This document shows positions 1-64,000 of a DNA stretch of 64,000 nucleotides, piece after piece. The notes under the pieces are model-generated. The model ran no database searches and had not been told where the DNA came from. It saw only the letters and a list, made by a program, of their open reading frames with translations. The position numbers and the translations under genes were made by a program. Source of the stretch: an uncultured Planctomycetia bacterium. Its GTDB lineage: Bacteria; Omnitrophota; Gorgyraeia; Tantalellales; Tantalellaceae. The stretch lies in assembly GCA_964431495.1 (NCBI GenBank), contig CAYSJU010000001.1:31574-95573 (forward strand), read 5' to 3'. Positions within the stretch are counted from its first letter, which is position 1. The number at the start of each line of letters is the position of its first letter.

Positions 1-1
1 G

Positions 2-3000
2 ACCTTTGATGAAGCAAGCCTTCGCGCGGATATGATCCAGGAAGAGAACAAGGATGCGGATTTTGAAAGAGGCGGGGGGATAGTGACATTTGATGAAGAT
101 CACGTGCCGGCCGCGATCGCAGAAGAAGAAGGGCTGGCGCTGCCGTTGTCCGAAGACGCGGATCTGGCTCAGATCGAAAATGACCTGAAAAGAACGGCTT
201 TTCAGCTGCGCGCCGGCGAGATCGAATCCGATTCAGTGGAAGATATCTATGGGTGCTATACGGGCCGTAATGTGGAAGCCCCTCAAAAAAGCGGTATTGT
301 CAATAAACTGATAGAAAAGGCTCTCAGCCTGAGGACCCCCGGCGTGTATCTCATAAGGGCCCCTCCCAACCTTTTCTTCGCGGTCCGTGTTAACCGCCAC
401 GGGGAAGTGGACCTTTTTAAGATAGACACCCTTTTCAGCGGTTCCAATGACGAGATCCAGGGGAAGTTCGCGGGGATCATTGAAGAAGCGGGAAGAGAAG
501 CGGCTGCTGTCCGCAAAAGTGGTGAAAAGGTCGATGCAGGAAGACAGCAGTTCGGCTTCGAAGTCATAAACACTCTTTACGGGCATGACAATGCCGGTTC
601 AGTTATCGCTGTTATTTCCCACCATATCACTGATATCTTCAAAAAAGATCAGGACATATCGGGTAAAGAGCTGGTCCGGGAGCTGGCAGACAGGATGAAC
701 GGTGTTTTCGGGATCGAAAACGGTTTTCGCACCGTTGTCACTGCTTCGCATGTAAGAGAACAGGACGCGGAGTCAAGAGCCGAAACCACCGGCCGGGATT
801 TTGCGAGCACCATGCTGGAAAGGGCCAATGAACTTCTTGAAGCAAGGGACGTGGTACTGGAGGGATCCCGTATCGAGGGCAACCTCATTAAAGATGATAC
901 GGATTACAGCGCGCCTGAAGTAGAAAAGGCCATCCGGGAGAATATCAGCCTGGAAGAAACTTATCAGATGGAAAGAGGGGAAGAGGTCCTGGCGCGGGCC
1001 GATGCCCGGCTCATGAAAAAGGCGGAAGGGTTTCTGGCCGCGGTGGAAGAGAGGATTTCCGCGAAGGAACCGGTATGGGCATATGAGGAAAGAGGCGGCG
1101 GCATATCGGACCGGGGAGCCAGGTTTACGCATGAAGAGATAAACTCGGGTATCCGGGGGCTATTTGACAGATTTCGCAGAGTATTTGGCGTATTCGTTTT
1201 AGAGGACATGGGATTGGTCATAGGGAACGACAGGCTCGGAATGCCTGTTTACGACCTGGAGGGGTTGCGTGGATTGTTAGAGTCCAGGACTGAACAAAGG
1301 AAAGAGCTTTCCGATGTAGAGATCAGGCTGGTTAACGGCAGGTTAGTGGTAATAGCGGACAATATCTATACCCATTGCGGAAGGAGATCCGGGCAGGTGT
1401 GGATCGACAGGAAGGATCTAAAAGCCAAAAGAGTTGAACTCAAGAGCAAGCACGGTCTTGCGGACGGGGAAAGTGAAGGCATGGCTTTAGAAGCTCTTAT
1501 AAGACACGAACAAGGAGAACGCGATTCATTATTGGCACAGGCCCGTCAGCATTTTCTAAGAGAGACAGGAAGAGACACGGCTTCGGATAAAGAGATCGTT
1601 GAATGGATCGAAGATGAGGAAAACGTTTCTGACCAAAAATTCAATATTTGGCTTAAAACCGCGCATGAGGACGCTAAAAAAACCGAGAAAAGATATGTAA
1701 GGGTCCAGCTTGCCCGGGTCCCGGGTTATGACGAACTCAAAGAGATGCCCGTGGAAGTGATGGGGAGGATCATTGTCAGGCTTGAGAAAGCTGGAAATAT
1801 CGAAGGCGCTGGAAGTATTGTTGATACGTTGCTGGAATTACATGAGAGTGGTGAATTGCGGGGCGCGTGGACAGAAGCGGATATTTCCAGGTTCAACAGC
1901 GTGCAAAGAAGGCTTGCCTACCAGATAGAAGTCATGAGACAGCTGAAGGCGCTGCCTGATCTTGACAGACTTGAGGAGATGAGCATCAACGAATTTGGCG
2001 CTCTTATCGGCAGACTGGAAAGGCAAAGGGACTTTGAGGCAGCGGAAATGGTAGCGGGTGTATTGCTGGGACTTCATGACAGGGGTGAACTGAGAGGTGA
2101 ATGGGTTGAAGCGGATATCCGTTTGTATAGAAACAGGAAGAAGCGGTTTGGCTATAGGAATAAATTAGAACTCGCCAGGGCAGCTGTCGGCCGTGTAATT
2201 ACCCGGGCCAGACACGAAGAGTTCCACGAAAAACAGGGATACCGGGAAATATTGCTGGAAATCGGGAAAGAGATAGGAGCTCCTTTCGATGGCGAGAGGT
2301 ATGATTTCAGGACCGCTTTAAGAGAGGCAGAGGACGGCCGTATAAGGATAGAAAGAGCGGACGGGACAATAACGGAGATATACGAAACAGAAGACGGGAT
2401 CCTCGTGATTATGGATACCAGGATAGACGTGGGACATGCTGGAAGAACGCAGCTCGCTGTTTACGCGAATCATACTGGAAACCAGGCCCAGGCAGCCCAT
2501 GAATTAGCCGAATTGAGGGGTTGGATAGATTTTGCCGTGGTTCAGGGCCTTGCTGCAAAGGACGACATATTGACCAGGAGGGTGGATCTCGGCGGGCTTC
2601 TCATGGGTTATATGAGAGACGAGGCCAATTTTTACCGGGCAATGGATCAGGTAGAGCGTTTGCACCAGGAGGGGCTCAGGGCCGAAGCCGAGGCGCAGGG
2701 CTTGAGATACATGGCTCCGGCGGAAATAACCGGGGCCCTGGTAACATTCGAGTCCGGTGTGGATTATGATTTCATCATAGCAAGTACTCTGGGGGATGAG
2801 GCTGAACTGGAGGGCATGGGCCTGAGAGTCCAGGAATCCAGCGATGAATTGAGAGGGGCTCTCACCAGGGCGCGCGGATTGCTCAGAGCCGTCAACGAAT
2901 TGACCGAAGAGACGGATAAGCTGGCCAAAGCAGATGAATTAGTTGAAGTAGCCAGATTAGTCAGAGACAGGGCTGCCCGGGCTCTGGAAAATGTCTCTGA

Positions 3001-6000
3001 ATATGCTGCTTTTGCCGCGAGGATCGCTGAAGCCACTGCCGGAGACAGGGTCAGTGCCATTGCCAGAGTTGCTGATGAATTGGCCAGGAACGCCCAGAGT
3101 TATATTGCTTTTGACCATGAGTATGTTCAGGAAGCAGAAGAATCTGCCAGGGCTGGTAATATTGATTCACTTGTCAGAGCGGTCAGCAATCTTATTAGCG
3201 GGGTCACATTTTCCAGTGGAGCGATCAGGGTGGCATTAGCCGTTACCGAAGCTGAGTCTGCAGGAGAAGTCGCTGCCATAGTGCTTAGAGCCGCTGCGAA
3301 TAAAGCGGTGGACCACGATTTCACGGAAGCCGGAAGGTATGCCCGGGCAGCTGCTGAGATCGCTGGCGAAGGATATATTGCTGAAAAGGCTGATGAGTTA
3401 GCCACTGTCGCTGCCGAGGCCCAGAGCGAACTGGTCGATGAACTTGCCGGAAAGGCTGTAGGGGCGGGCAATATAGAAAAGGCCGCACAGATGGGGAATA
3501 TTATTCGATTTGATCCTGCCATTATCGGTAAGATGAGAGTAGCCAGGGCAATTAAAGAAGAAGTTGAGGAGGAGGCTCCGCCTAAGGCCGAGGAGGAAGT
3601 CCCTGTTGAGGAGGAAGTCGAGGAAGAAGTTCCTGCCGAGGAGGAAGTCGCCCCGGAAGAAGAAGGGAAATCCCAGCTGGAGTCCGCTGACAGGGATATA
3701 AGGATCGCTGTTGAACAGGCGAAAGACGGGGATGCAGTTGCGGCCGAAAAAAGTGTAAAAGACGCGTTTGAAGCATGGTCTTCTGCCGCTGAAAATTTTC
3801 TGAAAGCTGCTACGGCTGCCAAAGAAAGGAATAACGCAAATGCAGCCAGGGCATACACCGTGAGAGCCGCAGAGGTTTGGGCTGTAGCTGCTGAAAAACT
3901 GAAGGAGGCTTCCTCAGAGACCTGGGATGTTTTTCATGAGCGGTTTTCCGGAGCAACCCCGGTGACCCGTTCGGTTATTGATAGGATCGGCAGATTTGCA
4001 TATAACGCATCTGATTACCAGGCCCGGGCGTTGGGTAAAGCGCTCGGCTTTTTTGAACAAATTGCCGCAGAGAGAGCTGAGACAAAAGATGCAGTTTCAG
4101 CTGTAAAATTTGCAAGAAGAGCAACGGATATCTGTGTTTCTTTAGCGACTCAAGAGAAATTTGCTGTTGAATTCATCGCTTTTCTCGTCAAGGACATAGA
4201 TATAAGCGCGGAAATGGCCGCTACTATTAATGAACAGGCTCAAAGCGTCAAAGCAGCCGCCGCTAAGGCGGCTGAGGATGCTGCAAAGTACTGGGAAGAT
4301 ATTGACAACGCGGCAGAGAAGATATTCTTCAGGAGAGATGCTATGGAGGCCAGGGCCGCTGCAGAAAAGACCGATGCCCTTGTCCGGAAAGTCGCGGATT
4401 TTGCTGAAAAAACTGTCGCAGCAAAGGACCGTAAAGCAAAAGAAGAGGAGAGAGACAGAACCCGGATAGCTGTTGCCAGGGAGAAAGCTGACAAGGCACT
4501 TGGGGAGATAGAGGGATTGATCGCTGAAGCGCAGGCAAAGGCTGATGAAGCCGCGATAAAGGCTGCGGCAAAGATAGGTGCTCCGGAGGAAGCGGTCGCT
4601 GATGCCACTGCAGGAGTGTATAGCGAAGGTATTGCTCAAGTCAATACATTTAAGTTTCTTATCAAAGGCTCAGCAGAAATCGCTGCCAAAGCTGCAACAG
4701 TTAAGGAGGCCGAGGATGCGGCAAAGGCTGCTGCTAAGTCTGTAGAACTCGCTGTTAAATTCAACAATGTAGCTGAGTCTGTTGACGATGCCAAAACCCT
4801 CTTTGAAAAAGTCGTTGCTCTGGCCCAGGCTGCTGCTGATTTTGTCAAGATTGCCGAACTTCCCATGGTAACCGTATGCGCTGAGCTGGCCGCGGAGTTT
4901 GCTCAAGCGACTGGTGTAAGTGTCGACGGCAGTGAAAATCATGTTAGCGGTGTTGGAGACCTCCTTAATAACATTGCCATGTATGCCAGGCAAGGTGATG
5001 CCGAAAAAGCTGAAAGGAATGCCGTAGCAGCTGTTAGAAGATTAAGAAAGGCTGCCGCGGGAAAGGAAGCCGAAAGAGCCAGGGAAAAGGCGCCACCCGT
5101 GGAGGGGGTCGGAGCTGAAAAAGCCCGCGAGGAAGCCGCTAGAAAGGAAGCCGAGGCTGAAGCGGCCCGTGCAAAAGCCGAGAAAGCCACAGAGGAGATA
5201 GAAAAGGCATGGGAGGAAGCCGACTGGAAGCAGGCTGAAGCAGAAGCCGCCTGGATGAAAGCCGAAGCTGAAACACTACGTGAAGAAGCATTTCGCAAGG
5301 GAGAAGAGGCAGAACCAGCCCGTGCGGAAGCAGACCGTAAAGGAACAGAAGCAGAAGCGGCCGGGGAAGAAGCGGATCGCAAGGAAGAAGAAGCCAGGAA
5401 GGCCCGGGAAGAAGCCTCCAGGAAAGAGGCAGAATCAGAAGCCCTTGAAGAAATAACCCGGATATTTATCGATAAGACCCTGAACAGAGCGAACAGGATA
5501 AGCGAACTTTCAGAGATAGCGACCAGGAGTGAAAAAGTCCTGCTGAGAAGGTATGCGAGAAGAGCGCTTGGCAGGATCCTGGACAGAAAATATACCGATA
5601 TAGATTTTGTTTTAGAGATAGAACCGGGAACAATACTGTCCGTGTATAACGGTATAAACAGGGAAAGCAGAGAACCAGGGGCTGTAGAGGATATACGGAT
5701 ACTTGACGCCATTATGGAATCCTGTTTTCTTGAAGACAGGGATTCTGATCTTTTTATTAACGCCCTTGATATAACAGAAAGAAATATTGAAACAGTATGT
5801 GATATCTTAAGTGACGATATCACATACCTGAAAACCGAGATCCAGACGTTGGGAAGAGCGCCTGTCATAGATTTGGAAGCCCAGACCGAGGCTGTGAATG
5901 ATCTGAGAAAGCAGATCGCCGCTAAAAAGGCTGTCCTGGACAGTATGGTCAAAAGACAGTTCCAGCTCAGGGAGTATAGGGATCTAAGGGAGGAAGATAG

Positions 6001-9000
6001 ATTCAGGGATTTTCTACAAAGCCTGGATATGGAAGCCCTTTCAGCCGAGGGGATAACGGACAAAGCTCAGTTCATTGATTATTTGAGAGTAAAGGCATTG
6101 GAGCAGGGATATACCCAAAATGAGATAACATCATTGCTGGAAAATCATGCAATTATGGGCAGTGAAAATCTTGTAGAATTCATAGCCACCCTCGGGAACC
6201 TTGCGGAAGAAAACAGCGCCATTCAGTACTTTATCCTGGCACTCAGTGCTTCGGGAGAAAACTACTTAAAAGACCTGGGTATAGGAAATAAAGCCGATCT
6301 TATCACGTATTTACAAGAGAAAGCAATGGAGAGAGGTGATTCTGGAACGGACATCACAACACTTATGGAAAGTTATATAGAATCAGGAAGTGAAAGTCTG
6401 GAAGAACTTCTTAGTATGCTTAATGCATTCCCCGGAGCCAGGGATACATACGTGCTCAGGGGGGTACAAACGCTTATTGAAGGAAGATTAAGTGACATTA
6501 TCTCTCTTGAAACGCAAAACCTGGAGAGCCTGAATACCCGCTGTATAGATCTCAGAAATTCCATTCCATGGGGTGAAGTCCCGTTCGCTCCCGGCCAGGA
6601 TACTATGGAATTCGAATGGGAGGGGAGTAAGGTCCTTGTCACTCGCAAACAGGTCGACGAATACCGTGAAAGGATAAAGAGTTCGGGCGCTAAAACCGTT
6701 GAAAGGCAGGTAACACAGTTAGAAGTAGCTGTAGCCACAATATCAAGCAGGGCCAGGAATATTTTGCGCAGGACCGGTAATGCTACGTTCAGAAGGAGGA
6801 TTGTAAATAAAGCAGAGGGATCCGTCAAAGAGGTGCTGAAGGAATGGCATAAATATCTGGAAGGAAAGATCAGTGAAAGGGACCTGGATATACTGGAAAG
6901 GGCCATGGATAAGTTCAAGCTGGTAGATGCGGATAGGACCATAAGCATGTTTACTCAGGCAACCAATTCCCTGCTCGCTGATGTCAATACAATAAGCCGT
7001 GCTGAAGGCATTTCAGAGTTTACAAGCTGGCTTCTTTTCAAGATGAACGAAATACTTGATCCGGCTTCAGAGTCAGGGGTTGTCAAGGAGATATCCGATG
7101 TTGAGAAAGGCGCGGTAAGAAAAACCGTGCAGGACCGGTTCAACGAACTTGTTGAAGAGCTTCTCGGGGCGGAGGTGGATCCTTCTATCATAGGAAGGAT
7201 CAGGGAAAACACGGATGAAATAAAGGACGAAATAGATGGGGACAACAGGATAGGAAGGCTTACGGTTCTTACGAAGGAGATGACGGATACCATCAAATCC
7301 ATAGCTTATGGAAAGCAAGGCATGGAACTTATGGAAGCTGTTCTAAGGTCCAAGATCGGAGACAATGTCACAAAGGAGAACATCGGCCGGGTAATGACCG
7401 CTCTCGGGATAACCGGAAAAGAACTGGAGATGTGCCAGGTACACATACTGGAGAAGGAGAAGATCGAAGACAGATTCGAAAGATTTGCCGAGTTCATATT
7501 ACAGTTAATGTTCACGGGTGCTGTCAGCGCGGACAGGTTAAGAGAGGTTTTCGGCCAGGAGGCTGCTGATGGAGTAATAAAGGAGGCCTCTAAAGGCATA
7601 ATGCTCGGTGAAAGGTTAAGAGAGAAAGTAAAAGAACTTGAGGGGAGGCTGCAGAAGAATTTTCAGGACAAGAATACGCGGATGGAGTTCGCTGCCGCGT
7701 ATCAACTGGGCGCTATTCTTACATTTGGCAACGCGCCTTTTGTTGAACAGATAATAACCGGGCTTGACATGGCAGACGACTTTTTCGTGGACATGGCTAC
7801 CGGCGCTGGTAAAACCCTTGCGTACCCCCTCGCAAACATGTTGGGAAGGTGCCGTGGCCTAAAAAATATCCATTTTGTCACTCATGACTATTATACGGAA
7901 AGGGATTACAGGGAGACGCATTTTCTTTACCAGGTCATGGGATACAATGTTTCTTATCAGAGAGGCGATCAAAGGGACCTGGGAGAAGCCGCGAAAAGGC
8001 TTGAAGATAATGATGTAGTGATAATGTCGTACGGAACGTGCAGCTTTACCTGTCTTGACGGGGTCAGGGACAGGACCCGTCCCGAAAGCGCGAAATGGTT
8101 CGACCTTTTAGCAAAGACCCGGCTCACGTTTGATGAATGTGATGTCGCGCCACGGCTCGCTGATTTCATCATGGCCGCGGCCCAGAACAAGCTGACCGTA
8201 AGAGAGTTCATGAGATATCACGTCCTGATGGAGACTTCAAAACGGCTTTACGACGAAGGCGGTATAAAGGAGATATATTCCCTTCTTGAAGATAATATCA
8301 CAAGAGTGAAACAGGGAGAAACGGACGAGACCGAACAGCTTGAGAAACTTGGCTCAATGCTTGGGATCGAAAAGGAAGATGTTGAGTTTGACAGCGCAGG
8401 CGATCTTGTGATCAAGTCCGTCACTGATGGGAAAGAATACACCCTGCCTGCCGTAAGAAGGAAAGCAGAGCTTATTGATGTCAATGGGACAAAATTCGGG
8501 GTCAAATATTCGGATAGGGACGGTTTTGTGATAAGCAGGATGGAATGGGTCGGTCATGCAGACCTGAGCGAAGGCGAAATAAAGAAAAGAATAGAAGATG
8601 CCGGAAAAAAAGGGAGAAGATTGAGCAGACGCCAGGCCATTGAAGAGCTGAGTAAGGAGGCAACAGAAAGGAGCGGGGTGAAGATAGACCTTACTTCCAG
8701 AACAGCTAACGCCGGAGAAGAGACCAGAAGCAGGGTAGAGGGGATCATGAAAGAGATGAGCTTTTCTCTCAGTGAAATGTTCCCCGAACTTGCGGAGAAA
8801 ACTCCTACCTGGGATGAATTTCTGGATACCGTAAAAGCAATGTATGTTGACGATGAAGGTGTTGATTACATATTAAAGTACCGGCCCAAACTCGGGGCGC
8901 AGCCTATAAAGGTTTTGGAAGAAGAAGGAGTATTAAAAATGACCCAGGAGGATAAGATTATCAAAGAACCCGAATTTAAGGTGGAAGTCCAGCATAACGG

Positions 9001-12000
9001 TTCATATAAGGTCGTTTATAAAGGTATATTCATTGCTCTTTTGAACGATGAATTTTTTAAAGGCAAGGGTGACGATGAGATGGTCCTTGCCATGGGGGAT
9101 AAGAGGTACGCGGTGGCGAAGGGTGACACCGGAGGATATGTTTTCACGGAATCCGGCATGGAAGTAGTGCTTTTGGACAGGGAGACCGGTCGTGAACAGG
9201 GCGGTCAGAGAAAGGACAGGTTCCATACCCTGTACGAGCTGAAACACCAGAAAAGGCCGGGGGACAGGCCTGAAGCGAGGGGTGATAATAAGAGTACCGA
9301 GTATCTGTCTTTCACGGATGTAGCAAGGTTCGCCCATTCCTACGGCGGAGCCTCAGGCTCTGTTTCCACTGCGGCTGATGTTATGCTCAAGATATTCGAG
9401 AAAGCCAAAGGAGTTAAAAAGCTCACCCCGCAGTTCGCGAAAAAGGGCGCTGAAAAGATGCCCGTGTTTGTAACAAGCAATAAGGCGCAGTGGAAGGTGA
9501 CCCTTAACAGGCTGAAAGAGATCTATACCGCGTCTCCGGGGGCCAGTGTGATCGTGTATTTTGACGATATCAAACAAGCGCGCGAATTCGAGGAAGAACT
9601 TGGAAAGATGATAAAAGAGACAGGGCTCGAAAAGGACGCTGGAGGAGAGATAAAGGTCAATGTGTTCGGGGAAGAAGGAATCAAGGAAGTCGAGCTTGTA
9701 GAGAAAGCGGGTAAGCCAAATACCATAACACTGGCTGATTCAAAACTGGGACGCGCGACAAATGTGGAACTTTCCGAGAAAGTCGGTTTTGTGGTAAGGA
9801 ACAGCGCGGAGGCATTAGAAGAATTTCTGACAGGCAAGAAACGCGGGGAAACAGGGCGGGATACACTCACAATAGAAGAAAAAGGTGAAATCAGTAATAC
9901 CGTGGCCCGTTTAGTAGAGCTTCTGGCGGGTATGGAATACATTGAGGAAGAAGACAGATGGGATGAAGGACTCTTTTTTAAGACCGATGTGGCTGAAAGA
10001 GCGAAAAAAAGGGAGGAAATAGAGAACTTTTTAAGGGATCTTGGAGCCGGGCCGGGTAGCATGGTCTGGCAGACCATCAAGCACAAGTATTTTGACGGGC
10101 TGTTCCTGGTGGACCTTTCACCGGACGGCAGTCTCCAGGGAATGGTGCAGAAGTTCGGAAGGAACAGGAGGCAGGGGGATATCGGGTTTGTGGATTCTTT
10201 TTATTCTCTCCAGGAAGGATCAAAGTTTTTCAGGCTGGTGGAAGAGGCGTATAATCCTTCGCATAATCTCCACCGGACCGAAAGGGAAAGAAAGGAAGGC
10301 CTGGTAAAATTCAATGAATTCCTTGACAGGAAAAATCGCATCGGTGAACTTGAGGAACATGTTTTTGATGAAAACGGTCATTATCTCGAAGGAATTGACG
10401 AAGGGATCTTCATGGAATGGTGCGAACTTCAGCAGTATTTCATGGCGTTTATGAGAGACGTGAGGGTCGAGCACCAGAAACGCGCGGATGAGCAAAGGGT
10501 CAGAAAGAACGAGAGCGACAAGAAGACCCAAAAGTATCTTGATCTGGTGAGGGACCTTCCGGTTGATATATATGAGAAGATGGACAAAAATCCTGAGGAG
10601 GCCAGGCGGATCGTAGAGGACAGGCTGACAGCCATACAGGACGAGCATTTTACCCTCGATAAGGTAGATGATGACGGCTGGCTTGACCTTGAAGAGTTCC
10701 TGGGTGTGGTGGAAGAGCATTTTCATATAAACCTTGAGGACAAAGCCAGGTTCTCCCAGGCAAGATTGAAGGAAAGGAATGTGAAAGAACTTTTATTCTT
10801 GAGAGAGCAGTTCAGGAGAGCGCTTATGGATGTTATCCTTTCCGTAGGCAGTGTAACAGGCCGGGCCGGAGAGCCTGTTGCGCTTAACACGGGAAACATA
10901 TTCTATACTTTTATGCTGGATCCGACTACCGGGGATCTGGAGGTCAACAGCGTGCAGCAGCTTTTACCGGACGGGAACCGCCAGGAAATACTTGAAAAGA
11001 GGGACGACGGCACTATCAAGATAGGGGAGGCGGTCTTTACATCGGGGTTTATGGAAGACGGGAGCTTCGCGCTTTTTGATATAAGTGGAAGACCGGTTAA
11101 CAGATTTTTTATAGAACCTTACGTAGACAGGACCGGCGCTGAAGCGGGTTTTAGAATAACCCAGGCGGGCGCTTTTGTCTCTGCTATCAAAGCTCTGTAT
11201 GTAGAGGGGTTGGACAGATTGAAGATGAAGTTGATAAGGGAAGCACGCTATAAGGGAGGGGAGGTAACGGAGACGGATATTTCAGAGACCGGACTTGCCG
11301 CGGCTGCCATAGAAGTGTCAAGGGAGAGATATATTGATAAGCGTGATAAGACAGCGGAATATGATTCACCGGAAGCTCAGCCGATAATAAGAGATGCCAC
11401 GGAAACAATACACGGCAGTCTGGACAAGCTCGGTAAAAGACTGGCTGAGCAGGATAAGGCAGTGGATGAACTGGCAGTGGAAAATCTTGAAAAAGAGAAA
11501 CAGTGGGACTCTATCAAGCTTGCTCGTTCCGTAAGACGTTCCACAAGAAAAGCGGATGAAGAAGTGGCATCCCGGGTAAGGGACGCAGGCGTTATCACTG
11601 TCCAGGAAGAGGCACAGGAAGCCCGGCTGGATGAAACAGCGGCGATCACAGCGCAAAGCATTTATTCTGTTTCAAGAACGAATGAACTGGTTGCGGCTCT
11701 TGAAGGTATCACAGGAGTTGAAATAAGAGAGGGTGAAGTCAAAAGGCGGGATGAACGGGACAGGAAAGATATGCAGATGGAATATACCCGGGAACAAGAG
11801 GAAAGAATTGAAGCAGCGCTGGAATACCAGGAAAGAATAAGCAGTCAGCACAGGCAGAAACTGGAAAGAGGAGAAGGAAGTGTTATAGGGGACAGGGTCT
11901 TTGTAACCGTGGATAAACCAGAGGGACAAACCATCAGTGATGCGGAAGTGGAACAGTGTTTTTCTGTTGGCGCAGCTCCTTCAGGGGCTGGTGGTGCCGA

Positions 12001-15000
12001 AGCTCCGCCAGAGCCGGGGATTATCATGGTTGCCTCTGCCCGGGAATTACAGGGTCTTTCAGATGAGGATAAAAGGCAGCTGGCAAATGAATTGGATAAT
12101 CGGTTTGGCAAAGCAGGAGAAACCATAGCGGTGGCGTTTAACAGCTTGTCAGAGGGAGAGTTTGATGAGGATGAAGAGACCGCAAGATTCAGTTTTTCAG
12201 GATTAAGGGTCTTTGACAGGGCAAGCATGAGCAGCCTCCGCGCGGAAAGAGAATCCCTCCGGGACAGCACAGAGAAGGAAAAGCACGTGTTGACCCAGGA
12301 GAAACTGGAGAAGAAATTAGAGCTGTCCCCGGAGGACAAGGACGAAAAGGTCTTTATAAAAAAGGTCGGGACTTCCAATTTCATGGTGATTGTCGCGGAT
12401 GACGGCACTACCTATGTCCGGGATCTGGGGAAAGATGTATTACCACAGACGAAACGGGAGGTCGTGCGTGCCAATGCTGTTCTTTCAGGCAAAGACAGAG
12501 AGAGCAGAAAGGCCGGGCTCAGGGCGGACGAGTATATAGTGAATGAAAGTGGTGTTTTTGTGAGAATGGAAGGTGTTCCCGGCGCGCCGGGTTCGGACAA
12601 ACCGCCTGTTCCATTGTTTGATGTTCTAGTCGATATCAATCTGACCGGTAAAGAAGAGATCGGAGAAAGACTTCCTTTGACAAAGGAAACCGGCCGTCCG
12701 GAGATGAGAGGGGTCTGGTCCCAGACCCGTCGCCGCGGCAGAGGAGTTGGTAACGCCATAAAAGGCGTCTTTGTGAGATTCGGTAGAAGGGCATTAACAG
12801 CAAAAGAGTGGATAGATTACAGGGTCGATCTTGTCTATAGAAGTCATGGATTTTTCCGGTCCCTCCTGCCCGCTGTTCCCAAAGTAATAATAAGCAGATT
12901 TATTATAGGTATTCCCAAGTTCATGTTCAAGGATACACGCCGGCGTTTCGGTCTCTGGAGGGAAAGGAGGAAAGCGGCTTATAAACGAAAAGCAAGCAGG
13001 CTTGAGCAGAAGTGGAGAAGAGGCGAACTTTTCCACAGATTGGATTATAGACTGAACAAAATTAAAAAAGATCCCTCTGCCGGAAAGATCAAAAAGGGTT
13101 TTGCCAGCGTGGGATCATGGATACTCAGGGCAAGCTTTAAGAAGACTTATTACTGGATACGGACCGGCGCTGGTAATGCCTTTTTAGCAATAAGCATTGT
13201 TTTCGTGCTTCGCGTTGCTTTCTGGGAATTGCCAAAGGGCATATTGAAACTGATATTCGTCCTCCCTGTCAGGAAATTCAGGGGCTGGCTTAAGAAAAGA
13301 AAAGAGATGAAAGAACCCGAACTGGAGTCTGAAGATGTAATAAGATCCAGGCTGCCTCAAATTGTACAGGAAGGGACGATTACTGAAGAGCGGGCAGTTG
13401 AAGAAGCCCAAAAGCTTACCGGCGCGGAACTCCAGGTTCCGGAGACGCACTCGGTCAGGGTCAGGCGGATAGCGGAGTTACTGCAATACCTGTCTCAGGA
13501 AGGCCTGGACAGGTCTGATCCAGAATATGAGGCCGCCTGCAGGGAGATAGGGCAGATCCTTTTTGATATGGCCGAAGACGCTGAAAAGATCGGGACAGAT
13601 CTATGGAAAGAAAGGGCCAGGGAGCTGCGCCTGAACGCGTTCAATTATATGTCGATCGCGGCAGCGCTGGATAAAAAGGATATGACGGCAACAGCGCTTC
13701 TTGGCATTATTTTACATTCTATGGGAGATGATGGAAAGGCTAAGAAATTGCTGGAGAAAGCAGTGAAAAAAGGCGTTCCACAGGATGCGAACATGACCAT
13801 GGCGTGCGTTGTTCTCGGCAAGATGCTTGAGGATGAGGCGGACAAGAGTAAGGACAGGGAAGATTATAAAAAGGCCGCCAGGGTGTACCAGAAAGCAAGG
13901 ATGTCTGACGTGACACTCCTTGGAGAAGATATCTCCATAACCGAAGCAAAGGCGCGTTGTCTGGAAAATGCTAAAAAGAAGGCAAAAGAGGAGGAGAAGA
14001 AACCCTCAGCGGGGCAGCAGATGAAAAAGATGCTTGGTGAAAGCTTCAAGCTGAACAAGCTGATGGGAAGTAAACGCCAGAGGATAATTGCAGGGGTGTT
14101 AGCCGGGACAGTGGTCATTATTGCGATCTTCGCGCCCGGGCTTCTTCTGGCGGTTGCCAGCACCCTGGGTGGAGTTAAGTTGCCGGTTTTATCCTGGGGA
14201 TTGGCCCAGATAGCCTCCCCTCTGCTTATACTCGCGGAAGCCGGCGGAATAGTGGCAAAACTTTTTGCCCTCAGCAAGGTGGCCTTTAGTTTCACAATGA
14301 TAATCAGGTTGTCAACAGGAGCTGGTCGCAGGGTATATGGCATTTTCACCAATCCATTAGCCATAAGGCGCATGGTCCGGACTGAAAGACAAGCGATGAA
14401 GAGAGCTCCTGGCCAGGCTGAACCGCGCATAGGCCTTATTAAAGTCTATGAATCCATGGACAAAACTTCAAAAGCCGCAAGGCAGGTGAACAGGACCTCG
14501 AAGAAGATTAGAAAAGGAAAGATGTCTCCTGAAGAATCCGCGAAATTCATAGAATTTCTTTTTGAAAGAAGCAAGAAGGAAAAAGAGGAAAAAGAGGAGG
14601 AAGAAGAGATGGGATTCCCGGGGTTCCCGGGGACTCCCGGACTCGGAGCGGTAAGAAGAAAACCCAAAGCTGAGGAAATGAAAAAGGAAGAGGCGAGTAA
14701 GGAGGAAAAGCAGAGAGAAAAGGAAAGAGAGACCGCTGAATATCTTTTCCGGGCTGTATATGCCAGCGCGGAAACTCCTGAAGACCGCGCTAAAGCTTAC
14801 CTTCTCAGGGGAAGACTGGCGCTCAGGAGTGAACCGCCCGAAGTTGTGCGCATGAGGGACGGCCCTGAGGACTTTGTTGATATAGCTGTCTACTCCGCGG
14901 ATCAAATAGTTGACAGAGTGGATGAGCTGGAAAGTAAGAGCGCGGCGACAGCAGAGGAATCGCAGGAGCTGGAAAAGTTGAGGCCCTTTGTGACCGACGC

Positions 15001-18000
15001 GCTTCTTCTAAGGATGGAAGCCCTTCAGAAAAGATATGAAAAGAACAGGACCGAAGAGAACGGGCGGGAATTCTTAAATGTTTTGGAACAATTGAGAGTC
15101 TTGGCGGACCAGATGGATACAGAGCAGCTCGAAAGATTCCAGACCGCGGGGATAGACCATAAGCCTGATGAGAAGACGTCGGCGCGGAGTTACGCAAAAA
15201 GCGCGGAAGAAGCAACAAGTATCGAAGAAGCCCCCGCCATAGAGAAGAAAGAGCCTGCTGTCGAAGAGAAGCTGTTCACCGGGGACCAGGCAGACAGGGC
15301 TCAGCGGGAGATGCTGGAAGACAAGCTTAAACGTGAAAAGACCCTCCTAAGCGGCGAGAGACTGGACCTCGCGGAATTATACATGAAAGAAGGCCTGTAT
15401 TCCAGGGCTATCAGGCAGCTGAAAAAGATACCCCGCGGTGATGATAAAGCAGCATTAGTTGCCAGGATGATAGTGCTGGGGTGCTTAAAGATGAAAGAGG
15501 ATCCAAGATGGTTCCAGCGGCTTGGTCTTATCAGGAGGTTCTGGACCTTCAGGCGCGCCATAAACAGGCTTAGGGCATTAGGCGGAGAGAACACGGAATG
15601 GGCGGACTGGATAGCGAGCACATTATATAAAGTCAGACCTGCCGGGGCGGAAGAAGCGTTTGAGGCGATAGCTGCATCATATATGGCTGAACCAGCGAAT
15701 AATGATGAAAAAGTTAACAATGAACTCATTGAGTCCGGGTTGAAAGCAATAGTGGGCTCTAAAAGAAGAAAGGTAGAAGCATCCAGGGCTGTTGAGAACA
15801 TGCTTGCCCATGGATCCATACCGGATGAAAGAGGACCTTTCACGGAACTGGCCTCTGATAATACACGGAAGCTGAAAGAAACCGTTAAAAAGACGTCGAA
15901 AAAGAAGTTAAGAGCGCTTGTGCGGGACCTGTATTCTATCCGGAGAAAGAGGCTTGAAAGACTTGCAGCTATAGAAAGAAAACTCACTCCCGGCACTGAT
16001 CCCTATGAGAAGAACAGGGCAAAGCGGGACAGGCTTAGAAAGGAGAAAGAGAAAATAGACAGAGAGCTGGGCCCGATAGAACTTGATATTTTGAACAGGA
16101 CCGCGCTTCTTGTAGGAGCCAATAAGGAATCTCCGGGGGCAGTATCTGAGATCAGTGAACACGGAGAACTGAAATATTTTATCAGGGCTCTGGCAGGAGG
16201 TCATGAGCACGTCTCAGACTTAATGAAGAAACTTGATCATATTGAAGAAGGTGTGGGGAAAGATTTTCTGCATGTCCTTCTTGTTGACGCCTGGTTAGAA
16301 GATCGTTTCGGTCAGGCATATGACAATGACAAAAACAAGCCTTCCGGGGTGGTTGCCGACAGGGATCAGCTAATGATGCACTTTTCTGTCCTCTTATCCA
16401 TATATGGCCAGTCTGAAAACAAAGTATTGAGAGATATTATCAGAAGCGCTCTGGAAAACATATCCGGATATGACATCTACGGAACATGGGATGGAAGGAA
16501 GTTTGGACGTTCGCCGGTAGTCAGTGATGCCATTGAAAGTCTTGGTGAAGTCCAGGAAGAAGGGATCAAAGGACTTGTCGCTGAAATGAACGAAAAACAA
16601 GGGGCAAAGAATCTTAATGAAGGCCGCAGTCTTGAAAGTAAAGCGAAGGAGGAGAAGGACGCCCTGAAGAGATCCGGGTTAACAAATAAGGCAAAGCGGC
16701 AATTGGGCAGCGCTATGGTGCATTTAGAGAATTCCATGGAATATTACCGCGAAAGATTGGAGGAAAGGGGGATCGACAGGGACCAGAGGAAGAAAGCGCT
16801 TGAACCCATCCGCGGTTTGATAGAGGCGTGGTACGGGAGAGACGCGGCTAATGCCGTCATAAAGGTCATGGAGGAAGCGATTTCCGAAGAGGAAGACGAA
16901 GATGAGCTTATTAAAAGGATGGAGCCGGTCCTTGATAAGATCACTTTTGTGGGCACCGATAAAGACCTGGTCAAGAAACTATTGCCCGGCCTTTCGCTGA
17001 AGGATCTAATAACTCTTATGAATAATTGCGGAAACATTTTATCGTATGATGAAAAAATGACGCAGATACTGGCCAGGGGGGCGGGATATGACATGGAGGA
17101 ATGGGACATGGCTATCGACGCCGTAAAAGATCTCCTTGGAAATATTGATGTTGATGATCTTGTGAAAGCGCGTCTGGATGTTGATATCCGGATGAACGCT
17201 GTTCAGGTCCCGGTGCCCGGAGATGATCCCGAGATCCTTTCGGAATGGATAATTTTAATAGCCGGTCTTATCAAAAAGAAAAAAGAAACCGGATTAGACA
17301 CTACCAATGAGATGGAAACATATGAGGTCCTGAAAGAGAAGCTTATAACAGTCCTGAAGAAAAGGAGGGACAGAGAGGAGACGGATGAGATAAACGGGGC
17401 ACTCAGGGAGGCGGGAAGCCTTATAAGCGCCGCAGAAGCATATGAAGCGCTCGGGGAGTACGGCAAAGCGGAAGAGGCCCTCGGCAAAGCCAGGGACATG
17501 ATAAACGATCTCTTCGAGAGAAATATGCAGCTTCAATATGAAGGTGAAGAACTCCTGCCTGAAGAGGTGATGGAAAAGTGCAAGGACAAGGCAACGGAAC
17601 TGGCTGGAAAGTTAAAAGGAGTTTATTACAGACAGGGCAAATACTTTGACGCCATGATGACCGTTGCCAGGGGACAAAAACTCCTGGCGGAATATACTTT
17701 TACGGTTGACGGGGTGGAAAAGGAAGCTGACGCGCAGAGATACATCAATAAAGCCCGTGAAACCTTGAATAATGCCGACAGGTTGAATCCATATCAGCCG
17801 GATGTGAAGCTGGAGATGATGGAAGTTGACATGCTGCGGCTCACCATTGCCAGACGGGAAGTGGAAGAGGCGCAGAAAAAGGAAGACGAGGAAAAAGAGA
17901 AAAAGGAGGAGCTTGAGAAGAAGATCGAAGAATTAACGGAAAAACAGGAAAAACTTGAAGAGGATCTCGCTATTGTAAGAAACAGAGCCCAGGCGGAGGT

Positions 18001-21000
18001 TGTCCTTCTGGCTGCCAAGGGGATCACAGGTGATGAAAACGCTAGCCAGAATAAACGCCAGAAAAAGCTTGATGAAATAAAGAGACCGTTGACAGAGGTG
18101 TTAAAGGATATCGAATCCAGCAAAGAAGAGCTGGTTGATGTAGAAGCGGAACTGACTGATCTGGAAGAAAGGAGAGGATCGCAAGAGGGGCAAGAGAGAG
18201 ATACTATTGCCGTTCAGAGCACTGATATCGCATCCGCGGTCAACAGGGCTTTTGAATGTATTGTGGACGGTAAATATGATACCGATAACGATAATGTGAA
18301 AAAGGCCGTAGAATTCCTGTCCTCGCTTTCACCTTTTGAAGAACTGCCGCATGAGGCTCAGGATGCCATAGTATCGAATATAGCGCTTTTACAGCGATAT
18401 GAAAGGGCATTGGAAATATCCGATAAAGCCGAGGGTGTTAAAAGACGGGCGTTCATCACCCGGCTTTTACTGGACTTACATTTCAAGGGAGACCATGACA
18501 TGCTAATGGGAAAGGCAAAGGTTGAGTTCATGGGGAACAAACCTTCTGGAACACTGATAGCTCTTGAACAGATCGACGGGGGATACGAAGGTCTGGGAGA
18601 GAAGATAGAAGTCACTGAATTTTTGGATTATATATCGGAAAAGATGCCCGAAGAGGGTCGCGGTGAACTTATAAACACGCTTTACGGGCTTCTCGAAACT
18701 GTAGACGGGACCCAGGACCCGGTCCTGAGAGCTGGTATTACGCGGAACATCTATAACTTGATTGATTTGGAAACGGATCAAGATCTGACCAGTGAAGAAA
18801 ATTTTACGGAAGAAGGGACCTTTAAAGATGAAAAACGTGAAATAATAATAAAGAAAAGTCTTACTGAATTGCTCAAGGAAAAAGAAATAAATGAAGCGAT
18901 CGCGGGAACAGAGGGGTTCCTGGAGGATCTGTTGTCAATATTTGAGACACTGAAGAAAGATGAAAAAGACTGGAAACAGATGGGCTGGCAGGACCAGATA
19001 GAGTTTCTGATGGATTTCTTTGTTGAGAAGGAGCAGCCCGAAGACCTGGTCGAAAAGATGGAACAGGCGAACAGAATGAAATTGTATGATGTCATGGAGA
19101 GAACGGAGGATGTCGAGCGACGAAAGGCGGCGATAGAGCAGATCCTCAGGCAGGAGGTCGACGTATTACCGGAGTCGAGGAATAACGATTTTATCAAGGG
19201 AAAAGCTTACGAACTTATGTCTCTTGATAAGGAATCCGCGCTGGCCGGTTATTTCCTGGGTGTTGCGGCGTATCAAAGCGGCAGAAGGACAAAGGAGGGT
19301 GAAGCAAAAAGACAGGAGGGCTATTCCCGCGCTGATGCTATTGAGCGGCTGAAGAAGTATCTGGAGAAAAATAAGGATGACGAGCAGGCGCTTCTTTTCC
19401 TCGCGGACATTTATGAAGCGAGGCACGATGAGATGTTCGCGGAAAACCGTAATAAAGAAGGATATGATCCGGAAGCGTCCCGGCATTTTGATGAACTTTC
19501 CGGTCATTTTATTAATAAATATGATGAAAAGATAAAAGAGAAAGATGAACCTGCCGCGGCAGAGGCCCTTTCCGAAGCGCTGAAATACATTGACCTGGCC
19601 ATAATATGCGATCCCCGCAACTCTGGTTTCAGGATCAAACAGGCAGGTATCTTCAAGAAAATGGGAGAGGATGAAGCGGCAGCGAGGGAAGCGGAGACCA
19701 TTATCGAAGTAAGCGTGGAAAAACCGCTGTTCGCGCCCATTGTTACCGTGGAAGACAAGAAAGAGGCAAATACATTGCTTGCGGATATAAGGATCAGTGA
19801 GGGAGATCTCCGCGGCGTTCAGGATATGTTAGAGGGGAGGATGAACCGGGTGACCAGGATGGGAAAAACAGCTCTGGCAGCCGCAGTGATATTAGCTGCC
19901 GCGGGTTTTCCTCTTGGCGGCCTGGTGCTTGGGAGCATTGCGGTCCTGGCGGCCATTATTTCTCATATTACGCTTATAAGGATCCCTGCCGGCATAGCTG
20001 CCCGGCTTGCGCTTATACACATGCGCCTGGGCGACAGAGGCAGGACCGGAAGATACATGAGGCGCATGCGCAGGAGAATAGAAAAACAGGGAGAAAAAGT
20101 AGACGCTGATACACTGGGTATTCTCGCAGATGAACTGCAGACGTGGGCTGGCGCACCTGAAAGGCCTGATAAAGACAGGTATGTAGTTTACGGCGAGATC
20201 GTGGACTTAAGAGAGATGAGGAAAGAGTCCCCGGCTGTAAGCGAGGATGAGGAAAACAAACGTATTGCCGGATTAAAGATGGAACAGGCCCGGATGGAAA
20301 GGCCTTTAGGCTTGCGGCGGAGGGAAAAACGAAGGCAGGATCATCTGGAAAACAGAAAAGGGCTGTTAAATGCGGCTAAAGAAGCGGATCCCGACCTGTC
20401 TGATGAAGCTGATCAGATGCTGATGGCTATAAACAACAAGGAGATCGAACGGCTCGAACGCCAGCAGAGGCGTTTTCAGAGGGTAAGGAACAGGCGGTTT
20501 GTCAGAAGGTTTTTCCATGATGTAGCCGAAAACATTATTCCGCTTTACCTGGATAATGCCGGATTACTTGTTGAGCTGTTCGAGAAAGAAAGCGATCCTG
20601 CCAGTCTTAGCGATCTCAGGGGACAGGCATACGATGCTCTGACCTTTGCAAGGGAGATCGCTGAAAGGGACAGGAAAGATTTGCCGGAAGAGCATGGAAA
20701 ATTAATGGCCAGGATATTTGTCAGCCTGGGAGACGAGAACAGGGGAAGACGCGAGTATGATACCGCGCTTTCAGATTATGATCTGGCCATTGAGCAGGAT
20801 GATAATAATGCAAAAGCCCATCTAGGGATAGCTCTTGCACTTAAGGAACAGGGCGCTGATCCGGAGCTTATCGCGGAGCATCTCGATAAAGCCCTTGAGC
20901 TTGAACCTTCTCTTGACGAACCCGGGGCCGAGAATTTTGAGGGTTTAGTTGAACTTTATAACAGCCTTGGAAAGCATGACATGGCGGAGGCCGCGGCAGA

Positions 21001-24000
21001 AAGAATAGAGGCAAGATTTTTAAAGGCGAAGAAAGAAGAGTTGGGAAAAAAGGCTAAGCAGGCCCGTAAGAAATCCGAAGCGCCGCAATTAGAGGATGTT
21101 GTCCAGACCGGTGTTGAAATAGAAAGATTGAGGAAAGAGATAGAGGAGAAGGAAGAGATTGTTGCAGCATTGCCGGACGGGGACAAGGGAGAGCCTTATT
21201 ATACATATGCTGAAAATGATCTCGAGCTGGATAAAGCCGAGTTGAAAGCAAGAGAAGAAGATCTGGGAAATAACATGACCAGGTTCAAAGAACTGGTGAA
21301 TAAGGGAGAGGTATTTAACGCGGTGATCGGCAATATGAGGGGACAGCCGCTGGATGAAGCGATGGAGCAGCTGAGTGTATTTCATGATCTATTGAAAAAA
21401 CAGAACCTTCTTTCCGCTAAAAATATTTCCGATCCCGTTGACCTCGCCCTTGCTGAACGGTATGAACAAAAAGGTGATCTTGAAAAGGCAGAGGAACATC
21501 TCAAACCTGTTCTGGAAGCGGTCCCGTCCACTCTCGGTCATGTAAAAGCCAATTTAGTGATAAAAGCGTATCTGCTTCATGCCAAAGTGCTTGTCCGGAC
21601 AGATAAGGAGACCAGATTTGAGGATGCTGTTGATTCTCTATCCCGTGCCGCCGGATGGATTTCTGGATTAAACGAAAACTTCAAGGACAGGCGCCTGGTC
21701 AGTGACGCTTTTGACTCGTTTAAGGATGTTCTCAGGTCTCTGGAAGAGGCTGGATTATCGTTTGATGTATACATGAAGTATAGAGATAACCTTTTTGATA
21801 TTTTCGAGCAACTCTCTGTGTTGGGAGAAGACGCCGATGCCGCTCGTCTGGCTGCCGATGCCGCATTAAAGAATATCACTGACAGGTCCAGGGGCTTTAT
21901 AGGAAATGCATTATTTGATAAGAGAATAAAGGATGTTTTAAAGGCGCCTTTCCTTCAGGCAATATTAGATGCGATCCCAAGGGATAGAACCGTCTTGAAC
22001 AAGTTGCAAGGGCTTCAAGAACACCTGGAAATGGTATTGGACTCAAGGGACAATGATCTCAGGGTAAGGGCTAATCTGATCATGGGGTTGCTGACAGGCA
22101 GGGGCAGAAAAGCGAGGAATTTGATCAAAGAAGCAGTCACAGCAGATGAAAGCCTGAAGAATACCGCGCTGGTGGTTCGCGGTCTCGCCAGGACTTATAT
22201 CCTTTATTTCCCGAGGAACATCGCGTTAAGATCGCGCGCGAGAAAAATGGAGAAGCAGACCGCGGGTGAATTTGTGAGAAGGGGGAATAACGACTTTGAT
22301 AAAGAGAAACACCATGGAGCTATAAGGAATTATGAAAAGGCAATAGACCTGGATTCCTCCCTGAAAGAAAATAAAGACATAAAGGAAAAGCTTTCAAAGG
22401 CATATGAGGAAGATAAAGGGACCTTGATGAGCAGGTTCAGGAGACTTTTCTGGAGGAAAGAGAAGAAACTTTTACTGGGAACGGATCTACTCCGCAAGGC
22501 GCTCGAATTCGCCACGGATGAAGACAGGAAACCGGCTGTAAGGAATAGTCTTATTTCAAATCTGACTGCGCTTTCCACCCTGATGACAACCCGTTTCGTG
22601 AACATGAGATCTGCCGAACAGAGGAAGAAATGGCAGGATTTTCAAGCACGCATGTCTGATATAAATACTGAAATAGGAAAATTGCACGCGGATAACATGA
22701 TCTTACATCAGGAGAAGAAACATTCCGCGGAGGCTGAAGCGTCTTTCAACAATGCAAAAGGCGCCCTTACCATGGCTGTCAAGTTTAATCCCGAAAACAT
22801 GGAAGCGAGAAATGGGCTCGAGAGGCTCGGCGAAGAGGTCCCGGCTGAGGAAACTGCCGAACAGCTGATCCGGAAAGCCAGGGACAAGGTCAAAGAGGGA
22901 GAATTTGAAGAAGCGCTTTCTTTGCTGGATGAAGCTGTGGAAAAGGACAAAGACAAGGAGAGTGAAGTAAAAGATGATAAGGGCAACATCGAAGAGGTAA
23001 ATAAGATCACAGACGCCATATTGGATTATTTTATGAGAAAGGCGTACATTGCTGAATATGCCGGCCTGAGCGATACCAATGACCCGGATGGGAGCAAGAG
23101 AAAAGGTATCCAGAACAGGTTCATGCGTGAATTGTCCGGAAATTTTCAGAATAGACAGGAGACTGGTTCGAATATCTTTGAAGAATGGTTCAGGTTAAGT
23201 GACAGGGAGGATGTTACTCGCGGATCCGAGTTGAGACAATTCGCGGATATGTCCATACGCGGCGCCGGAGAAGAAAAGCCGGCAATAAAACCGGGGATCA
23301 GAGACATGTTCTTCCACCGCGGACTTATTATGGCGGAAAGGCTTGTTGGAGAGAGAAACACCGCCAAGGCCTTACACCTTCTCGCTTTGCTGCGGGGGAT
23401 AAGAACATCGAAGAAAGCGCAATTACTCGCAGCAACGTGCAATATCATGCGTCTTGGCGATCAGGAAAAGAAGCCCCTGCGCGATCTTATCAGCGAAGCG
23501 GAGCAGGAATTCATATCCGTTGTGGTAAGCACCCCGGAGGATAAAGCGGAAAAATCCCGTCTGGCCCTGGAGGTAGGCCGGTTATTTTCCGGACGGGCCA
23601 GTTCATTATGGCGTGATAATCAAAAAACAGATAGGTCACAGGCGCGGCAGGAAGCCGAGGAATATTACAAGGCCGCCCTTAAGCTTGATCCGTCAAACTC
23701 GGAAGCATTGCAGGGACTGGTGAATTTCTACGGAAGAGAGAGAGTGGAAGAACTTTTCAGTGATGATACCAGACCATTTGTGATCGAAGCCATAATCCGA
23801 TCAGAGGATATGGCTGCTCTTGGGGGTCTATTCAATACGACTTTTCAGGGTAAGGACGGTATGCTTGATGAAGGCCGGGTTGAAGTTGCGCGGGCATTAT
23901 TCGCGAGGATCGATGAACTGAAGGATACCGAAGGACAGGAGATCATCCGCCTTATGAAAGCCGCATTGCCGGTGATGCGCGGGCTAAAACTGCAGGATCC

Positions 24001-26374
24001 CGTATTACAGCTTCAGATCATGACATTTGTTGATACGGTAAATGACATTAAAAATACTCTGAAAATGGATTCCGTGTTCAATCTTAATCCTGATATAGAC
24101 GTGACCTTTGGACTTGCCGCCGCATACCTTGACATGATCTCCGGTAACGGGGCAGGAGCAACCGCTGTTTTGCGTTCCATTAATCCAAGAAGTGACGAGG
24201 ACAGGGCAGAATTCGTCTTTGCCAAGATGCGTATGCAATTGGCGGCTGGTGAAACGGATAGCGCTGAATATTCCCTGAAAATAATGGGAGCATTGGATCC
24301 TGGCATGACGCCTTCCGCAAGGATGTTGATCGCTGAAAAATATCTGGAACTCGGAAAGAAGGCTCGAGGAGGTAGCAGGGAACAAAGACAATATCTCGAA
24401 AGAGCCGTGTCTTTATGGCCTAAATTCCTGGAAGCACATGTGGCTCTTGCGATCTTATACGCCAAAGTAAAAGACACGGCAGCAAGGCGGGAGGAGGACC
24501 GGTTCATCGCCCGTATAAGAACGGATATTGCTGAGGAAAGAAATTTAAGCCCCGTGCAAATGAGATGGGACAGGGGAGAAGAGGCAAGGAAGCACCTGAT
24601 AAAAGCTCCGGTTCTTGAAAGGCTGACATATTTCGGTATACCGGTAGGGGTAACGTTATTAGCGGGATTCAGGGGCATCAGCAGCATATGGGCGCTTCTC
24701 GGAATTGTCCCCATGGGGACGATATTCGGAGTATTTTTTGCGATAATGCAGATACCGTTTATTGTGAAGTTTATACAGGAACATAGGGGTGAAAGAAGAA
24801 TGGCATGGATGGTATCTCTTGGAAGCTTTGCCCTGCCGTTACTGGTGTTATTCGCTCCTTTTGATCTGGCCCCTGCGGCCCTTATCGGAATAGCAATTGG
24901 TTTTCACGCGTTTGCCAATTTAACGGTATTCACATTGAACACGATTACAAGGAGACAGATCTTCAATTACGCGACAAAAGAGGTCGGGTTGCCCGGACTG
25001 CTTCCCGAGATGCCGCTCCCGCCTCCGGTAGAAGCTGTTCCTTCCGTGGCTGTTGTAGGTGTTGTGGAAGGTGATGAAGATGAGATGGAACGGTTGAGTG
25101 GGGAATATCCTGATATTCGATTTATTTCGATAAAAGAAGGAGGCGAAGCGGGAATAAAACAAATGGAAACTGTAATGGGTCCGGTAACAAGGTTCCTTGT
25201 TGATATGACCCCCGAAGATGTGCTTGAGAATATGGACAAGATTGTTGAACAGGCCCAGAGGCAGTCTTTTGTGGACATGTATCCGTATCTGGCGGGTCTG
25301 GATGCCCGGTCCATCAGGAACCTGGACAAGACGGACCTTGAAGGGGCGATGCAGGTAGTAAGTGTGTCAATGCCGCAAGAAAGACCCATGGAAGAAGGTG
25401 TCCTGGGATCGCTTTATGCGGCTTACATCTCCGGCGTGGCGCCTGATACGGCTCTGCCCGCGGGTATTGCCCCGGGAGATCAGGAAGCCTGGGTCAGGGA
25501 GAACGTCCGGGCGCTTAAAGATTATGAAGAGACTCAAAGCATGGGATTGCCGGTTGAAGCGCCTGAAAAGAAACTGCTTGCCTTACACGCCGGATTGGAT
25601 GATTTTCTGCGGGATAGATCCAGGGATGATATAAACAGGATACTCATGCGCCATGAAGGCATCGCCATGGCTCAAGGCATGGAGGATGAAGTCGTGGGAC
25701 TCATGTCTGAATTCAGAAATGCCGGTCTCATCCCAAAAGAGGCGCCTCAGTCCATAGTGATCGATGCCAGGAAAGATTCGGGGTTTAGACTTGAATACAT
25801 GGTGCCGGCTCTCCTGGATTTTGCCGGGAAAGCCCCGCTTTTGCATATAACCGTGATAACAGAACCCGGTGTTGATCTGACCGAATTCATCCCCGGGGCA
25901 GAGATGCCGGATAACCTTTCCCAGATGGACAGGATTCTGGAAGAGGTGCCTTTGTCGGAGCAGGTCAAGGGGCACCTGGAAGATATGGGCAAGGATATAC
26001 CTTTGCCTTCGGTTTCAATAGCCACAGGTGAATTTATGACGGACAAGATCATAATCAATGTAAAAGATGCCGGGACCCAAGGCGCGAACTTTGTCATAGC
26101 CGGTGAAGAGATGCTGGCGCCTGATGACGAGGCCGCGAAAAGGATACACCGCCTTATACCCGCGATAGCGGCCATGAACCTTTTAAGGCGGGCGGCGGAT
26201 GAACGCAAGGCTCCCAGCATAGTGGCTATGGGATGCGGAGAAGATACGATAAACGATATCATGACGCGCCTCAAGGACGTTCTTCATACACTGGTCAGGA
26301 TAGCGAGACTTGATATCGGTGAGGCTGTAAGAGCGTTTATCGACAGCTTGCATGAAGTTGCGGCTGCCGTATAA
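2..26374 (+). CDS. Giant multi-domain membrane-associated protein, truncated at the 5' window edge (8,791 codons in window). Contains a SecA-like motor, TPR/helical arrays, charged spacers, TM clusters and a C-terminal alpha/beta domain.
   Basis: One reading frame with no stop from nt 2 to TAA at 26372-26374. The frame is open upstream of the first ATG (nt 32), and that ATG has no Shine-Dalgarno, so the true start probably lies before the window. Recognisable motifs are listed in the sub-features. Confidence 0.9.
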   Translation, partial: TFDEASLRADMIQEENKDADFERGGGIVTFDEDHVPAAIAEEEGLALPLSEDADLAQIENDLKRTAFQLRAGEIESDSVEDIYGCYTGRNVEAPQKSGIVNKLIEKALSLRTPGVYLIRAPPNLFFAVRVNRHGEVDLFKIDTLFSGSNDEIQGKFAGIIEEAGREAAAVRKSGEKVDAGRQQFGFEVINTLYGHDNAGSVIAVISHHITDIFKKDQDISGKELVRELADRMNGVFGIENGFRTVVTASHVREQDAESRAETTGRDFASTMLERANELLEARDVVLEGSRIEGNLIKDDTDYSAPEVEKAIRENISLEETYQMERGEEVLARADARLMKKAEGFLAAVEERISAKEPVWAYEERGGGISDRGARFTHEEINSGIRGLFDRFRRVFGVFVLEDMGLVIGNDRLGMPVYDLEGLRGLLESRTEQRKELSDVEIRLVNGRLVVIADNIYTHCGRRSGQVWIDRKDLKAKRVELKSKHGLADGESEGMALEALIRHEQGERDSLLAQARQHFLRETGRDTASDKEIVEWIEDEENVSDQKFNIWLKTAHEDAKKTEKRYVRVQLARVPGYDELKEMPVEVMGRIIVRLEKAGNIEGAGSIVDTLLELHESGELRGAWTEADISRFNSVQRRLAYQIEVMRQLKALPDLDRLEEMSINEFGALIGRLERQRDFEAAEMVAGVLLGLHDRGELRGEWVEADIRLYRNRKKRFGYRNKLELARAAVGRVITRARHEEFHEKQGYREILLEIGKEIGAPFDGERYDFRTALREAEDGRIRIERADGTITEIYETEDGILVIMDTRIDVGHAGRTQLAVYANHTGNQAQAAHELAELRGWIDFAVVQGLAAKDDILTRRVDLGGLLMGYMRDEANFYRAMDQVERLHQEGLRAEAEAQGLRYMAPAEITGALVTFESGVDYDFIIASTLGDEAELEGMGLRVQESSDELRGALTRARGLLRAVNELTEETDKLAKADELVEVARLVRDRAARALENVSEYAAFAARIAEATAGDRVSAIARVADELARNAQSYIAFDHEYVQEAEESARAGNIDSLVRAVSNLISGVTFSSGAIRVALAVTEAESAGEVAAIVLRAAANKAVDHDFTEAGRYARAAAEIAGEGYIAEKADELATVAAEAQSELVDELAGKAVGAGNIEKAAQMGNIIRFDPAIIGKMRVARAIKEEVEEEAPPKAEEEVPVEEEVEEEVPAEEEVAPEEEGKSQLESADRDIRIAVEQAKDGDAVAAEKSVKDAFEAWSSAAENFLKAATAAKERNNANAARAYTVRAAEVWAVAAEKLKEASSETWDVFHERFSGATPVTRSVIDRIGRFAYNASDYQARALGKALGFFEQIAAERAETKDAVSAVKFARRATDICVSLATQEKFAVEFIAFLVKDIDISAEMAATINEQAQSVKAAAAKAAEDAAKYWEDIDNAAEKIFFRRDAMEARAAAEKTDALVRKVADFAEKTVAAKDRKAKEEERDRTRIAVAREKADKALGEIEGLIAEAQAKADEAAIKAAAKIGAPEEAVADATAGVYSEGIAQVNTFKFLIKGSAEIAAKAATVKEAEDAAKAAAKSVELAVKFNNVAESVDDAKTLFEKVVALAQAAADFVKIAELPMVTVCAELAAEFAQATGVSVDGSENHVSGVGDLLNNIAMYARQGDAEKAERNAVAAVRRLRKAAAGKEAERAREKAPPVEGVGAEKAREEAARKEAEAEAARAKAEKATEEIEKAWEEADWKQAEAEAAWMKAEAETLREEAFRKGEEAEPARAEADRKGTEAEAAGEEADRKEEEARKAREEASRKEAESEALEEITRIFIDKTLNRANRISELSEIATRSEKVLLRRYARRALGRILDRKYTDIDFVLEIEPGTILSVYNGINRESREPGAVEDIRILDAIMESCFLEDRDSDLFINALDITERNIETVCDILSDDITYLKTEIQTLGRAPVIDLEAQTEAVNDLRKQIAAKKAVLDSMVKRQFQLREYRDLREEDRFRDFLQSLDMEALSAEGITDKAQFIDYLRVKALEQGYTQNEITSLLENHAIMGSENLVEFIATLGNLAEENSAIQYFILALSASGENYLKDLGIGNKADLITYLQEKAMERGDSGTDITTLMESYIESGSESLEELLSMLNAFPGARDTYVLRGVQTLIEGRLSDIISLETQNLESLNTRCIDLRNSIPWGEVPFAPGQDTMEFEWEGSKVLVTRKQVDEYRERIKSSGAKTVERQVTQLEVAVATISSRARNILRRTGNATFRRRIVNKAEGSVKEVLKEWHKYLEGKISERDLDILERAMDKFKLVDADRTISMFTQATNSLLADVNTISRAEGISEFTSWLLFKMNEILDPASESGVVKEISDVEKGAVRKTVQDRFNELVEELLGAEVDPSIIGRIRENTDEIKDEIDGDNRIGRLTVLTKEMTDTIKSIAYGKQGMELMEAVLRSKIGDNVTKENIGRVMTALGITGKELEMCQVHILEKEKIEDRFERFAEFILQLMFTGAVSADRLREVFGQEAADGVIKEASKGIMLGERLREKVKELEGRLQKNFQDKNTRMEFAAAYQLGAILTFGNAPFVEQIITGLDMADDFFVDMATGAGKTLAYPLANMLGRCRGLKNIHFVTHDYYTERDYRETHFLYQVMGYNVSYQRGDQRDLGEAAKRLEDNDVVIMSYGTCSFTCLDGVRDRTRPESAKWFDLLAKTRLTFDECDVAPRLADFIMAAAQNKLTVREFMRYHVLMETSKRLYDEGGIKEIYSLLEDNITRVKQGETDETEQLEKLGSMLGIEKEDVEFDSAGDLVIKSVTDGKEYTLPAVRRKAELIDVNGTKFGVKYSDRDGFVISRMEWVGHADLSEGEIKKRIEDAGKKGRRLSRRQAIEELSKEATERSGVKIDLTSRTANAGEETRSRVEGIMKEMSFSLSEMFPELAEKTPTWDEFLDTVKAMYVDDEGVDYILKYRPKLGAQPIKVLEEEGVLKMTQEDKIIKEPEFKVEVQHNGSYKVVYKGIFIALLNDEFFKGKGDDEMVLAMGDKRYAVAKGDTGGYVFTESGMEVVLLDRETGREQGGQRKDRFHTLYELKHQKRPGDRPEARGDNKSTEYLSFTDVARFAHSYGGASGSVSTAADVMLKIFEKAKGVKKLTPQFAKKGAEKMPVFVTSNKAQWKVTLNRLKEIYTASPGASVIVYFDDIKQAREFEEELGKMIKETGLEKDAGGEIKVNVFGEEGIKEVELVEKAGKPNTITLADSKLGRATNVELSEKVGFVVRNSAEALEEFLTGKKRGETGRDTLTIEEKGEISNTVARLVELLAGMEYIEEEDRWDEGLFFKTDVAERAKKREEIENFLRDLGAGPGSMVWQTIKHKYFDGLFLVDLSPDGSLQGMVQKFGRNRRQGDIGFVDSFYSLQEGSKFFRLVEEAYNPSHNLHRTERERKEGLVKFNEFLDRKNRIGELEEHVFDENGHYLEGIDEGIFMEWCELQQYFMAFMRDVRVEHQKRADEQRVRKNESDKKTQKYLDLVRDLPVDIYEKMDKNPEEARRIVEDRLTAIQDEHFTLDKVDDDGWLDLEEFLGVVEEHFHINLEDKARFSQARLKERNVKELLFLREQFRRALMDVILSVGSVTGRAGEPVALNTGNIFYTFMLDPTTGDLEVNSVQQLLPDGNRQEILEKRDDGTIKIGEAVFTSGFMEDGSFALFDISGRPVNRFFIEPYVDRTGAEAGFRITQAGAFVSAIKALYVEGLDRLKMKLIREARYKGGEVTETDISETGLAAAAIEVSRERYIDKRDKTAEYDSPEAQPIIRDATETIHGSLDKLGKRLAEQDKAVDELAVENLEKEKQWDSIKLARSVRRSTRKADEEVASRVRDAGVITVQEEAQEARLDETAAITAQSIYSVSRTNELVAALEGITGVEIREGEVKRRDERDRKDMQMEYTREQEERIEAALEYQERISSQHRQKLERGEGSVIGDRVFVTVDKPEGQTISDAEVEQCFSVGAAPSGAGGAEAPPEPGIIMVASARELQGLSDEDKRQLANELDNRFGKAGETIAVAFNSLSEGEFDEDEETARFSFSGLRVFDRASMSSLRAERESLRDSTEKEKHVLTQEKLEKKLELSPEDKDEKVFIKKVGTSNFMVIVADDGTTYVRDLGKDVLPQTKREVVRANAVLSGKDRESRKAGLRADEYIVNESGVFVRMEGVPGAPGSDKPPVPLFDVLVDINLTGKEEIGERLPLTKETGRPEMRGVWSQTRRRGRGVGNAIKGVFVRFGRRALTAKEWIDYRVDLVYRSHGFFRSLLPAVPKVIISRFIIGIPKFMFKDTRRRFGLWRERRKAAYKRKASRLEQKWRRGELFHRLDYRLNKIKKDPSAGKIKKGFASVGSWILRASFKKTYYWIRTGAGNAFLAISIVFVLRVAFWELPKGILKLIFVLPVRKFRGWLKKRKEMKEPELESEDVIRSRLPQIVQEGTITEERAVEEAQKLTGAELQVPETHSVRVRRIAELLQYLSQEGLDRSDPEYEAACREIGQILFDMAEDAEKIGTDLWKERARELRLNAFNYMSIAAALDKKDMTATALLGIILHSMGDDGKAKKLLEKAVKKGVPQDANMTMACVVLGKMLEDEADKSKDREDYKKAARVYQKARMSDVTLLGEDISITEAKARCLENAKKKAKEEEKKPSAGQQMKKMLGESFKLNKLMGSKRQRIIAGVLAGTVVIIAIFAPGLLLAVASTLGGVKLPVLSWGLAQIASPLLILAEAGGIVAKLFALSKVAFSFTMIIRLSTGAGRRVYGIFTNPLAIRRMVRTERQAMKRAPGQAEPRIGLIKVYESMDKTSKAARQVNRTSKKIRKGKMSPEESAKFIEFLFERSKKEKEEKEEEEEMGFPGFPGTPGLGAVRRKPKAEEMKKEEASKEEKQREKERETAEYLFRAVYASAETPEDRAKAYLLRGRLALRSEPPEVVRMRDGPEDFVDIAVYSADQIVDRVDELESKSAATAEESQELEKLRPFVTDALLLRMEALQKRYEKNRTEENGREFLNVLEQLRVLADQMDTEQLERFQTAGIDHKPDEKTSARSYAKSAEEATSIEEAPAIEKKEPAVEEKLFTGDQADRAQREMLEDKLKREKTLLSGERLDLAELYMKEGLYSRAIRQLKKIPRGDDKAALVARMIVLGCLKMKEDPRWFQRLGLIRRFWTFRRAINRLRALGGENTEWADWIASTLYKVRPAGAEEAFEAIAASYMAEPANNDEKVNNELIESGLKAIVGSKRRKVEASRAVENMLAHGSIPDERGPFTELASDNTRKLKETVKKTSKKKLRALVRDLYSIRRKRLERLAAIERKLTPGTDPYEKNRAKRDRLRKEKEKIDRELGPIELDILNRTALLVGANKESPGAVSEISEHGELKYFIRALAGGHEHVSDLMKKLDHIEEGVGKDFLHVLLVDAWLEDRFGQAYDNDKNKPSGVVADRDQLMMHFSVLLSIYGQSENKVLRDIIRSALENISGYDIYGTWDGRKFGRSPVVSDAIESLGEVQEEGIKGLVAEMNEKQGAKNLNEGRSLESKAKEEKDALKRSGLTNKAKRQLGSAMVHLENSMEYYRERLEERGIDRDQRKKALEPIRGLIEAWYGRDAANAVIKVMEEAISEEEDEDELIKRMEPVLDKITFVGTDKDLVKKLLPGLSLKDLITLMNNCGNILSYDEKMTQILARGAGYDMEEWDMAIDAVKDLLGNIDVDDLVKARLDVDIRMNAVQVPVPGDDPEILSEWIILIAGLIKKKKETGLDTTNEMETYEVLKEKLITVLKKRRDREETDEINGALREAGSLISAAEAYEALGEYGKAEEALGKARDMINDLFERNMQLQYEGEELLPEEVMEKCKDKATELAGKLKGVYYRQGKYFDAMMTVARGQKLLAEYTFTVDGVEKEADAQRYINKARETLNNADRLNPYQPDVKLEMMEVDMLRLTIARREVEEAQKKEDEEKEKKEELEKKIEELTEKQEKLEEDLAIVRNRAQAEVVLLAAKGITGDENASQNKRQKKLDEIKRPLTEVLKDIESSKEELVDVEAELTDLEERRGSQEGQERDTIAVQSTDIASAVNRAFECIVDGKYDTDNDNVKKAVEFLSSLSPFEELPHEAQDAIVSNIALLQRYERALEISDKAEGVKRRAFITRLLLDLHFKGDHDMLMGKAKVEFMGNKPSGTLIALEQIDGGYEGLGEKIEVTEFLDYISEKMPEEGRGELINTLYGLLETVDGTQDPVLRAGITRNIYNLIDLETDQDLTSEENFTEEGTFKDEKREIIIKKSLTELLKEKEINEAIAGTEGFLEDLLSIFETLKKDEKDWKQMGWQDQIEFLMDFFVEKEQPEDLVEKMEQANRMKLYDVMERTEDVERRKAAIEQILRQEVDVLPESRNNDFIKGKAYELMSLDKESALAGYFLGVAAYQSGRRTKEGEAKRQEGYSRADAIERLKKYLEKNKDDEQALLFLADIYEARHDEMFAENRNKEGYDPEASRHFDELSGHFINKYDEKIKEKDEPAAAEALSEALKYIDLAIICDPRNSGFRIKQAGIFKKMGEDEAAAREAETIIEVSVEKPLFAPIVTVEDKKEANTLLADIRISEGDLRGVQDMLEGRMNRVTRMGKTALAAAVILAAAGFPLGGLVLGSIAVLAAIISHITLIRIPAGIAARLALIHMRLGDRGRTGRYMRRMRRRIEKQGEKVDADTLGILADELQTWAGAPERPDKDRYVVYGEIVDLREMRKESPAVSEDEENKRIAGLKMEQARMERPLGLRRREKRRQDHLENRKGLLNAAKEADPDLSDEADQMLMAINNKEIERLERQQRRFQRVRNRRFVRRFFHDVAENIIPLYLDNAGLLVELFEKESDPASLSDLRGQAYDALTFAREIAERDRKDLPEEHGKLMARIFVSLGDENRGRREYDTALSDYDLAIEQDDNNAKAHLGIALALKEQGADPELIAEHLDKALELEPSLDEPGAENFEGLVELYNSLGKHDMAEAAAERIEARFLKAKKEELGKKAKQARKKSEAPQLEDVVQTGVEIERLRKEIEEKEEIVAALPDGDKGEPYYTYAENDLELDKAELKAREEDLGNNMTRFKELVNKGEVFNAVIGNMRGQPLDEAMEQLSVFHDLLKKQNLLSAKNISDPVDLALAERYEQKGDLEKAEEHLKPVLEAVPSTLGHVKANLVIKAYLLHAKVLVRTDKETRFEDAVDSLSRAAGWISGLNENFKDRRLVSDAFDSFKDVLRSLEEAGLSFDVYMKYRDNLFDIFEQLSVLGEDADAARLAADAALKNITDRSRGFIGNALFDKRIKDVLKAPFLQAILDAIPRDRTVLNKLQGLQEHLEMVLDSRDNDLRVRANLIMGLLTGRGRKARNLIKEAVTADESLKNTALVVRGLARTYILYFPRNIALRSRARKMEKQTAGEFVRRGNNDFDKEKHHGAIRNYEKAIDLDSSLKENKDIKEKLSKAYEEDKGTLMSRFRRLFWRKEKKLLLGTDLLRKALEFATDEDRKPAVRNSLISNLTALSTLMTTRFVNMRSAEQRKKWQDFQARMSDINTEIGKLHADNMILHQEKKHSAEAEASFNNAKGALTMAVKFNPENMEARNGLERLGEEVPAEETAEQLIRKARDKVKEGEFEEALSLLDEAVEKDKDKESEVKDDKGNIEEVNKITDAILDYFMRKAYIAEYAGLSDTNDPDGSKRKGIQNRFMRELSGNFQNRQETGSNIFEEWFRLSDREDVTRGSELRQFADMSIRGAGEEKPAIKPGIRDMFFHRGLIMAERLVGERNTAKALHLLALLRGIRTSKKAQLLAATCNIMRLGDQEKKPLRDLISEAEQEFISVVVSTPEDKAEKSRLALEVGRLFSGRASSLWRDNQKTDRSQARQEAEEYYKAALKLDPSNSEALQGLVNFYGRERVEELFSDDTRPFVIEAIIRSEDMAALGGLFNTTFQGKDGMLDEGRVEVARALFARIDELKDTEGQEIIRLMKAALPVMRGLKLQDPVLQLQIMTFVDTVNDIKNTLKMDSVFNLNPDIDVTFGLAAAYLDMISGNGAGATAVLRSINPRSDEDRAEFVFAKMRMQLAAGETDSAEYSLKIMGALDPGMTPSARMLIAEKYLELGKKARGGSREQRQYLERAVSLWPKFLEAHVALAILYAKVKDTAARREEDRFIARIRTDIAEERNLSPVQMRWDRGEEARKHLIKAPVLERLTYFGIPVGVTLLAGFRGISSIWALLGIVPMGTIFGVFFAIMQIPFIVKFIQEHRGERRMAWMVSLGSFALPLLVLFAPFDLAPAALIGIAIGFHAFANLTVFTLNTITRRQIFNYATKEVGLPGLLPEMPLPPPVEAVPSVAVVGVVEGDEDEMERLSGEYPDIRFISIKEGGEAGIKQMETVMGPVTRFLVDMTPEDVLENMDKIVEQAQRQSFVDMYPYLAGLDARSIRNLDKTDLEGAMQVVSVSMPQERPMEEGVLGSLYAAYISGVAPDTALPAGIAPGDQEAWVRENVRALKDYEETQSMGLPVEAPEKKLLALHAGLDDFLRDRSRDDINRILMRHEGIAMAQGMEDEVVGLMSEFRNAGLIPKEAPQSIVIDARKDSGFRLEYMVPALLDFAGKAPLLHITVITEPGVDLTEFIPGAEMPDNLSQMDRILEEVPLSEQVKGHLEDMGKDIPLPSVSIATGEFMTDKIIINVKDAGTQGANFVIAGEEMLAPDDEAAKRIHRLIPAIAAMNLLRRAADERKAPSIVAMGCGEDTINDIMTRLKDVLHTLVRIARLDIGEAVRAFIDSLHEVAAAV
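7684..10560 (+). other. SecA-like ATPase motor region (NBD1 - PPXD-like insert - NBD2 - helical scaffold) inside the giant ORF
   Basis: Motifs appear in SecA order. They are: FVEQIITGLDMADDFFVDMATGAGKT (Walker A, nt ~7750-7815); VTHDYYTERDY; SYGTCSFTCLDGVRD; LTFDECD (DExD box, nt ~8129-8143); VVLLDRETGREQGGQRKDRFHTLYELKH (nt ~9163-9250); SFTDVARFAHSYGGASGS; TLADSKLGRATNVEL (nt ~9731-9775); GRNRRQGDIGFVDSFYSLQE (nt ~10156-10220). Confidence 0.8.
12848..13270 (+). other. Hydrophobic/basic cluster 1 of the giant protein (putative membrane-inserting or amphipathic segments within an Arg/Lys-rich stretch)
   Basis: FFRSLLPAVPKVIISRFIIGIPKFMF and AFLAISIVFVLRVAFWELPKGILKLIFVLPV sit inside a very basic region (RRRGRG..., RRRFGLWRERRKAAYKRK, KKRKEMK) spanning nt ~12720-13320. 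Confidence 0.55.
14084..14330 (+). other. TM cluster 2 of the giant protein (about 3 hydrophobic helices)
   Basis: IIAGVLAGTVVIIAIFAPGLLLAVASTLGGVKLPVLSWGLAQIASPLLILAEAGGIVAKLFALSKVAFSFTMIIRL. Confidence 0.7.
19859..20020 (+). other. TM cluster 3 of the giant protein (about 2 hydrophobic helices)
   Basis: MGKTALAAAVILAAAGFPLGGLVLGSIAVLAAIISHITLIRIPAGIAARLALIH, followed by an Arg-rich stretch (RLGDRGRTGRYMRRMRRRIEK). Confidence 0.7.
24623..24945 (+). other. TM cluster 4 of the giant protein (about 4 hydrophobic helices)
   Basis: LTYFGIPVGVTLLAGFRGISSIWALLGIVPMGTIFGVFFAIMQIPFIVKFIQEHRGERRMAWMVSLGSFALPLLVLFAPFDLAPAALIGIAIGFHAFANLTVFTL. Confidence 0.7.
25027..26371 (+). other. C-terminal alpha/beta domain(s) of the giant protein. 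It ends in a motif shared with the 1,932-aa and 988-aa proteins.
   Basis: Short hydrophobic strands alternate with helices (VAVVGVVEG, IRFISIKE, LLHITVITE, KIIINVKD, FVIAGEE, SIVAMGCGE). The terminal sequence LKDVLHTLVRIARLDIGEAVRAFIDSLHEVAAAV aligns with the C-termini of the CDSs ending at 42283 and 45499. Confidence 0.6.
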
Positions 26375-26392
26375 AGCGCTTTGTATAAATTT

Positions 26393-26486
26393 ATATCAGG
26401 GAATGTGTCCCCTTTCTCACAAAGAGGATACACTCCCCCGAATCCTCCTGCCAGCCTACGGGCTGAAGGGGACACTTTCCTGATAT
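26393..26486. repeat. Imperfect 94-nt inverted repeat / long hairpin immediately 3' of the giant ORF
   Basis: The arms are ATATCAGGGAATGTGTCCCCTT (26393-26414) and AAGGGGACACTTTCCTGATAT (26466-26486). They are complementary except for a small internal bulge. An inner mini-hairpin CAGCC-TACG-GGCTG is present. Confidence 0.6.
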
Positions 26487-26558
26487 AGATCCCGCGTTCC
26501 CAGGGCAAGTTTACATTTATCAATAACTGTGATATAGTTGTGCCCGGGGATACAGCAT

Positions 26559-27374
26559 ATGAAGTTATTATTTATTAAGATAATAGTGATAGCTGCTTTT
26601 TCTGCTTCATCCTGTGCTTTTGCTCAGGAAGATGTCCTGGACGAACTCAATGCGAAAGCAGTGAAGCTCTACAAGGAGGGGAAATATGAAGATGCGATCG
26701 TCACGGCTAAAAATGCCATGGAGATCACAAAAGAGAGATACGGGCCGGAGAGCCCTGATGTATCGGCATCCTTGAATAATCTTGCGATTATTTACCAGGC
26801 TGCCGGCAGGTTTGATAAGGCCGAGGACCTTTTGAAACAGGCCCTGTCAATAGATGAGAAGATATTCGGTAAAAAGGACGTCACTATAACCAGGGTCCTT
26901 GATAACATGGTCGTCTCATATTATATGCAGGATAAATACGGCGAGGCAGAGCGTTTCTGTGAAAGGTCTCTGAAATTGAAAGAAAAATTTCTTGGAAAGG
27001 ACGCTTTGCCGTGCTCAGCATCTCTTTATATGCTGTCGAATCTTTACTTGCTGCAGAAGAAATATGAAAAAGCGGCCCGGGCATATGAACGCTTGCTGGG
27101 CATATTGGAAAAAGAGCTCGGCCCGGAGCATTCTAATATCGGACAGATCCTGTATGAATATGGAGGGGTGCGTAAGGCTCAGGAGAGATATCCGGAAGCG
27201 CTTACTTTTTATGGCCGCGCCGTTAAAATAATCGAAAAGGCGAATGGCATGGACCACCCATCTTTAGCTGTCGTCCTCGATGACATGGCAGAGGCTCATA
27301 AAAGAACAGGTGATGAGGAATCGGCAAAAAAGGCCGAAGAGCGCGCCGAACAGATCCGTCTCAAAGATCAGTAA
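26559..27374 (+). CDS. Secreted tetratricopeptide-repeat protein (kinesin-light-chain-like TPR_10/12 type)
   Basis: Signal peptide MKLLFIKIIVIAAFSASSCAFAQ. About 42-aa repeats of the form YG.E.PDVA.SLNNLA.IY...G.Y..AE.L...AL.I.EK..G. The ATG at 26559 is preferred over the TTG at 26538. Confidence 0.8.
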   Translation: MKLLFIKIIVIAAFSASSCAFAQEDVLDELNAKAVKLYKEGKYEDAIVTAKNAMEITKERYGPESPDVSASLNNLAIIYQAAGRFDKAEDLLKQALSIDEKIFGKKDVTITRVLDNMVVSYYMQDKYGEAERFCERSLKLKEKFLGKDALPCSASLYMLSNLYLLQKKYEKAARAYERLLGILEKELGPEHSNIGQILYEYGGVRKAQERYPEALTFYGRAVKIIEKANGMDHPSLAVVLDDMAEAHKRTGDEESAKKAEERAEQIRLKDQ

Positions 27375-27383
27375 AGTACCCGC

Positions 27384-28085
27384 ATGGATACAAGAATACC
27401 AGCAGGAATAATAATCGTTTTACTCTTGTCAGTATCGGTGACATTGCCTGTAAGCATTTGTAAGGCCTGGGCTTCTACGGGGGAGACCGGGATCATAGAC
27501 GAAGAAAAGGCCCTGAAGAAAACACTGTATGTCGACAAAGGAGATTATATCGCCGCTACCCGGCTGGGGGAGATATGCTGGGAAAAAGGGAAGAGGAAAG
27601 AGGCGATAAGGTTTTTCAGGAAAGCGGCCAAGATAAATCCGGAGTATCCACAGCCTTATTTTTTCATCGGAAGGGCTTATTTTTTCGAGAAAAAACCCTG
27701 GAAGGGGATGGAACAGTTCAGGACATTTGAGAAGAAAATGGATGTCCTTGTCTCCATGGATGAGAGCCTGGAGGATTTTTATGTGTCATGCCTGCACAAG
27801 ATGAACTATATGTACTTGACCACGAAAAAATATAATGACCTCATGATAGGATACAGAAAGATCGTTGAACTGAAGCCCGACGACCAGAGGGCCCATTATA
27901 ATTTAGCCGTGTGCTATTATAACTATTACCATAACCGCGCGTTCGCGTATAAAGAACTGCAGAAGGCCATAGAGATCGATACCAACAGACACCTGACGAA
28001 TAAGGCCGAATTCTTTATTGATTACATGCGAAAAAATCCGGACACCCGCTATACAGAGGACATCTCCTTCATCGAAGGAGAATAA
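27384..28085 (+). CDS. Secreted TPR-like protein
   Basis: N-terminal hydrophobic signal (IPAGIIIVLLLSVSVTLPVSICKAWA). TPR-like helices include AIRFFRKAAKINPEYPQPYFFIGRAYF and YRKIVELKPDDQRAHYNLAVCYY. Confidence 0.75.
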   Translation: MDTRIPAGIIIVLLLSVSVTLPVSICKAWASTGETGIIDEEKALKKTLYVDKGDYIAATRLGEICWEKGKRKEAIRFFRKAAKINPEYPQPYFFIGRAYFFEKKPWKGMEQFRTFEKKMDVLVSMDESLEDFYVSCLHKMNYMYLTTKKYNDLMIGYRKIVELKPDDQRAHYNLAVCYYNYYHNRAFAYKELQKAIEIDTNRHLTNKAEFFIDYMRKNPDTRYTEDISFIEGE

Positions 28086-28091
28086 CCCTTA

Positions 28092-28120
28092 CCTACTTCC
28101 ACCTACGAGGTGGAAGTAGG
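28092..28120. repeat. REP-type hairpin (12-bp stem, TACGA loop)
   Basis: CCTACTTCCACC-TACGA-GGTGGAAGTAGG is a perfect palindrome. It contains the 17-nt core TCCACCTACGAGGTGGA. Confidence 0.85.
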
Positions 28121-28196
28121 GTATTAACCAGAAAATTCCCCCAAAAACTGAAAGAAAATCTCCACTTTTTGTGTCTTTAATTTTAGAACCAATATC

Positions 28197-28213
28197 TCCA
28201 CCTACGAGGTGGA
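28197..28213. repeat. REP core copy 2
   Basis: Exact TCCACCTACGAGGTGGA, 55 nt upstream of the RAYT start codon. Confidence 0.85.
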
Positions 28214-28268
28214 AACATTTTCGGTTTAAAAATTAAAATAAATCAACATCAAAGCAGGTGTGAACAGT

Positions 28269-28931
28269 ATGGGAAAAAATAGAATAGTTCCATTAGTCGA
28301 GGGAGAAGCTTATCATATCTTTTCTAAAAGTATTTATGGGTTTAAAGTATTTAGGCGCAATGAAGAGTATGAAAGAATGGCAGACTTGTTTAGATATTAT
28401 AAAAAGACAAACCTTAGATTAAAATTCTCCGCTTTTCTAAAAATAAAAGGCCAAAAAGATTTTCATCAAGGATGTTTAGTTGAAAGAGGCGATTTAGTCG
28501 AGATAATCGCTTATTGTATTATGCCAACACACATTCATTTAATCTTAAAACAGGTAAAAGAGAGGGGGGTTTCAATCTTTATGAGCAGGATACTTAATAG
28601 TTATACCCGCTATTTTAATATTAAAATAAATAGGAAAGGTCCTTTATGGGAGAGCAGATTTAAGAATGTTATCTTGGAGAACGACGAACAGATGATGCAT
28701 TTGACCAGGTATGTTCATCTAAACCCGGTGACTGCAAATTTAGTGAATAAGCCTGAGCAATGGAAATTCTCTTCCTATAAGGAGTTCTTGGGAGAGATGA
28801 AAGATAGGGAAAGGATATGCAATTTTTCTAGTCTGATCAATATTGGTTCTACTAATTATAGAGAGTTTACAGAGTCCAGAATAGATTACCAGCGAGAATT
28901 AGCCAGAATCAAGTCGCTATTTTTGGAATAG
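28269..28931 (+). CDS. REP-associated tyrosine transposase (RAYT; IS200/IS605-like Y1 HUH transposase family)
   Basis: HUH motif in IMPTHIHLIL. Catalytic Tyr motif in LTRYVHLNPVTANLV. Flanked by identical REP hairpins. The ATG at 28269 is preceded by AGGTG; a GTG at 28260 is an alternative start. Confidence 0.85.
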   Translation: MGKNRIVPLVEGEAYHIFSKSIYGFKVFRRNEEYERMADLFRYYKKTNLRLKFSAFLKIKGQKDFHQGCLVERGDLVEIIAYCIMPTHIHLILKQVKERGVSIFMSRILNSYTRYFNIKINRKGPLWESRFKNVILENDEQMMHLTRYVHLNPVTANLVNKPEQWKFSSYKEFLGEMKDRERICNFSSLINIGSTNYREFTESRIDYQRELARIKSLFLE

Positions 28932-28939
28932 AACCTTGT

Positions 28940-28956
28940 TCCACCTACGAGGTGGA
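28940..28956. repeat. REP core copy 3
   Basis: Exact TCCACCTACGAGGTGGA, 9 nt after the RAYT stop codon. Confidence 0.85.
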
Positions 28957-29065
28957 TGCGGGTTAGGGTGATATGAGGAAATCGGTTGAAAAGAGAGCGG
29001 ATTAGTGTATAATACACACAGTTTTGATGGAATTATCCAATTAAAAGAGAGCGGGGAGAGAATAT

Positions 29066-29251
29066 ATGCCAGGACCACGTAAAAAATACAGAGATAGGCC
29101 ACAAAAGGTAGGCGCTAAAAAGAAGCAAAGGATAAAGGCCCAGAGGAAGAGGCTGTTAGCCGCCGGGCTGGAAGCAGGGCATGTGGACAAGTTGACCGGC
29201 GCGCGGATAAGAGAAGAGCTTAAAAAGATCAGCAAGAAGAAAAGTGCCTGA
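29066..29251 (+). CDS. Small, highly basic hypothetical protein (61 aa)
   Basis: GGGGAG lies 7-8 nt upstream of the ATG. The protein is Lys/Arg-rich (MPGPRKKYRDRPQKVGAKKKQRIKAQRKRLL...). Its 3' end overlaps the GTG start of glgP by 8 nt. Confidence 0.5.
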   Translation: MPGPRKKYRDRPQKVGAKKKQRIKAQRKRLLAAGLEAGHVDKLTGARIREELKKISKKKSA

Positions 29252-31688
29252 TATAGACAACGACCATTTAGATGAAGCGGCCATAGAGAGCCTGAAGAAG
29301 GACTTCATACATAACCGCAAATACGCCCTGGCCAAGGACCATTATACGGCCACCGCATATGATAACTTTGACGCCATGGCGCTCTCGATCAGGGACAGGC
29401 TGATCTCCCGGTGGATACTGACCCAACAGAGATATCACGATGAGAACTGTAAAAGGGTCTATTATCTGTCCATGGAATTCCTCATAGGCCGCCTTTTAGC
29501 GAACAATATCCTGAATCTGGGGTTATCCGAAGAGTGCGATAGGGCTGTTTCCGAACTGGGGCTGAACGTGGAAGACCTGTATGAACAGGAAACGGACGCG
29601 GGGCTGGGTAACGGCGGTCTTGGCAGGCTCGCGGCGTGCTTCCTGGATTCCATGGCTACTCTGGGTATCCCCGCGACCGGCTACGGCATAAGGTATGATT
29701 ACGGCATCTTCAGACAGAAGATAGTGGACGGCTGCCAGGTCGAGCTCCCGGAAGAATGGCTTCTTCTCGGGAACCCCTGGGAGTTCGAGAGGCATGAATA
29801 TACCCTGAGGATCAAGTTCTACGGCAAAACCGTCAGGCCCGAGGACGGGGATGGAAATCCGAAACTGGAATGGGTGGATACCGACGACGTCCTCGCTGTC
29901 GCGTATGACATTCCCGTCCCAGGTTACAGGAACGATGTCGTGAACAATCTGAGACTGTGGTCCGCGCGCAGCACGGAAGAATTCGACCTGGAATTTTTCA
30001 ACGACGGGGATTACGTAAAGGCGTGCGAAAAGAAGATAATGTCCGAGAACATATCGCGCGTGCTTTATCCCAGCGACAACCAGTATCAGGGACGCGAACT
30101 TCGCCTGAAACAGGAATATTTTTTCACGTCAGCTTCAATACAGGACATAATCCGCAGGTTCAAGATGCATAACACGGATTTCAAGACCTTTCCGGATAAG
30201 ACCGTTATCCAGCTGAACGATACCCATCCCGCCGTGGCTATATTAGAGCTTATGCGTATATTGATGGACGAGGATGGCCTTGACTGGGACACAGCCTGGG
30301 ATATAACGGTAAAGACCTTTGCTTATACAAATCATACCATGATGCCCGAAGCGCTCGAATCCTGGCCCTTGTCCCTTTTTGAGAGACTATTGCCCAGGCA
30401 CATGGAAATAATCTACGAGATCAACACGCGTTTCCTCAAAGAGGTCTCCGACCGGTATCCGGGCGATCCGCGGAAAATGAAGGACATGTCTTTGATAGAA
30501 GAAAGCGGCGAGAGAAGAGTAAGGATGAGCCATCTGTGCATTGTGGGGAGCCATTCGGTGAACGGCGTCTCAAAACTGCACACAGAGCTTTTAAAGACGA
30601 CGCTTTTCAGGGATTTTTACGAGTTTTACCCCGACAGGTTCAATTCCAAGACCAACGGCATAACGCAGCGAAGGTGGCTGAAAAAAGCGAATCCGCGTTT
30701 ATCCGGGCTTATAACCGGGACCATAGGGGATGAGTGGGTGAGGGACCTTAACGGGATCAAAAAAATAGCCGATTACGCGGATGACGCGTCCTTCAGGGAC
30801 AGATGGCGCGGCATAAAAAGGGAGAACAAAGCGCAGCTGGCGGACTATATCAAGGATACCACAGGCATTATCGCGGACGTCGATTCCATATTTGACGTCC
30901 AGGTCAAAAGGATACACGAATATAAAAGACAGGTCCTGTTCGCGCTCTATCTGGTCTCCCACTACGCGAATATAAAGAACGATCCCGGGAAGGACTGGAT
31001 CCCCAGAACGGCGATAATCGGAGGCAAGGCAGCCCCTGGATACGTGAGGGCCAAACTTATAATCAAATTCATAAACAATATAGCGAACGTGATAAACAGC
31101 GATCCTCAAGTGAACGATAAATTGAAAGTGGTGTTCCTGGAAAACTACAATGTTTCACTCGCGGAGAAAATATTTCCGGCAAGCGACCTCTCGGAGCAGA
31201 TATCCACCGCCGGAAGAGAGGCTTCCGGCACCGGTAATATGAAGTTCATGCTCAACGGCGCCCTTACCATAGGCACCCTTGACGGGGCGAACATAGAGAT
31301 AGCGGAAGAAGTGGGCCGGGAGAATATCTTCATATTCGGTCTGAAGGCGCATGAGATCGCGGAAATGAAGAAGAAAGGGTATGATCCGCGCAAATATCTG
31401 GAGAAAAACCCTCTTTTATCCGAGGTGATCGGCCTGGTGCAGGATAACTTTTTTTCGCGTCACGAGACCGACATATTCGAGCCCCTTATTACATCGCTTA
31501 TCGAGCGGGATGAATTCATGGTGTTCGCGGATTTCCAGGATTATGCGCTTACCCAGGATATAGTCTCGCAGGCGTATCGGGACAGGACGGGATGGACGAA
31601 GAAATCTATAATAAACACCGCGAGCGCCGGCAGGTTTTCAAGCGACAGGACTATTTCGGAGTACGCGAAGGAAATATGGAAGGTATAG
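29244..31688 (+). CDS. glgP: Glycogen/maltodextrin phosphorylase (GT35)
   Basis: PLP-lysine motif EASGTGNMKFMLNGALTIGTLDGANIE. Other family motifs: GLGNGGLGRLAACFLDS, RIHEYKRQ, GGKAAPGY. Length 814 aa, GTG start. Confidence 0.95.
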   Translation: MPDIDNDHLDEAAIESLKKDFIHNRKYALAKDHYTATAYDNFDAMALSIRDRLISRWILTQQRYHDENCKRVYYLSMEFLIGRLLANNILNLGLSEECDRAVSELGLNVEDLYEQETDAGLGNGGLGRLAACFLDSMATLGIPATGYGIRYDYGIFRQKIVDGCQVELPEEWLLLGNPWEFERHEYTLRIKFYGKTVRPEDGDGNPKLEWVDTDDVLAVAYDIPVPGYRNDVVNNLRLWSARSTEEFDLEFFNDGDYVKACEKKIMSENISRVLYPSDNQYQGRELRLKQEYFFTSASIQDIIRRFKMHNTDFKTFPDKTVIQLNDTHPAVAILELMRILMDEDGLDWDTAWDITVKTFAYTNHTMMPEALESWPLSLFERLLPRHMEIIYEINTRFLKEVSDRYPGDPRKMKDMSLIEESGERRVRMSHLCIVGSHSVNGVSKLHTELLKTTLFRDFYEFYPDRFNSKTNGITQRRWLKKANPRLSGLITGTIGDEWVRDLNGIKKIADYADDASFRDRWRGIKRENKAQLADYIKDTTGIIADVDSIFDVQVKRIHEYKRQVLFALYLVSHYANIKNDPGKDWIPRTAIIGGKAAPGYVRAKLIIKFINNIANVINSDPQVNDKLKVVFLENYNVSLAEKIFPASDLSEQISTAGREASGTGNMKFMLNGALTIGTLDGANIEIAEEVGRENIFIFGLKAHEIAEMKKKGYDPRKYLEKNPLLSEVIGLVQDNFFSRHETDIFEPLITSLIERDEFMVFADFQDYALTQDIVSQAYRDRTGWTKKSIINTASAGRFSSDRTISEYAKEIWKV

Positions 31689-31717
31689 AAGTTTCGATTA
31701 AAAATGAAAAGTGAAAA

Positions 31718-32167
31718 ATGAATAAAGGGATCAGGGTTTTCGGCACATTACTTATAATTTACGGGGTCTATAACCTGATAGGAATAGGCAACTACAGGCA
31801 GTTCGCGATAATGTTCAAAGGCTTGCCTCCAGTTATGACCATCGGAGTTTATGCGTTCTCGATCTTTTACGGGATCTGCGCTCTTTACTGCGGGGCCCGC
31901 ATATTGAAGCTTGAAGACTGGGCCAGGAAGGTCATGGTCGGCCTTACCTCAATAAGCGTCGTTTTAGGATTTATATTTAACAGGACCGTGATGACCAACT
32001 TCAGGGATTATCTTTTGTCCCAGGCAGTGAACGTTCCGCCGGAACTCGTCGGACCCGTTTACAGGTACATGATGGTTTTTACCGTTCTGGTCACAATATT
32101 TGAATTATCCGTTATAGTTTTCTTCACCCGCCATAATGTTGTCAGCCAGTTCATGCGGAAGCAGTGA
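31718..32167 (+). CDS. Integral membrane protein, about 4 TM helices, unknown function
   Basis: Four hydrophobic stretches are visible. No recognisable motif. Confidence 0.6.
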   Translation: MNKGIRVFGTLLIIYGVYNLIGIGNYRQFAIMFKGLPPVMTIGVYAFSIFYGICALYCGARILKLEDWARKVMVGLTSISVVLGFIFNRTVMTNFRDYLLSQAVNVPPELVGPVYRYMMVFTVLVTIFELSVIVFFTRHNVVSQFMRKQ

Positions 32168-32176
32168 CCGCGTACC

Positions 32177-34204
32177 ATGAAAAAATACGTATTACATGAA
32201 AATACCGGCAAGGTAGAGACGCACATAGATTTCAAGGGGAACTTGAACCGGGAGCAGTACGAAGTCGCGACAGGCGCGGAAGGCCCATGCCTGGTCCTCG
32301 CCGGCGCGGGCAGCGGCAAGACCCGCACCCTGATATACCGTCTGGCGTTCCTGCTGGAACGCGGGGTCCCCCCGCAGAACATCCTTCTTATGACTTTTAC
32401 GAACAAAGCGGCCCGCGAGATGCGGGACCGGGCCGAGATGCTGCTCAAGTATACTCCAAAGGGGCTATGGAGCGGGACCTTCCATCATATTGGGAACAGG
32501 ACATTGCGCATGTTCGCGCCAGAGGTGGGGTTCAAAAGGGATTACGGCATACTTGATGAACGGGATTCCAGGGACCTTATAAAGTCCTGCATGAAGAAGC
32601 AGAATAACAGCGACAGCCGGGAAAGGTTCCCTAAACCGTCCGTTGTCCAGTCCATAATAAGCTTCTCGGTCAATACTAACAAGACGGTAGAGGATGTGAT
32701 CTCCGAAAGATATCCTTATTTTATGAAGTTCTCCGGCGAGATGGAAGGTATAAAAGAGCTGTATGATAAGAAGAAGAAGAGTTCGAACAGCATGGATTAC
32801 GACGATCTCCTCGTGAAATGGAGATGGGTCCTGGAGAACGTTCCCGCTGCCCGCAAACGCTTTACCGAAAAGATGCGCTACATAATGGTGGATGAATATC
32901 AGGACACCAATCACATACAGGCGGACATAGTGGATATACTGGCGAGTTTCCACCGTAACGTCCTGGTCGTCGGGGACGACGCCCAGTCCATCTATTCATT
33001 CCGGGGCGCACGCGTGGAAAACATCCTTACCTTCCCCGAAAGGTTCGATGATACCAGGATATTCAGGATCGAGACCAATTACCGGTCCACGCCGGAAATA
33101 CTTCATCTTGCCAATGATTCCCTGCAGAATAATGATAACCAGTTCAACAAGGAACTGCGCGCGGTAAATCCATGCATGAAAAAACCCGCGCTCGTGGAAA
33201 CGAAAGACCTCTACGCCCAGGCGTCGTTTGTCGCGCAAAGAGTGCTGGAGATGAGGGGAGAAGGGGTCGAGATGAAGAATATCGCCGTTCTATTCAGGGC
33301 CCACTACCAGTCAGCCGAGCTTGAAATGGAGCTTGTTAAAAGGGGCATTCCCTATATTGTCCGCGGTGGCATCCGTTTCTTTGAACAGGCGCACATCAAG
33401 GACGTCCTGTCATATCTTAAATTAACGGTCAACCCCACGGATGAGATATCGTGGATCCGGGCTCTGACGCTTTGCCCGGGCATCGGTCCCGGATATGCCA
33501 ACAGGATATACGAGCATTTCCGGAAAGGCGGCGCTGATCTCGCCCGGTTTTTAAAGAGCGATATTTCCAGGATCGTTCCGAAAAAGGTCCGGAGCGGGTA
33601 TGCCTGGTTCCTGAAGATAATGAACGCGGTAAGCGGCCTTAAAAGTGGCAAGGCCCCGGGTAACATGATAAGCGCCGTTATGGAAGCAGGATATGAAACA
33701 CATATACTGGCGAATTTCGAGAACGCGAAGGACCGGATCGATGATATCCATGAGCTTATCAATTTTTCGCATGATTACGCTTCGGCCAGGGATTTTTTGA
33801 GCGACATCACGTTGAGGGAAAGCTTCAAGGGAGAGACAGTCGCGGACGCGGAAGACGAGGACGAACACCTCGTGATCTCGACCATACATCAGGCAAAGGG
33901 CCTGGAATGGGACGCTGTTATGGTCATAGGTCTTTGCGAGGGGCAGTTCCCGCATCCGAAGGCCATGGCCGGCAGCTCTGAAATAGAGGAAGAGCGCAGG
34001 CTTTTTTACGTGGCGGCAACGCGTGCCAGGAAATATCTGTATCTTGTCCATCCAGCTACGAGATACGACTACCAGATGGGCACGGTAATCGCGAGGCGCA
34101 GCCGTTTTCTTGAAGAACTTTCGGATGAGGATTACGAGGTCTGGGAAGTGTCGGGAGGCACCTGGCCCGGTGCTGATGATAAAGAGGCGGTCATTGAGCT
34201 GTAA
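32177..34204 (+). CDS. UvrD/PcrA/Rep-family ATP-dependent DNA helicase (SF1)
   Basis: Walker A AGAGSGKTRTL; motif II VDEYQDTN; motifs GDDAQSIYSFRGA, NYRS, TIHQAKGLEWDAV and RLFYVAATRA. Confidence 0.93.
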   Translation: MKKYVLHENTGKVETHIDFKGNLNREQYEVATGAEGPCLVLAGAGSGKTRTLIYRLAFLLERGVPPQNILLMTFTNKAAREMRDRAEMLLKYTPKGLWSGTFHHIGNRTLRMFAPEVGFKRDYGILDERDSRDLIKSCMKKQNNSDSRERFPKPSVVQSIISFSVNTNKTVEDVISERYPYFMKFSGEMEGIKELYDKKKKSSNSMDYDDLLVKWRWVLENVPAARKRFTEKMRYIMVDEYQDTNHIQADIVDILASFHRNVLVVGDDAQSIYSFRGARVENILTFPERFDDTRIFRIETNYRSTPEILHLANDSLQNNDNQFNKELRAVNPCMKKPALVETKDLYAQASFVAQRVLEMRGEGVEMKNIAVLFRAHYQSAELEMELVKRGIPYIVRGGIRFFEQAHIKDVLSYLKLTVNPTDEISWIRALTLCPGIGPGYANRIYEHFRKGGADLARFLKSDISRIVPKKVRSGYAWFLKIMNAVSGLKSGKAPGNMISAVMEAGYETHILANFENAKDRIDDIHELINFSHDYASARDFLSDITLRESFKGETVADAEDEDEHLVISTIHQAKGLEWDAVMVIGLCEGQFPHPKAMAGSSEIEEERRLFYVAATRARKYLYLVHPATRYDYQMGTVIARRSRFLEELSDEDYEVWEVSGGTWPGADDKEAVIEL

Positions 34205-34231
34205 TATTTATAGGATCAGGAGCGCGTTCAA

Positions 34232-34660
34232 ATGGTCAGACAATTTTGCGCGGGAGGAGTGATAATAAAAAAGGAAAAGGGCCGGCCCAGGGTCCTGCTT
34301 ATCAAGGACAGTTACGGGCACTGGATCTGGCCGAAAGGCCATATTGAAAAGGGAGAAACGTCCGAGGAGGCGGCACTGCGCGAGATATCCGAGGAAACAG
34401 GCCTTAAAAAGATACGGATAGAGGAAAGACTCGGAAAACAGCAGTATTTTTTCACCCTGCAGGGGAAACGCATATTCAAAACAGTGCACATGTTCCTGGT
34501 AAAGGCGAACGCGAGGGAAAAACTCGTCATCCAGACGTCTGAAATAGAAAAGGGACGATGGTTCTGGGCAGGGGACGCGCTTAAAACGATAGAGTATAAA
34601 GGGTCAAAGGAGTTCCTGAAAAAAGGGATCAGGCTATTCCGGGGAAAGTATTGTCGATGA
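34232..34660 (+). CDS. Nudix hydrolase
   Basis: Nudix box GHIEKGETSEEAALREISEETGL. Confidence 0.9.
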   Translation: MVRQFCAGGVIIKKEKGRPRVLLIKDSYGHWIWPKGHIEKGETSEEAALREISEETGLKKIRIEERLGKQQYFFTLQGKRIFKTVHMFLVKANAREKLVIQTSEIEKGRWFWAGDALKTIEYKGSKEFLKKGIRLFRGKYCR

Positions 34661-34687
34661 CCACAGGAAGGCAGAGATGCTGATAAC

Positions 34688-35305
34688 ATGAGGAAGATAG
34701 GCGCTATATTTTTTGATCTGGGCAAGGTGATAATAAATTTCGACATGGGCATACTTGAAAAAGGGTATGAACCTTACGGCTATGTGCCCGATGGAAGATT
34801 GTTGGATTATATTCTGGAGTCGGACAATGGGGTAAAGTATATGCAGGGGGAGATCACTTCTTCCCAGTTCTACAACAAGACCCGCCGCTATTTCAAAATG
34901 AAAATAAAAACGGAAGAGTTTTACCGGATATGGAACAGCATATTTTCCCCTTACCCGGAGGTGGAAGGGATCGTAAGAAATATCAAGAAGAAGTATCCGG
35001 ATATCCCGCTTGCGCTCGTATCAGACACGAACGAATCTCATTACGGTTTTTTGAGAGAAAAGTATGAGGTTCTTGGGCTTTTTGACCACTATGTCCTGTC
35101 GCATGAGACTGGAAAGCTAAAGCCCCACCCGGACGTTTACAAGCAAGCCATGCGGCTTACCGGGACCCTGGCAAAGGATATTTTTTACACTGACGACCGC
35201 CCGGAGCTGATAAAGGCTGCAAGGGTGCTGGGCCTGCATGCGTTCCAGTTCACGGGACACGAAGCATTGCGGGAACAACTTGCCAGGTTTGGAGTGAACG
35301 CCTAA
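34688..35305 (+). CDS. HAD-superfamily hydrolase, subfamily IA (YihX-like sugar-phosphatase type)
   Basis: Motif I FFDLGKVI, motif II LVSDTN, motif III KPHPDVY, motif IV FYTDDRPE. Confidence 0.8.
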   Translation: MRKIGAIFFDLGKVIINFDMGILEKGYEPYGYVPDGRLLDYILESDNGVKYMQGEITSSQFYNKTRRYFKMKIKTEEFYRIWNSIFSPYPEVEGIVRNIKKKYPDIPLALVSDTNESHYGFLREKYEVLGLFDHYVLSHETGKLKPHPDVYKQAMRLTGTLAKDIFYTDDRPELIKAARVLGLHAFQFTGHEALREQLARFGVNA

Positions 35306-36204
35306 TCCGAATACCCGATCTCCCTGAGCGCCTGCGGATCTTTCTTCCATTTCTCATACACCTTGACCCACAGGTCCAGATACACGTGGCGGGAAAGAAA
35401 CTTTTCGATCTCAATACGCGCCAGTTCTCCTATCTTTTTAAGTTTAGCCCCGTTTTTACCGATGATTATGGATTTCTGGGACGTGCGTTCCACGTATATG
35501 ATAGCGTGGATATTTAATACCTTGTTTTTCCCGTCCTCATCCACACTCTCTATGACCACTGCCACAGAGTGCGGAATTTCTTCATATGTTTCGGCTAACA
35601 CTTTTTCTCTTATTATCTCCTGTATCATGAACTGGTCGTCTTTATCTGTCAGTTGGTCTTCCGGGTAGAGGAAAGGGCCCTCCGGAAGGTAGGATTTTAT
35701 GATCTCCAGGAGCCTGTCCAGGTCAGTCCGGTCCAGGGCGCACATGGGGAAGATCTCGTCAAAGGGGTAGCTTTTCTTAGCCTCTTTAATAACAGGCAGC
35801 AGCAACTTTTTATTCCTGACCTTATCCGTTTTATTTATGATAAATATGACGGTTTTATCGCCTTTGGGACTCGGCAATCGGGATATGATGTTCTGGTCCT
35901 CTTTATTCAAGGCGAACTTCTTCTCTGTCATGAATAGTATGATATCTGATTCAAGGAGGGATGACTGCGCGCGGCTAAGCATGACCTTGCCCAAAAGATT
36001 GTGGGGTTTGTGGATCCCCGGCGTGTCCGTGAAAATGATCTGGCAGTCTTTCTGTGTCAGTATTCCGCGGATATTGTCGCGGGTAGTCTCAGGCTTTCTG
36101 CTGATTATAGCCACTTTTTCCTTCAAAACCCCGTTCAAAAGCGTGGATTTGCCGACATTTGGCTGTCCGGATATTGAGACAAAACCCGATCTTTTCATAG
36201 CCAT
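35302..36204 (-). CDS. era: GTPase Era
   Basis: G1 GQPNVGKSTLLN, G3 DTPG, G4 NKTD. C-terminal KH domain (SQKSIIIGKNGAKLKKIG). Start taken at MAMKRSGF. The ORF is open to 36258, but that extension adds non-conserved residues. Confidence 0.92.
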   Translation of the reverse strand: MAMKRSGFVSISGQPNVGKSTLLNGVLKEKVAIISRKPETTRDNIRGILTQKDCQIIFTDTPGIHKPHNLLGKVMLSRAQSSLLESDIILFMTEKKFALNKEDQNIISRLPSPKGDKTVIFIINKTDKVRNKKLLLPVIKEAKKSYPFDEIFPMCALDRTDLDRLLEIIKSYLPEGPFLYPEDQLTDKDDQFMIQEIIREKVLAETYEEIPHSVAVVIESVDEDGKNKVLNIHAIIYVERTSQKSIIIGKNGAKLKKIGELARIEIEKFLSRHVYLDLWVKVYEKWKKDPQALREIGYSD

Positions 36205-36484
36205 AGTATAGCATATTTTTATGGAAACGATAAGGACTGAAAAGTGGGGTTTTCCCAATTCAGGAAAAATGGGGGGACTCTCAGTTCACACCAGGTGGTA
36301 ATACTCGTTGTATGTTAAGGTTTAAAAAATTAAGAATATTTTTTAGCTGTTTCCCCGGCCGGCATAGGTATACTTTATAGTGGGAGATTGAGACCGATCT
36401 TTCTGGCTTATGTTCTGAATAATTATCATAATTAATTTGATTTTAATACTCAAAACATTTAAAGAGTATAAACGGAGAAACAAC

Positions 36485-39400
36485 ATGTTCAATTTGTATT
36501 TAAACAGGCATTACATGATAAAAAAGGCCACCTGTATCGGGGTCATCACGGCTTTTTTCGTGAGTTTTATCTATGTGAATGCCAGACCAGCAGTGGGAAT
36601 AGAAAGAATTCCGTTTGAAGTTCCGGGAAAAGAAGTGGGATTATTTGCCCAGTTCAAACCTGATACCTTTACTGTCCCGGCTCACCTGGGGGAAATAAAA
36701 TACAAGTATGAAAGCGCATCCGACAGGTTCATCATCCATATCCAGGACGCCCACTGTAATTATTTCGCGCAGCGCAAGATCTACGATATTATCGACTACC
36801 TTAACCGCGAATATGGTATCAGCATGATAAACCTTGAAGGCGGAGTTGGAGATTACGACCTCACCCCGCTCACTTCGATCACTAACCGGGCTGTCCGCAG
36901 GGAAGTATCCGAATATTTCGCGAAAAAGGGAGAGATAAACGGAGCCGAGCTATACGCTGGAAACAATCCAGGAAAGGTGACGTTGTGGGGCGTTGAAGAT
37001 AAAGACCTGTATCTCGCGAATCTGAACGTGTACAGGGATTTTTTATCCTACAAGGCCGCGGCGGAAAAATATCTTAATGAGCTCACCCGCATCATGGAGA
37101 ACCTGAAGAGGCATATATACACTCCTGACCTGTTGAGAATAGACAGGGCGTATAATGAGTATAAAGCGGAAAAGATGGATTTCCGTGATTATCTCGAGTT
37201 CCTGGTCGACAGGGGCAAAAAAAACAATATACAGATCTCCAGTTTTCAGAACCTGGAGATGCTCCTGCGGGCGATGGGCCAGGAGAAGGACGTGGATTTC
37301 AAGGAAGCCAACATGGAGAGAAACGAACTGGTGGAAATGCTCAAGAAAAGGCTTTCGAAGCAGGAGATAAGCGAACTGGTGATCATGTCCCTGGATTTCA
37401 AAAACAGAAAGATATCACACAAGGAATTTTACGGGTATCTCTTGAAAAAGGGCCGGGAACTAAAAATTAATGTTAAACGTTTTCCAGCACTTTCCACTTA
37501 TATTGAATATGTATCCAGTTATGAGGCCGTGGACCGTTCCGATGTCATGAAAGAGATGGACGAGCTAGAGGCACAGATAAAGGAACGGTTGTACAGGAAC
37601 GACACGGAGAGGCGCCTTAATACGCTTTCACGCAACCTGGCTATCCTGAAGAATATCTTCGCGTTTTCGCTTAACAAGAACGATTACAGATATTATCTGG
37701 AGAATAAGGACTCTTTTGAAATAGCGAATTATCTTGAATTCATCCGAAGGGAGTCCCCCCGCTACAAGATAACCGCCGCGCTGAGCCCGGACATTACAAA
37801 CATGGATGATTACAGGGGGAGGATAATGGGTTTCTATGATTATTCTTTCAAGAGGGACGAGGTATTCATTGAGAATGTGCGGTTTGACGCCTTGAACGGT
37901 GGATCCAGAGGGGCTGTTCTTATAACGGGCGGCTTTCACACCGAGAACCTGCGGGAGTTATGCGAAAAAGAGGACATACAGTACGTGTCGATACTGCCTT
38001 TGTTTATAAACAAGAAGGGATACCAGAGCCCGTATTTTGATCTTCTCGCCGGGGAGAGTACGGGCATGGAGGAAATGTTAAGGACGATCATGGCCCAGGT
38101 CTCAATGCTGCAGGTGGCCAGCAATCTTAACGAGCTCGGCGGGGACGCGTTCGGCAGGTCCAATATAGAATCTTTCCGCGCGGCCGTCGCGATCCGGACC
38201 CTTGTCCAGCAGGGATACCGGGTCACTGTTACGGATGCCGAGGGCGGGGTTCTGTTTACCGAAGGGAAAGGCGCACCCATAACAATTAGCATCTGGGAGG
38301 TCATTGACCGGGCACATGAGCTCCATATTGACAGGCCGATAACTGAAGCATTTGAACGGGGCGATGTGAAGACACTGGAAGAGGAAGGTCTGGGAGCAAC
38401 CAGAGGCATGGCCAGAACATTTCTGGAAGATACAGCCGCCGCTTTGAGAAATCGAGGTTACGCGGAACAAGCGGCGAAGTTGACGGATGCTGCGAACGCC
38501 CTGGCTGATGTGCGGATCAACCTCTTGACCAATGTTGAAGGTTTTGTGGCCCACGCTGGAGGAATGGGGATGCATATCAATAAGTCGGCTGTAACGGATG
38601 AAGCGGGTGAAACAGACATGGAACGACTGGCGGGGCACATTATCCATGAAGCAGTCGCGGCTTTTGCGCGCGATCATGGCGTAAGCACTGTGATGGAGGA
38701 AATGTATCTCGGTATAAGCGATGTGACCGACAGCAGCCTTGCTGAAATATTAAGGGAAGAATGGCATCCGGCAGTGTGGGATATAGAAGCGCGCGGTGAT
38801 AGATTGGCAGGGGGCAGGGATTTTGCGTTCAGGGAAGTAGATTTAAGGGATCTGGGCGGGGAATATTCAGAATTGGAAAAGGGATTCTTGCGGGGCTTGT
38901 TGCAGATATTAGGGCCCCATGAGTTCGGGAAATTCACCAGGCGTGGAGAAAACATGAGTTTGGTTTCTTATGATATACCTATGATGGAGCTGGGCTTGCG
39001 TGGACTTTCTGACCGCCAGAGAAGAGCACTAAGGAACAGAGGGTTCGGAGATGGCACCACGGAAATAAAGATTTTGGGTTATTTGAAAAGATTAGCCCCC
39101 GATCAAAGAAGCGGTGCCAGAATACGTTATGAGAGGAAGTTGTTCCCTGTCACCATATCCGAAGGTGATGATGTTCAGACACGCTGGGAAGAAGCCACCA
39201 GCCACGTATGGATTAATAAAGATGCCTGGGACCAAAAAGTAGCTTTACTTAAAGAAAATGGACTCCGGAGCGAAGCGGAGGCAATAGTCAGGGACGCGAC
39301 TTTGGCGTTTGCGCTGGAGAACCGTGAACCAGACGCGGAAGCCGAAGAGATGTATCTGTACAGGGAGGTTACGGAAGAATTCGCAGGAGTAGCAAGGAAG

Positions 39401-42283
39401 GCTCTTGAGACCATAGGAAGAAGTGCCGAGGAGATAATCGGACTTACCGAGGGAGACTCGCCTGATATGAAGAGATTTTCGGACACGATTTGGCGCGCCG
39501 TTGACTCGTTAGACCTGGATTACAATGAATATAAAGATAATGAGTTGGGTATGACAATAAGCCAACGGTGCGCCGGCGTTGCTAACTTTATCGCCGGGGT
39601 TTTGGGGACCGAGAATGTTTTGATGACGGAGCTTAACGAACGGCTCGATGAATTAAAACAAAGTGATAACAAAGCTTTCAGGTTTTTCGCCGAAAAGGCT
39701 TCCGCGGCGCTTTCTGCATTAAGTGAACAGGCCGGAATGTTCAGCGCTGACGCAAGAAGTGGGACTTACGATATTCCAGGTACTGCCGGGAGGACATTAA
39801 GTGCAGGAAAAGCCGTCATCGATGGGAGGTCCGGAATAAGGCCATGGAACGCGGTGATGGAAAGTATTAGAGATTTTTCCGATAAAAGTAAGGAGTTAAG
39901 ACCGAATTGGGATACTGGCGCAACAGAGATAATGGGCAGAATAGCAGGAGATAACGCGGAAGGGGTGAACATCATCAATCGGGCGCTTGACAGATTGACG
40001 GAAACAGAGGTCAGAAGAATAATCGAAAATGCGAAAAGTATCGAATTCTATGGTAAGGATGAAAAAGGGGACGGTAGACCACAATATTGGATCAGAGGCA
40101 TAGGCACATCATATTTAATAAAGATTTATGAGGCCGGGAAGGAAGAAGATGAGAGAGCCTTCAACGCTTATGAAGCCGGGCTCGGGAGGTTGAAAGATAT
40201 AGCGCCCACTGTTCTCTTGCGGGGACTCAGGTTTAACGGGAAGAGTGTCAATGCGGTAGTAAGGCCTGCGGACCCGAGGAAAGTTGTCGCGCTCGAAGTG
40301 GATGATGTTTTGGAGGCAATGTCAGGGAGTATCGAGGAACTGGAAGCCAAAGCGCAAAGGAATGTTAATGAGTATTCGGACAGTATCGGTAAACTGAGCA
40401 GAGAGATCGAAAAGATCGAAAATGATATCGGAGGTTTAGAAAGTCAACTGGAAGGAGAGACAAAGGAGAGGAAAAGGAACAAACTTACGGATAGGATAAA
40501 TAAGCTGACGGATAAGCTGGCGCCGGTAAGAAAAGAGAGAGATGATAAGCAGAGAATAATGGACACGACCAGAAATCTGTTGAATGCAAGAAGAGCAAAG
40601 ATGTCGGCGATCGAAAGCCGGGTAAAGCAATTGCGGCAGAGAATGCTTGATCAGGGATTTGATTTTCCGGGCGTTGATGAGGCTGAATTCAGGTCGAGAT
40701 GCGGGTTTCAAGTGGCCGATACAACAGGTCACATATATGCGGGACTTGTTCTTTTTGATATAAGAGGCATAACCCTGGCAGAGGGAGCCGATGAAGGAAT
40801 GGAGGGGGTGATCGATCCCGGAATGGTTAATGGGGCATTTCCAGGTGCCGAAGGTGTGCCCGAAGTTATTTACAGGGCCTTGATCAGGGAAGCCTTAAGC
40901 GATAAAGGAGCTGGAGCAGAAAAAATTTTAAGGACAATGCAAATTATTAGCAATGGTGAATCGCTCGCTAACGCGGACAGCATAATGGAAACGATAGGGG
41001 AGGTAGATGCTGGGCTCGTTGAAAGAGTAGGCAATATTGTTTCCAGAATAAATAGTGAAAAAGCTGTTACGGCAAAGATACCGGGGACCGATGTTGGTGT
41101 TGGCGCTGAAAGAATGCAGGAGATCGCCAGGGAGATAAGGGGGAAGCCAGAGGCAGGGGTCAACAGGTACGGGGAAAGCAGTGACATGGTCGGCAGGGCC
41201 AATGATCTATTGCAGAACATGGCCGGGATGGACGAGGCGGCAGGCGGGCTACCGGATGACACCAGGATCGGCAATGTTGAGGTCGTTGCCTATGACCTTG
41301 CTGAATATGGACTTGCCGATGAGCTCGAGGCCACGAGCTATTTTAATGATGCCGGCATATTGGTCATTGTTGTGAACAGTAATGCCGGGAAGAGCAATGA
41401 TTATTTTGCCGGTACGCAAGCCCTTGAACACCTGGTGCGCCACGAGTTTATGGAAGCAGAACCCGCCATTTCCATGGAACACCGTGATATAAAGCGGCTT
41501 GAAATGATAGAGAACGGGATGAACGCGCTTACTGTGCTTAATCTGGTGGCTTTAAGACACATGACGCTTGAGCAGCTGGGCAATATAGCGGAATCGCATG
41601 AGCTTGATCCCGGGGGCTTGTTCTACTCGGCTGCCGCGACAGAGATCGAGGCCAGACATGCCAGGGGGATATTGGAAAACGCCAGGCCTTCGCCCTGCGC
41701 TATTCTTATGCCTCTTACTGAAGACCAGAAGATCACGGATGGTTCCGCTTTCAGGAAAGTCGCGAGTGACGCTGAGAGAAGACTTGATAAAAAATACGGC
41801 ACGAATATCGGGATATACTATTACGACCCGCTTGTTCCACATGACGATAAGACCTCCTTGAGCAATATGAGTGAAAAGGCCATGGAGGACAGGGATTTTC
41901 GTGAAGATGAGGGATCGCGGTTGCTCGCGTATGTTCCACAGTTCATGTCGAGAGAAGATATCGAATCATTTAAGACCGGTATGAAAGGGAAAAAGTTCGC
42001 GGGTGTTGTGCAGGAAAATATAGCCGAAGGCGAGACTTATGACGAGGTCCTTCATGTGGTATTAGGCATAGGCCTTATAGATTATTCAAAGTCTGCCAGT
42101 CTTGAAATGGCAGGCATGGTGAAGAACCTGTTGAGCGCAATGGTAGAAGACGCGAGCAGCCTTGAAGGCATGGACCTTAAAAGACTCCTTGAGGGTATCG
42201 TGCTACTCAGGTTAAAGAAGATGGATTACGGTGAGATCAGGGACTGGAAGGATGCTCAGGACGAGGTATTGAGAGCATTGTAA
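36485..42283 (+). CDS. Large (1,932 aa) N-terminally membrane-anchored protein of unknown function, with a coiled-coil segment and the shared C-terminal motif
   Basis: GGAG lies 7 nt upstream of the ATG at 36485. N-terminal TM segment ATCIGVITAFFVSFIYV. Coiled coil at nt ~40330-40650. The C-terminus LKRLLEGIVLLRLKKMDYGEIRDWKDAQDEVLRAL matches the giant protein's terminus. Confidence 0.85.
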   Translation: MFNLYLNRHYMIKKATCIGVITAFFVSFIYVNARPAVGIERIPFEVPGKEVGLFAQFKPDTFTVPAHLGEIKYKYESASDRFIIHIQDAHCNYFAQRKIYDIIDYLNREYGISMINLEGGVGDYDLTPLTSITNRAVRREVSEYFAKKGEINGAELYAGNNPGKVTLWGVEDKDLYLANLNVYRDFLSYKAAAEKYLNELTRIMENLKRHIYTPDLLRIDRAYNEYKAEKMDFRDYLEFLVDRGKKNNIQISSFQNLEMLLRAMGQEKDVDFKEANMERNELVEMLKKRLSKQEISELVIMSLDFKNRKISHKEFYGYLLKKGRELKINVKRFPALSTYIEYVSSYEAVDRSDVMKEMDELEAQIKERLYRNDTERRLNTLSRNLAILKNIFAFSLNKNDYRYYLENKDSFEIANYLEFIRRESPRYKITAALSPDITNMDDYRGRIMGFYDYSFKRDEVFIENVRFDALNGGSRGAVLITGGFHTENLRELCEKEDIQYVSILPLFINKKGYQSPYFDLLAGESTGMEEMLRTIMAQVSMLQVASNLNELGGDAFGRSNIESFRAAVAIRTLVQQGYRVTVTDAEGGVLFTEGKGAPITISIWEVIDRAHELHIDRPITEAFERGDVKTLEEEGLGATRGMARTFLEDTAAALRNRGYAEQAAKLTDAANALADVRINLLTNVEGFVAHAGGMGMHINKSAVTDEAGETDMERLAGHIIHEAVAAFARDHGVSTVMEEMYLGISDVTDSSLAEILREEWHPAVWDIEARGDRLAGGRDFAFREVDLRDLGGEYSELEKGFLRGLLQILGPHEFGKFTRRGENMSLVSYDIPMMELGLRGLSDRQRRALRNRGFGDGTTEIKILGYLKRLAPDQRSGARIRYERKLFPVTISEGDDVQTRWEEATSHVWINKDAWDQKVALLKENGLRSEAEAIVRDATLAFALENREPDAEAEEMYLYREVTEEFAGVARKALETIGRSAEEIIGLTEGDSPDMKRFSDTIWRAVDSLDLDYNEYKDNELGMTISQRCAGVANFIAGVLGTENVLMTELNERLDELKQSDNKAFRFFAEKASAALSALSEQAGMFSADARSGTYDIPGTAGRTLSAGKAVIDGRSGIRPWNAVMESIRDFSDKSKELRPNWDTGATEIMGRIAGDNAEGVNIINRALDRLTETEVRRIIENAKSIEFYGKDEKGDGRPQYWIRGIGTSYLIKIYEAGKEEDERAFNAYEAGLGRLKDIAPTVLLRGLRFNGKSVNAVVRPADPRKVVALEVDDVLEAMSGSIEELEAKAQRNVNEYSDSIGKLSREIEKIENDIGGLESQLEGETKERKRNKLTDRINKLTDKLAPVRKERDDKQRIMDTTRNLLNARRAKMSAIESRVKQLRQRMLDQGFDFPGVDEAEFRSRCGFQVADTTGHIYAGLVLFDIRGITLAEGADEGMEGVIDPGMVNGAFPGAEGVPEVIYRALIREALSDKGAGAEKILRTMQIISNGESLANADSIMETIGEVDAGLVERVGNIVSRINSEKAVTAKIPGTDVGVGAERMQEIAREIRGKPEAGVNRYGESSDMVGRANDLLQNMAGMDEAAGGLPDDTRIGNVEVVAYDLAEYGLADELEATSYFNDAGILVIVVNSNAGKSNDYFAGTQALEHLVRHEFMEAEPAISMEHRDIKRLEMIENGMNALTVLNLVALRHMTLEQLGNIAESHELDPGGLFYSAAATEIEARHARGILENARPSPCAILMPLTEDQKITDGSAFRKVASDAERRLDKKYGTNIGIYYYDPLVPHDDKTSLSNMSEKAMEDRDFREDEGSRLLAYVPQFMSREDIESFKTGMKGKKFAGVVQENIAEGETYDEVLHVVLGIGLIDYSKSASLEMAGMVKNLLSAMVEDASSLEGMDLKRLLEGIVLLRLKKMDYGEIRDWKDAQDEVLRAL

Positions 42284-42425
42284 TATCGTACAATTCCAAT
42301 TATTATCTTCGGGATATTCCCCATTTGACGCAACCTACTATATCCAAAAAAGTTATAACGCACTAGTATCTTCACTAGCTTTTTGGATCCTAATATGTTT
42401 AAAATAAAATAGCCAGATTTCAATA

Positions 42426-42454
42426 TTGACAATATGGTTAGGATGTGATAAACT
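42426..42454 (+). promoter_or_regulatory. Sigma70-type promoter candidate for the 988-aa gene
   Basis: TTGACA (42426-42431), 17-nt spacer, TGaTAAACT (extended -10; TAAACT at 42449-42454). Lies in an AT-rich intergenic region. Confidence 0.45.
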
Positions 42455-42532
42455 AAGCTGGTTGCTAAAAGTAATAGTTTATAAAAGTTTAATATAAGCA
42501 TAACACACACACCCCCAGGGGGCAAATTTCAT

Positions 42533-45499
42533 ATGAGGAAAAGATCACTGATCAAACTTTTATCAGTAATACTGGTGACAGTATTCTCCATAACTACATT
42601 TAATCCATGTGGCTATGGACAGACTCTCTCTGTTTCACGCCAGGATACCCTTGCCATATACTCGATCTTCCAAAAATCCGGCATTACTGACGTAAAATCT
42701 TTGTCAGTAGCTCTTACTGTAGCAGAGCACCTTCTGATAGAAGAAGGGGAAATAGAGACACTTGCAAAGGTCATCCGCGACAGGTTCAGGAACAACCCGG
42801 ACGCCCTTGAAGGAGTATCCCTTGAAGATGTCAGCATTGAAGGCAATGTTGTCCAGGTTCCATGCCAGGGAAGCGAAGGAGACATACTGATCGCTGTTTG
42901 TTTGAATGAATTAGTTCAATCCGGGGCAGCTCCAGAGGCAGAATGGGTATCAGCAGGCAGATTCGCTGTATCAACAAGCTCAATAGAGGATGACTTAACA
43001 CCGGCGGAAAAATTCCTAAAGAACGCAAACGGGTCTCTCTTAAAATTACCAGTAAGCCAGTTCGTCGAAACCGAAGTGCTGGAGATGCTTTACAGGACCG
43101 CGGCGCCGATTCTGATAGAAGGACGGGCCATGGATCTGTACCATACCACAACAGTCATTAAGAACATGGAAGAGATCGCGAGAAGGGAACAGCTGAGTCC
43201 TGAGAAAGGCAAAGTGCTGGTCACTACAGCCCTGCTGCATGATATTGGGTACCAGACCGCTGATATTGCTGATTACCGGACCGCAGATAAAAGGCTCGCC
43301 CACATGGAACGCGGCAGTAAGATGGTGATAGATATACTGCCGGCGATAAACAAGAGACTGGGCCGCGAATATTATTCACAAGAGGATATTGCGGAAGTGT
43401 CCCGTATAATATCGATCCACGACCTCCCATCCACCAAAAAACCGCTCCCAAGCGATGACAGGATGGCGCTTACATTCAGACAGGCTGACCGGCTCGCCAT
43501 GTTGCAGATGATAGAGCTCGCAAAGAATATCGGGGACCGGTCTAAGCCAGAAAGCAGAGTTACCCCGGTAGAACAGCTTGCTCATGTGATAAAAAGGCAC
43601 ACAGAGGAAAGAGACCTTTATGAGGATGTGCCGCGAGGGACCCTTTTTATAGAGGAAACCCTGTATACTACAGAAGCTGGATACAACATCTTCACCCGTT
43701 TAATCTTAGAGAGAGCGCAGGACATAAGGCGCGGCTTTTATGGGCCTGTTTCCGATGAAGAACTTGAAAAGCTTGCCGAGATCGAAAAAACGTACCAGTT
43801 CAAAAGGAACATACATACCATGAAGAATAATAACATTATCCCTGTTGATCGAATAGATTTTCGTGATTCACCGCCAAAACCCTCAGAATTCTTTGATGGA
43901 GTAGCTGGCCCGGAAGAAAAGCCTTTTGAAAGGATCGTTGAGGCAACTGTTATTACAGAGGAAGACGCCGCGCGTTATGCGCGGGATTATGAAGGCGTTG
44001 CGACGTCAGCTCATGAGGGCCGGGTGGGAGCGCCTGATGGAGATGGAACTGTTCTTTTGAACTTGGTCGATCCTCAAATCGGAGAGCTTATTAATGACAC
44101 CGAGAGTTTGCTATACAAAATAGTAGAGAAAGCGGATCCCCGGTTCGTTTCTTTCCATATTGGTTATTCCAGCAGGACGCTCCAGAGAGTTCCTTACGCT
44201 GACCCAAGGACTATAAAGGGAAGAACTACCGCAGCGGAACATGCCCCGCCATTATCAAGAGAAGAGCTTATGGAAGAAATGTCCAGGAACATCAACACGT
44301 TGAGGACAAATTTAGAGAAAAAGGGATTCGAGGGAGAATTTTTAATAGAATCGCTCGATTATGCGCCCGGCGGCGCTTACGAACACATGTGCGAACCGTC
44401 TTTTATCAAAGAACTTCTTGAACGAACAGGCGCGAAATTTTTACTGGATGTTGCCCATATTTTTATAAGTTCCAGGAACCTGCCGGCATATTCGGAAAAA
44501 GATCATATGGATTATGTGAAGGAACTGATCAATGAAGAGACTGTCGGATTAGTCGGAGAGATGCATCTCTCAGTGCCGTATTTTATGCAGGACGATAATT
44601 TGTGGGCCGATTTTCATATGCCCTTTTCTTTCAGGGGAGAAGAGTCAGGAAGGGAATACCTGGATGAGATAATAAAATATGTTGTAGTTTTGAGAAAAAA
44701 AGCAGGATTAGTCGAGCCGCTCCCGGTTGCTTTTGAGACCGGTAGAGAGAATTTCGACAAAGATATCGAAGAACTCGAGAAGCTTTTGACCGAAGCTTCC
44801 CAGGATCAGCATCGGATAGAAGAAGTGACCGCACCAAAGGACTGGCGCGGGACGGGTAATCCCGGGATAGCTCCTTTAACCGGTGACGAAAGCGATGCAT
44901 TTACGACCGCCTATATGGATATGATCGCGGTGAACGGGATCAACATGGAACTCCTTGTCCCTGTGGAAAGCGGCAAGACCCTCTGGCACGTAATTCCAAT
45001 AGACCTTGTCCCTTTTGATATAAGACCGGATTTTATACACGCCATTGAAGCTATAAACAGGGATTTCCCTGATCTAAGGGAAAAGATAGAGGTAGTAACT
45101 GATCGCCAGGACCTGGCTGCAGTGGTTGAAAGACTGGCCGCGGACCCGGCCAACATAGTCGATGTCGCTGTTCCGGGCGCGGATCACCTGGAAGGATTAC
45201 CAGGGAATGTAAAGGCGCTGGTGTTCGAAGGGGAACTGGGTGATTTCAGGCAGTTGGAAGGCATCCTTGCCGCGTTAAGGGCCCTGCAGCAGAGCAATGT
45301 CGACACATTGTTAAGGCTCTATCAGGTTCTCACCGGACAGTCCTTTGAAGGGGATGAAGAAGACATCAGAAAGAATATCGCTAATCCCAAACAGCTTGCC
45401 AGTATCATAATATTCAACCTGAAACCTATTGAAGTGCAGGACTTCGATGAGCTTAAACGGCTTAACGAAAACCTCCTGAAGATCCTCCGCGCGGCGTAA
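42533..45499 (+). CDS. Secreted/anchored 988-aa fusion protein: signal peptide + HD-domain phosphohydrolase + DUF692 (UPF0276/MbnB-like) TIM-barrel-like region + shared C-terminal domain
   Basis: Signal sequence MRKRSLIKLLSVILVTVFSITTF. HD motif H...ALLHDIGY at nt ~43130-43260. DUF692-like motif series at nt ~44134-44630: FVSFHIGYSS, FLIESLDY, FLLDVAHIFIS, GEMHLSVPY, ADFHMPF. C-terminus IIIFNLKPIEVQDFDELKRLNENLLKILRAA. Confidence 0.8.
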   Translation: MRKRSLIKLLSVILVTVFSITTFNPCGYGQTLSVSRQDTLAIYSIFQKSGITDVKSLSVALTVAEHLLIEEGEIETLAKVIRDRFRNNPDALEGVSLEDVSIEGNVVQVPCQGSEGDILIAVCLNELVQSGAAPEAEWVSAGRFAVSTSSIEDDLTPAEKFLKNANGSLLKLPVSQFVETEVLEMLYRTAAPILIEGRAMDLYHTTTVIKNMEEIARREQLSPEKGKVLVTTALLHDIGYQTADIADYRTADKRLAHMERGSKMVIDILPAINKRLGREYYSQEDIAEVSRIISIHDLPSTKKPLPSDDRMALTFRQADRLAMLQMIELAKNIGDRSKPESRVTPVEQLAHVIKRHTEERDLYEDVPRGTLFIEETLYTTEAGYNIFTRLILERAQDIRRGFYGPVSDEELEKLAEIEKTYQFKRNIHTMKNNNIIPVDRIDFRDSPPKPSEFFDGVAGPEEKPFERIVEATVITEEDAARYARDYEGVATSAHEGRVGAPDGDGTVLLNLVDPQIGELINDTESLLYKIVEKADPRFVSFHIGYSSRTLQRVPYADPRTIKGRTTAAEHAPPLSREELMEEMSRNINTLRTNLEKKGFEGEFLIESLDYAPGGAYEHMCEPSFIKELLERTGAKFLLDVAHIFISSRNLPAYSEKDHMDYVKELINEETVGLVGEMHLSVPYFMQDDNLWADFHMPFSFRGEESGREYLDEIIKYVVVLRKKAGLVEPLPVAFETGRENFDKDIEELEKLLTEASQDQHRIEEVTAPKDWRGTGNPGIAPLTGDESDAFTTAYMDMIAVNGINMELLVPVESGKTLWHVIPIDLVPFDIRPDFIHAIEAINRDFPDLREKIEVVTDRQDLAAVVERLAADPANIVDVAVPGADHLEGLPGNVKALVFEGELGDFRQLEGILAALRALQQSNVDTLLRLYQVLTGQSFEGDEEDIRKNIANPKQLASIIIFNLKPIEVQDFDELKRLNENLLKILRAA

Positions 45500-45500
45500 T

Positions 45501-45531
45501 TAGTCCATAGTCCATAGCCGATAGTCCATAG
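45501..45531. repeat. Short direct word repeats TAGTCCATAG / TCCATAG / TAGTCCATAG
   Basis: TAGTCCATAG occurs at 45501 and 45522, with TCCATAG at 45511. The block lies directly after the stop codon at 45497-45499. Confidence 0.6.
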
Positions 45532-45610
45532 TAATGCAGTGGTTTTGATCTATCCAACCCCAATTTATCAAACTCCAAACATCCCGAATTCCGTCAAATC
45601 AAAAAATATG

Positions 45611-45638
45611 TTGGCAATTCCCGTTTTAAATGTATAAT
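45611..45638 (+). promoter_or_regulatory. Sigma70-type promoter candidate for mgtE
   Basis: TTGGCA (45611-45616), 16-nt spacer, TATAAT (45633-45638) with TG immediately upstream. Confidence 0.4.
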
Positions 45639-45691
45639 TAATATTATATTGGTGCGATACTAAACCATCCAAACCATCCGGGTACCGTGAT

Positions 45692-47062
45692 ATGGGCAGT
45701 AAAAAAGATTCCGTAAAAAAAGACCTCAACAAAAGAGAAGAATGTATCTCGAAGATCAGGGGATTTCTTGAGAAGTCCCTTCATGAAAAGATGCGGCGTT
45801 TTCTCAAAGGGATGGAGCCGGAGGATATAGCGGATATCCTCAATGAATTTCCCACAGAAGACAAGCTCAGGATCTTCAGGTCCTTGAGCTCCCATAGCGC
45901 AGCTGTTGTCCTGGATGACACTGATTCCCAAACCCGCCTTCAGATCCTGCAGAAGTTCGACAGGGAAAAGCTCGCCGGGATACTGGACGAGATGCCTGCT
46001 GATGAAGCCGCTGATGTCATAGAGGAAGTAGCCGAGGAAAAAAGAGAAGACTTCCTGGACCTCATGGAAAAGGAAGACGCCGAGGAGGTCGAAGAGATCC
46101 TCAGCTATCCCGAAGACAGCGCCGGCCGCGTCATGAACCCCGATTTTGTATCTGTCAAAAAAGATAATGACGTGGAAGAAGCCATTAAGCATATCAGGAG
46201 CATTGAGATCGAAGAGGACTTTTATTATGTCTATGTAGTGGACGAGGAGATGAGGCTCAAAGGTATCGTTCCTCTGAAGAAGTTCTTTTTGTCCCCCAGC
46301 GGGACCCTGATCAGGGACGTTATGGAAGAAGACATCCATTCCGTGTTTGTCACTACCGACCAGGAACAGGTCGCCATGATAATGAGGAAATACGATCTAT
46401 TGTCCTTGCCCGTTACTGATGAGAAGGGGGAACTGGTAGGCCGTATTACAGCCGATGACATCATTGACGTTATTGACGAGGAACAGGCAGACGATATAAG
46501 CAAGATGACCGGTACCATAGAGGAAGAAAAGGGGACCGAGACCACTTTCAAGGCCACCCAGAACAGGCTCCCCTGGCTTATTACCTGCATGCTGGGGAGC
46601 ATTGTGACCGGTCTGGTCATCCAGATGTTCGAAGTGACCCTTGCGGAGATGATAGCCCTGGTCTCGTTCATACCCGTGATAACCGCTACCGGCGGGAACA
46701 GCGGCGTGCAGGCTTCGACCGTTGTGGTAAGGGGGATTGCTCTGGGGCACATGGATCTCAGTAAGGTGGGAGAAGAGGTCTTGCGGCAGTTTAAAATAGC
46801 GCTGAGCCTGGGGCTGGTATGCGGGATCGTCCTGACTTTTCTGGCGAACATATGGAAAGGACAGAGTATTTTGGGGGTGATCACCGGGCTTTCGATATTT
46901 CTGGTCGTCATATGGTCCACTTGCGTGGGTGTTTTTGTTCCGGTCATGTTCAAGAAGTTAGGGATAGATCCGGCTATATCTTCCGGACCGCTGATCACGA
47001 CCATGAACGATGTTATCGGTGTGTTTATATATCTGAGCATTGCAACAATGCTGCTCTCATGA
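45692..47062 (+). CDS. mgtE: Magnesium transporter MgtE
   Basis: MgtE N-domain, CBS pair (SAGRVMNPDFVSV..., LLSLPVTDEKGELVGRITADDIIDVI), and C-terminal TM domain with PVITATGGNSGVQAST and GPLITTMNDVIG. Confidence 0.93.
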   Translation: MGSKKDSVKKDLNKREECISKIRGFLEKSLHEKMRRFLKGMEPEDIADILNEFPTEDKLRIFRSLSSHSAAVVLDDTDSQTRLQILQKFDREKLAGILDEMPADEAADVIEEVAEEKREDFLDLMEKEDAEEVEEILSYPEDSAGRVMNPDFVSVKKDNDVEEAIKHIRSIEIEEDFYYVYVVDEEMRLKGIVPLKKFFLSPSGTLIRDVMEEDIHSVFVTTDQEQVAMIMRKYDLLSLPVTDEKGELVGRITADDIIDVIDEEQADDISKMTGTIEEEKGTETTFKATQNRLPWLITCMLGSIVTGLVIQMFEVTLAEMIALVSFIPVITATGGNSGVQASTVVVRGIALGHMDLSKVGEEVLRQFKIALSLGLVCGIVLTFLANIWKGQSILGVITGLSIFLVVIWSTCVGVFVPVMFKKLGIDPAISSGPLITTMNDVIGVFIYLSIATMLLS

Positions 47063-47090
47063 CCTGTCAAACCTCGTAGGTTTGACAGGT
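47062..47090. repeat. Hairpin overlapping the last base of the mgtE stop codon (12-bp stem, TCGTA loop). It has the REP loop in inverted orientation and may act as a terminator.
   Basis: ACCTGTCAAACC-TCGTA-GGTTTGACAGGT is a perfect palindrome. The apex ACC-TCGTA-GGT is the reverse complement of the RAYT-flanking REP apex ACC-TACGA-GGT. Confidence 0.7.
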
Positions 47091-47117
47091 TCTTAAACCA
47101 AAAGGATAGGAGGCAAA

Positions 47118-47312
47118 ATGGGAAAAAGTCTGAGTCTGATAATCGGAGCTATTGTCACGATCATCGGCCTTGTTCTTCTCGTGGCATGGCGGTATGAATT
47201 CTTTTTTTTCCTGCGCGGCGTGATCCCGTGCCTGCTCATACTGGGAGGGGTGATCGCGATTATCGCCGGAGTGAGCGAGCTCAAGGACGTTCTGAAGAGC
47301 AAAGGACAGTAG
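47118..47312 (+). CDS. Small 2-TM membrane protein (64 aa)
   Basis: Strong RBS AGGAGG 6 nt upstream of the ATG. Two hydrophobic helices: LSLIIGAIVTIIGLVLLVAW and VIPCLLILGGVIAIIAGV. Confidence 0.65.
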   Translation: MGKSLSLIIGAIVTIIGLVLLVAWRYEFFFFLRGVIPCLLILGGVIAIIAGVSELKDVLKSKGQ

Positions 47313-47324
47313 TGAGATTGTAGA

Positions 47325-47912
47325 ATGAAAAATATAAAATGCAAAATTTTAAAAACATTTGCAGGAACCGGTCTATTGTCCTTAGCGTTACTACTCGAAG
47401 GATGCACCGGGGACCTTAATGGGATGGAGAAAGAAATCCTTGCCTATGATTCTTCTTTTCAGAAGACGATCGATCAGAGAGGTTCAATTCAAAAACAATT
47501 AGATGCCGAGAAAGCCTCTTATATTCAGAAGAATCAGGAAATCGAAAGCCGGATGTCGGCCATTAAGAAAAAAAAGACGGCGATAAAGGCGGAACATCTC
47601 GCGACCATGGAAAAGATAAAGCGGCAGATCTATCCGAAAAAACGGAGCCTGCAGCAGAACATTATGAACCTGCAACGCCGGCTCAAGGAGAAACAGATCG
47701 AGGTCCGCAATATCACGAAGGACATAGACGAGGTCAACGCGCTGGTGAAAAAGGACGACAGGCTTTCCCTGACAAGGGAAGAAATACAGGCCTGGAGTAA
47801 ACGGCTTTCTTCTCTCGTGGAGCGTAAGAGCGGGATGGAAAAAGAGATCGCCGTGCTCAGGAGGAAGATAAGGATAACCAGGCTGAAAATAAAAGTGCTT
47901 GATGTCAGATAG
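47325..47912 (+). CDS. Secreted or lipoprotein coiled-coil protein (195 aa)
   Basis: Signal-like sequence GTGLLSLALLLEGC, with Cys as a possible lipobox. The remainder is charged heptad-like helix. Confidence 0.65.
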   Translation: MKNIKCKILKTFAGTGLLSLALLLEGCTGDLNGMEKEILAYDSSFQKTIDQRGSIQKQLDAEKASYIQKNQEIESRMSAIKKKKTAIKAEHLATMEKIKRQIYPKKRSLQQNIMNLQRRLKEKQIEVRNITKDIDEVNALVKKDDRLSLTREEIQAWSKRLSSLVERKSGMEKEIAVLRRKIRITRLKIKVLDVR

Positions 47913-47924
47913 GAAGGCGGAGGC

Positions 47925-49487
47925 GTGAAGATAAAAAGGGCGCTCGTAAGCGTATCGGATAAGGCCGGGCTCGAAGAATTCGTGAAAGGGCTGGACCGCC
48001 TGGGCGTGGAGATAATCTCCACCGGGGGGACGGCAAAGGCCATAAGTTCCATGGGTATTTCAGTTGTCGAGACGAGCTCATATACGGGATATCCGGAGAT
48101 GCTGGATGGACGGGTAAAGACCCTTCATCCAATGATCCATGCCGGGCTCCTTGCGGTCCGCGGCAACGAAGAGCACGAGAGACAGATGAAGAAAGAGGGG
48201 ATCCCGTATATTGATATGGTGGTGGTGAATCTTTATCCTTTTGAAGAAACCATTGCCCGGGAAGGGGTCACAATCGACGAGGCAACAGAGAACATTGATA
48301 TCGGGGGCCCTTCCATGATCCGCAGCGCTGCTAAAAATTTCAATTCGGTCGCGGTTGTCTCCTCTCCATGCCAGTACGAGCGTGTGCTGGTTGAACTCGG
48401 AGAAAACGGTGGAGAGATCTCCGGCGGCACCCTCAGGGGCCTGGCGATAGAAGCGTTTAAAAAGACCTCCGGTTATGACAATGCAATCTATGGTTATTTA
48501 TCCGAACCGTCGCCGTCCGGCGAACCCGAAGCCCTTCCAAGAGGTCTCAACATCAAATTGGAAAAAGTGCGGGAACTGCGTTACGGAGAGAATCCGCACC
48601 AGAAAGCCGTGCTTTACAAGGACACCTCATCGAAGAACACCGGGATAGCTGCTGCCGGGCGGTTGCAGGGCAGGCAGCTTTCTTTTAACAACATAATGGA
48701 TCTCAGCGCTGCCGTTGACATGGTGAAATGTTTTTCGGGGCCCGCAGCAGTAGTGGTCAAACACAATAATCCGTGCGGTGCCGCGTCCGCTGATACCCTG
48801 GAGCAGGCGTATATAGACGCTCTTGACTGTGACCGCATGAGCGCGTTCGGAGGCATAATGTCTTTTAACAGGCCTATAGAAAAAAAGATGGCGGAACTGA
48901 TATTGAAAGAGGCCGGTTTCATGGAATGCATTGTGGCTCCGGGATATGATGACGGGGCACTGGAGGTATTTAAGGGCAGAAAAAATCTGAGAGTCGTGAA
49001 AATGGACTTTACGGAAAAGGTCTCGCCTGCGGATAAGGATATAAAGAAGGTCATGGGAGGGATCCTGGTGCAGGATATTGACAGCAGGGAAGTATCTCGC
49101 CAGGATCTTGAGATCGTTACAAGGAAGAGCCCACCGGAAGATATTATTGACGCGCTTATTTTCGCGGACAAGATCGCCAAGCGGGTAAAGAGCAATGCTA
49201 TTGTGTTATGCCGGGGAACCAGGACAGTGGGCATCGGCGCCGGCCAGATGTCCCGCGTGGATTCGGTAATAATTGCCATAAGGAAAGCGGGCGGCAGGGC
49301 AAAAGGCGCTGTGCTTGCAAGTGACGCGTTTTTCCCCATGCCCGATTCCATAGAAGAGGCGCATAAAGCCGGTATCATCGCTATAATCCAGCCCGGGGGG
49401 TCGATACGCGACAATGAGGTGATCGCCGCGTGCGACAAATTCGGCATTTCCATGGTCTTCACCGGCACAAGACATTTTCGGCACTGA
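47925..49487 (+). CDS. purH: Bifunctional AICAR transformylase / IMP cyclohydrolase
   Basis: N-terminus KRALVSVSDKAGL (MGS-like domain), motif GRVKTLHP, and the AICARFT domain. GTG start at 47925 preceded by GGAGG. Confidence 0.95.
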   Translation: MKIKRALVSVSDKAGLEEFVKGLDRLGVEIISTGGTAKAISSMGISVVETSSYTGYPEMLDGRVKTLHPMIHAGLLAVRGNEEHERQMKKEGIPYIDMVVVNLYPFEETIAREGVTIDEATENIDIGGPSMIRSAAKNFNSVAVVSSPCQYERVLVELGENGGEISGGTLRGLAIEAFKKTSGYDNAIYGYLSEPSPSGEPEALPRGLNIKLEKVRELRYGENPHQKAVLYKDTSSKNTGIAAAGRLQGRQLSFNNIMDLSAAVDMVKCFSGPAAVVVKHNNPCGAASADTLEQAYIDALDCDRMSAFGGIMSFNRPIEKKMAELILKEAGFMECIVAPGYDDGALEVFKGRKNLRVVKMDFTEKVSPADKDIKKVMGGILVQDIDSREVSRQDLEIVTRKSPPEDIIDALIFADKIAKRVKSNAIVLCRGTRTVGIGAGQMSRVDSVIIAIRKAGGRAKGAVLASDAFFPMPDSIEEAHKAGIIAIIQPGGSIRDNEVIAACDKFGISMVFTGTRHFRH

Positions 49488-49521
49488 ATTCATACACTAT
49501 TTAATAACTAGTTGGATACTC

Positions 49522-49566
49522 GATACTCGATTCTCGTTAATTAATCGATAACGAGAATCGAGTATC
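49522..49566. repeat. Long intergenic hairpin (17-18-bp stem) with a duplicated GATACTC word
   Basis: GATACTCGATTCTCGTT (49522-49538) pairs with AACGAGAATCGAGTATC (49550-49566). An extra GGATACTC copy lies at 49514-49521. Confidence 0.7.
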
Positions 49567-49591
49567 CCAGCTGAATACCAATCACAATATA

Positions 49592-50908
49592 ATGTTTACC
49601 TATAACGATGCGTTAAAGTATCTCAATTCTTTTGTCAATTACGAGCGTTCCGGGTTGGACCTTCTAAAGGGTAGATTCGACCTTGGCAGGCTCCGGAAGG
49701 TCCTGGGGAAGATGAAAGATCCGCAGCGGTGTTATCCTTCCGTTCATATTGCCGGGACAAAGGGCAAGGGTTCAATTTCCGTGTTCACTTCTTCAATACT
49801 CGCACAGGCGGGTTACCGGGTAGGACTTTTCACTTCACCGCATCTTGGCACAATACGGGAGCGTATAAGTATTGACGCCAGGATCATCACGGAGGAAGAG
49901 CTTGTAAGGGCTGTTGGGGACTTGCGTCGGGTTATAGGTCCGCGTTCGGGGTTTGAACGGTTTTCGTTCTTTGAGGTCTATACCTTGCTGGCGATATTGT
50001 ATTTCAGGATGAAGAAAGTGGATTACGCTGTTTTTGAATGCGGTCTGGGCGGCCGTTTGGACGCGACCAACGTTATCGACGGGGCGGTCTGCGGGTTCGC
50101 GCCCATAAGTTATGATCACGTGCAGATCCTGGGCGGGAAGATAGCGGAGATCGCGGGCGAAAAAGCGGCTATCATCAAGGAAAATTCCCGTTGCGTGAGT
50201 TCCCCGCAGAGACCAACGGTATTACGCGTCGTGGAAGATAAATGCCGCGAAAAAACAGCTTCTTTATCTGTCGTGGGAAAGGACATAACCTGCCGGCTGA
50301 TAAAGGCCAGTGAAAACGGAGTGACATTCGATCTTTCCAGCGGGAAAAGGGAATATAAAGCGTGTCATACTGCAATGCTTGGAGATTTTCAGGCCGAAAA
50401 CTGTGCGACAGCTGTCGGGATCTGCGAACAGCTCATGGAATCGGAAAAAGGTGACCGGAGTATAAATGCAAAAACGGTGAAAAAAGGGATCTCTCGCGCG
50501 TTCCTGCCTGGGAGGATGGAAATTTTATGCCAAAGGCCTTTCCTGGTCATAGACGGCGCCCAGAACGGCGCGAGTGCGGCAAGGCTCAAATATTCTATTG
50601 AACAAATCTTCAAATATGATAAATTAATACTTCTACTGGGCCTTTCCAGGGATAAGGATATAATCGGTATATGCCGTGAACTTGTGCCCCTGGCGGACGA
50701 GGTGATACTGACACGCGCTTCGGTAGAGAGGGCCATGGATCCCGCTCTTCTGAAAGGATATATTAAAGGGAAGAAAGCCTGTATAACCAGGGATGTTGAA
50801 GAGGGGCTCGGGATGGCGTTCAGTCGAACGGTAAAGGATGATCTTATACTCGCTACCGGTTCTTTTTTTGTTATCGGCGAGGTTCGCAGACTCATGGTCG
50901 GAATGTAG
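49592..50908 (+). CDS. folC: Folylpolyglutamate synthase / dihydrofolate synthase
   Basis: P-loop HIAGTKGKGS, Mur-ligase layout, motifs FFEVYTLLA and ECGLGGRLDATN. Confidence 0.92.
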   Translation: MFTYNDALKYLNSFVNYERSGLDLLKGRFDLGRLRKVLGKMKDPQRCYPSVHIAGTKGKGSISVFTSSILAQAGYRVGLFTSPHLGTIRERISIDARIITEEELVRAVGDLRRVIGPRSGFERFSFFEVYTLLAILYFRMKKVDYAVFECGLGGRLDATNVIDGAVCGFAPISYDHVQILGGKIAEIAGEKAAIIKENSRCVSSPQRPTVLRVVEDKCREKTASLSVVGKDITCRLIKASENGVTFDLSSGKREYKACHTAMLGDFQAENCATAVGICEQLMESEKGDRSINAKTVKKGISRAFLPGRMEILCQRPFLVIDGAQNGASAARLKYSIEQIFKYDKLILLLGLSRDKDIIGICRELVPLADEVILTRASVERAMDPALLKGYIKGKKACITRDVEEGLGMAFSRTVKDDLILATGSFFVIGEVRRLMVGM

Positions 50909-50938
50909 TGCTTTGATTTATCAAACCGCAAAATAAGC

Positions 50939-52333
50939 ATGAATAAAATCAGTAAAAACGATACGATCGTGGCAGTTTCCACCCCGTTAGGGGAAGGGGG
51001 CATCGGTATTGTCCGTTTGAGCGGGGAAGATTCGGTCGGTGTCGTTGACAAAATATTCACTTCTCCGAAAGGCGGGATCCCGTCCGCTTATGCCAGTCAT
51101 TCCATCCATTACGGACACATCAGGAATCCGGGCAGCGGCGACCTGATAGACGAGGTCCTTGTTACCGTGATGCGCGCGCCGGGCACATATACCGCGGAAG
51201 ACGTGGTAGAGATCAACTGCCACGGCGGGATAATGCCCGTCAAAAAGATATTGGGATTATGCCTGACTAAGGGCGCCCGCCTGGCAGAGCCCGGTGAGTT
51301 CACGAAAAGGGCTTTTCTGAACGGCAGGATAGATTTGTCTCAGGCAGAGGCAGTGCTGGATGTGATCAGATCTGAGTCCGAGGCGGCCCGGAAGATCGCC
51401 GCCAGGCAGTTGAGCGGAGTCTTTTCCGAAGAGATAAAGGGATTGAGGGACCGGATTACGGATATTTTATCCGACATAGAACTGACGATAGATTTTACCG
51501 AGGAGGATGTTCTGTTCGCTTCGGTGGAAAAGATGACGAACGATATTGCCGTATTACAGCAGTCGGTCAGAAAAGTCATAGAGACCGCGGACAGGGGGAT
51601 GATGCTGCGCCGGGGTGTGCGGGTGGTGATATGCGGCAGGCCCAATGTGGGGAAGTCCAGCCTTATGAACGCCCTGTTGAAGCATGACAGGGTCATAGTA
51701 ACGCCGGTTGCAGGGACTACAAGGGATGTGATCGAGGAGTCCATTAATATCTCCGGGGTCATTGCCAGACTGGTGGACACCGCGGGTATTATTGCAACAC
51801 AGGATCAGGTGGAGCTGGAGGGTGTGAAGCGTTCCACCAGAGAATTGTCAGAGGCCGATATTGTGATCTTCATGGTCGATGCCAGCCGGCCGCTTTCAGA
51901 CGAAGACAGGAGGATATACGGGATGGTGAGGGATAAGAAAACCGTTGTTGTCATGAACAAAATAGACCTGCCCCGCATGTCCAGTGAGGAAGAAGCGTTA
52001 AACGACTTAGAGGCCGGAAGGGTTCTGGGAATTTCTGCACTCAAAAGAATAGGACTGGAGGGAATAGAAGACGCTGTGGCGGAAAAGATTTTCGACAGTG
52101 ATATAAAAATTCCGGAAGGGCCGATCGTGACCAGCGAGAGGCATAAAGAGGCATTGAGAAGCGCGCTTGAATGTATTGACAGGGGGTTAAAGGTCGCGGG
52201 GAAAAATTACAGCGGGGAGCTTTTGGCAAGTGATCTGAACGAAGCACTGTTCCATCTGGGACTTATTACGGGAGAATCCGCGGGTGACGATATTTTGGAC
52301 AGGATCTTTTCCCGTTTTTGTATCGGAAAGTGA
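50939..52333 (+). CDS. mnmE: tRNA modification GTPase MnmE (TrmE)
   Basis: N-terminus TIVAVSTPLGEGGIGIVRLSG, G1 GRPNVGKSSLMN, G3 DTAG, G4 NKID, and the characteristic C-terminal FCIGK. Confidence 0.95.
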   Translation: MNKISKNDTIVAVSTPLGEGGIGIVRLSGEDSVGVVDKIFTSPKGGIPSAYASHSIHYGHIRNPGSGDLIDEVLVTVMRAPGTYTAEDVVEINCHGGIMPVKKILGLCLTKGARLAEPGEFTKRAFLNGRIDLSQAEAVLDVIRSESEAARKIAARQLSGVFSEEIKGLRDRITDILSDIELTIDFTEEDVLFASVEKMTNDIAVLQQSVRKVIETADRGMMLRRGVRVVICGRPNVGKSSLMNALLKHDRVIVTPVAGTTRDVIEESINISGVIARLVDTAGIIATQDQVELEGVKRSTRELSEADIVIFMVDASRPLSDEDRRIYGMVRDKKTVVVMNKIDLPRMSSEEEALNDLEAGRVLGISALKRIGLEGIEDAVAEKIFDSDIKIPEGPIVTSERHKEALRSALECIDRGLKVAGKNYSGELLASDLNEALFHLGLITGESAGDDILDRIFSRFCIGK

Positions 52334-52346
52334 ATTTTTTTTTGTC

Positions 52347-52366
52347 ATTCCTGCAAAAACAGGAAT
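52347..52366. repeat. Small intergenic hairpin ATTCCTG-CAAAAA-CAGGAAT, nested in the GTGAAT...ATTCAC outer stem (52330-52376)
   Basis: Direct reading of complementary arms. A T-run precedes the stem rather than following it, so this is not a canonical terminator. Confidence 0.5.
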
Positions 52367-52425
52367 CCATATTCACTTTAGCTGTTTTGAATGATTTGAG
52401 CGGGTTATGAAAAGAAAGGAAAGAG

Positions 52426-52989
52426 ATGGATAAGGAGAAGATAAAGAGAGCAGTGAAGGATGTACTCGAGGCCATAGGAGAGGATCCAGGGAGGGACGGG
52501 CTTAAAGAAACTCCCAGGAGAGTTGCTGATATGTGCGAGGAGATTTTAGGGGGTATGCATGAGAACGCCGATGACGCGGTCACGGTATTTTTCGAGAAAG
52601 AGCATGATGAAATAATCCTTCTCAAGGATATCCCCCTGTATTCGTTGTGCGAGCATCACCTGATCCCGTTCCTTGGCAGGGCACACGTCGCGTATATCCC
52701 AGATGGGAACAGGATCACTGGTCTGTCCAAGATCGCCAGGGTCGTGGATATAATGTCCCGGAGGTTACAGGTCCAGGAAAAGCTCACCACTGAAATAGCG
52801 GATACCCTGATGAGAAAGCTGAAGCCAAAGGGGGTGTTTGTCGTTATTGAGGCGGAACATCTGTGCATGAGCATGAGGGGGGTAAAGAAACCCGGCGTGA
52901 TGACGACCACCAGCGCGGTCAGGGGAATATTCCGCTCAAGCCAGAAGACGCGTTCGGAAGCGCTGGCCCTGATCAGCCACAGGAACTGA
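52426..52989 (+). CDS. folE: GTP cyclohydrolase I
   Basis: Motifs [22 protein letters not shown] and [12 protein letters not shown]. Confidence 0.95.
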
Positions 52990-53073
52990 AAGCTGACAAC
53001 TGAATACTAAAGTGGTTGCGTTTTCTTAGCATATATAATATACTTATATCACAGCAAATCTGGAGAAAAAATA

Positions 53074-53538
53074 ATGATACAGGAAACCGGTGCCGTAGCA
53101 CAGCTTCTACATAACAGGGTGTTTTTTACCACCTTGGTCGGATGGTTCCTCGCGCAGAGCTTGAAGGTCACCCTGGGGGTCATAAGAGAGAAGCGCTTTA
53201 ATTTCAAGTGGTTTGTTGGAACGGGCGGAATGCCCAGTTCTCATGCCGCTGGCGCGACCGCTCTTGCCGCCAGCGTGGGCATCCAGGAAGGCGTGGGGAC
53301 CGCCATTTTCGCGACGGTAGCGATGTTCGCCCTGGTGGTGATAGCTGACGCGCAGGGGGTCCGGCGGGCCGCAGGCAAACAGGCCGAGATATTGAATAAG
53401 ATGGCGGATGATATTTACTGGAAAAAGCCCATAGAGCAGGAGAGGCTCATGGAGCTTGTAGGGCACACACCCAAAGAAGTTATTGCCGGCTTTCTTATCG
53501 GCCTGGCCGTTGCTTGCATATCGTATTGGATTGTTTAA
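53074..53538 (+). CDS. Divergent PAP2 family membrane protein (DUF212, acid phosphatase/vanadium-haloperoxidase-related)
   Basis: Motifs GGMPSSHAA and GHTPKEVIAGFLIG; about 4 TM helices. Confidence 0.8.
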   Translation: MIQETGAVAQLLHNRVFFTTLVGWFLAQSLKVTLGVIREKRFNFKWFVGTGGMPSSHAAGATALAASVGIQEGVGTAIFATVAMFALVVIADAQGVRRAAGKQAEILNKMADDIYWKKPIEQERLMELVGHTPKEVIAGFLIGLAVACISYWIV

Positions 53539-53555
53539 GACGGAGATCGATCATA

Positions 53556-54479
53556 GTGAACAGGAAAGGCCTTCTTACAGTAACCGCGTTTATTGCTGTC
53601 TTTGTCGTCGTGATATCCTTTGTGGTCCTGAAGTCTGTCTCCGGTACGGACACAAGAAGGACGGACAGAGCGGAACTGATATATGACGTTGCCGGGCAGC
53701 TCCTGCGGGAAGGCAATGGAGAAAGGGCCGTCAGGGGACTTGTCGCGATTGTTGAGAAGTATCCCGATTCAAGATATGCCAGGAAGGCGCTCAGGGACCT
53801 GACATCTATCTATTCCCGGGAAGGCGACGTTGATAAAGCATATTTTTATTACGCGAAGCTTATCAATAGTTTCCCTGACACAGATGACAGCGGAAAGATG
53901 AAGATCGAACTGGAAGAAGTTAATATGGAAAAACTGCTGTCTTTTGAAATAACCGGGGACAGTATCGAGTATGTGGTAGAGTCCGGGGATTCCCTTTACG
54001 CTATCGCAAAAAAATTCAATACAACGGTAGCTTTGCTCAGGAAGATGAACAGGTTCCAGAGCGATATCATAAGACCGGGACAGAGACTGAAGATCAATAT
54101 TTCCAGGTTTTCCGTCTTGATAGACAAGACCGGGAACCTCCTTGTGCTTGAAAAGGACGGGAAGCCTTTTAAGTCCTATCCTGTCGCCACCGGCAAGGAT
54201 GATTCTACTCCGGCGGGTGTTTTTACCATTGTTGACAAAATGATCAGACCTCCATGGACAGAGCCCGGCGGGATCGTTCTCATGCCGGATGACGAAGGAT
54301 ACGAACTTGGCGAACGATGGCTGGCGCTTTCCATACAGGGGTACGGGATACACGGGACCAATGACGATTCTTCCATAGGCAAGCATGTGACCGCCGGTTG
54401 CATCAGGATGCACAATGGCGATGTTATAGAGCTTTATGATATTGTAACAAAAGGCACAAAAGTGGAGATAGTCAAATAA
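53556..54479 (+). CDS. LysM domain-containing L,D-transpeptidase (YkuD family) with an N-terminal anchor and a TPR-like segment
   Basis: LysM domain YVVESGDSLYAIAKKFNTTVALLRKMNRFQSDIIRPGQRLKI. YkuD catalytic motif YGIHGTND...GKHVTAGCIRMHN. The GTG at 53556 (GGAG 10 nt upstream) is preferred over the TTG at 53514, which overlaps the upstream gene. Confidence 0.88.
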   Translation: MNRKGLLTVTAFIAVFVVVISFVVLKSVSGTDTRRTDRAELIYDVAGQLLREGNGERAVRGLVAIVEKYPDSRYARKALRDLTSIYSREGDVDKAYFYYAKLINSFPDTDDSGKMKIELEEVNMEKLLSFEITGDSIEYVVESGDSLYAIAKKFNTTVALLRKMNRFQSDIIRPGQRLKINISRFSVLIDKTGNLLVLEKDGKPFKSYPVATGKDDSTPAGVFTIVDKMIRPPWTEPGGIVLMPDDEGYELGERWLALSIQGYGIHGTNDDSSIGKHVTAGCIRMHNGDVIELYDIVTKGTKVEIVK

Positions 54480-54483
54480 AAAA

Positions 54484-55437
54484 ATGGCCATAGAACTGGA
54501 ATTTGAAAAACCTATCCTGGAACTGGAAAGAAAGATCGAAGAGCTTGAGAAGTTCACTCAAAGGGAGGAGATCGATCTTTCCGATGAGCTCTCGACTCTA
54601 ACGGAGAGGCTGGAACATCTTAGGAAAGATGTTTTCGAGAATCTGTCATCATGGCAGAAGGTCCAGCTCGCGCGGCATCCGGACCGGCCGTATACCATGG
54701 ATTATATCGGAATGATAATGGATGATTTTATCGAGATCCACGGCGACAGGCACTTCGGGGACGATAAAGCCATCGTAGCCGGTCTCGCGCGCATGAACGG
54801 CCAGAAACTGATGGTGATCGGACATCAAAAAGGCCGTGATACGAACGAGAACCTGGAAAGGAATTTTGGTTGCGCGCATCCCGAGGGGTACCGTAAGGCC
54901 ATCAGGGTCATGCGTATGGCTGAAAAGTTCAATATCCCGATTGTTACTTTTATAGACACTCCCGGGGCGTACCCCGGTGTCGGCGCGGAAGAACGCGGGC
55001 AGGCCGAGGCGATCGCCTATAACCTCAGGGAGATGGCGGGGATCAAGGTCCCAATTGTGGTGTTTGTCATCGGAGAAGGAGGTTCCGGCGGGGCCCTTGG
55101 AATAGGGCTTGGAGACAGGGTCTTTGTTCTGGAGAACGCTTATTATTCGGTTATTTCCCCGGAAGGTTGCGCTGCCATACTCTGGAAGGACCGGACCAAG
55201 GCTTCTTCCGCGGCCACAGCCTTGAAGATCACAGCGCCTGAACTAATGGAACTGAGGGTTATAGACGGGATGATCCCGGAACCGGTGGGAGGGGCGCACA
55301 GGGATTCTGAAAAGACCGCGAAAGAAATAAAGAAGGCCTTGAAGAAAAGTCTTGACGCGCTTTCCAAACGGACACAGGGCGAGCTGCTGGAGGCACGTTA
55401 CAAGAAATACAGGGAAATAGGAGCATACAAGGATTAA
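54484..55437 (+). CDS. accA: Acetyl-CoA carboxylase carboxyltransferase subunit alpha
   Basis: Motifs RHPDRPYT, NFGCAHPEGYRKA, FIDTPGAYPGVGAEERGQAEAIA and VIGEGGSGGALG. Confidence 0.95.
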   Translation: MAIELEFEKPILELERKIEELEKFTQREEIDLSDELSTLTERLEHLRKDVFENLSSWQKVQLARHPDRPYTMDYIGMIMDDFIEIHGDRHFGDDKAIVAGLARMNGQKLMVIGHQKGRDTNENLERNFGCAHPEGYRKAIRVMRMAEKFNIPIVTFIDTPGAYPGVGAEERGQAEAIAYNLREMAGIKVPIVVFVIGEGGSGGALGIGLGDRVFVLENAYYSVISPEGCAAILWKDRTKASSAATALKITAPELMELRVIDGMIPEPVGGAHRDSEKTAKEIKKALKKSLDALSKRTQGELLEARYKKYREIGAYKD

Positions 55438-55438
55438 A

Positions 55439-55864
55439 ATGTCGATAAAAACCAAGATTGAGATCGCTAATAACAGCCGTCTCCTGAAAAAGGCAAGCAA
55501 GGAATTGCTAGATACCCTGAAGGCGCAGCACGTTGCCGAGGAGATCGTATTCGATATTCACGTGGGGTTTGAAGAAGCCCTGCGCAACGCTATGATACAT
55601 GGCAACAAGCTCCAGCCGGATAAAAAGGTGAAGGTGGAGATAGAAATAACCCGCGAAGAAGTGACCATAAGAGTGGAGGACGAGGGAGAAGGTTTTGATG
55701 TGTCAAGGCTCCCCGATCCCACGGTTGATGAGAACCTGCTGAGGGACAGCGGACGGGGGGTGTATCTTATCAGGTATCTTATGGATGAAGTCAGGTACGA
55801 GAAAGGCGGGAGAAGTGTCGTCATGAAGAAGCGTCTTAAAAAAAAACATATAGACGGAGGATAA
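55439..55864 (+). CDS. Anti-sigma-factor-type serine kinase (RsbW/SpoIIAB-like HATPase_c)
   Basis: N-box EALRNAMIHGN, G1 box VEDEGEGFD, G2 box GRGVYLI. Start lies 1 nt after the accA stop. Confidence 0.85.
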   Translation: MSIKTKIEIANNSRLLKKASKELLDTLKAQHVAEEIVFDIHVGFEEALRNAMIHGNKLQPDKKVKVEIEITREEVTIRVEDEGEGFDVSRLPDPTVDENLLRDSGRGVYLIRYLMDEVRYEKGGRSVVMKKRLKKKHIDGG

Positions 55865-55865
55865 T

Positions 55866-56198
55866 ATGCAGGTAAACATGGAGGAAAAGAACGGGATCGC
55901 GGTCGTTCACGTGAAGGGTGATATTGACATAAATACGTCCCCGGATATCAAGAAATCTTTCGATCAGATTATAAAGAACAAAAAAGATAAGGTGGTAATA
56001 AGTTTCAGGGACGTGGATTACGTGGATTCATCGGGACTGGCCACGCTAGTGGAGATACTGAAGAGGCTGCGTTCTTACGGCGGCAAGCTGAAACTGACGA
56101 ATTTTTCAGCCAAGGTCCTGGGACTTTTTGAGATAACAAAGCTGAACAAGCTGTTTGATATAGTGGACGATGAAGTTACCGCGATAGATTCATTTTGA
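55866..56198 (+). CDS. STAS-domain protein (anti-sigma-factor antagonist RsbV/SpoIIAA-like; an MlaB-like role is possible)
   Basis: DYVDSSGLATLV contains the conserved phosphorylatable Ser. Length 110 aa. Start lies 1 nt after the kinase stop. Confidence 0.85.
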   Translation: MQVNMEEKNGIAVVHVKGDIDINTSPDIKKSFDQIIKNKKDKVVISFRDVDYVDSSGLATLVEILKRLRSYGGKLKLTNFSAKVLGLFEITKLNKLFDIVDDEVTAIDSF

Positions 56199-56244
56199 AT
56201 TCCAGATTTTTGATTAACGGAGGCATGAGAGGGAGAAATACTTT

Positions 56245-57042
56245 ATGCGCAACCCAATAGCCGTTATCGGTAAGACAGCGCTGGATCTCTTCCAGCACAT
56301 TTTTGGCATGCTGTCTCTTCTCTGCAAGACGATATCCTGGATCATGATCGGGCCTTTTAAAGGAAAAGCCGCCAGCCGCCAGACTATTTTCCAGCAGATG
56401 GTCTTTGTCGGCGTGCAGTCCATTGTCATAGTATTCTTCATTTCTTTTTTCACAGGCATAGTTATCGCCATGCAGAGCGCTTATCAGCTTAAGCAGCTCG
56501 GTGCCGTTATTTTCGTGGCCCCGATGGTGAGCATAAGCATAGCAAGGGAGCTCGGACCGGTCTTCACGGCCCTGGTCGTCGCCGGCAGGGTGGGCTCGGC
56601 CATAGCGGCGGAGCTGGGCACCATGAAGGTGTCGGAACAGATAGAGGCGCTTGAGACCATTGCGCTTGATCCAGTAAGGTTTCTGGTGGTACCGCGTTTT
56701 CTCGCTCTTCTCATAATGGTCCCGTGCCTGACCATAATGGCCGATATCATGGGGATAGTGGGCGGGCTGATCGTGGGCGTTTTTGAGCTTAAGCTTAATT
56801 TTTACAGGTATTTGAGCTTTTCTTTTGATCTCATGAAATGGAAGGACGTGTGGACGGGCCTGGTCAAGAGCGTGGCGTTCGCCATTGCCATATCCATGAT
56901 CGCCTGTTATGTCGGCCTGGATACCCGCGGCGGAGCAGAGGGAGTAGGCCGGGCAACGACATTGAGTGTCGTGATCAGCTTCATAATGATAATTCTCATA
57001 GATTGTGTGTTAACGGGCGTATTTTTCTTTTCACAGATGTAG
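56245..57042 (+). CDS. mlaE: Mla-type ABC transporter permease
   Basis: ELGPVFTALVVAGRVGSAIAAELGTMKVSEQIEALE is the MlaE family signature. Multiple TM helices. Confidence 0.9.
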   Translation: MRNPIAVIGKTALDLFQHIFGMLSLLCKTISWIMIGPFKGKAASRQTIFQQMVFVGVQSIVIVFFISFFTGIVIAMQSAYQLKQLGAVIFVAPMVSISIARELGPVFTALVVAGRVGSAIAAELGTMKVSEQIEALETIALDPVRFLVVPRFLALLIMVPCLTIMADIMGIVGGLIVGVFELKLNFYRYLSFSFDLMKWKDVWTGLVKSVAFAIAISMIACYVGLDTRGGAEGVGRATTLSVVISFIMIILIDCVLTGVFFFSQM

Positions 57043-57122
57043 GGGTTCGATTTATCGAACCCCCATATTATTTTTGGGCTCGATAAATCGAGCCCCTACA
57101 AGGGTCGGATAAATCCGACCCT
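57042..57122. repeat. Three tandem stem-loops with TTTA/TAAA tetraloops and covarying stems, between mlaE and mlaF
   Basis: GGGGTTCGA-TTTA-TCGAACCCC (57042-57063), GGGCTCGA-TAAA-TCGAGCCC (57076-57095) and AGGGTCGGA-TAAA-TCCGACCCT (57101-57122). Confidence 0.8.
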
Positions 57123-57140
57123 ACAGGGATCAGGGGGAAG

Positions 57141-57956
57141 ATGGAAAAACAGAACATGGAAAAACGAGAAGCCGTCGTAGAAGTGAAGGATTTGGTCAAA
57201 AAGTTCGGGGACAGGACCGTTCTTAACGGTGTCAACCTGAAGATATACAAGGGCGAAACGTTTGTCATCATGGGAGGTTCCGGCTGCGGAAAAAGCACGC
57301 TTCTCCGCCACATAATCGGGAACTTCAAACCAACGTCCGGAAGGGTGTCTCTTTTGGGCACGGATATCACTGATCTCGAAGGTGCCCAGTTGGACGACAT
57401 ACGGAAAAAGATAGGGATGTCCTTCCAGTCCTCGGCTCTTTTTGATTCCATGACAGTTGGTGAGAACGTGAGCCTTCCTCTTCGTGAACACACCAAACTG
57501 GAGAAGAACGTTATTGACATCGTGGTGACAATGAAGCTTGAACTGGTTGGATTGAGGGGGTTCGATGACCTTATGCCGAGCGAGATATCCGGGGGCATGA
57601 AAAAAAGAGTGGGGCTTGCCAGGGCCATAGCCATGGATCCCCGGATCGTGTTTTATGACGAGCCTACCGCGGGACTTGACCCGATCATGGCGTCCGTTAT
57701 TGACAAGCTCATCGTCGACCTTTCCAAGAAACTTTCAATAACCAGTATCGTGGTCACCCACGACATGAAAAGCGTTATGGGCATAGCGGACAAGATCGCC
57801 ATGCTGCATGAAGGAAGAGTGCTTGAGACAGGGACCCCAGACCAGATAAAGAATTCAAAGAACCCGATAATACAACAGTTCATAAACGGCAGTTTCGACG
57901 GGCCGGTGAAATTTTTCCAGCAAAAAGACGATTATTTGGAACAGTTAACCCGATAA
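57141..57956 (+). CDS. mlaF: Mla-type ABC transporter ATP-binding protein
   Basis: Walker A GGSGCGKST, signature ISGGMKKRVGLARA, Walker B IVFYDEPTAGLDP. Confidence 0.9.
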   Translation: MEKQNMEKREAVVEVKDLVKKFGDRTVLNGVNLKIYKGETFVIMGGSGCGKSTLLRHIIGNFKPTSGRVSLLGTDITDLEGAQLDDIRKKIGMSFQSSALFDSMTVGENVSLPLREHTKLEKNVIDIVVTMKLELVGLRGFDDLMPSEISGGMKKRVGLARAIAMDPRIVFYDEPTAGLDPIMASVIDKLIVDLSKKLSITSIVVTHDMKSVMGIADKIAMLHEGRVLETGTPDQIKNSKNPIIQQFINGSFDGPVKFFQQKDDYLEQLTR

Positions 57957-57980
57957 TACAGGATAAAAAGGAGACGAAGC

Positions 57981-58574
57981 ATGAAGATTTCTAATGAGAT
58001 GAAAGCCGGGTTAGTCATTGTAGCAGCGATCGCGATCGCTATTTTGTTCTTTACGAGGACCGCTAATATCCAGGCCAGCCCGTATGACGTCAAAACGTAT
58101 TTCATGTATGCCGGCGATCTGAAAGAGGACGCGACCGTGAAACTTGCCGGCATAGAAGCGGGCCGCCTGAAGAAGATAGAATTCATTTATGGACCGGAGA
58201 CCAGGATAGAGTGTATTCTCGCGTTAAATTATGGAATAAAGGTGAGGAAAGATTCCATAGCTTACATAGCGACTTCCGGGATCGTCGGGGACTCGTATGT
58301 AGGGCTTACACCCGGGAAATCCGCTGATTTCCTGAAACCTGGAGCAACCGTCGCGAGCGAGGATCCTGTCCAGATGAGGGAGCTGATGAAGAAGGCGGAC
58401 GAGATATCCGAAAACCTGGATATTATCCTGCTGGAGGCCAAGTCTTTTGTCGTGGACAACCGTCAGGGGCTGGACGGCATAGTAGACAATCTTGAAGCCA
58501 CCACCCAGAACTTCAAGGAGTTCAGCGAGGACGTGAAAAAGCATCCATGGAAGCTCCTCTTTAAAGGCGAATAA
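57981..58574 (+). CDS. mlaD: MCE-domain protein (MlaD-like)
   Basis: N-terminal TM segment AGLVIVAAIAIAILFF. MCE domain with VKLAGIEAGRLKKIEF. Operon context with mlaE and mlaF. Confidence 0.8.
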   Translation: MKISNEMKAGLVIVAAIAIAILFFTRTANIQASPYDVKTYFMYAGDLKEDATVKLAGIEAGRLKKIEFIYGPETRIECILALNYGIKVRKDSIAYIATSGIVGDSYVGLTPGKSADFLKPGATVASEDPVQMRELMKKADEISENLDIILLEAKSFVVDNRQGLDGIVDNLEATTQNFKEFSEDVKKHPWKLLFKGE

Positions 58575-58603
58575 GTATAACTTTCCAGATCGGCCGTCCC
58601 TAA

Positions 58604-60517
58604 ATGAAGAGCAAAAAGACACGGATAGCGTTTTTATCGGCAGGGGTCCTGGCCGCCATACTGTTCCTTTTCTTATCATATGCCAGGGTCTTTGACGAGT
58701 TCGAGTACAGCACGCTTGACTTCCGTTTCAAGCTCAGGCCACAGCAGCCGGTTGATGAGGACATCGTCATCATCCACATAGGCGACGATACCATAGAGAA
58801 GCTGGGCGAATGGCCTCTTCCCAGAAAATACCACGGCCTTCTTATCAAAGCCCTGGAAGCAGCCGGTGTAAAAACTATCATCTTTGACGTTTTTTTCAGC
58901 GAAGAGACTGAAGACGACCAAGGGTTTGTGGATGCGGTGAAGGCGTCGGACAATGTTTATCTGGCATATGTCTTTGAGCTCAATCCTCCGGTCCGCGGTA
59001 AGAAATATATCACCGCCAGCAGGGTCATCGCGCCTCTCATCAACGTATTAAAGAGCGCCTGCAAGGGGAGGAGGGGGTTCGTCAATGTTGTCCCGGACAG
59101 GGACGGTAAAGTCCGCAGGATCCTGCCATTTGTCGAATATAAAGGGAAATTCCATCCGCAGATAACGATCCAGGCGGTATTGAATAACCTGGATTTTTTA
59201 TTCGATAAGGTCGAAATCATCCCGGCAAAAAAGATAGTCATGAATAAAGACCTCCGGATACCGCTGGAGGACTTTTCAAGCCTGCTTGTAAATTACCCAG
59301 GTCCATGGGGAAAAGCGTTCCGGCATTATTCTTACGTGGATGTGCTGCAGTCACATCTTTCCAGCCTTATGGGACAGGAACCCGTTATTGACCTTAATGA
59401 GTTGAAGGATACGGTGTGTTTTGTGGGGTTCACCGCTACCGCGTCCCCTGACGCCCATCCTTCCCCACTGGCGGTTCTGTACCCTGGAGTGGGAGTGCAT
59501 GCCAGCGTGTATAACAGCGTAGTACAGCAGAAGTTCCTGTGCAGGGTCAACCGCTGGTGGAACCTGCTGATCCTTGTTGTTCTCTGGCTGATCACGGGTT
59601 TTATAACGGCGAGAAGCCGTAAGCTGCTGGCATTTTTATCCATTGTTCTGATCTTTTTAGCGTATATAGCCATAGCGGTAGCTGTTTTTATCTTCTGTGG
59701 ATTATGGATAGATATTTTTTACCCGATGGTAACGGTGGTAGGTATCTATGGGATCTTCACGTGCAAAAAATATCTGGTAGAGACCGAGAAAAGGGAATTA
59801 ATAGAAAAAGAACTTGATATTGCCAAGAATATCCAGGAGAGTTTCCTGCCCAAAGAGATCCCACAGGTGGGCGGGCTTGACCTGAACGCGCGGATGTTGA
59901 CGGCGCGGCAGGTGGGAGGCGACCTGTACGATATTGTCCAGCTGGACGAAACAAGGATGGGTGTCATGCTCGGGGATGTGTCAGGCAAGGGAGTGCCCGC
60001 GGCCCTTTTTATGGCGCAGGTGGTCAGTGTTTTCACGTCTTTTGTGCAAGAGGCGAGCCCGGCAGATGTGCTCAGGAAAGTCAATGACAGGCTTGTGTCC
60101 GAGGGCAGTAGCAACCTGTTCGTGACCCTTACCTATATTGTATTGGATACCCGGAAGAACACTTGCAGTTTTGCGAGCGGCGGCCATCTTCCCACTCTTC
60201 TTATAGAACCGGACGGGAACGTGAAGCTCCTGGATGTGGAAGAGGGGATGCCGCTCGGGCTTATAGAGGGTGATTTCAGCGAAGGCGAACTGGAATATAA
60301 GCCCGGTAGCATTTTTGTCCTGTATACTGACGGGGTCACTGAAGCCATGAATATGAGGCACGAACTGTTCGAGGAAGAACGCCTGGTCGAACTGGCAAAG
60401 ACCCTGAAAGGACGTTCCGCAAAGGAAGTAGTGGATGCCATACATAAGAGTGTGGCGGACTACGCGGGCAAGGCCGAGCAGCATGACGATATCACTGTTC
60501 TCGCTGTTCGGACCTGA
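58604..60517 (+). CDS. CHASE2 sensor - TM - PP2C (SpoIIE/RsbU-type) serine phosphatase
   Basis: CHASE2-like region IIHIGDDTIEKLGEWPLPRKYHGLLIKALEAAGVKTIIFDVFFSE. Three TM helices at about aa 320-390. PP2C motifs GGDLYD, GDVSGKGVPAALFMA, LYTDGVTEA and DDITVLAV. Confidence 0.88.
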   Translation: MKSKKTRIAFLSAGVLAAILFLFLSYARVFDEFEYSTLDFRFKLRPQQPVDEDIVIIHIGDDTIEKLGEWPLPRKYHGLLIKALEAAGVKTIIFDVFFSEETEDDQGFVDAVKASDNVYLAYVFELNPPVRGKKYITASRVIAPLINVLKSACKGRRGFVNVVPDRDGKVRRILPFVEYKGKFHPQITIQAVLNNLDFLFDKVEIIPAKKIVMNKDLRIPLEDFSSLLVNYPGPWGKAFRHYSYVDVLQSHLSSLMGQEPVIDLNELKDTVCFVGFTATASPDAHPSPLAVLYPGVGVHASVYNSVVQQKFLCRVNRWWNLLILVVLWLITGFITARSRKLLAFLSIVLIFLAYIAIAVAVFIFCGLWIDIFYPMVTVVGIYGIFTCKKYLVETEKRELIEKELDIAKNIQESFLPKEIPQVGGLDLNARMLTARQVGGDLYDIVQLDETRMGVMLGDVSGKGVPAALFMAQVVSVFTSFVQEASPADVLRKVNDRLVSEGSSNLFVTLTYIVLDTRKNTCSFASGGHLPTLLIEPDGNVKLLDVEEGMPLGLIEGDFSEGELEYKPGSIFVLYTDGVTEAMNMRHELFEEERLVELAKTLKGRSAKEVVDAIHKSVADYAGKAEQHDDITVLAVRT

Positions 60518-60614
60518 AGATACCTCCTCTAAGCCATTATATTTCAATAACTTATAAAAAAAATATTATTTGGGGTAACTAATTAAAAACTTTAAAAAAA
60601 TATTTATTTTTTCC

Positions 60615-60642
60615 TTGACACCAACTATAATTGTGCTATAAT
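60615..60642 (+). promoter_or_regulatory. Near-consensus sigma70 promoter with extended -10 and an AT-rich UP-like tract
   Basis: TTGACA (60615-60620), 16-nt spacer, TGcTATAAT (TATAAT at 60637-60642), and A/T tracts at 60560-60612. Confidence 0.6.
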
Positions 60643-60689
60643 AAAATTTGTGATTTATGAGTGGAAGGTCATGAATCAGGAGACAGACA

Positions 60690-60827
60690 ATGAAGAAGAA
60701 AGAGATTCGGCTTAAAAGTCAGGATTTGCCGCTTCACATCGTCTATGCTTTATCGTGCGAAAGTAAAAAGTATGTTCTTAGAAAGACCAAACAGGGTAAA
60801 TTGCTTTTAAACAAAGCCGAAGAATAA
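60690..60827 (+). CDS. Candidate small ORF (45 aa, basic), unknown function
   Basis: GGAG 8 nt upstream of the ATG. MKKKEIRLKSQDLPLHIVYALSCESKKYVLRKTKQGKLLLNKAEE. Bracketed by a consensus promoter and a 21-bp terminator hairpin. It is below the ORF-track length cutoff. Confidence 0.45.
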   Translation: MKKKEIRLKSQDLPLHIVYALSCESKKYVLRKTKQGKLLLNKAEE

Positions 60828-60871
60828 GTCCTATCTGATAAGATGGAGAATCAAATATAGAAACAGTCCCC

Positions 60872-60950
60872 CATGTAAACAGAAAGGAGCCGGAATTGAA
60901 CGCTTGTTCGATTTGCGGCTCCTTTCTGTTTACATGTCCCTTTTTCTTTG
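60872..60950 (+). terminator. Rho-independent terminator-like structure (perfect 21-bp stem plus a T-rich tail)
   Basis: CATGTAAACAGAAAGGAGCCG (60872-60892) pairs with CGGCTCCTTTCTGTTTACATG (60916-60936). The loop contains GAAC-GCTT-GTTC. The stem is followed by TCCCTTTTTCTTTGTCTTT. Confidence 0.65.
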
Positions 60951-60953
60951 TCT

Positions 60954-60982
60954 TTGACCGGATTTCTCTTTTGTGTTATCAT
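60954..60982 (+). promoter_or_regulatory. Promoter candidate for gpmI
   Basis: TTGACC (60954-60959), 17-nt spacer, TGtTATCAT (TATCAT at 60977-60982). Confidence 0.4.
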
Positions 60983-61005
60983 GCCCTGACTTCAGGAGTA
61001 ATATC

Positions 61006-62634
61006 ATGGTTTCAAAACTCGAAAAGATTAAGAGATCCATACAGCGAAAAGGACCTTTACTTCTTATCATCATGGACGGTGTCGGCCTGGGGAAGCAGGA
61101 TGAAACGAACGGGGTGTATGTAGCGAAGACACCCTGTCTTGACCGTCTATTCAAGAGCGAGATGTTCACGAAACTCCAGGCCCACGGCACCGCGGTCGGG
61201 CTTCCTTCGGACGAGGACATGGGCAACAGCGAAGTAGGACATAACGCCCTTGGAGCCGGCCGTGTCTTTGTGCAGGGGGCGAAAAGGGTTAATAAGGCTA
61301 TTGAAGACCGGGTTATTTTTGAGACAAAGACATGGAAGGAACTTGTAAGCAGGGTAAAGGATACCGGCGGTACTTTTCATTTTATCGGCCTTTTATCCGA
61401 CGGCAACGTCCACTCGCATATTACGCAACTCTTCGCAATGGTCAACCGTCTTGCTGAAGAAGGGGTCGGTCGCGTCCGTATACACGCGCTCCTTGACGGC
61501 AGGGATGTCCACGAGAGATCCGCTTTGACATATATCGATAAGACGGAAGAGGTATTAAAAAAGATAAACTCCGAAAAGGGGTATGATTACAGGATAGCAT
61601 CCGGAGGCGGTCGCATGGTGACCACCATGGACCGCTATAACGCTGACTGGAGCGTGGTAAAACGCGGCTGGGACGCGCATGTCCTTGGAAAAGCGCGCGC
61701 GTTCACATCGGCAAAAGAGGCCGTGGAGACCTATTATAAAGAAGACCCGGCGATCGTCGATCAGTACCTGCCTTCTTTTGTGATAGTAGAGAATAATGAA
61801 CCGGTTGGCCGGATTGTTGACGGGGATTCGGTGGTCTTCTTCAATTTCAGGGGAGACAGGGCTATCGAGATCTCACGCGCCTTTGACGAAAAAGTTTTTT
61901 CGGAATTTAACCGCGAAGTCTACCCGGATGTTCTTTACGCTGGCATGATGGAGTACGACGGCGACCTTCATATCCCGTCCAATTATCTGGTCACGCCACC
62001 TGAAATAGACCGGACCGTCAGCGAATATCTCTGCGCGGCCGGCGTTACCATGTTCGCCATTTCCGAGACGCAGAAGTTCGGGCATGTCACGTATTTCTGG
62101 AACGGGAACAAGTCGGGCTACGTGTGCGAGGAAATCGAGGAATATTACGAGATACCTTCCGATAAGATACAGTTCGATAAAGCCCCGAAGATGAAGGCGG
62201 TGGAGATTGCTGATAGGACGGACGAACTCTTGAAAAGCGGCAAGTTCAGGTTCGGCCGTTTGAATTTCGCCAACGGCGATATGGTCGGACATACCGCGGT
62301 GCCGGAAGCCGTAATAACAGCCGTGGAAACGGTTGATTCCTGCGTCCAGCGTCTCCTGGATGTAGTCAAGGAGCTTGACGGTATTGCTATTGTCACGGCG
62401 GACCACGGAAATTCTGACGAGATATTCACGATAAAGGACGGCAAGAAGATCCCCAAGACGGCGCATAGCCTTAACCCGGTCCCGTTCGTGATAGTCGATC
62501 CGGATTACAAGGGGGAATACACGATGGCAAAACTCAAGAACCCCGGACTCTCCAATGTCGCCGCGACCATCCTGAACCTCCTCGGCTTTGAAAAACCTTC
62601 TGACTACGACCCGTCCCTCATCGAATTCGTTTGA
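61006..62634 (+). CDS. gpmI: 2,3-bisphosphoglycerate-independent phosphoglycerate mutase
   Basis: Motifs LLLIIMDGVGLG, MGNSEVGHNALGAGR and TADHGN. The ATG at 61006 is preceded by GGAG, whereas the ORF-track GTG at 60973 lies inside the predicted promoter. Confidence 0.92.
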   Translation: MVSKLEKIKRSIQRKGPLLLIIMDGVGLGKQDETNGVYVAKTPCLDRLFKSEMFTKLQAHGTAVGLPSDEDMGNSEVGHNALGAGRVFVQGAKRVNKAIEDRVIFETKTWKELVSRVKDTGGTFHFIGLLSDGNVHSHITQLFAMVNRLAEEGVGRVRIHALLDGRDVHERSALTYIDKTEEVLKKINSEKGYDYRIASGGGRMVTTMDRYNADWSVVKRGWDAHVLGKARAFTSAKEAVETYYKEDPAIVDQYLPSFVIVENNEPVGRIVDGDSVVFFNFRGDRAIEISRAFDEKVFSEFNREVYPDVLYAGMMEYDGDLHIPSNYLVTPPEIDRTVSEYLCAAGVTMFAISETQKFGHVTYFWNGNKSGYVCEEIEEYYEIPSDKIQFDKAPKMKAVEIADRTDELLKSGKFRFGRLNFANGDMVGHTAVPEAVITAVETVDSCVQRLLDVVKELDGIAIVTADHGNSDEIFTIKDGKKIPKTAHSLNPVPFVIVDPDYKGEYTMAKLKNPGLSNVAATILNLLGFEKPSDYDPSLIEFV

Positions 62635-63031
62635 TAAACTAACCGGCTTTCAGAAAACCAAAATTCAAATACGGGTTTCCTGAATCATCGGCTCTTTTAA
62701 AGGCGGCGGGTGTACTTTTCGGTGTAAACGTTCCGGTTCCCGCACAGAATGGATCTGAGGCATTTGTCGTTCAGAGCGATTTTTTAACGCCAAAAGGTCT
62801 TGACCATTTTGGCGGCTGCGGAACTCGTCCGCCTTCCCTCGACTTCGCTCGGGACCGGTCAGCGGACTCGGACAGTCCCCGCCATTTGCGCTGGTTTCCG
62901 ACGGAAGATGGCGGGGTTGACCGTTTTTTTCTGAGGAAGCTTTGTCGCTGGAGCAAAGCTTCCGTCCCTGGTAAGAACAATAGCTTAAAAGTTCTCCTTG
63001 AAAAATTGGGGAAACTCCACTCTCATTTCGC

Positions 63032-63060
63032 TTGACTATTGGGGGTTTGGATAATAAAAT
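63032..63060 (+). promoter_or_regulatory. Promoter candidate for the tRNA pair
   Basis: TTGACT (63032-63037), 17-nt spacer, TAAAAT (63055-63060), about 18 nt upstream of tRNA-Leu. Confidence 0.5.
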
Positions 63061-63078
63061 TGATTTTTACTGATCAAT

Positions 63079-63165
63079 GCCGGAGTGGTGAAATTGGCAG
63101 ACGCGTTGGACTCAAAATCCAATGGGGGCGACTCCGTGTGGGTTCGAGTCCCACCTCCGGCACCA
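63079..63165 (+). tRNA. tRNA-Leu (anticodon CAA), class II with long variable arm, encoded CCA
   Basis: Acceptor GCCGGAG/CTCCGGC. Anticodon arm TTGGA-CTCAAAA-TCCAA. Long variable arm. T arm GTGGG-TTCGAGT-CCCAC. 3' end ACCA. Confidence 0.93.
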
Positions 63166-63185
63166 AAATTTTTTATCATAGCCGT

Positions 63186-63261
63186 GGGGCTGTAGCTCAG
63201 CTGGAAGAGCGCGTGCATGGCATGCATGAGGTCAGGGGTTCGAGCCCCCTCAGCTCCACCA
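63186..63261 (+). tRNA. tRNA-Ala (anticodon GGC), encoded CCA
   Basis: Acceptor GGGGCTG/CAGCTCC with the G3:U70 Ala identity pair. Anticodon loop ATGGCAT. T arm AGGGG-TTCGAGC-CCCCT. Confidence 0.93.
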
Positions 63262-63317
63262 TTTCTCCGGGCGAAGATCTCTCTTTTTATATCCCGAAAA
63301 ATAATTCCATTTTTAAG

Positions 63318-63346
63318 TTGACAAACAGGTTATATAAAAATATACT
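63318..63346 (+). promoter_or_regulatory. Promoter candidate for speH
   Basis: TTGACA (63318-63323), 17-nt spacer, TATACT (63341-63346). Leaves a leader of about 105 nt. Confidence 0.45.
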
Positions 63347-63458
63347 TTGTTAAAACAAAAATGTTAACATAAGCTGTATAGATAGTTGCAAATAGATGGT
63401 GGGGAGTTTTTTTAAACTCTGTTTTTTTTAACTCTCTATTGCAGAGGTAGTTTTAAAA

Positions 63459-63887
63459 ATGGAGGAGAAAATGGTCGAAGAAAACAAAGAAATGTTCGGT
63501 CCGCATTTAATGCTGGATCTGACAGAGTGTAAGGCGGGAAAACTCAAGGATTATGAGCTCATTTTTGACATCCTGGACGATCTTCCTGAAAAGATAGGCA
63601 TGACAAAGATCACCAAGCCGTATGTGTTCCCATACAGCGGTCTGGTTCCAGAGGATAAGGGCATAACAGGAACGGTGATCATCGCCGAAAGCCATATTTC
63701 CATCCATTCTTTTCAGGAAAAAGACTACTGCTTTGTTGATGTTTTTTCCTGTAAGGATTTTGACGTAGACTTTGCGGCTAATTACCTGATAGACGTGTTT
63801 GAATCAAAGAAGTATGAAAAATACGTCGTGCAGAGAGGCAAGGATTTTGTCAGGTTCAGAGAGCCAGCAATGATTAAAGCCGTATGA
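63459..63887 (+). CDS. speH: S-adenosylmethionine decarboxylase proenzyme (pyruvoyl-dependent, small bacterial/archaeal class)
   Basis: Self-processing motif IIAESHISIHSFQEK. The N-terminal GPHLMLDL and a length of about 140 aa fit the family. An alternative ATG lies at 63471. Confidence 0.88.
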   Translation: MEEKMVEENKEMFGPHLMLDLTECKAGKLKDYELIFDILDDLPEKIGMTKITKPYVFPYSGLVPEDKGITGTVIIAESHISIHSFQEKDYCFVDVFSCKDFDVDFAANYLIDVFESKKYEKYVVQRGKDFVRFREPAMIKAV

Positions 63888-63908
63888 TCCCGGCCTTATG
63901 ATGAGACA

Positions 63909-64000
63909 ATGGCACAGAATAAAGGTTTTGCAGGTCTGGATGCACAATTCACCAGCTGGAACGCGTCTCGCATAGCTGTTCTTCCGATCCCATATGATAA
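63909..64000 (+). CDS. 5' end of an arginase/agmatinase-family (speB-like) gene, truncated by the window edge
   Basis: MAQNKGFAGLDAQFTSWNASRIAVLPIPYD resembles agmatinase N-termini (h-h-G-h-P-h-D). Position next to speH supports the call. Only 30 codons are visible. Confidence 0.4.
   Translation, partial: MAQNKGFAGLDAQFTSWNASRIAVLPIPYD

Follow-up and report, generated by a model that had tools for sequence, protein, structure and literature searches.

The giant gene and its surroundings

The first 26 kb of the window (by which we mean the whole 64,000-nucleotide stretch analysed) are occupied by one forward-strand reading frame (frame +2) that contains a single stop codon, its terminal one, after 8,790 sense codons. 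The earliest ATG is at position 32 and the frame stays open back to the window edge. Given the base composition of the region, the probability of such a stop-free run is approximately 1e-223. The five other frames contain 153–648 stops each, with 375 codons as the longest open run, and G is found at codon position 1 with a frequency of 0.36–0.52 evenly along the ORF, against 0.14–0.33 in the two other phases. The uninterrupted frame of more than 26 kb described in the first-pass annotation is thus real at the sequence level. The annotation also supposed that the actual protein is larger and that its start should be sought upstream. Contigs from JGI metagenome 3300022553 and Logan contigs from SRR6481098, retrieved for window 16559–37374, are 100 % identical to the window, and on one of them, JGI contig Ga0212124_10000316, the giant gene lies wholly inside the contig and is called at 9,755 aa. 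From this call the start is placed about 2,894 nt (965 codons) before window position 1, in agreement with both suppositions. The first 400 residues of the window ORF had no match in the metagenome contigs or genome contigs.

At the nucleotide level the gene contains only three tandem repeats, all tiny, so collapsed repeats are not indicated. Together with the single internal repeat of the protein (Table 1), this rules out a tandem-repeat scaffold. We searched for a terminator 3′ of the gene and found none, and promoter-like sites around it were no more frequent than expected by chance.

Regarding the source, sequence comparisons assign the gene to Omnitrophota, the group that the first-pass annotation had named for this class of genes. 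Four of the six best PurH matches were Omnitrophota MAGs, two from Lac Pavin among them, and the gene order purH-folC-mnmE was found in those four MAGs and at only two other loci among 80. The labels of the N-domain homologues described below point the same way. Among the genes at window 26.5–64 kb we found no genes for secretion systems, SecY2, Asp1-3, accessory Sec or glycosyltransferases. A MamI family match for a 64-aa ORF at 47118–47312 was not reproduced with Pfam and was dropped.

Table 1. Features of the giant gene and an associated gene in the window (residues numbered along the window ORF)
Feature	Residues	Window position	Strand	Basis or remark
Giant ORF, 5′-truncated by the window		2..26374	+	8,790 codons plus stop at 26372–26374; 9,755-aa call on JGI contig
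N-terminal modules	1–900	2..2701	+	No Pfam match; parts recur in relatives
Internal repeat, the only one at BLAST level	569–641 vs 647–719	1706..2158	+	41 % identity, E 1e-12
Ala/Glu-rich region, presumed helical	900–1820	2699..5461	+	Composition observed; helicity presumed
Conserved pre-motor region	2159–2534	6476..7603	+	Collinearity with P0001, P0002, P0003 and L089–L091 starts here
SecA-type NBD1	2535–2720	7604..8161	+	Walker A, DExD box; Pfam, profile, model
Insert of ~330 aa at PPXD position	2721–3050	8162..9151	+	Beta-rich in model; only distal part aligns to SecA PPXD
SecA-type NBD2	3051–3410	9152..10231	+	Motifs, profile, model
Post-motor helical region	3411–3615	10232..10846	+	At SecA helical scaffold position; includes 51-residue helix
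Small beta-rich domain	3618–3720	10853..11161	+	Model; flagellin outer domains only, E 0.01, non-significant
Conserved post-motor region	3721–4388	11162..13165	+	Very basic end, net +10 in the 40 residues before cluster 1
Hydrophobic cluster 1	4389–4425	13166..13276	+	Aromatic-rich; conserved in relatives
Degenerate TPR-like helical repeat region	~4560–8160	13679..24481	+	Interrupted by clusters 2 and 3; summed TPR scores
Hydrophobic cluster 2	4694–4768	14081..14305	+	2–3 predicted transmembrane helices; flanks net +7 each; conserved in relatives
Hydrophobic cluster 3	6623–6659	19868..19978	+	Tight predicted two-helix hairpin; not conserved in P0001
Hydrophobic cluster 4	8209–8312	24626..24937	+	About four predicted transmembrane helices; conserved in P0001
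C-terminal alpha/beta domain	8344–8790	25031..26371	+	Two Rossmann-like lobes and a helical insert in model
Associated gene, 1,948-aa protein		36437..42283	+	Signal-peptide-like helix and ~560-aa N-domain, as at the starts of full-length relatives

Relatives of the giant protein

In a stretch exceeding 6,000 residues the giant protein is collinear, at 30–38 % identity, with proteins of 7,055 and 7,334 aa and with four metagenome loci. The relatives are given here by our own labels. Residues 2270–8505 align in this way with the 7,055-aa protein (P0001), again at 30–38 % identity, and residues 2177–6797 with L089 at 36 % identity, while P0006 and P0008 (the latter on JAPLMF010000046.1) are more distant collinear relatives. 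The accession prefix of the P0008 contig is adjacent to those of the two Lac Pavin MAGs, from which one may guess that P0008 is also of Omnitrophota origin. The family was recovered by an exhaustive homologue search. A word-indexed search with residues 1801–3300 as query returned zero matches, and its database, which listed nothing above about 1,160 aa, seems to be without giant proteins.

The gene is very probably a genuine Omnitrophota gene of 29.3 kb, of which the window holds the 3′ 90 %, encoding a 9,755-aa membrane-anchored protein of the giant class with a divergent SecA DEAD motor. The alternative is that the frame is an artefact: the assembly may be chimeric or have collapsed repeats, the gene may have decayed into a pseudogene, or sequencing errors may have joined several genes. 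In favour of an artefact, the contig of the relative P0003 has a coverage of 2.4, relatives on low-coverage contigs are fragmented, a one-base homopolymer indel splits the gene of one relative in one of two samples, and another relative shows an overlapping frame change. Moreover, independent assemblies were retrieved for window 16559–37374 only. However, the stop-free frame with its uniform coding signal, the near absence of tandem repeats, the 9,755-aa call on the identical JGI contig, and the collinearity with several independent metagenome sequences with equal domain order make an artefact very improbable.

The N-terminal part

The unknown N-terminal modules and the Ala/Glu-rich segment listed by the first-pass annotation were both recovered. 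Within the first 900 residues, aa 347–579 recur in L092 and aa 734–937 in P0014. Residues 900–1800 contain 21–27 % Ala and 13–17 % Glu, and a charged E/A/K/R stretch at about aa 1700–1820 resembles a single alpha-helix in composition.

A signal-peptide-like helix stands at the start of every full-length relative, followed by a domain that we call the N-domain; by analogy, we expect the same arrangement in the part of the giant protein that precedes the window. We examined six N-termini of the family (the giants P0001, P0002/L090, L089 and L092, the 1,948-aa window ORF, and the gene that follows the giant one in L085); the helix was present in all six and an AxA-type cleavage motif in four. The N-domain of the window ORF had 199 homologues. 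The top 120 all had E < 1e-120, nearly all the named ones among them are labelled Omnitrophota, and 102 of the 120 carry a signal-peptide-like helix. The N-domain matched the ChaN/Tiki/TraB-type hydrolases in Pfam only at E 0.098 and displays an invariant D-x-H ... E-G ... GG-x-H pattern; a profile search of the PDB with it was empty. A hydrolase of this type is thus no more than a lead. This module is also fused to signalling domains, and in the GGDEF fusion the order is helix, N-domain, one transmembrane helix and cytoplasmic output domain.

We also considered a C-terminal tail common to the giant protein and the 1,948-aa ORF or N-domain proteins of about 950 aa. The tails look alike by eye, but hhalign gave probabilities of 0.4 % and 0.08 %, and the tail HMM performed no better than shuffles for five of six giants, so this candidate was rejected.

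The SecA-type motor

Judged from the sequence and the predicted structure, residues 2535–3410 are a complete SecA-type ATPase with intact catalytic motifs. Pfam SecA_DEAD matched aa 2537–2693 (E 5.6e-13, 49.2 bits against a cut-off of 24.6). A profile of the family searched against the PDB found SecA alone (E 7e-19), aligned to SecA residues 223–530, and spanned NBD1, part of the PPXD, NBD2 and motif VI. NBD1 carries the Walker A motif MATGAGKT (aa 2598–2605, nt 7793–7816) and the DExD box FDECD (aa 2710–2714, nt 8129–8143). NBD2 carries GASGSV (aa 3116–3121), LGRATN at the arginine-finger position (aa 3249–3254) and motif VI GRNRRQGD (aa 3386–3393), and a helical insert of about 110 aa separates its motifs V and VI. 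Walker A, DExD, GxSGS, the GR(A/G)T arginine and Q..GR..RQGD are invariant in six giant proteins (29–52 % identity) and 26 ordinary SecAs.

The AlphaFold model of aa 2525–3720 (pLDDT 80.1, pTM 0.66) retrieved SecA structures as all of its top 36 Foldseek matches in the PDB (E 2e-19 to 2e-7). The TM-score normalised to the target was at most 0.57 for full-length SecA and 0.70 for an isolated DEAD motor. The best global matches were the SecA-SecY complexes with substrate, 5eul and 6itc (TM 0.56–0.57), a likeness that is weak evidence because model conformations are unreliable. The SecA-like motor proposed by the first-pass annotation was therefore upheld by Pfam, profile and structure searches alike, the last being the kind of slice-wise AlphaFold/Foldseek check which that annotation had advised.

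The situation was different downstream of NBD2 and at the PPXD position. Pfam SecA_SW, which covers the helical scaffold, wing domain and two-helix finger, had no match in the giant protein, and a profile of the region after NBD2 failed to retrieve SecA with the E limit raised to 10. Where the wing domain lies, the giants have a gap in the joint alignment, and a continuous helix of 51 aa (unbroken and scaffold-like at aa 3467–3517 in the model) replaces the finger loop. The C-terminal SecA tail was not detected at the sequence level. The insert at the PPXD position is larger than the SecA PPXD, largely different from it, and without a match to Pfam SecA_PP_bind. Overall the motor has about 20 % identity to ordinary SecA, with single-sequence E-values of only about 1e-8. 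The whole-protein NCBIfam models reached 33.4 bits against a cut-off of 930 (TIGR03714) and 32.7 bits against 862 (NF006630); the top match was weakly a SecA2 model (1.4e-8 versus 2.2e-8 for SecA), values that do not separate SecA2 from SecA.

Hydrophobic clusters, TPR-like region and C-terminal domain

Four hydrophobic clusters with basic flanks were found, as the first-pass annotation had noticed; the number of helices given for each comes from a simple hydropathy scan and not from a trained predictor. The flanks carry +10 ahead of cluster 1, +7 on either side of cluster 2 and +10 behind cluster 3. By the positive-inside rule, basic flanks are cytoplasmic. In all the proteins examined, the giant and its relatives, the motor occurs together with membrane anchors. 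Transmembrane segments lie between the N-domain and the motor in two full-length relatives (L089 at aa 851–920 and P0002/L090 at aa 1636). In P0001 and L092 the stretch from the N-terminal helix to the motor is free of hydrophobic segments, so standard topology rules would place their motor outside the cytoplasm.

The first-pass annotation described roughly 11 kb of TPR-like repeats interrupted by transmembrane clusters. A long TPR-like region of about 3,600 aa is indeed present, but recognisable TPR motifs are only scattered along what are otherwise degenerate helical repeats. Summed Pfam scores were 55 bits for TPR_19 (cut-off 25), 43.7 for TPR_14 (23.5) and 35 for TPR_2 (27). TPR-type signals appeared in 8 of 10 slices over aa 4301–8300, with matches at about aa 4566–8160, and most single repeats were too degenerate and remained below threshold. 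The PDB matches of the region were designed consensus TPR proteins. It is collinear with P0001, P0006 and L089 at 20–45 % identity.

The C-terminal alpha/beta domain, also anticipated by the first-pass annotation, is supported by a model of moderate confidence (pLDDT 61) and is common to P0001, P0006, P0012, P0151 and P0152. It had no Pfam match and no P-loop motif. Its best Foldseek matches were UDP-GlcNAc 2-epimerases (E 2.4e-3, TM 0.22–0.27) and SRP54 (E 5.6e-3), none of them significant.

Comparison with known systems

Giant proteins of Omnitrophota with SecA DEAD domains and without the scaffold and wing domain have been described, and a role in self-export was proposed for them (West-Roberts et al. 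2023, bioRxiv 10.1101/2023.11.21.568195). The same authors deemed some of the predicted extracellular localisations highly unlikely and noted that the Omnitrophota genomes with giant proteins encode SecA of normal length, too. Nielsen & Lui (2026, bioRxiv 10.64898/2026.06.07.730766) reported a 20-protein architecture cluster with PF07517 alone, within a set of Omnitrophota proteins with a length of 10 kAA or more. Function was demonstrated in neither study. Our protein is a further member of this giant SecA_DEAD class, and the first-pass annotation was right that the class is already described and that no member has a proven function.

Like the West-Roberts giants, the protein comes from Omnitrophota; it has TPR repeats and several transmembrane regions, its SecA DEAD motor includes a PPXD-like part and lacks the scaffold/wing domain, and its N-terminal region is devoid of recognisable domains and presumably lies beside a signal peptide. 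In contrast to their more than 30,000 aa, it has 9,755 aa. It differs from the 'Archaeovorins' in having no glycosyl transferase, hydrolase, methyltransferase, NUDIX or peptidase domains, and from the 'Dockerin type' in having no dockerin or TSP3 repeats, as judged by Pfam and NCBIfam over the 8,790 window residues; no C39 or S8 peptidase was found in this part either. It resembles the PF07517 cluster of Nielsen & Lui, as described, in that SecA_DEAD is the sole enzymatic Pfam domain and in its membrane anchors, its repeat scaffolding of the HEAT/TPR kind and its very few nucleotide tandem repeats. It would be absent from their 10,000-aa catalogue because 9,755 aa lies just under the cut-off. 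Both length limits, more than 30,000 aa and at least 10,000 aa, are operational and not biological.

The protein is like canonical SecA in having NBD1 and NBD2 with all catalytic motifs, extra sequence inserted into NBD1 where the PPXD lies, and a long helix following NBD2. Unlike the soluble SecA of about 800–1,000 aa, its motor is embedded at about residues 3,500–4,375 of a 9,755-aa membrane protein, and it lacks a detectable wing domain, two-helix finger and C-terminal tail. The accessory Sec system (SecA2/SecY2) exports very large serine-rich adhesins, and the wing domain is missing from some SecA2 proteins. A SecA paralogue specialised for very large proteins would be a common trait, but in our case the 37 kb downstream are free of SecY2, Asp and glycosyltransferase genes, and motor and presumed client form one chain, whereas SecA2 is a separate protein. 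From RTX and LapA-like adhesins secreted by type I systems the protein differs by the lack of RTX or Ig-like Pfam matches, by its single internal repeat and by a C-terminus that is predicted to be a folded alpha/beta domain.

Possible function

The explanation that we prefer overall, with chances a little short of even, combines a genuine gene of the giant class with a membrane-tethered, scaffold-fused SecA-like translocation ATPase. The working mode taken by itself, including its presumed topology, substrate and coupling to SecYEG, is a more tentative proposal. The helix clusters would be hairpin anchors. The motor would hydrolyse ATP, clamp unfolded polypeptide and move it at a channel in the membrane, presumably that of SecYEG. 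As substrate it may take either partner proteins or the exported N-terminal portion of the chain to which it belongs, and the TPR solenoid with the C-terminal domain could serve as a fixed docking platform. We infer a cytoplasmic motor because the conserved ATPase site needs ATP, and cytoplasmic cluster flanks because they are strongly basic; the transmembrane segments ahead of the motor in L089 and P0002/L090 and the topology of the GGDEF fusion point the same way. Several observations speak against this proposal. The elements that engage SecY or push the substrate in SecA (wing domain, two-helix finger and C-terminal tail) escape detection by sequence, and the PPXD position is filled by a much larger and largely different insert. 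In addition, the six family N-termini all carry the signal-peptide-like helix while P0001 and L092 have no hydrophobic segment from that helix to the motor, cluster 3 is not conserved in P0001, and neither secretion-system genes nor SecY2 or accessory Sec genes lie in the 37 kb downstream.

A rival reading is an exported surface protein. A signal peptide would send most of the chain across the inner membrane, the TPR-like solenoid and the modules would act outside on a host or prey, and the SecA-like domain would aid its own export or simply ride along; a reading as surface attachment or attack is favoured by West-Roberts et al. (2023). The helix in all six N-termini (several with an AxA-type motif) and in the 102 N-domain family proteins is consistent with it, as is the missing hydrophobic segment from N-domain to motor in P0001 and L092. 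We nevertheless consider it unlikely. The ATPase motifs are invariant in the family although there is no ATP outside the cytoplasm, the flanks of the clusters are strongly basic on both sides and thus apparently cytoplasmic, domains of the adhesin, carbohydrate-active, peptidase, dockerin or Ig-like kinds did not turn up in the window residues, and West-Roberts et al. themselves doubt some extracellular predictions. The undetected SecA elements and the unusual PPXD insert would also fit a scaffold tethered to the membrane on the cytoplasmic side, with the SecA-derived motor now put to another ATP-dependent use, such as remodelling or unfolding clients or organising membrane-associated complexes on the TPR platform, and with no secretory translocation. 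The strong divergence from ordinary SecA and the presence of normal-length SecA in giant-bearing Omnitrophota genomes (West-Roberts et al. 2023) agree with this, and a long TPR region fits multi-protein assembly. However, SecA proteins are the sole detectable relatives of the motor, the clamp-closing part of the PPXD can still be aligned to SecA, the motor is always accompanied by membrane anchors, and the best global structures are, as weak evidence, substrate-engaged SecA-SecY complexes, so that a repurposed motor seems rather improbable to us.

A bolder form of the translocation ATPase that we prefer is doubtful but can be formulated. The family may represent a self-contained 'auto-translocator' that unites its own signal peptide, a periplasmic, Omnitrophota-specific N-domain, a SecA-derived motor and membrane anchors in one polypeptide. 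The motor would act in cis and feed several thousand residues that precede it through the inner membrane; afterwards it would remain as a lasting platform on the membrane, built from the C-terminal domain and the TPR solenoid. We know of no experimental demonstration of a protein carrying its own export ATPase.

Work on the making and export of very long membrane proteins, and on the role of the giant Omnitrophota proteins, is hampered by their unwieldy size. Together with relatives of about 7,000 aa, the giant protein makes up a small and coherent family whose members are comparatively short and yet retain the puzzling trait of the class, a membrane protein that encloses an intact SecA-like motor. 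Cut-offs of 10,000 or 30,000 aa conceal such smaller members of the class. Because the motor fragment of about 1,000–1,200 aa is separable and models well (pLDDT 80), the family offers a tractable test of motor activity, location and cargo. If the 'auto-translocator' were true, it would help to explain how bacteria handle proteins of 10,000–100,000 residues.

Reading frame and full length of the giant gene

The giant ORF lies in frame +2, which stays open from window position 2 to the stop codon at 26372-26374 and comprises 8,790 sense codons. ATG first occurs at position 32, and the sequence upstream of it has no stop up to the window edge. At the regional base composition a stop is expected at 5.7% of random codons, and the chance of a run of 8,790 codons is about 1e-223. 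The five other frames over the same DNA contain 153-648 stops, with the longest open stretch being 375 codons. The codon-position signal is alike in every 2-kb slice of the ORF (position-1 G 0.36-0.52, position-1 purines 0.67-0.81). Tandem Repeats Finder reported only three short two-copy repeats in the 26 kb of the gene, and BLAST of the protein against itself found a single internal repeat (aa 569-641 vs aa 647-719), so the ORF represents unique coding sequence and not a repeat array.

Identical copies of small window-encoded proteins are on record from JGI metagenome 3300022553 and from Logan assemblies of SRR6481098, and the loci fetched from these sources are 100% identical to the window. 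Gene calling on JGI contig Ga0212124_10000316 (43,620 bp) gives the giant gene a length of 9,755 aa and places it in the interior of the contig. By arithmetic, the gene starts ~2,894 nt before window position 1, with 2.8 kb of the JGI contig left beyond it. The real protein is thus larger than the window ORF, as the first-pass annotation had supposed.

Regarding base composition, GC skew is 0.17-0.27 across window 1-26000 and 38000-42000, with a strong purine excess on the coding strand, and AT skew in the same regions ranges over 0.14-0.26, dropping to 0.05 only in the final 2-kb slice (24001-26000). Only the giant gene and the 3' half of the downstream 1,948-aa ORF show the purine excess, which probably stems from the Glu/Lys/Arg/Ala-rich composition of both genes rather than from replication strand bias.

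A SecA-derived motor

The SecA-like motor noticed at first reading was found again in sequence and structure searches. Pfam placed SecA_DEAD at aa 2537-2693 (E 5.6e-13), and the NCBIfam models of SecA and SecA2 were matched only in their corresponding N-terminal part. Against PDB sequences, the giant alone matched SecA NBD1 and, weakly, NBD2, while a profile of six giants matched only SecA (E 7e-19) in three stretches: NBD1, part of the PPXD with NBD2, and motif VI. Five motor motifs (see table) are invariant across the giants of this profile, and remain so when 26 ordinary SecAs are aligned jointly with them. The AlphaFold model of aa 2525-3720, built from the joint SecA alignment, reached a mean pLDDT of 80.1 and pTM of 0.66. 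In a Foldseek search of the PDB its top 36 matches were all SecA (E 2e-19 to 2e-7), with target-normalised TM of 0.41-0.57 where the target was full-length SecA and of 0.68-0.70 where it was the isolated DEAD motor. DdmD, DinG and XPD followed as far weaker matches.

Beyond the motor core the picture is different from SecA. Pfam gave no match to SecA_SW in the giant, the post-NBD2 profile still recovered no SecA when E was allowed up to 10, and the giants are gapped at the position of the helical wing domain in the joint alignment. At the position of the SecA two-helix finger, the model shows an unbroken 51-residue helix (aa 3467-3517). The motor is SecA-derived and probably an active ATPase, and it falls outside the definition of a SecA protein.

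Features of the giant protein (aa, window part), its database relatives and neighbouring window ORFs (nt)
Feature	Position	Strand	Description
Walker A	aa 2598-2605		MATGAGKT, invariant
DExD	aa 2710-2714		FDECD, invariant
GASGSV	aa 3116-3121		invariant
LGRATN	aa 3249-3254		invariant
GRNRRQGD	aa 3386-3393		invariant
Hydrophobic cluster 1	aa 4389-4425		strongly basic upstream flank, net +10
Hydrophobic cluster 2	aa 4694-4768		strongly basic flanks, net +7 on either side
Hydrophobic cluster 3	aa 6623-6659		strongly basic downstream flank, net +10
Hydrophobic cluster 4	aa 8209-8312
P0001	aa 2270-8505		complete, 7,055 aa; collinear, 30-38% identity
P0006			7,334 aa; order as in giant, more distant
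P0008			4,748 aa, cut by contig end; order as in giant, more distant
P0002, P0003, P0004, P0007			fragments of the giant's kind
TPR protein	26559-27374	+	TPR_12, E 7e-45
TPR protein	27384-28085	+	small
Transposase-like ORF	28260-28931	+	PF01797, E 7e-7
1,948-aa ORF	36437-42283	+	signal-peptide-like N-terminus, no Pfam match
988-aa protein	42533-45499	+	HD domain; MbnB/TglH/ChrH-like region, E 1e-8
64-aa ORF	47118-47312	+	MamI PF26391 in public index

Remaining modules of the giant protein

Residues 1-900 had no Pfam match, and pieces of them are found again in relatives. They are followed by a region rich in Ala and Glu (aa 900-1820). Behind the motor, aa 3720-4388 form a conserved segment that is very basic at its end. 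The hydropathy scan resolved the basic/hydrophobic membrane clusters of the first-pass annotation into four; clusters 1, 2 and 4 are kept in relatives, and cluster 3 is not conserved in P0001.

The same annotation had described TPR-like repeats. This wording is fair, as whole-protein TPR scores exceed the Pfam cut-offs (TPR_19 55 bits) and a slice-wise scan of aa 4301-8300 gave TPR-type matches in eight of ten slices, at about aa 4566-8160, most of them singly sub-threshold. To speak of a TPR array would be an overstatement, since a consensus-TPR HMM recognised only six motifs.

The last 447 residues form a C-terminal domain common to P0001, P0006, P0012, P0151 and P0152, of which P0012 is a different motor-bearing giant. 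It had no Pfam match and no significant fold match. Its model (pLDDT 61, pTM 0.55) consists of two Rossmann-like alpha/beta lobes and a helical insert, in line with the alpha/beta fold suggested at first reading.

Relatives of the giant

When 1.84 billion representative proteins were searched exhaustively by HMMER with aa 2451-3450, only eight came up at E < 1e-30, the next hits being ordinary SecAs at E ~1e-8. Scanning JGI metagenomes with the motor alignment added four more loci with ORFs of 5,360 to >7,337 codons, one of which (L089) is 36% identical to aa 2177-6797 of the giant. Identity to P0001, counted per 100 residues, peaks at 47-65% in the motor and elsewhere runs unbroken at 15-50%. 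The case for the whole ORF being one functional gene rests most firmly on this collinearity, which extends over long stretches and recurs in independent samples.

Where the gene is broken in a relative, errors of assembly or sequencing would account for it, or perhaps strain variation. The loci L090 (JGI Ga0180437_10002723) and L091 (Ga0180438_10003849) share 99.98% identity and are set apart by one T in a T4/T5 homopolymer, at ~17085 of L091 within hydrophobic cluster 2, where the gene is split in L091. This T reflects a sequencing error or else a frameshift at strain level, and the split in one sample accounts for the '5,332-aa' protein P0002. The contig of P0003 has a coverage of 2.4-fold.

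A second, more SecA-like lineage of motor-bearing giants is represented by P0012 (5,111 aa) and P0030 (3,155 aa), which keeps SecA scaffold-like sequence after NBD2. P0012 has a multi-transmembrane, Gly-zipper-rich N-terminus and a C-terminal alpha/beta domain as in the window protein, so motor and C-terminal domain occur together in two divergent lineages.

The N-terminal domain

All four distinct full-length relatives (P0001, P0002/L090, L089 and L092), the 1,948-aa ORF and the gene after the giant homologue of L085 have a like start: a signal-peptide-like helix, bearing an AxA-type motif in several cases, and behind it a domain of ~560 aa (N-domain). In the relatives this domain shares 27-30% identity with the N-terminus of the 1,948-aa ORF, in whose N-domain the D-x-H, E-G and GG-x-H positions are invariant. 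A similarity to the ChaN/Tiki superfamily is hinted at only weakly (E 0.098). A profile of the N-domain of this ORF recovered at least 199 database proteins, the best 120 all at E < 1e-120; nearly all those bearing a name have Omnitrophota or Omnitrophica as their label. Their typical length is 900-960 aa, some being fused to a Ser/Thr kinase, GGDEF or GNAT domain, and the N-terminal helix is present in 102 of the 120 listed. We infer that the off-window 965 residues of the giant, long enough for the helix and the N-domain, carry this module.

In L085 (ENA ERZ23498365 scaffold_1669, 1-15619) a giant ORF of 6,941 aa, cut by the contig end, is followed through an overlapping frame change by the giant's C-terminal domain, and the next gene begins with the Omnitrophota N-domain. 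Giant and N-domain genes seem to cluster there as in the window.

Host lineage and neighbouring genes

Placement by purH, one of the genes proposed for it in the first-pass annotation, points to Omnitrophota, as do the labels of the N-domain homologues. The best matches of the window PurH among GTDB genomes reach only 53-57% identity, four of the top six being Candidatus Omnitrophota MAGs, and the purH-folC-mnmE order is common to these four and only two other loci of 80 fetched. Among the products of its housekeeping genes are glycogen phosphorylase, UvrD, Era, MgtE, PurH, FolC, MnmE, FolE, AccA and MlaEFD. The window covers an unremarkable part of the chromosome of an Omnitrophota lineage without a close representative genome.

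Two small TPR proteins begin 184 nt past the giant stop on the same strand, and no terminator-like site was found between them and the giant gene. The weak IS200/Y1-transposase match between the TPR genes and the glycogen phosphorylase gene covers only the C-terminal two-thirds of the profile, and this ORF may be a mobile-element remnant. The 988-aa protein shows an unusual pairing of domains; MbnB/TglH/ChrH is an iron enzyme family modifying RiPP precursors. Between mgtE and purH, the 64-aa ORF has a precomputed Pfam match to MamI, a magnetosome protein, which was not reproduced with the Pfam copy used.

Possible function and relation to known giants

That the gene is an artefact is very improbable given the collinear relatives. 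The intact and conserved ATPase site argues for a motor working where ATP is available, i.e. in the cytoplasm, and the basic flanks on both sides of the clusters fit helical hairpins with cytoplasmic flanks. The signal-peptide-like N-terminus argues for export of at least the N-domain. An arrangement with the N-domain outside and the body inside agrees with the GGDEF fusion (helix, N-domain, one transmembrane helix, cytoplasmic output domain) and with L089 and P0002, which have transmembrane segments between N-domain and motor. It conflicts with P0001 and L092, where no such segment is present. An exported surface or attack protein, for which the N-terminus might speak and the ATP-dependent motor would not, appears unlikely to us; a repurposed motor on a cytoplasmic scaffold seems equally unlikely.

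We tentatively favour a membrane-tethered, scaffold-fused SecA-like translocation ATPase. The ATPase would be held in the membrane by cluster helices forming hairpins, with basic flanks and motor on the cytoplasmic side, and the N-domain would be exported via the signal-peptide-like N-terminus. The motor's substrate may be the exported part of the giant itself or else partners that dock on the TPR platform. This is essentially equal to the suggestion of West-Roberts et al. 2023 (bioRxiv 10.1101/2023.11.21.568195), made more specific by the domain map.

The same work described the Archaeovorin and Dockerin types, with proteins above 30,000 aa. The class of the giant is not wholly new, as the first-pass annotation had pointed out, and the giant shows its defining traits: Omnitrophota origin, several membrane segments and a divergent SecA motor without the wing domain. 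Unlike the Archaeovorin and Dockerin subtypes, it lacks their enzyme or dockerin content, and it is shorter than both published length cut-offs, the 30,000 aa of West-Roberts et al. and the 10,000 aa of Nielsen & Lui 2026 (bioRxiv 10.64898/2026.06.07.730766). Its practical value lies in a short, well-conserved family with a well-modelled motor, suited to testing what such motors do.

Follow-up and report, generated by a model that had tools for sequence, protein, structure and literature searches.

The window, i.e., the whole 64,000-nucleotide stretch of DNA analyzed here, contains a giant open reading frame (ORF) in which a divergent SecA-like ATPase motor is covalently built into a protein with several hydrophobic membrane clusters. 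The similarity of this motor to SecA is far beyond chance. From its sequence we consider it, with moderate confidence, to be a membrane-tethered, active, SecA-derived ATPase that would handle polypeptides and would not be the housekeeping SecA. SecA-like motors in giant proteins of Omnitrophota were reported in 2023, and this one adds an example to a kind already known. All features are located in Table 1.

Table 1. Features of the giant ORF and its motor module in the window; quoted peptides are those given in the original prediction.
Feature	Residues (aa)	Nucleotides	Strand	Basis or remark
Giant ORF, at least 8,780 aa		32..26374	+	open to window 5' edge, may be longer
SecA-derived ATPase module, whole (NBD1, PPXD-site insertion, NBD2)	2529-3396	7616..10219	+	hhalign; PDB SecA matches
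NBD1, N-terminal part	2527-2704	7610..8143	+	Pfam SecA_DEAD; E. coli SecA alignment
FVEQ...GAGKT segment	2570-2595	7739-7816	+	quoted peptide located in ORF
Walker A, TGAGKT	2590-2595	7799..7816	+	E. coli SecA alignment; family alignment
VTHDYYTERDY (motif Ia, VTHDYYTERD)	2616-2626		+	quoted peptide located in ORF
SYGTCSFTCLDGVRD	2666-2680		+	quoted peptide located in ORF
LTFDECD	2698-2704		+	quoted peptide located in ORF
Walker B / DExD box, DECD	2701-2704	8132..8143	+	family alignment
Expanded insertion at PPXD site, ~340 aa	2705-3044	8144..9163	+	hhalign; AF2 secondary structure
PPXD exit strand and return into NBD1	3045-3113	9164..9370	+	aligned to E. coli SecA
VVLLDRETGRE...	3045-3072		+	quoted peptide located in ORF
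SFTDVARFAHSYGGASGS	3093-3110		+	quoted peptide located in ORF
NBD2	3114-3396	9371..10219	+	hhalign; Pfam P-loop_SecA
TLADSKLGRATNVEL	3233-3247		+	quoted peptide located in ORF
Motif V, LGRATNV	3239-3245	9746-9766	+	family alignment
Motif VI, GRNRRQGD	3376-3383	10157-10180	+	family alignment
GRNRRQGD...	3376-3395	10157-10216	+	quoted peptide located in ORF
Helical region after motor, family-conserved	3397-3640	10220..10951	+	conserved columns W, Q, Q, D, R
Hydrophobic segment 1	4375-4415	13154..13276	+	hydropathy; partly conserved in relatives
TM cluster 2, two to three spans	4683-4760	14078..14311	+	hydropathy; hydrophobic in 7/7 aligned family members
TM cluster 3, 48-residue hairpin	6610-6657	19859..20002	+	hydropathy; in some relatives only
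C-terminal TM clusters, two hairpins of ~50 residues each	8198-8305	24623..24946	+	hydropathy

Pfam SecA_DEAD matched aa 2527-2683 with 52.7 bits (E=4.8e-14; gathering cut-off 24.6). A phmmer search against the PDB returned 20 SecA or SecA2 sequences and no other match below E=0.1. The best of them, E. coli SecA (8e-10), aligned in two stretches, i.e., NBD1 and the part from the PPXD exit to motif V. With hhalign, an alignment of six family members matched an alignment of 57 SecAs over the whole module (probability 100%, E=3.8e-39). This match takes in the N-terminal lead-in specific to SecA and the 'IVDEFTGR...GLHQA.EAKE' PPXD exit, both of which are to our knowledge absent from generic DEAD-box helicases. 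The original prediction of a SecA-like motor is supported; the motor is of the SecA DEAD type and differs from generic helicases. Homology spans NBD1, the PPXD stem and NBD2, and ends at motif VI. Pfam P-loop_SecA was weak in the window sequence (17 bits) and matched all six aligned family members (best 1.1e-11). Scores against the NCBIfam models were 54.6 bits for the secA equivalog (cut-off 800) and 32-42 bits for SecA2 (cut-offs 725-1,085). Among the Pfam models named in the original prediction, SecA_DEAD was matched above its cut-off, and SecA_PP_bind and SecA_SW were unmatched.

The eight peptides quoted as SecA hallmark segments were all found in one frame (aa 2570-3395) and in canonical order, as had been claimed. 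In its N-terminal part, NBD1 holds the SecA-specific lead-in helices, an F-x-E-Q motif, Walker A, motif Ia, SYGT...LDGVRD and Walker B. Lys2594 of Walker A aligns with the Lys of E. coli GEGKT. Walker A (TG[AS]GKT) and DECD are invariant in nine of nine family sequences, which range down to 26-29% overall identity. The PPXD exit region, containing VVLLDRETGREQGGQRKDRFHTLYELKH, GDNKSTE and the motif III equivalent GASGSVST, is largely kept across the family. Motif VI (GR..R.GD) is present in all nine sequences and motif V (LGRAT[ND]V) in eight, the two being separated by a variable insertion of ~130 aa. In motif V the window sequence has Asn for the canonical Asp; N and D alternate among family members. 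As predicted, the motor has kept the Walker A Lys, the DExD pair and the Arg residues in motifs V and VI, and so have distant family members, which makes catalytic competence plausible. The divergent motor is probably active.

The motor is best read as a pair of RecA-like lobes, NBD1 and NBD2, with a greatly enlarged insertion at the site of the preprotein-binding domain (PPXD), between Walker B and motif III. Full-length hhalign left ~220 residues of this insertion without a SecA counterpart. It holds a core with weak likeness to PPXD (...VKIDLT...FLDTVKAMYVDDEGVDYILKY) and, by AF2 secondary structure, two sub-regions rich in beta structure. Compared alone with SecA PPXD, the insertion segment gave an hhalign probability of 7.7% (E=0.0046); Pfam SecA_PP_bind gave no match to the PPXD. 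The AF2 model was weak (pLDDT 59.9, pTM 0.28). When it was used with Foldseek, the top 17 PDB matches were all SecA or SecA2, led by SecA2, at TM-scores of 0.1-0.2, and the DdmD and XPD helicases appeared far down the list.

The description of the motor as complete was overstated, since no scaffold/wing domain and no C-terminal tail were detectable. Canonical SecA needs its helical scaffold/wing domain and its C-terminal SecB/zinc tail for SecY docking and autoregulation, and uses the two-helix finger and the scaffold to engage SecY and push the substrate. Pfam SecA_SW and SEC-C gave no match at E<=1. The post-motor region, compared with the SecA C-domain, reached an hhalign probability of 1.5% and nothing significant with hmmsearch; these searches against SecA HSD/HWD detected no two-helix finger after the motor either. 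With finger and scaffold undetectable, canonical SecY-coupled pushing cannot be assumed. The conserved post-motor region includes a 51-residue helix predicted by AF2 at aa about 3457-3507. It may be analogous to the scaffold helix of SecA, to which homology is not demonstrable.

Upstream of its ATG at nt 32 the giant ORF meets no in-frame stop as far as the window edge, and it may hence continue beyond that edge. The stated position of the motor, about 2,550 codons into the ORF, holds within the ORF as read; like the length of 8,780 aa, it is a minimum figure. From about aa 2150 to the C-terminus, giant ORFs of eight other assemblies run collinear with it, and the relatives are located in Candidatus Omnitrophota MAGs. 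A scan along the giant protein showed the motor to be the best-conserved part of the family, with 44-56% identity compared with 15-30% for most other regions, and with maxima (56%) at aa 2551-2700 and 3001-3150. TPR repeats, which are protein-protein interaction modules, were the only other recognizable domains in a Pfam search; enzyme, dockerin and peptidase domains were not found.

With its four hydrophobic regions the giant protein is multi-TM, as had been stated, and the motor is part of it. The hairpin clusters follow the motor at a distance of about 1,800 residues, and two of them are conserved in every family member covering them. The two relatives that reach the C-terminus both share the C-terminal clusters. 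Hydrophobic segment 1, with Lys/Arg-rich flanks on both sides, is probably a short hairpin; the TM clusters are also flanked by basic residues on both sides. A rough positive-inside analysis, i.e., a crude hydropathy and charge count and not a trained predictor, suggests that all large soluble regions may stay cytoplasmic. Ahead of the first hydrophobic segment lie ~4,370 residues with a very high content of charged residues and without a signal peptide.

Divergent SecA domains without scaffold/wing have been described in giant Omnitrophota proteins by West-Roberts et al. 2023 (bioRxiv 10.1101/2023.11.21.568195), and SecA_DEAD or SecA preprotein-binding domains also in some Actinobacteriota giant proteins. 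According to the same work, complete Omnitrophota genomes with such giants encode normal-length SecA as well as SecYEG, SecB and SecD. By description, our protein resembles these giants: a highly divergent SecA DEAD motor in a multi-TM giant Omnitrophota protein, lacking scaffold/wing and with proposed anchoring by neighboring TM helices. It differs in size (8.8 kaa or more, compared with published classes of 10 kaa and above, 'large', and 30 kaa and above, 'giant') and in the undetected Pfam SecA_PP_bind. The Archaeovorin and Dockerin types are defined by enzyme, dockerin or peptidase domains, whereas TPRs are all that was recognized here; moreover, in the Dockerin type at least, TM anchors precede the SecA domains, whereas our motor lies upstream of the first TM. 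A 'PF07517' architecture cluster of 20 proteins (bioRxiv 10.64898/2026.06.07.730766) also ranks among the nearest known relatives in kind.

With canonical SecA (E. coli, B. subtilis; PDB 2fsf, 1m6n, 6itc) the module shares the motif order in NBD1 and NBD2, an insertion at the PPXD position and the conserved exit strand. Unlike canonical SecA, it has no detectable HSD, HWD, two-helix finger or C-terminal tail, carries the unmatched PPXD-site residues and the long insertion between motifs V and VI, and, where canonical SecA is soluble and 800-1,000 aa long, is covalently built into a membrane protein. Its domain content, a DEAD motor with or without PPXD and no C-domain, is that of SecA-N68 (PDB 5k9t) and the isolated DEAD motor (PDB 3bxz), both among the Foldseek and phmmer matches; these are laboratory C-terminal truncations of E. 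coli SecA. The ATPase of N68 is deregulated and elevated because the inhibitory IRA1 element is missing, and the conserved post-motor helices are a candidate substitute regulator. Accessory SecA2 (PDB 6t4h, 4uaq) is a diverged second paralogue beside the housekeeping SecA with restricted substrates; SecA2 proteins, in contrast to our module, keep the scaffold domain, stand alone and are soluble. Stand-alone SecA-like proteins of ~620-700 aa found in a representative search (e.g., P0016, P0017, P0020) also combine DEAD motor, PPXD and NBD2 without SecA_SW, but are small, lie outside giants and score strongly in all three Pfam motor models (SecA_DEAD 290-360 bits).

Other explanations have to be weighed against a membrane-tethered motor. 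The module might be a cytoplasmic ATP-driven clamp or remodeler that assists the folding, assembly or mechanical rearrangement of the giant TPR/coiled-coil scaffold, or of partners bound to it, and moves no polypeptide through a membrane channel. We regard this as possible but rather unlikely. It would account for the missing scaffold/wing domain and SecY-engaging finger, for the TPR repeats as sole other domains, and for hairpin-like TM clusters with basic flanks that may leave all large soluble regions in the cytoplasm; SecA itself also has chaperone-like and ribosome-binding activities. However, that topology comes from the crude count, and the SecA-specific PPXD stem together with conserved membrane anchors fits membrane-proximal polypeptide handling.

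It is very improbable that the module has lost its catalytic activity and persists in the giant protein as a purely structural relic. The low score against the secA equivalog model, the Asn in motif V and the long branches of such domains (West-Roberts 2023) point that way, but all classes of residue required to bind and hydrolyze ATP are conserved among members with 26-50% identity (GKT of Walker A, DECD, S/T of motif III, Arg of motif V and the two Arg of motif VI), and conservation along the whole 8.8-kaa protein peaks in the stretches that carry the motifs. We give still less credit to a DEAD/SF2 nucleic-acid helicase that merely resembles SecA: a weak Pfam DEAD match (17 bits, E=0.005), marginal phmmer matches to BLM helicase in the PDB (E about 0.7) and the low-ranking DdmD and XPD would fit, yet DEAD stayed below its own cut-off with SecA_DEAD 35 bits higher, all PDB sequence matches below E=0.1 were SecA, and the PPXD-site insertion, the IVDE.TGR...HQ..EAK exit motif and the N-terminal lead-in are SecA-only features. 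Least credible of all is that the organism's canonical SecA, fused to the giant protein, performs general Sec export here. The order and identity of the motor motifs would agree with it, but its scores fell about 15-fold or more short of the NCBIfam SecA and SecA2 equivalog cut-offs, SecA_SW and SEC-C were not detected, and complete Omnitrophota genomes with such giants have a separate normal-length SecA (West-Roberts 2023).

For the membrane-tethered motor the following mechanism can be proposed. Its ~4,370 N-terminal residues, lacking a signal peptide and being very charge-rich, are probably cytoplasmic, which would give the motor access to ATP. The downstream membrane hairpins would keep it at the inner membrane face, and this tethering would take over the docking to lipid and SecY that the missing C-domain provides in SecA. 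The NBD1/NBD2/PPXD clamp, opened and closed at the expense of ATP, would then most likely grip and move unfolded polypeptide. The ideas of self-export, partner export and a Sec-independent role, raised in the original prediction, are reasonable and have in essence already been published for such domains (10.1101/2023.11.21.568195); the apparently all-cytoplasmic soluble regions suggest against self-export, as its most obvious need would be removed. The substrate might be a segment of the giant protein during its membrane insertion or a partner protein, and SecYEG or the giant protein's own helices are candidate channels. The published reading of such domains agrees with a membrane-tethered, SecA-derived motor (10.1101/2023.11.21.568195).

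SecA is the textbook ATP motor for bacterial protein export, and the original prediction placed a complete but divergent SecA-like motor at nt 7684–10560, inside the giant ORF. The eight peptide strings quoted for it were all found within this interval, in the frame of the giant ORF and in the stated order, at aa 2570–3395 (nt 7739–10216). Moreover, the Pfam SecA_DEAD model matches aa ~2527–2683 with 52.7 bits (E=4.8e-14, curated cut-off 24.6). When the PDB was searched by sequence, all matches below E=0.1 were SecA or SecA2, headed by E. coli SecA (8e-10), and the result was unchanged with the entire N-terminal 4,400 aa as query. The E. coli SecA match comprises two stretches, i.e., the SecA-specific lead-in helices with the F-x-x-Q motif, Walker A and motif Ia, and then the PPXD exit 'IVDEHTGR...' through motif III to motif V. 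Comparison of our alignment of six collinear giant proteins (A1) with an alignment of 57 SecAs gave an hhalign probability of 100% (E=3.8e-39) over aa 2529–3396, which takes in NBD1, the PPXD exit strand, motif III and the whole of NBD2. The P-loop_SecA model (NBD2/IRA2) was found in six of six family members at E≤0.1 (best 1.1e-11); on the window sequence by itself it scored 17 bits, under its 27-bit cut-off. An insertion of ~130 aa between motifs V and VI varies in length within the family.

The hhalign match stops exactly past motif VI and a 'SLED'-like turn. A helical region follows that is common to the family and includes a predicted helix of 51 residues. We compared this post-motor region with the SecA C-domain and found no homology to the scaffold/wing with its two-helix finger (hhalign probability 1.5%), and a post-motor HMM run against 150 SecA-like proteins for a hidden scaffold/wing gave nothing significant. 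Likewise, Pfam SecA_SW had no match at E≤1 in the window protein or the six family members, and SEC-C, the SecB/zinc-binding tail, was absent from a scan of the whole giant protein. The NCBIfam SecA equivalog (TIGR00963 / PRK12904) reached 54.6 bits (cut-off 800), and the SecA2 models 32–42 bits (cut-offs 725–1,085). Because the match ends at motif VI, SecA_SW and SEC-C are missing and the equivalog scores are low, the description as a complete SecA is incorrect. Judged from these profiles, the module consists of a DEAD motor with what is probably a remodelled PPXD; what stands of the prediction is a real and probably active SecA-like motor.

At the PPXD site, from Walker B (DECD, aa 2701–2704) to the PPXD exit (aa 3045), there are ~340 residues, ~220 of them without a SecA counterpart. 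This insertion occupies the right site for a PPXD and its exit strand is conserved. Pfam SecA_PP_bind matched neither the window protein nor any of the six family members scanned. Aligned alone with the SecA PPXD bulb, the segment matched weakly but sensibly (hhalign probability 7.7%, E=0.0046), pairing 'VKIDLT...' and 'FLDTVKAMYVDDEGVDYILKY' with 'Dy.vd.k.k.v.LTe.G' and 'aLkA..l..kd.DYiV'. Structure prediction with AlphaFold2 yielded a pLDDT of 37 on the single sequence and of 59.9 (pTM 0.28) with the six-sequence alignment. In secondary-structure order, the latter model has two alpha/beta lobes with a beta-rich insertion between them. Foldseek against the PDB returned SecA or SecA2 as all of the best 17 matches, with probabilities to 1.00 and E-values to 2.7e-6, at TM-scores of merely 0.1–0.2. 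For the expected fold, with a PPXD and a pair of RecA lobes, support hence comes from secondary-structure order and local 3Di similarity only, not from a global superposition.

The start of the giant ORF may lie upstream of the window, so that 8,780 aa is a minimum: read from the ATG at nt 32 back to nt 1, its frame contains no in-frame stop, and the ten codons ahead of this ATG (window 1–31, TFDEASLRAD) are similar to VTFDEDHV, a motif found a few residues further in. Two pattern scans of metagenomes for the true N-terminus produced no sequence upstream of the window, and a look-up via the downstream TPR gene yielded just a 6.5-kb contig. No signal peptide was found at the N-terminus of the ORF. 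By hydropathy, aa 1 to ~4,370 hold no segment of TM quality except one weak stretch (aa 1053–1072), and charged residues make up 35–45% of this part. An Ala/Glu-rich low-complexity stretch with 19–24% Ala lies at aa ~1000–2000. The N-terminal ~2,150 aa (window 32 to ~6480) are unconserved in the relatives, save one short match in L006, and family conservation sets in ~400 residues ahead of the motor. The hydrophobic clusters further on are mostly 48–52 residues long, i.e., as long as a hairpin, and are flanked on both sides by Lys/Arg-rich sequence. From a rough, hand-made hydropathy and charge count, the positive-inside rule suggests that every large soluble region may lie on the cytoplasmic side. 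TPR repeats were the sole other domains that Pfam recognized across the whole giant protein. On its coding strand, the giant ORF (window 1–26374) has a GC skew of 0.17–0.27, compared with 0.07–0.2 in the downstream genes (26375–64000), and its AT skew is likewise markedly stronger; the strong skew follows from the Glu/Lys/Arg/Ala-rich composition.

Hydrophobic segments of the giant protein (aa) and selected ORFs of the window (nt)
Feature	Position	Strand	Basis or remark
Giant ORF	nt 32–26374	+	8,780 codons counted from first ATG
Hydrophobic cluster	aa 4375–4415	+	hydropathy
Hydrophobic cluster	aa 4683–4760	+	hydropathy; hydrophobic in 7/7 aligned members
Hydrophobic cluster	aa 6610–6657	+	hydropathy
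C-terminal hydrophobic pair	aa 8198–8305	+	hydropathy; conserved in both relatives extending that far
Two small TPR proteins, then IS200-like Y1 transposase ORF	nt 26538–28931	+	TPR proteins of 278 and 233 aa, 9 nt apart; directly 3' of giant ORF
ORF of 1,948 aa	nt 36437–42283	+	weak SMC-like coiled-coil match at aa ~1300–1400 only
Protein of 988 aa	nt 42533–45499	+	HD/HDIG phosphohydrolase (aa ~202–323) and MbnB/TglH/ChrH-type RiPP-maturase (aa ~528–695)

Relatives were sought by several routes. A word-indexed homologue search gave zero matches for the module alone, and only two ordinary SecAs with the family profile; the word index apparently misses these giant proteins, which an exhaustive HMMER search of 1.84 billion representatives reached. 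The latter matched 282 proteins at E≤1e-3. Its top dozen are giant or truncated-giant proteins of 26–59% identity (among them P0001 with 7,055 aa, P0002 with 5,332 aa, P0006 with 7,334 aa and P0008 with 4,748 aa), followed by ordinary SecAs. Collinearity of the window protein with these giant relatives sets in at aa ~2150 and extends to the C-terminus. A genome-collection scan gave no match with the single sequence, and with the alignment it gave seven loci in GTDB genomes showing the same collinearity. Of these seven, four carry the label Candidatus Omnitrophota, with Ca. Tantalella remota in this group, and three the label 'uncultured Planctomycetia'; the closest relatives (43–50% identity) sit in Candidatus Omnitrophota MAGs, Ca. 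Tantalella remota among them. Judging by these relatives, the window probably stems from an Omnitrophota-type bacterium. The window sequence itself is present in the metagenomes JGI 3300022553 and SRR6481098. We rejected an assembly chimera because eight independent assemblies share this collinear architecture.

The best matches outside the family are enriched in SecA modules inside other long proteins, e.g., P0012 (5,111 aa), P0028 (3,155 aa) and P0014 and P0026, where the module lies at a truncated end. The modules of P0012 and P0028 are less divergent than that of the window; in P0028, SecA_DEAD scores 121 bits and SecA_PP_bind 57 bits, whereas SecA_SW is weak and, with 23 bits, falls just short of its cut-off. 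Embedded SecA modules may accordingly range from near-complete to stripped-down. Another set is of uniform size: among the best 150 of the 282 matches, 45 are 620–699 aa long with a start-codon residue in first position (including P0016, P0017, P0020, P0021 and P0025). The three of them that were scanned show strong SecA_DEAD, SecA_PP_bind and P-loop_SecA and lack SecA_SW, and in several of those whose ends were inspected the C-terminal tail is basic and finishes in '...L.F.G'. The set has the look of a family of stand-alone SecA-like proteins devoid of the scaffold; it contains at least one simply truncated SecA (P0024).

Other genes of the window encode ordinary bacterial housekeeping functions (Era, MnmE, PurH, AccA, MlaE, FolE, L,D-transpeptidase, glycogen phosphorylase), and neither SecA nor SecY was among the 20 other ORFs scanned within the 64 kb. 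The two small TPR genes could form an operon with the gene of the giant protein, itself TPR-rich; the related loci terminate within the giant ORFs. An ORF for an IS200-like Y1 transposase (223 aa, weak Pfam match) comes after them. The 1,948-aa ORF has no Pfam domain, and part of it shows a strong purine (GC/AT) skew like that of the giant ORF. In the 988-aa protein, the RiPP-maturase domain is of the MNIO, DUF692-like type, and its fusion with HD/HDIG is unusual.

Catalytic motifs are well preserved. Walker A (TG[AS]GKT), Walker B (DECD) and motif VI (GR..R.GD) occur in all nine family sequences checked, a set that reaches members of just 26–29% overall identity, and motif V (LGRAT[ND]V) in eight of them. 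The motif III equivalent G[AG]SGSV.T and the stretch GQR.D..HT.YE are invariant in the six-member alignment; a strict pattern search found them in five to six of the nine. Sliding identity among seven aligned members is 56% in aa 2551–2700 and aa 3001–3150, 44–45% in aa 3151–3450 and 15–30% in most other regions, so that nowhere in the giant protein is conservation higher than in the motor. Such a pattern is expected for an enzyme under purifying selection, not for a decayed relic, and the motor is probably an active ATPase. That the module would be a dead structural relic is very unlikely in view of this pattern. A nucleic-acid helicase is highly improbable; a generic DEAD-box helicase was rejected, as the generic DEAD model scored just 17 bits, under its cut-off. 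Scarcely credible is a housekeeping SecA, an identity we rejected on the equivalog score and the missing SecA_SW and SEC-C.

We propose that the module would be an active ATPase residing in the cytoplasm, tethered to the inner membrane face by the protein's own hairpins, where a SecA clamp cycle would grip and move unfolded polypeptide. With the two-helix finger and the scaffold undetected, canonical SecY-coupled pushing cannot be assumed. In the SecA-N68 truncation, loss of the C-domain takes away the IRA1 brake; with this brake gone, regulation must differ, or the conserved post-motor helices supply it. A remodelling or mechanical role in the cytoplasm, with no export, is a possible reading, though an unlikely one. 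It is rather improbable, and more speculative, that the ~9-kaa family is a self-contained, SecYEG-independent machine: a cytoplasm-facing TPR/coiled-coil mega-scaffold held at the membrane by conserved hairpins, whose clamp, having lost the SecY-engaging finger and gained ~220 PPXD residues, may feed partner polypeptides (e.g., predation effectors) through its own 8–12 helices or do a new mechanical task other than export.

The tethered motor that we favor has published precedents. For giant Omnitrophota proteins, West-Roberts et al. 2023 (10.1101/2023.11.21.568195) considered that TM regions beside the SecA domains may anchor them in the membrane and that these domains may serve to export accessory proteins or their own giant protein; the same genomes encode normal-length SecA, SecYEG, SecB and SecD elsewhere, and the SecA domains of the giant proteins form a long-branch clade of their own, apart from that normal-length SecA. 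A 2026 preprint (10.64898/2026.06.07.730766) describes a 20-protein PF07517 architecture cluster among Omnitrophota proteins of at least 10 kaa. The window protein resembles the modules of 2023 in its very long multi-TM host protein, its relatives in Omnitrophota MAGs and a divergent SecA_DEAD without scaffold/wing. In contrast to the proteins of both preprints, it is smaller and under their size thresholds ('large' being 10 kaa in West-Roberts et al.), and unlike the two types described in 2023 it is without enzyme, dockerin or peptidase domains. Moreover, its motor lies upstream of the TM anchors, whereas the published ones come after them, at least in the Dockerin type, and its putative PPXD is remodelled past Pfam recognition. 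The functions put forward in the original prediction (self-export, partner export or a Sec-independent role) are plausible and already in the literature. The central surprise, a SecA motor in a giant Omnitrophota protein, was published in 2023, and the window does not change in kind what is known.

What the window adds is a compact member of ~9 kaa with SecA as the sole non-repeat domain recognized, a family alignment in which the motor is most strongly conserved and its catalytic motifs are intact, and a defined construct (aa ~2525–3510) small enough for expression and assay, which makes this compact family tractable. A stripped-down second SecA in giant membrane proteins bears on how proteins of 10–100 kaa get into or across membranes, and on whether SecA motors can function without the SecY-engaging domain, a question raised for the Omnitrophota giants in 2023.

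Follow-up and report, generated by a model that had tools for sequence, protein, structure and literature searches.

The window, i.e., the whole 64,000-nucleotide stretch of DNA analysed here, opens with a giant ORF whose stop-free translation comprises 8,780 aa. As nucleotides 2-31 ahead of the ORF hold no in-frame stop, the true start of the gene probably lies upstream, outside the window, and with this open 5' edge the protein is at least 8,780 aa long. Its main features, together with one downstream gene, are listed below; segments are called TM-grade where the Kyte-Doolittle 19-residue mean (KD19) is ≥1.6.

32..26374, + strand: giant ORF, open at its 5' edge; 7-8 kaa Omnitrophota homologues are collinear with it from aa ~2400 to the C-terminus
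7604..10231, + strand, aa ~2525-3400: divergent SecA-like DEAD motor, recognized by Pfam, phmmer and its motifs
12720..13320, + strand: basic region with 25% Lys+Arg, containing cluster 1
13163..13234, + strand, aa 4378-4401: TM-grade part of cluster 1 by KD19, within the previously reported 12848-13270; a weaker segment lies at aa 4274-4299
13328..13996, + strand, aa 4433-4655: TPR domain between clusters 1 and 2 (AF2, Foldseek)
14075..14311, + strand, aa 4682-4760: hydrophobic cluster 2, the strongest candidate anchor, KD19 up to 2.54
14075..14305, + strand, aa 4682-4758: TM-grade part of cluster 2 by KD19
19859..20020, + strand, aa 6610-6663: hydrophobic cluster 3, with a 37-residue uncharged run; mostly a lineage-specific insertion
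19859..20002, + strand, aa 6610-6657: TM-grade part of cluster 3 by KD19
20753..23731, + strand: stretch with the Pfam TPR matches (aa 6908-6941, 7138-7167 and 7873-7900), lying between clusters 3 and 4
24623..24949, + strand, aa 8198-8306: hydrophobic cluster 4, a putative four-helix membrane bundle with a basic central loop, KFIQEHRGERRMAW
24677..24937, + strand, aa 8216-8302: TM-grade part of cluster 4 by KD19, with a weaker start at aa 8198
24989..26371, + strand, aa ~8320-8780: C-terminal alpha/beta domain, conserved in P0001-P0004
36437..42283, + strand: 1,948-aa ORF with a signal-peptide-like start and a ~520-aa domain

A preliminary description of this DNA had proposed a giant protein here, and the single stop-free frame and its collinearity with 7-8 kaa homologues agree with it: the gene is real and encodes a member of a rare collinear Omnitrophota protein family. 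Searching with aa 4200-8780 as the query retrieved homologues of 7.0-7.6 kaa, and at the 50% identity level the family is represented ~10 times in a set of 1.84 billion proteins. The closest homologue carries the name Candidatus Omnitrophota. An alignment of the SecA-like region against genome contigs yielded a single true relative (L001), besides one SecA-like match from an actinobacterium; one related locus from this search bears the label Planctomycetia. The first ~2,250 visible residues are lineage-specific, partly rich in Ala, Glu and Lys, and unrelated to the N-termini of the relatives. Among metagenome contigs, the N-terminal 400 aa found no relatives, and a search by exact 60-mer for the 5' end of the gene had 0 matches. 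The protein is extremely rich in charge (D+E+K+R 33.7%; K+R 15%, D+E 18%) and net negative overall. Pfam and NCBIfam recognize SecA_DEAD and TPR only, and aa 3401-4230 has no Pfam match at E up to 1.

The SecA-like motor embedded in the chain, also proposed in the preliminary description, is truly homologous to nucleotide-binding domains NBD1 and NBD2 of SecA. Pfam SecA_DEAD (PF07517) matches aa 2527-2683 with an E value of 5e-13, and phmmer searches against SecA chains in the PDB align aa 2525-2643 with E. coli SecA residues 31-149 (NBD1) and aa 3043-3248 with residues 323-508 (NBD2), the two being separated by a large insertion. The motor motifs can be read directly from the translation, i.e., a Walker A DMATGAGKT, followed by DECD, GASGSV, LGRATNV and FGRNRRQGD. 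The canonical SecA set NBD1-PPXD-NBD2-HSD-HWD is incomplete, with only NBD1 and NBD2 aligning to SecA structures, and the motor scores 33-34 bits against the NCBIfam SecA models, far below their cut-offs of 862-930. A P-loop ATPase needs ATP and hence a cytoplasmic location, which places this motor in the cytoplasm.

Along the 8,780 residues, KD19 reaches 1.6 in only four places, in agreement with the four hydrophobic clusters reported previously. The soluble gaps had been given as 1.8-5.5 kb; the shortest is wrong, since clusters 1 and 2 lie ~0.8 kb (271 aa) apart. One conceivable reading is that the protein is a soluble alpha-solenoid without membrane association, its clusters being buried helices. 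Indeed, at this protein length a lone 19-residue window carries no significance (99.8% of residue shuffles contain at least one), the hydrophobicity of cluster 1 is marginal, homologues show short patches beside a TPR-like motif where the window protein has cluster 3, and the clusters are not resolved in AF2 models (mean pLDDT 45 and 53 for the two anchor regions; these low-confidence models were used for helix counts and the TPR domain). However, 94 TM-grade windows are observed against a shuffle mean of 19.8, and five runs of at least 21 residues free of D/E/K/R (37, 31, 31, 28 and 21 residues) compare with 0.51 expected, each of the five falling within clusters 2-4. Means over 40 residues of at least 1.2 are confined to the four clusters, with a maximum of 1.96 compared with a mean maximum of 1.24 in shuffles, and the Eisenberg mean hydrophobicity in clusters 2-4 is 0.83-0.88 with a low hydrophobic moment. 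Hydrophobicity is moreover kept at equivalent alignment positions in homologues of just 22-30% identity, i.e., where the sequence itself is not conserved, and the flanks carry Lys/Arg collars. The soluble reading is thus highly improbable; the four clusters resemble membrane segments rather than buried helices and, judged from their sequence, look like real membrane-anchor modules. Homologues were found to lack a cluster at the equivalent position in the case of cluster 3, but not in those of clusters 1, 2 and 4.

Cluster 1, much weaker than clusters 2-4, is embedded in a stretch that the preliminary description had rightly called Arg/Lys-rich: aa 4220-4439 contain 56 Lys+Arg in 220 residues (25%, against 15% protein-wide) and 17 Asp+Glu in 220 (against 18%). 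Its segments comprise a marginal one at aa 4274-4299 (KD19 1.47) and one at aa 4378-4413 with a single TM-grade part; the 89-residue loop between them bears 28 Lys/Arg, and both outer flanks are basic. This charge pattern agrees better with interfacial or re-entrant binding than with a crossing. A hydrophobic-moment scan gave no strong amphipathicity, and we therefore do not claim in-plane amphipathic helices. The cluster is kept in most homologues, with two hydrophobic segments at matching positions in P0001, P0002, P0006 and L001g; in P0007 and P0008 it is weak or missing. It is followed by aa 4433-4655, the sole high-confidence part of the AF2 model (pLDDT of blocks 64-93), which matches consensus TPR proteins and MamA in Foldseek.

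Cluster 2 spans ~76 residues with 2-4 helices and a conserved F-A-P-G turn after the first helix, and is kept at the equivalent alignment position in all 12 homologues covering the region. Its flanks are basic on both sides in each of the 11 family members examined, with 0-2 Lys/Arg in the internal loops. The length of the cluster across homologues gave too unclean a pattern to serve as an argument for two or four helices, and was dropped.

Cluster 4, which divides into four hydrophobic segments, is kept in four of four homologues having a C-terminus. The AF2 model, at low pLDDT, places helices at aa 8194-8222, 8228-8250, 8255-8274 and 8281-8316. The ratio of Lys/Arg residues in the two flanks and the central loop to those in loops 1 and 3 is 8:0 in the window protein, and 7:0, 7:0 and 7:1 in P0001, P0002 and P0003, respectively. 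The C-terminal domain behind it is modelled, at low confidence, as strands alternating with helices; it has no Pfam match at E up to 1, and a profile of cluster 4 plus this domain retrieved only one further protein, P0005, a 442-aa stand-alone homologue of the domain.

Cluster 3 differs from the others in its distribution. It contains the uncharged 37-residue run TALAAAVILAAAGFPLGGLVLGSIAVLAAIISHITLI, followed by a TPR-like helix pair (AARLALIHMRLGDRGRTGRYMRRMRRRIEK), and the alignment with homologues shows that it consists mostly of a ~30-residue insertion specific to the window protein. The homologues have only a short GILFIFGG-type patch at this site, adjoining the TPR-like motif; no TM-grade segment was found there in P0001, P0002, P0004, P0011 or L001g, and P0003 is borderline (1.61). 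A tandem duplication was considered as its origin, and no DNA-level tandem repeat was found. Since cluster 3 is limited to the lineage of the window protein, it must leave the topology unchanged; were it to cross the membrane an odd number of times, ~2,100 conserved residues downstream would come to lie on the opposite side from those of all relatives. TPR_19, TPR_14 and TPR_2 exceed the Pfam cut-off in the C-terminal half of the protein, and most of the sequence in the 3,400-residue blocks has no TPR match of its own.

All eight 15-residue flanks of the clusters are net positive (+2 to +4), against a protein mean of -0.48 and with 18% of windows reaching +2. This positive-inside analysis upholds the earlier remark that positive residues border the clusters, including RYMRRMRRRIEK, which does follow cluster 3. 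The conclusion that had been drawn, that large soluble blocks alternate across the membrane, is a different matter. Such a topology would require odd helix counts, with blocks of 270-1,850 residues lying in turn in the cytoplasm and in the periplasm or at the cell surface, and the SecA-like motor helping to thread them. Simple 17-residue segmentation does give three segments in cluster 2 of most homologues, which would flip the side of the downstream chain; signal peptides at the N-termini of homologues imply that part of the family's sequence is exported; and West-Roberts et al., who predict that much of the sequence of Omnitrophota giants is extracellular, propose SecA-like self-export (10.1101/2023.11.21.568195). 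The same authors, though, call some TM-based localizations “highly unlikely” and TM predictions at times unreliable (10.1101/2023.11.21.568195). In the window protein, the signature of alternation, i.e., Lys/Arg enrichment on one flank only together with odd helix counts, is not seen, the count in cluster 2 being ambiguous; rather, both flanks are positive at every cluster, the conserved 8:0 pattern of cluster 4 favours both of its flanks inside, cluster 3 cannot flip the topology given relatives that lack it, and the blocks are themselves extremely charge-rich. We therefore regard alternation as unlikely. The positive-inside rule is weaker beside very long loops. The other topology suggested earlier, a protein bridging two membranes, likewise finds no support in flanks that are net positive on both sides of every cluster.

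A further question is whether the protein leaves the cell. In this reading, all or most of it would be exported behind an unseen N-terminal signal peptide, and the clusters would anchor or re-anchor an extracytoplasmic, surface-exposed giant contacting prey or host cells. The ORF is open at the window edge, and among the relatives P0002, P0003 and L001g have classical signal-peptide-like N-termini, while P0007 begins with a hydrophobic segment; in each of the four, a conserved module of ~520 residues comes next. Published work also favours an extracellular role of Omnitrophota giants in attack on prey cell walls. Taken literally, a signal peptide with no second TM segment ahead of the SecA-like domain, as in P0002 and L001g, would put the motor outside, and the topology of the family is thus not fully self-consistent under any simple model. 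Against export, the visible N-terminus of the window protein is unlike those of its relatives, the signal-peptide module is encoded separately here, in the 1,948-aa ORF, and an ATPase would have no ATP outside the cytoplasm. Nor did Pfam and NCBIfam reveal carbohydrate-active, adhesin or peptidase domains in the giant protein, and the ORFs scanned with Pfam downstream (nt 26.5-62.6 kb), which encode TPR proteins, an IS200-like ORF and housekeeping genes, include no type II secretion or type IV pilus genes. Overall, export of the giant protein appears very improbable.

In relatives, the giant protein carries a fused N-terminal module to which the start and domain of the 1,948-aa ORF are homologous (blastp against P0001, P0002, P0003, P0007 and L001g, E values 1e-63 to 1e-70), and on this sequence relationship the product of the ORF may be a partner or a paralogue of the giant protein. 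The module has no Pfam match at E up to 1, and its family is Omnitrophota-wide and multi-copy, mostly found in ~900-aa proteins; among the 120 matches listed of 179 for the 1,948-aa ORF, the named ones are all from Omnitrophota/Omnitrophica, with up to 58% identity. The Rosetta-stone link between the giant protein and this ORF is weakened because the module belongs to such a large family. The two ORFs upstream of the giant gene at L001 have no Pfam matches. It is conceivable, though unlikely, that the anchors and the SecA-like motor make up a self-contained membrane-docked export platform, handling the module in cis in the relatives and in trans here via the 1,948-aa protein; such a platform would be a SecA-derived motor bringing both its own membrane tether and its own substrate.

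The net-positive flanks, the 8:0 pattern of cluster 4, the neutrality of cluster 3 and the need of the motor for ATP together make a model of hairpins or bundles with both ends inside the best one. We infer that the window encodes what is probably a giant cytoplasmic protein tethered to the inner membrane, a scaffold that would position the SecA-like motor. In this model, the chain would run from the lineage-specific ~2,250 residues to the SecA-like DEAD ATPase and a conserved region ending in the basic cluster 1, and then through the TPR domain, cluster 2, ~3,400 partly TPR-matched residues with cluster 3, and cluster 4 to the 460-residue alpha/beta domain. Each cluster would enter and exit the membrane on the cytoplasmic side, through an even helix number or a re-entrant hairpin, cluster 3 being an extra hairpin in this lineage only; with both ends of every cluster cytoplasmic, all large blocks would lie on the cytoplasmic face. 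Three conserved attachment points and one additional one would thus staple the protein to the membrane, with only short loops exposed outside. Such hairpins make alternating sides, a second membrane and a dedicated insertion machine all unneeded; ordinary co-translational insertion by SRP/YidC/SecYEG could suffice, as no large domains would be moved across the membrane. As a membrane-apposed scaffold, the protein would place its SecA-like motor at the membrane, where the motor might drive export of a partner or of the N-terminal module.

Giant bacterial proteins are almost wholly uncharacterized, and it depends on their membrane topology whether their site of action is the cell interior or the surface of prey or host. 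If the all-cytoplasmic reading is right, it speaks against presuming that TM-studded giants are surface effectors. The 7-9 kaa collinear family, with one SecA-like motor, three conserved anchors and TPR blocks, offers a tractable model for the anchoring of multi-kiloresidue chains.

The motor of the giant protein shares with SecA homologous NBD1 and NBD2 domains, including the Walker A, DExD and SecA-type GRxxRQGD motifs, and its insertion sits where SecA has the preprotein cross-linking domain. It differs in that helical scaffold, wing and C-terminal domains were not detected and in that it lies 2,500 residues deep within a giant chain equipped with membrane anchors of its own.

Hairpin- or bundle-anchored cytoplasmic membrane scaffolds form a general class whose anchors have both ends inside and short outer loops. 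The giant protein resembles them in its proposed even-numbered helix clusters, each with a basic collar on either side, and in its large soluble domains, which would share one face, yet it would have thousands of residues between anchors and several separate anchor modules per chain; we found no sequence relationship to any named scaffold of this kind.

Giant, TM-studded Omnitrophota proteins containing SecA_DEAD were described by West-Roberts et al. in 2023 (bioRxiv 10.1101/2023.11.21.568195), who proposed a role for the SecA-like domain in exporting the very protein that contains it (10.1101/2023.11.21.568195). A PF07517 architecture group of Omnitrophota giants has also been reported (bioRxiv 10.64898/2026.06.07.730766), and a published DeepTMHMM survey of 916 long Omnitrophota proteins classed 46% as “TM-only”, read as a TM-anchored cytoplasmic bulk, which agrees with the model favoured here. 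TM-studded SecA_DEAD giants, the self-export idea and the anchored-cytoplasmic reading are thus already published (bioRxiv 2023.11.21.568195; 2026.06.07.730766); we found no specific description of the collinear 7-9 kaa subfamily in the literature. The Archaeovorin and Dockerin types differ from the window protein, which by Pfam and NCBIfam is without glycosyl-transferase, hydrolase, peptidase, methylase and dockerin domains; the glycosyl transferase/hydrolase, peptidase, SAM-methylase and NUDIX set of Archaeovorin-type giants (West-Roberts 2023) is absent from it, and their proximity to type II secretion/type IV pilus genes has no counterpart in the scanned nt 26.5-62.6 kb. With the SecA_DEAD giants, in contrast, the window protein shares its Omnitrophota origin, a single very long ORF and TPR content, a divergent SecA DEAD-like domain lacking scaffold and wing, and dispersed TM regions amounting to ~2% of residues, here in four clusters of which three are conserved. 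Its visible length is at least 8.8 kaa in a frame open at the window edge, compared with study thresholds of 10 kaa or 30 kaa. It differs from them in belonging to a rare, collinear subfamily of 7-9 kaa.

A single unbroken reading frame of 8,780 residues occupies nt 32-26374 (+) of the window; an in-frame stop is missing from the 31 bases 5' of it, and the gene therefore probably begins beyond the window edge. A homology search with aa 4200-8780 of the giant protein matched four proteins of 7,055-7,628 residues at 22-30% identity, covering 78-95% of the query in three cases and 23% in the fourth (P0004), and a MAFFT alignment shows collinearity with the homologues from roughly aa 2400 onward, through to the C-terminus. 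The giant gene is genuine. Its closest homologue is annotated as Candidatus Omnitrophota, and the named relatives of a neighbouring 1,948-aa ORF, among 120 matches listed of 179, are all Omnitrophota; the source of this DNA is accordingly a member of the Omnitrophota. An exhaustive profile search with the region of hydrophobic clusters 1 and 2 recovered only ~10 family members among 1.84 billion cluster representatives; the family is rare. An actinobacterial locus (L002; Mycolicibacterium sp. MAG, NZ_JACJWN010000004.1) shows 27% identity, in its best segment, to residues 1-145 of the SecA-like query, in agreement with a published remark that SecA_DEAD domains occur in some giant proteins of actinobacteria. 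The following regions are referred to below.

24989-26371 (+), aa 8320-8780: C-terminal alpha/beta domain of the giant protein, conserved among homologues
36437-42283 (+): 1,948-aa ORF, starting with a signal-peptide-like segment and a ~520-aa module
6152-22081 of L001, a related locus: L001g, the giant protein encoded there, of which aa 1-2980 are considered below

The remainder of the window is an ordinary bacterial chromosome (GlgP, UvrD, Era, MgtE, PurH, MnmE, FolE, AccA and others). The giant ORF has a strong purine excess on its coding strand, with a GC skew of 0.17-0.27 that falls past the stop codon; over 1-24000 GC skew is 0.19-0.27 and AT skew 0.14-0.26, a strong excess recurs over the second half of the 1,948-aa ORF (38000-42000), and skew is ~0.07-0.13 in the remaining parts of the window. 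The purine skew reflects the abundance of Glu, Lys, Arg and Ala residues. Directly 3' of the giant gene lie two small TPR proteins of 278 and 233 aa, 26538-27374 (+) and 27384-28085 (+), whose strongly hydrophobic first 30 residues (19-residue Kyte-Doolittle means, KD19, of 2.19 and 2.49, respectively) suggest that each carries a signal peptide or is anchored; both are candidate partners of the TPR-rich giant protein. An IS200-like (Y1 transposase) ORF at 28260-28931 (+) separates this cluster from glgP. Farther downstream, a 988-aa ORF at 42533-45499 (+) has a hydrophobic N-terminal segment, an HD domain and a weak MbnB/TglH/ChrH-type domain, a type involved in RiPP precursor modification.

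The giant protein contains a SecA_DEAD domain at aa 2527-2683 (Pfam, E 5e-13) and TPR families in its C-terminal half. In comparison with solved structures, SecA NBD1 is matched by aa 2525-2643 and the SecA region running into NBD2 by aa 3043-3248; the SecA-type motif FGRNRRQGD is present in the translation, and NCBIfam SecA models score 33-34 bits versus cut-offs of 862-930. The ATPase is a motor derived from SecA but is not itself a SecA. Residues 4433-4655, which lie between clusters 1 and 2, are predicted with high confidence by AF2 to form a TPR domain, matching consensus TPR and MamA structures in Foldseek. A conserved domain of unassigned function, with no match in Pfam, makes up the final 460 residues; a stand-alone 442-aa homologue (P0005, ENA) is 28% identical, the alignment spanning 66% of the query.

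Across the whole giant protein, KD19 reaches 1.6, our transmembrane (TM) grade, solely at aa 4378-4401, 4682-4758, 6610-6657 and 8216-8302, all within the four intervals named in the preliminary description; cluster 1, far weaker than clusters 2-4, includes a second, weaker segment at aa 4274-4299. Since a plain residue shuffle of a protein this long can be expected to yield one such window, the extent of the clusters is the proper statistic: five runs of at least 21 residues lack D/E/K/R (37, 31, 31, 28 and 21) versus 0.51 expected, and 40-residue means ≥1.2 are restricted to the four clusters. The Arg/Lys-rich stretch described around cluster 1 is likewise borne out (aa 4220-4439 hold 25% Lys+Arg and 8% Asp+Glu; the figures for the whole protein are 15% and 18%), whereas the claimed minimum spacing of 1.8 kb is not, the gap between clusters 1 and 2 being 0.8 kb.

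All TM-grade segments of 14 homologous sequences were mapped onto the giant protein. Equivalents exist for cluster 2 in 12/12 homologues covering that region, for cluster 4 in 4/4 having a C-terminus, and for cluster 1 in most, the exceptions being P0007 and P0008, where it is weak or missing. Cluster 3, in contrast, is lineage-specific: the alignment shows it as a hydrophobic insertion of ~30 residues in the window protein, relatives carry at this place only a brief GILFIFGG-type patch with a TPR-like motif behind it, and only P0003 reaches TM grade there (borderline, 1.61). The basic string RYMRRMRRRIEK, previously remarked on as bordering cluster 3, aligns with the second helix of this TPR-like motif.

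Topology was inferred by combining the positive-inside rule with counts of helices and with evolutionary reasoning. The giant protein is net negative (mean charge -0.48 per 15 residues, only 18% of windows reaching +2), yet the cluster flanks are +2 to +4 in 8/8 cases. For cluster 2, both flanks in 11 family members carry 1-5 Lys/Arg and 0-2 Asp/Glu, with internal loops almost free of Lys/Arg. Cluster 4 divides into four segments around a central loop, KFIQEHRGERR; Lys/Arg in flanks plus central loop versus loops 1 and 3 stand at 8:0 (P0001 and P0002 7:0, P0003 7:1), and AF2 also gives four helices, at low confidence, so that both ends most likely lie inside. Because cluster 3 occurs only in this lineage, it cannot cross the membrane an odd number of times unless the ~2,100 conserved residues downstream lie on the opposite side from their counterparts in all relatives. 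In cluster 1, the inner loop holds 28 Lys/Arg in 89 residues and the outer flanks are basic on both sides; nothing there looks translocated. The SecA-like ATPase, which requires ATP, must be cytoplasmic. Flank charges, helix counts, the cluster 3 lineage argument, the basic loop of cluster 1 and the ATP need fit one self-consistent model, in which clusters 1-4 would be membrane anchors with both ends inside and every large block would stay on the cytoplasmic side. Of the repeated threading first proposed, embedding at multiple points is supported, but large blocks switching sides is not, given the uniformly positive flanks, the cluster 4 ratio and the lineage specificity of cluster 3. A bridge between two membranes is unsupported, as the all-cytoplasmic model suffices, and anchors with both ends inside give no support to the need for a dedicated insertion machine. 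Weak points of this model are that simple segmentation of cluster 2 yields three helices, that AF2 confidence is poor, and that the positive-inside rule loses force where the adjoining loops are very long.

The N-termini of relatives pose a further difficulty. P0002, P0003 and L001g have a classical signal peptide at the N-terminus and P0007 a hydrophobic segment there; in all four a conserved ~520-residue module follows. In P0003 (aa 1-750), a TM segment beyond the module and before the SecA-like ATPase (aa 723-746) would restore the motor to the inside; no such segment precedes the ATPase in P0002 (aa 1-2800) or L001g (aa 1-2980), and a literal reading of these two would place it outside the cytoplasm, a topology paradox for the family. 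The module is absent from the visible part of the giant protein. The start and module of the 1,948-aa ORF (no Pfam match; motifs HIQDAHCNY, NLEGG and ITGGFHT) are 29-30% identical to the fused N-terminal module of P0001-3, P0007 and L001g. As the module belongs to a large, multi-copy, Omnitrophota-wide family, mostly of ~900-residue proteins, a fusion/fission link between the two genes is suggestive only. Two proteins of this family, from Ca. Omnitrophus magneticus, carry the annotations 'secreted' and 'membrane'. A cis/trans export platform around the SecA-like motor seems improbable.

Full-length giant Omnitrophota genes were reported to encode numerous TM regions and, in most cases, divergent SecA DEAD domains without scaffold and wing; West-Roberts et al. 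raised the possibilities that the motor is anchored by TM regions next to it and that it drives export of the very protein that carries it, and cautioned that TM-based localisations are unreliable (bioRxiv 2023.11.21.568195). The preliminary observation and its SecA idea are thus published features found again. DeepTMHMM on 916 long Omnitrophota proteins found TM helices or a signal peptide in 94%, with ~2% TM residues; a 46% 'TM-only' class was read as helix-anchored cytoplasmic bulk, and a PF07517 architecture group comprises 20 proteins (2026 preprint, 10.64898/2026.06.07.730766). Unlike the described giant types, with their enzyme and adhesin domains and neighbouring secretion genes, the window protein lacks all of these (for secretion genes, among the ORFs scanned downstream at nt 26.5-62.6 kb) and falls in a rare collinear 7-9 kaa subfamily with fixed anchor positions.
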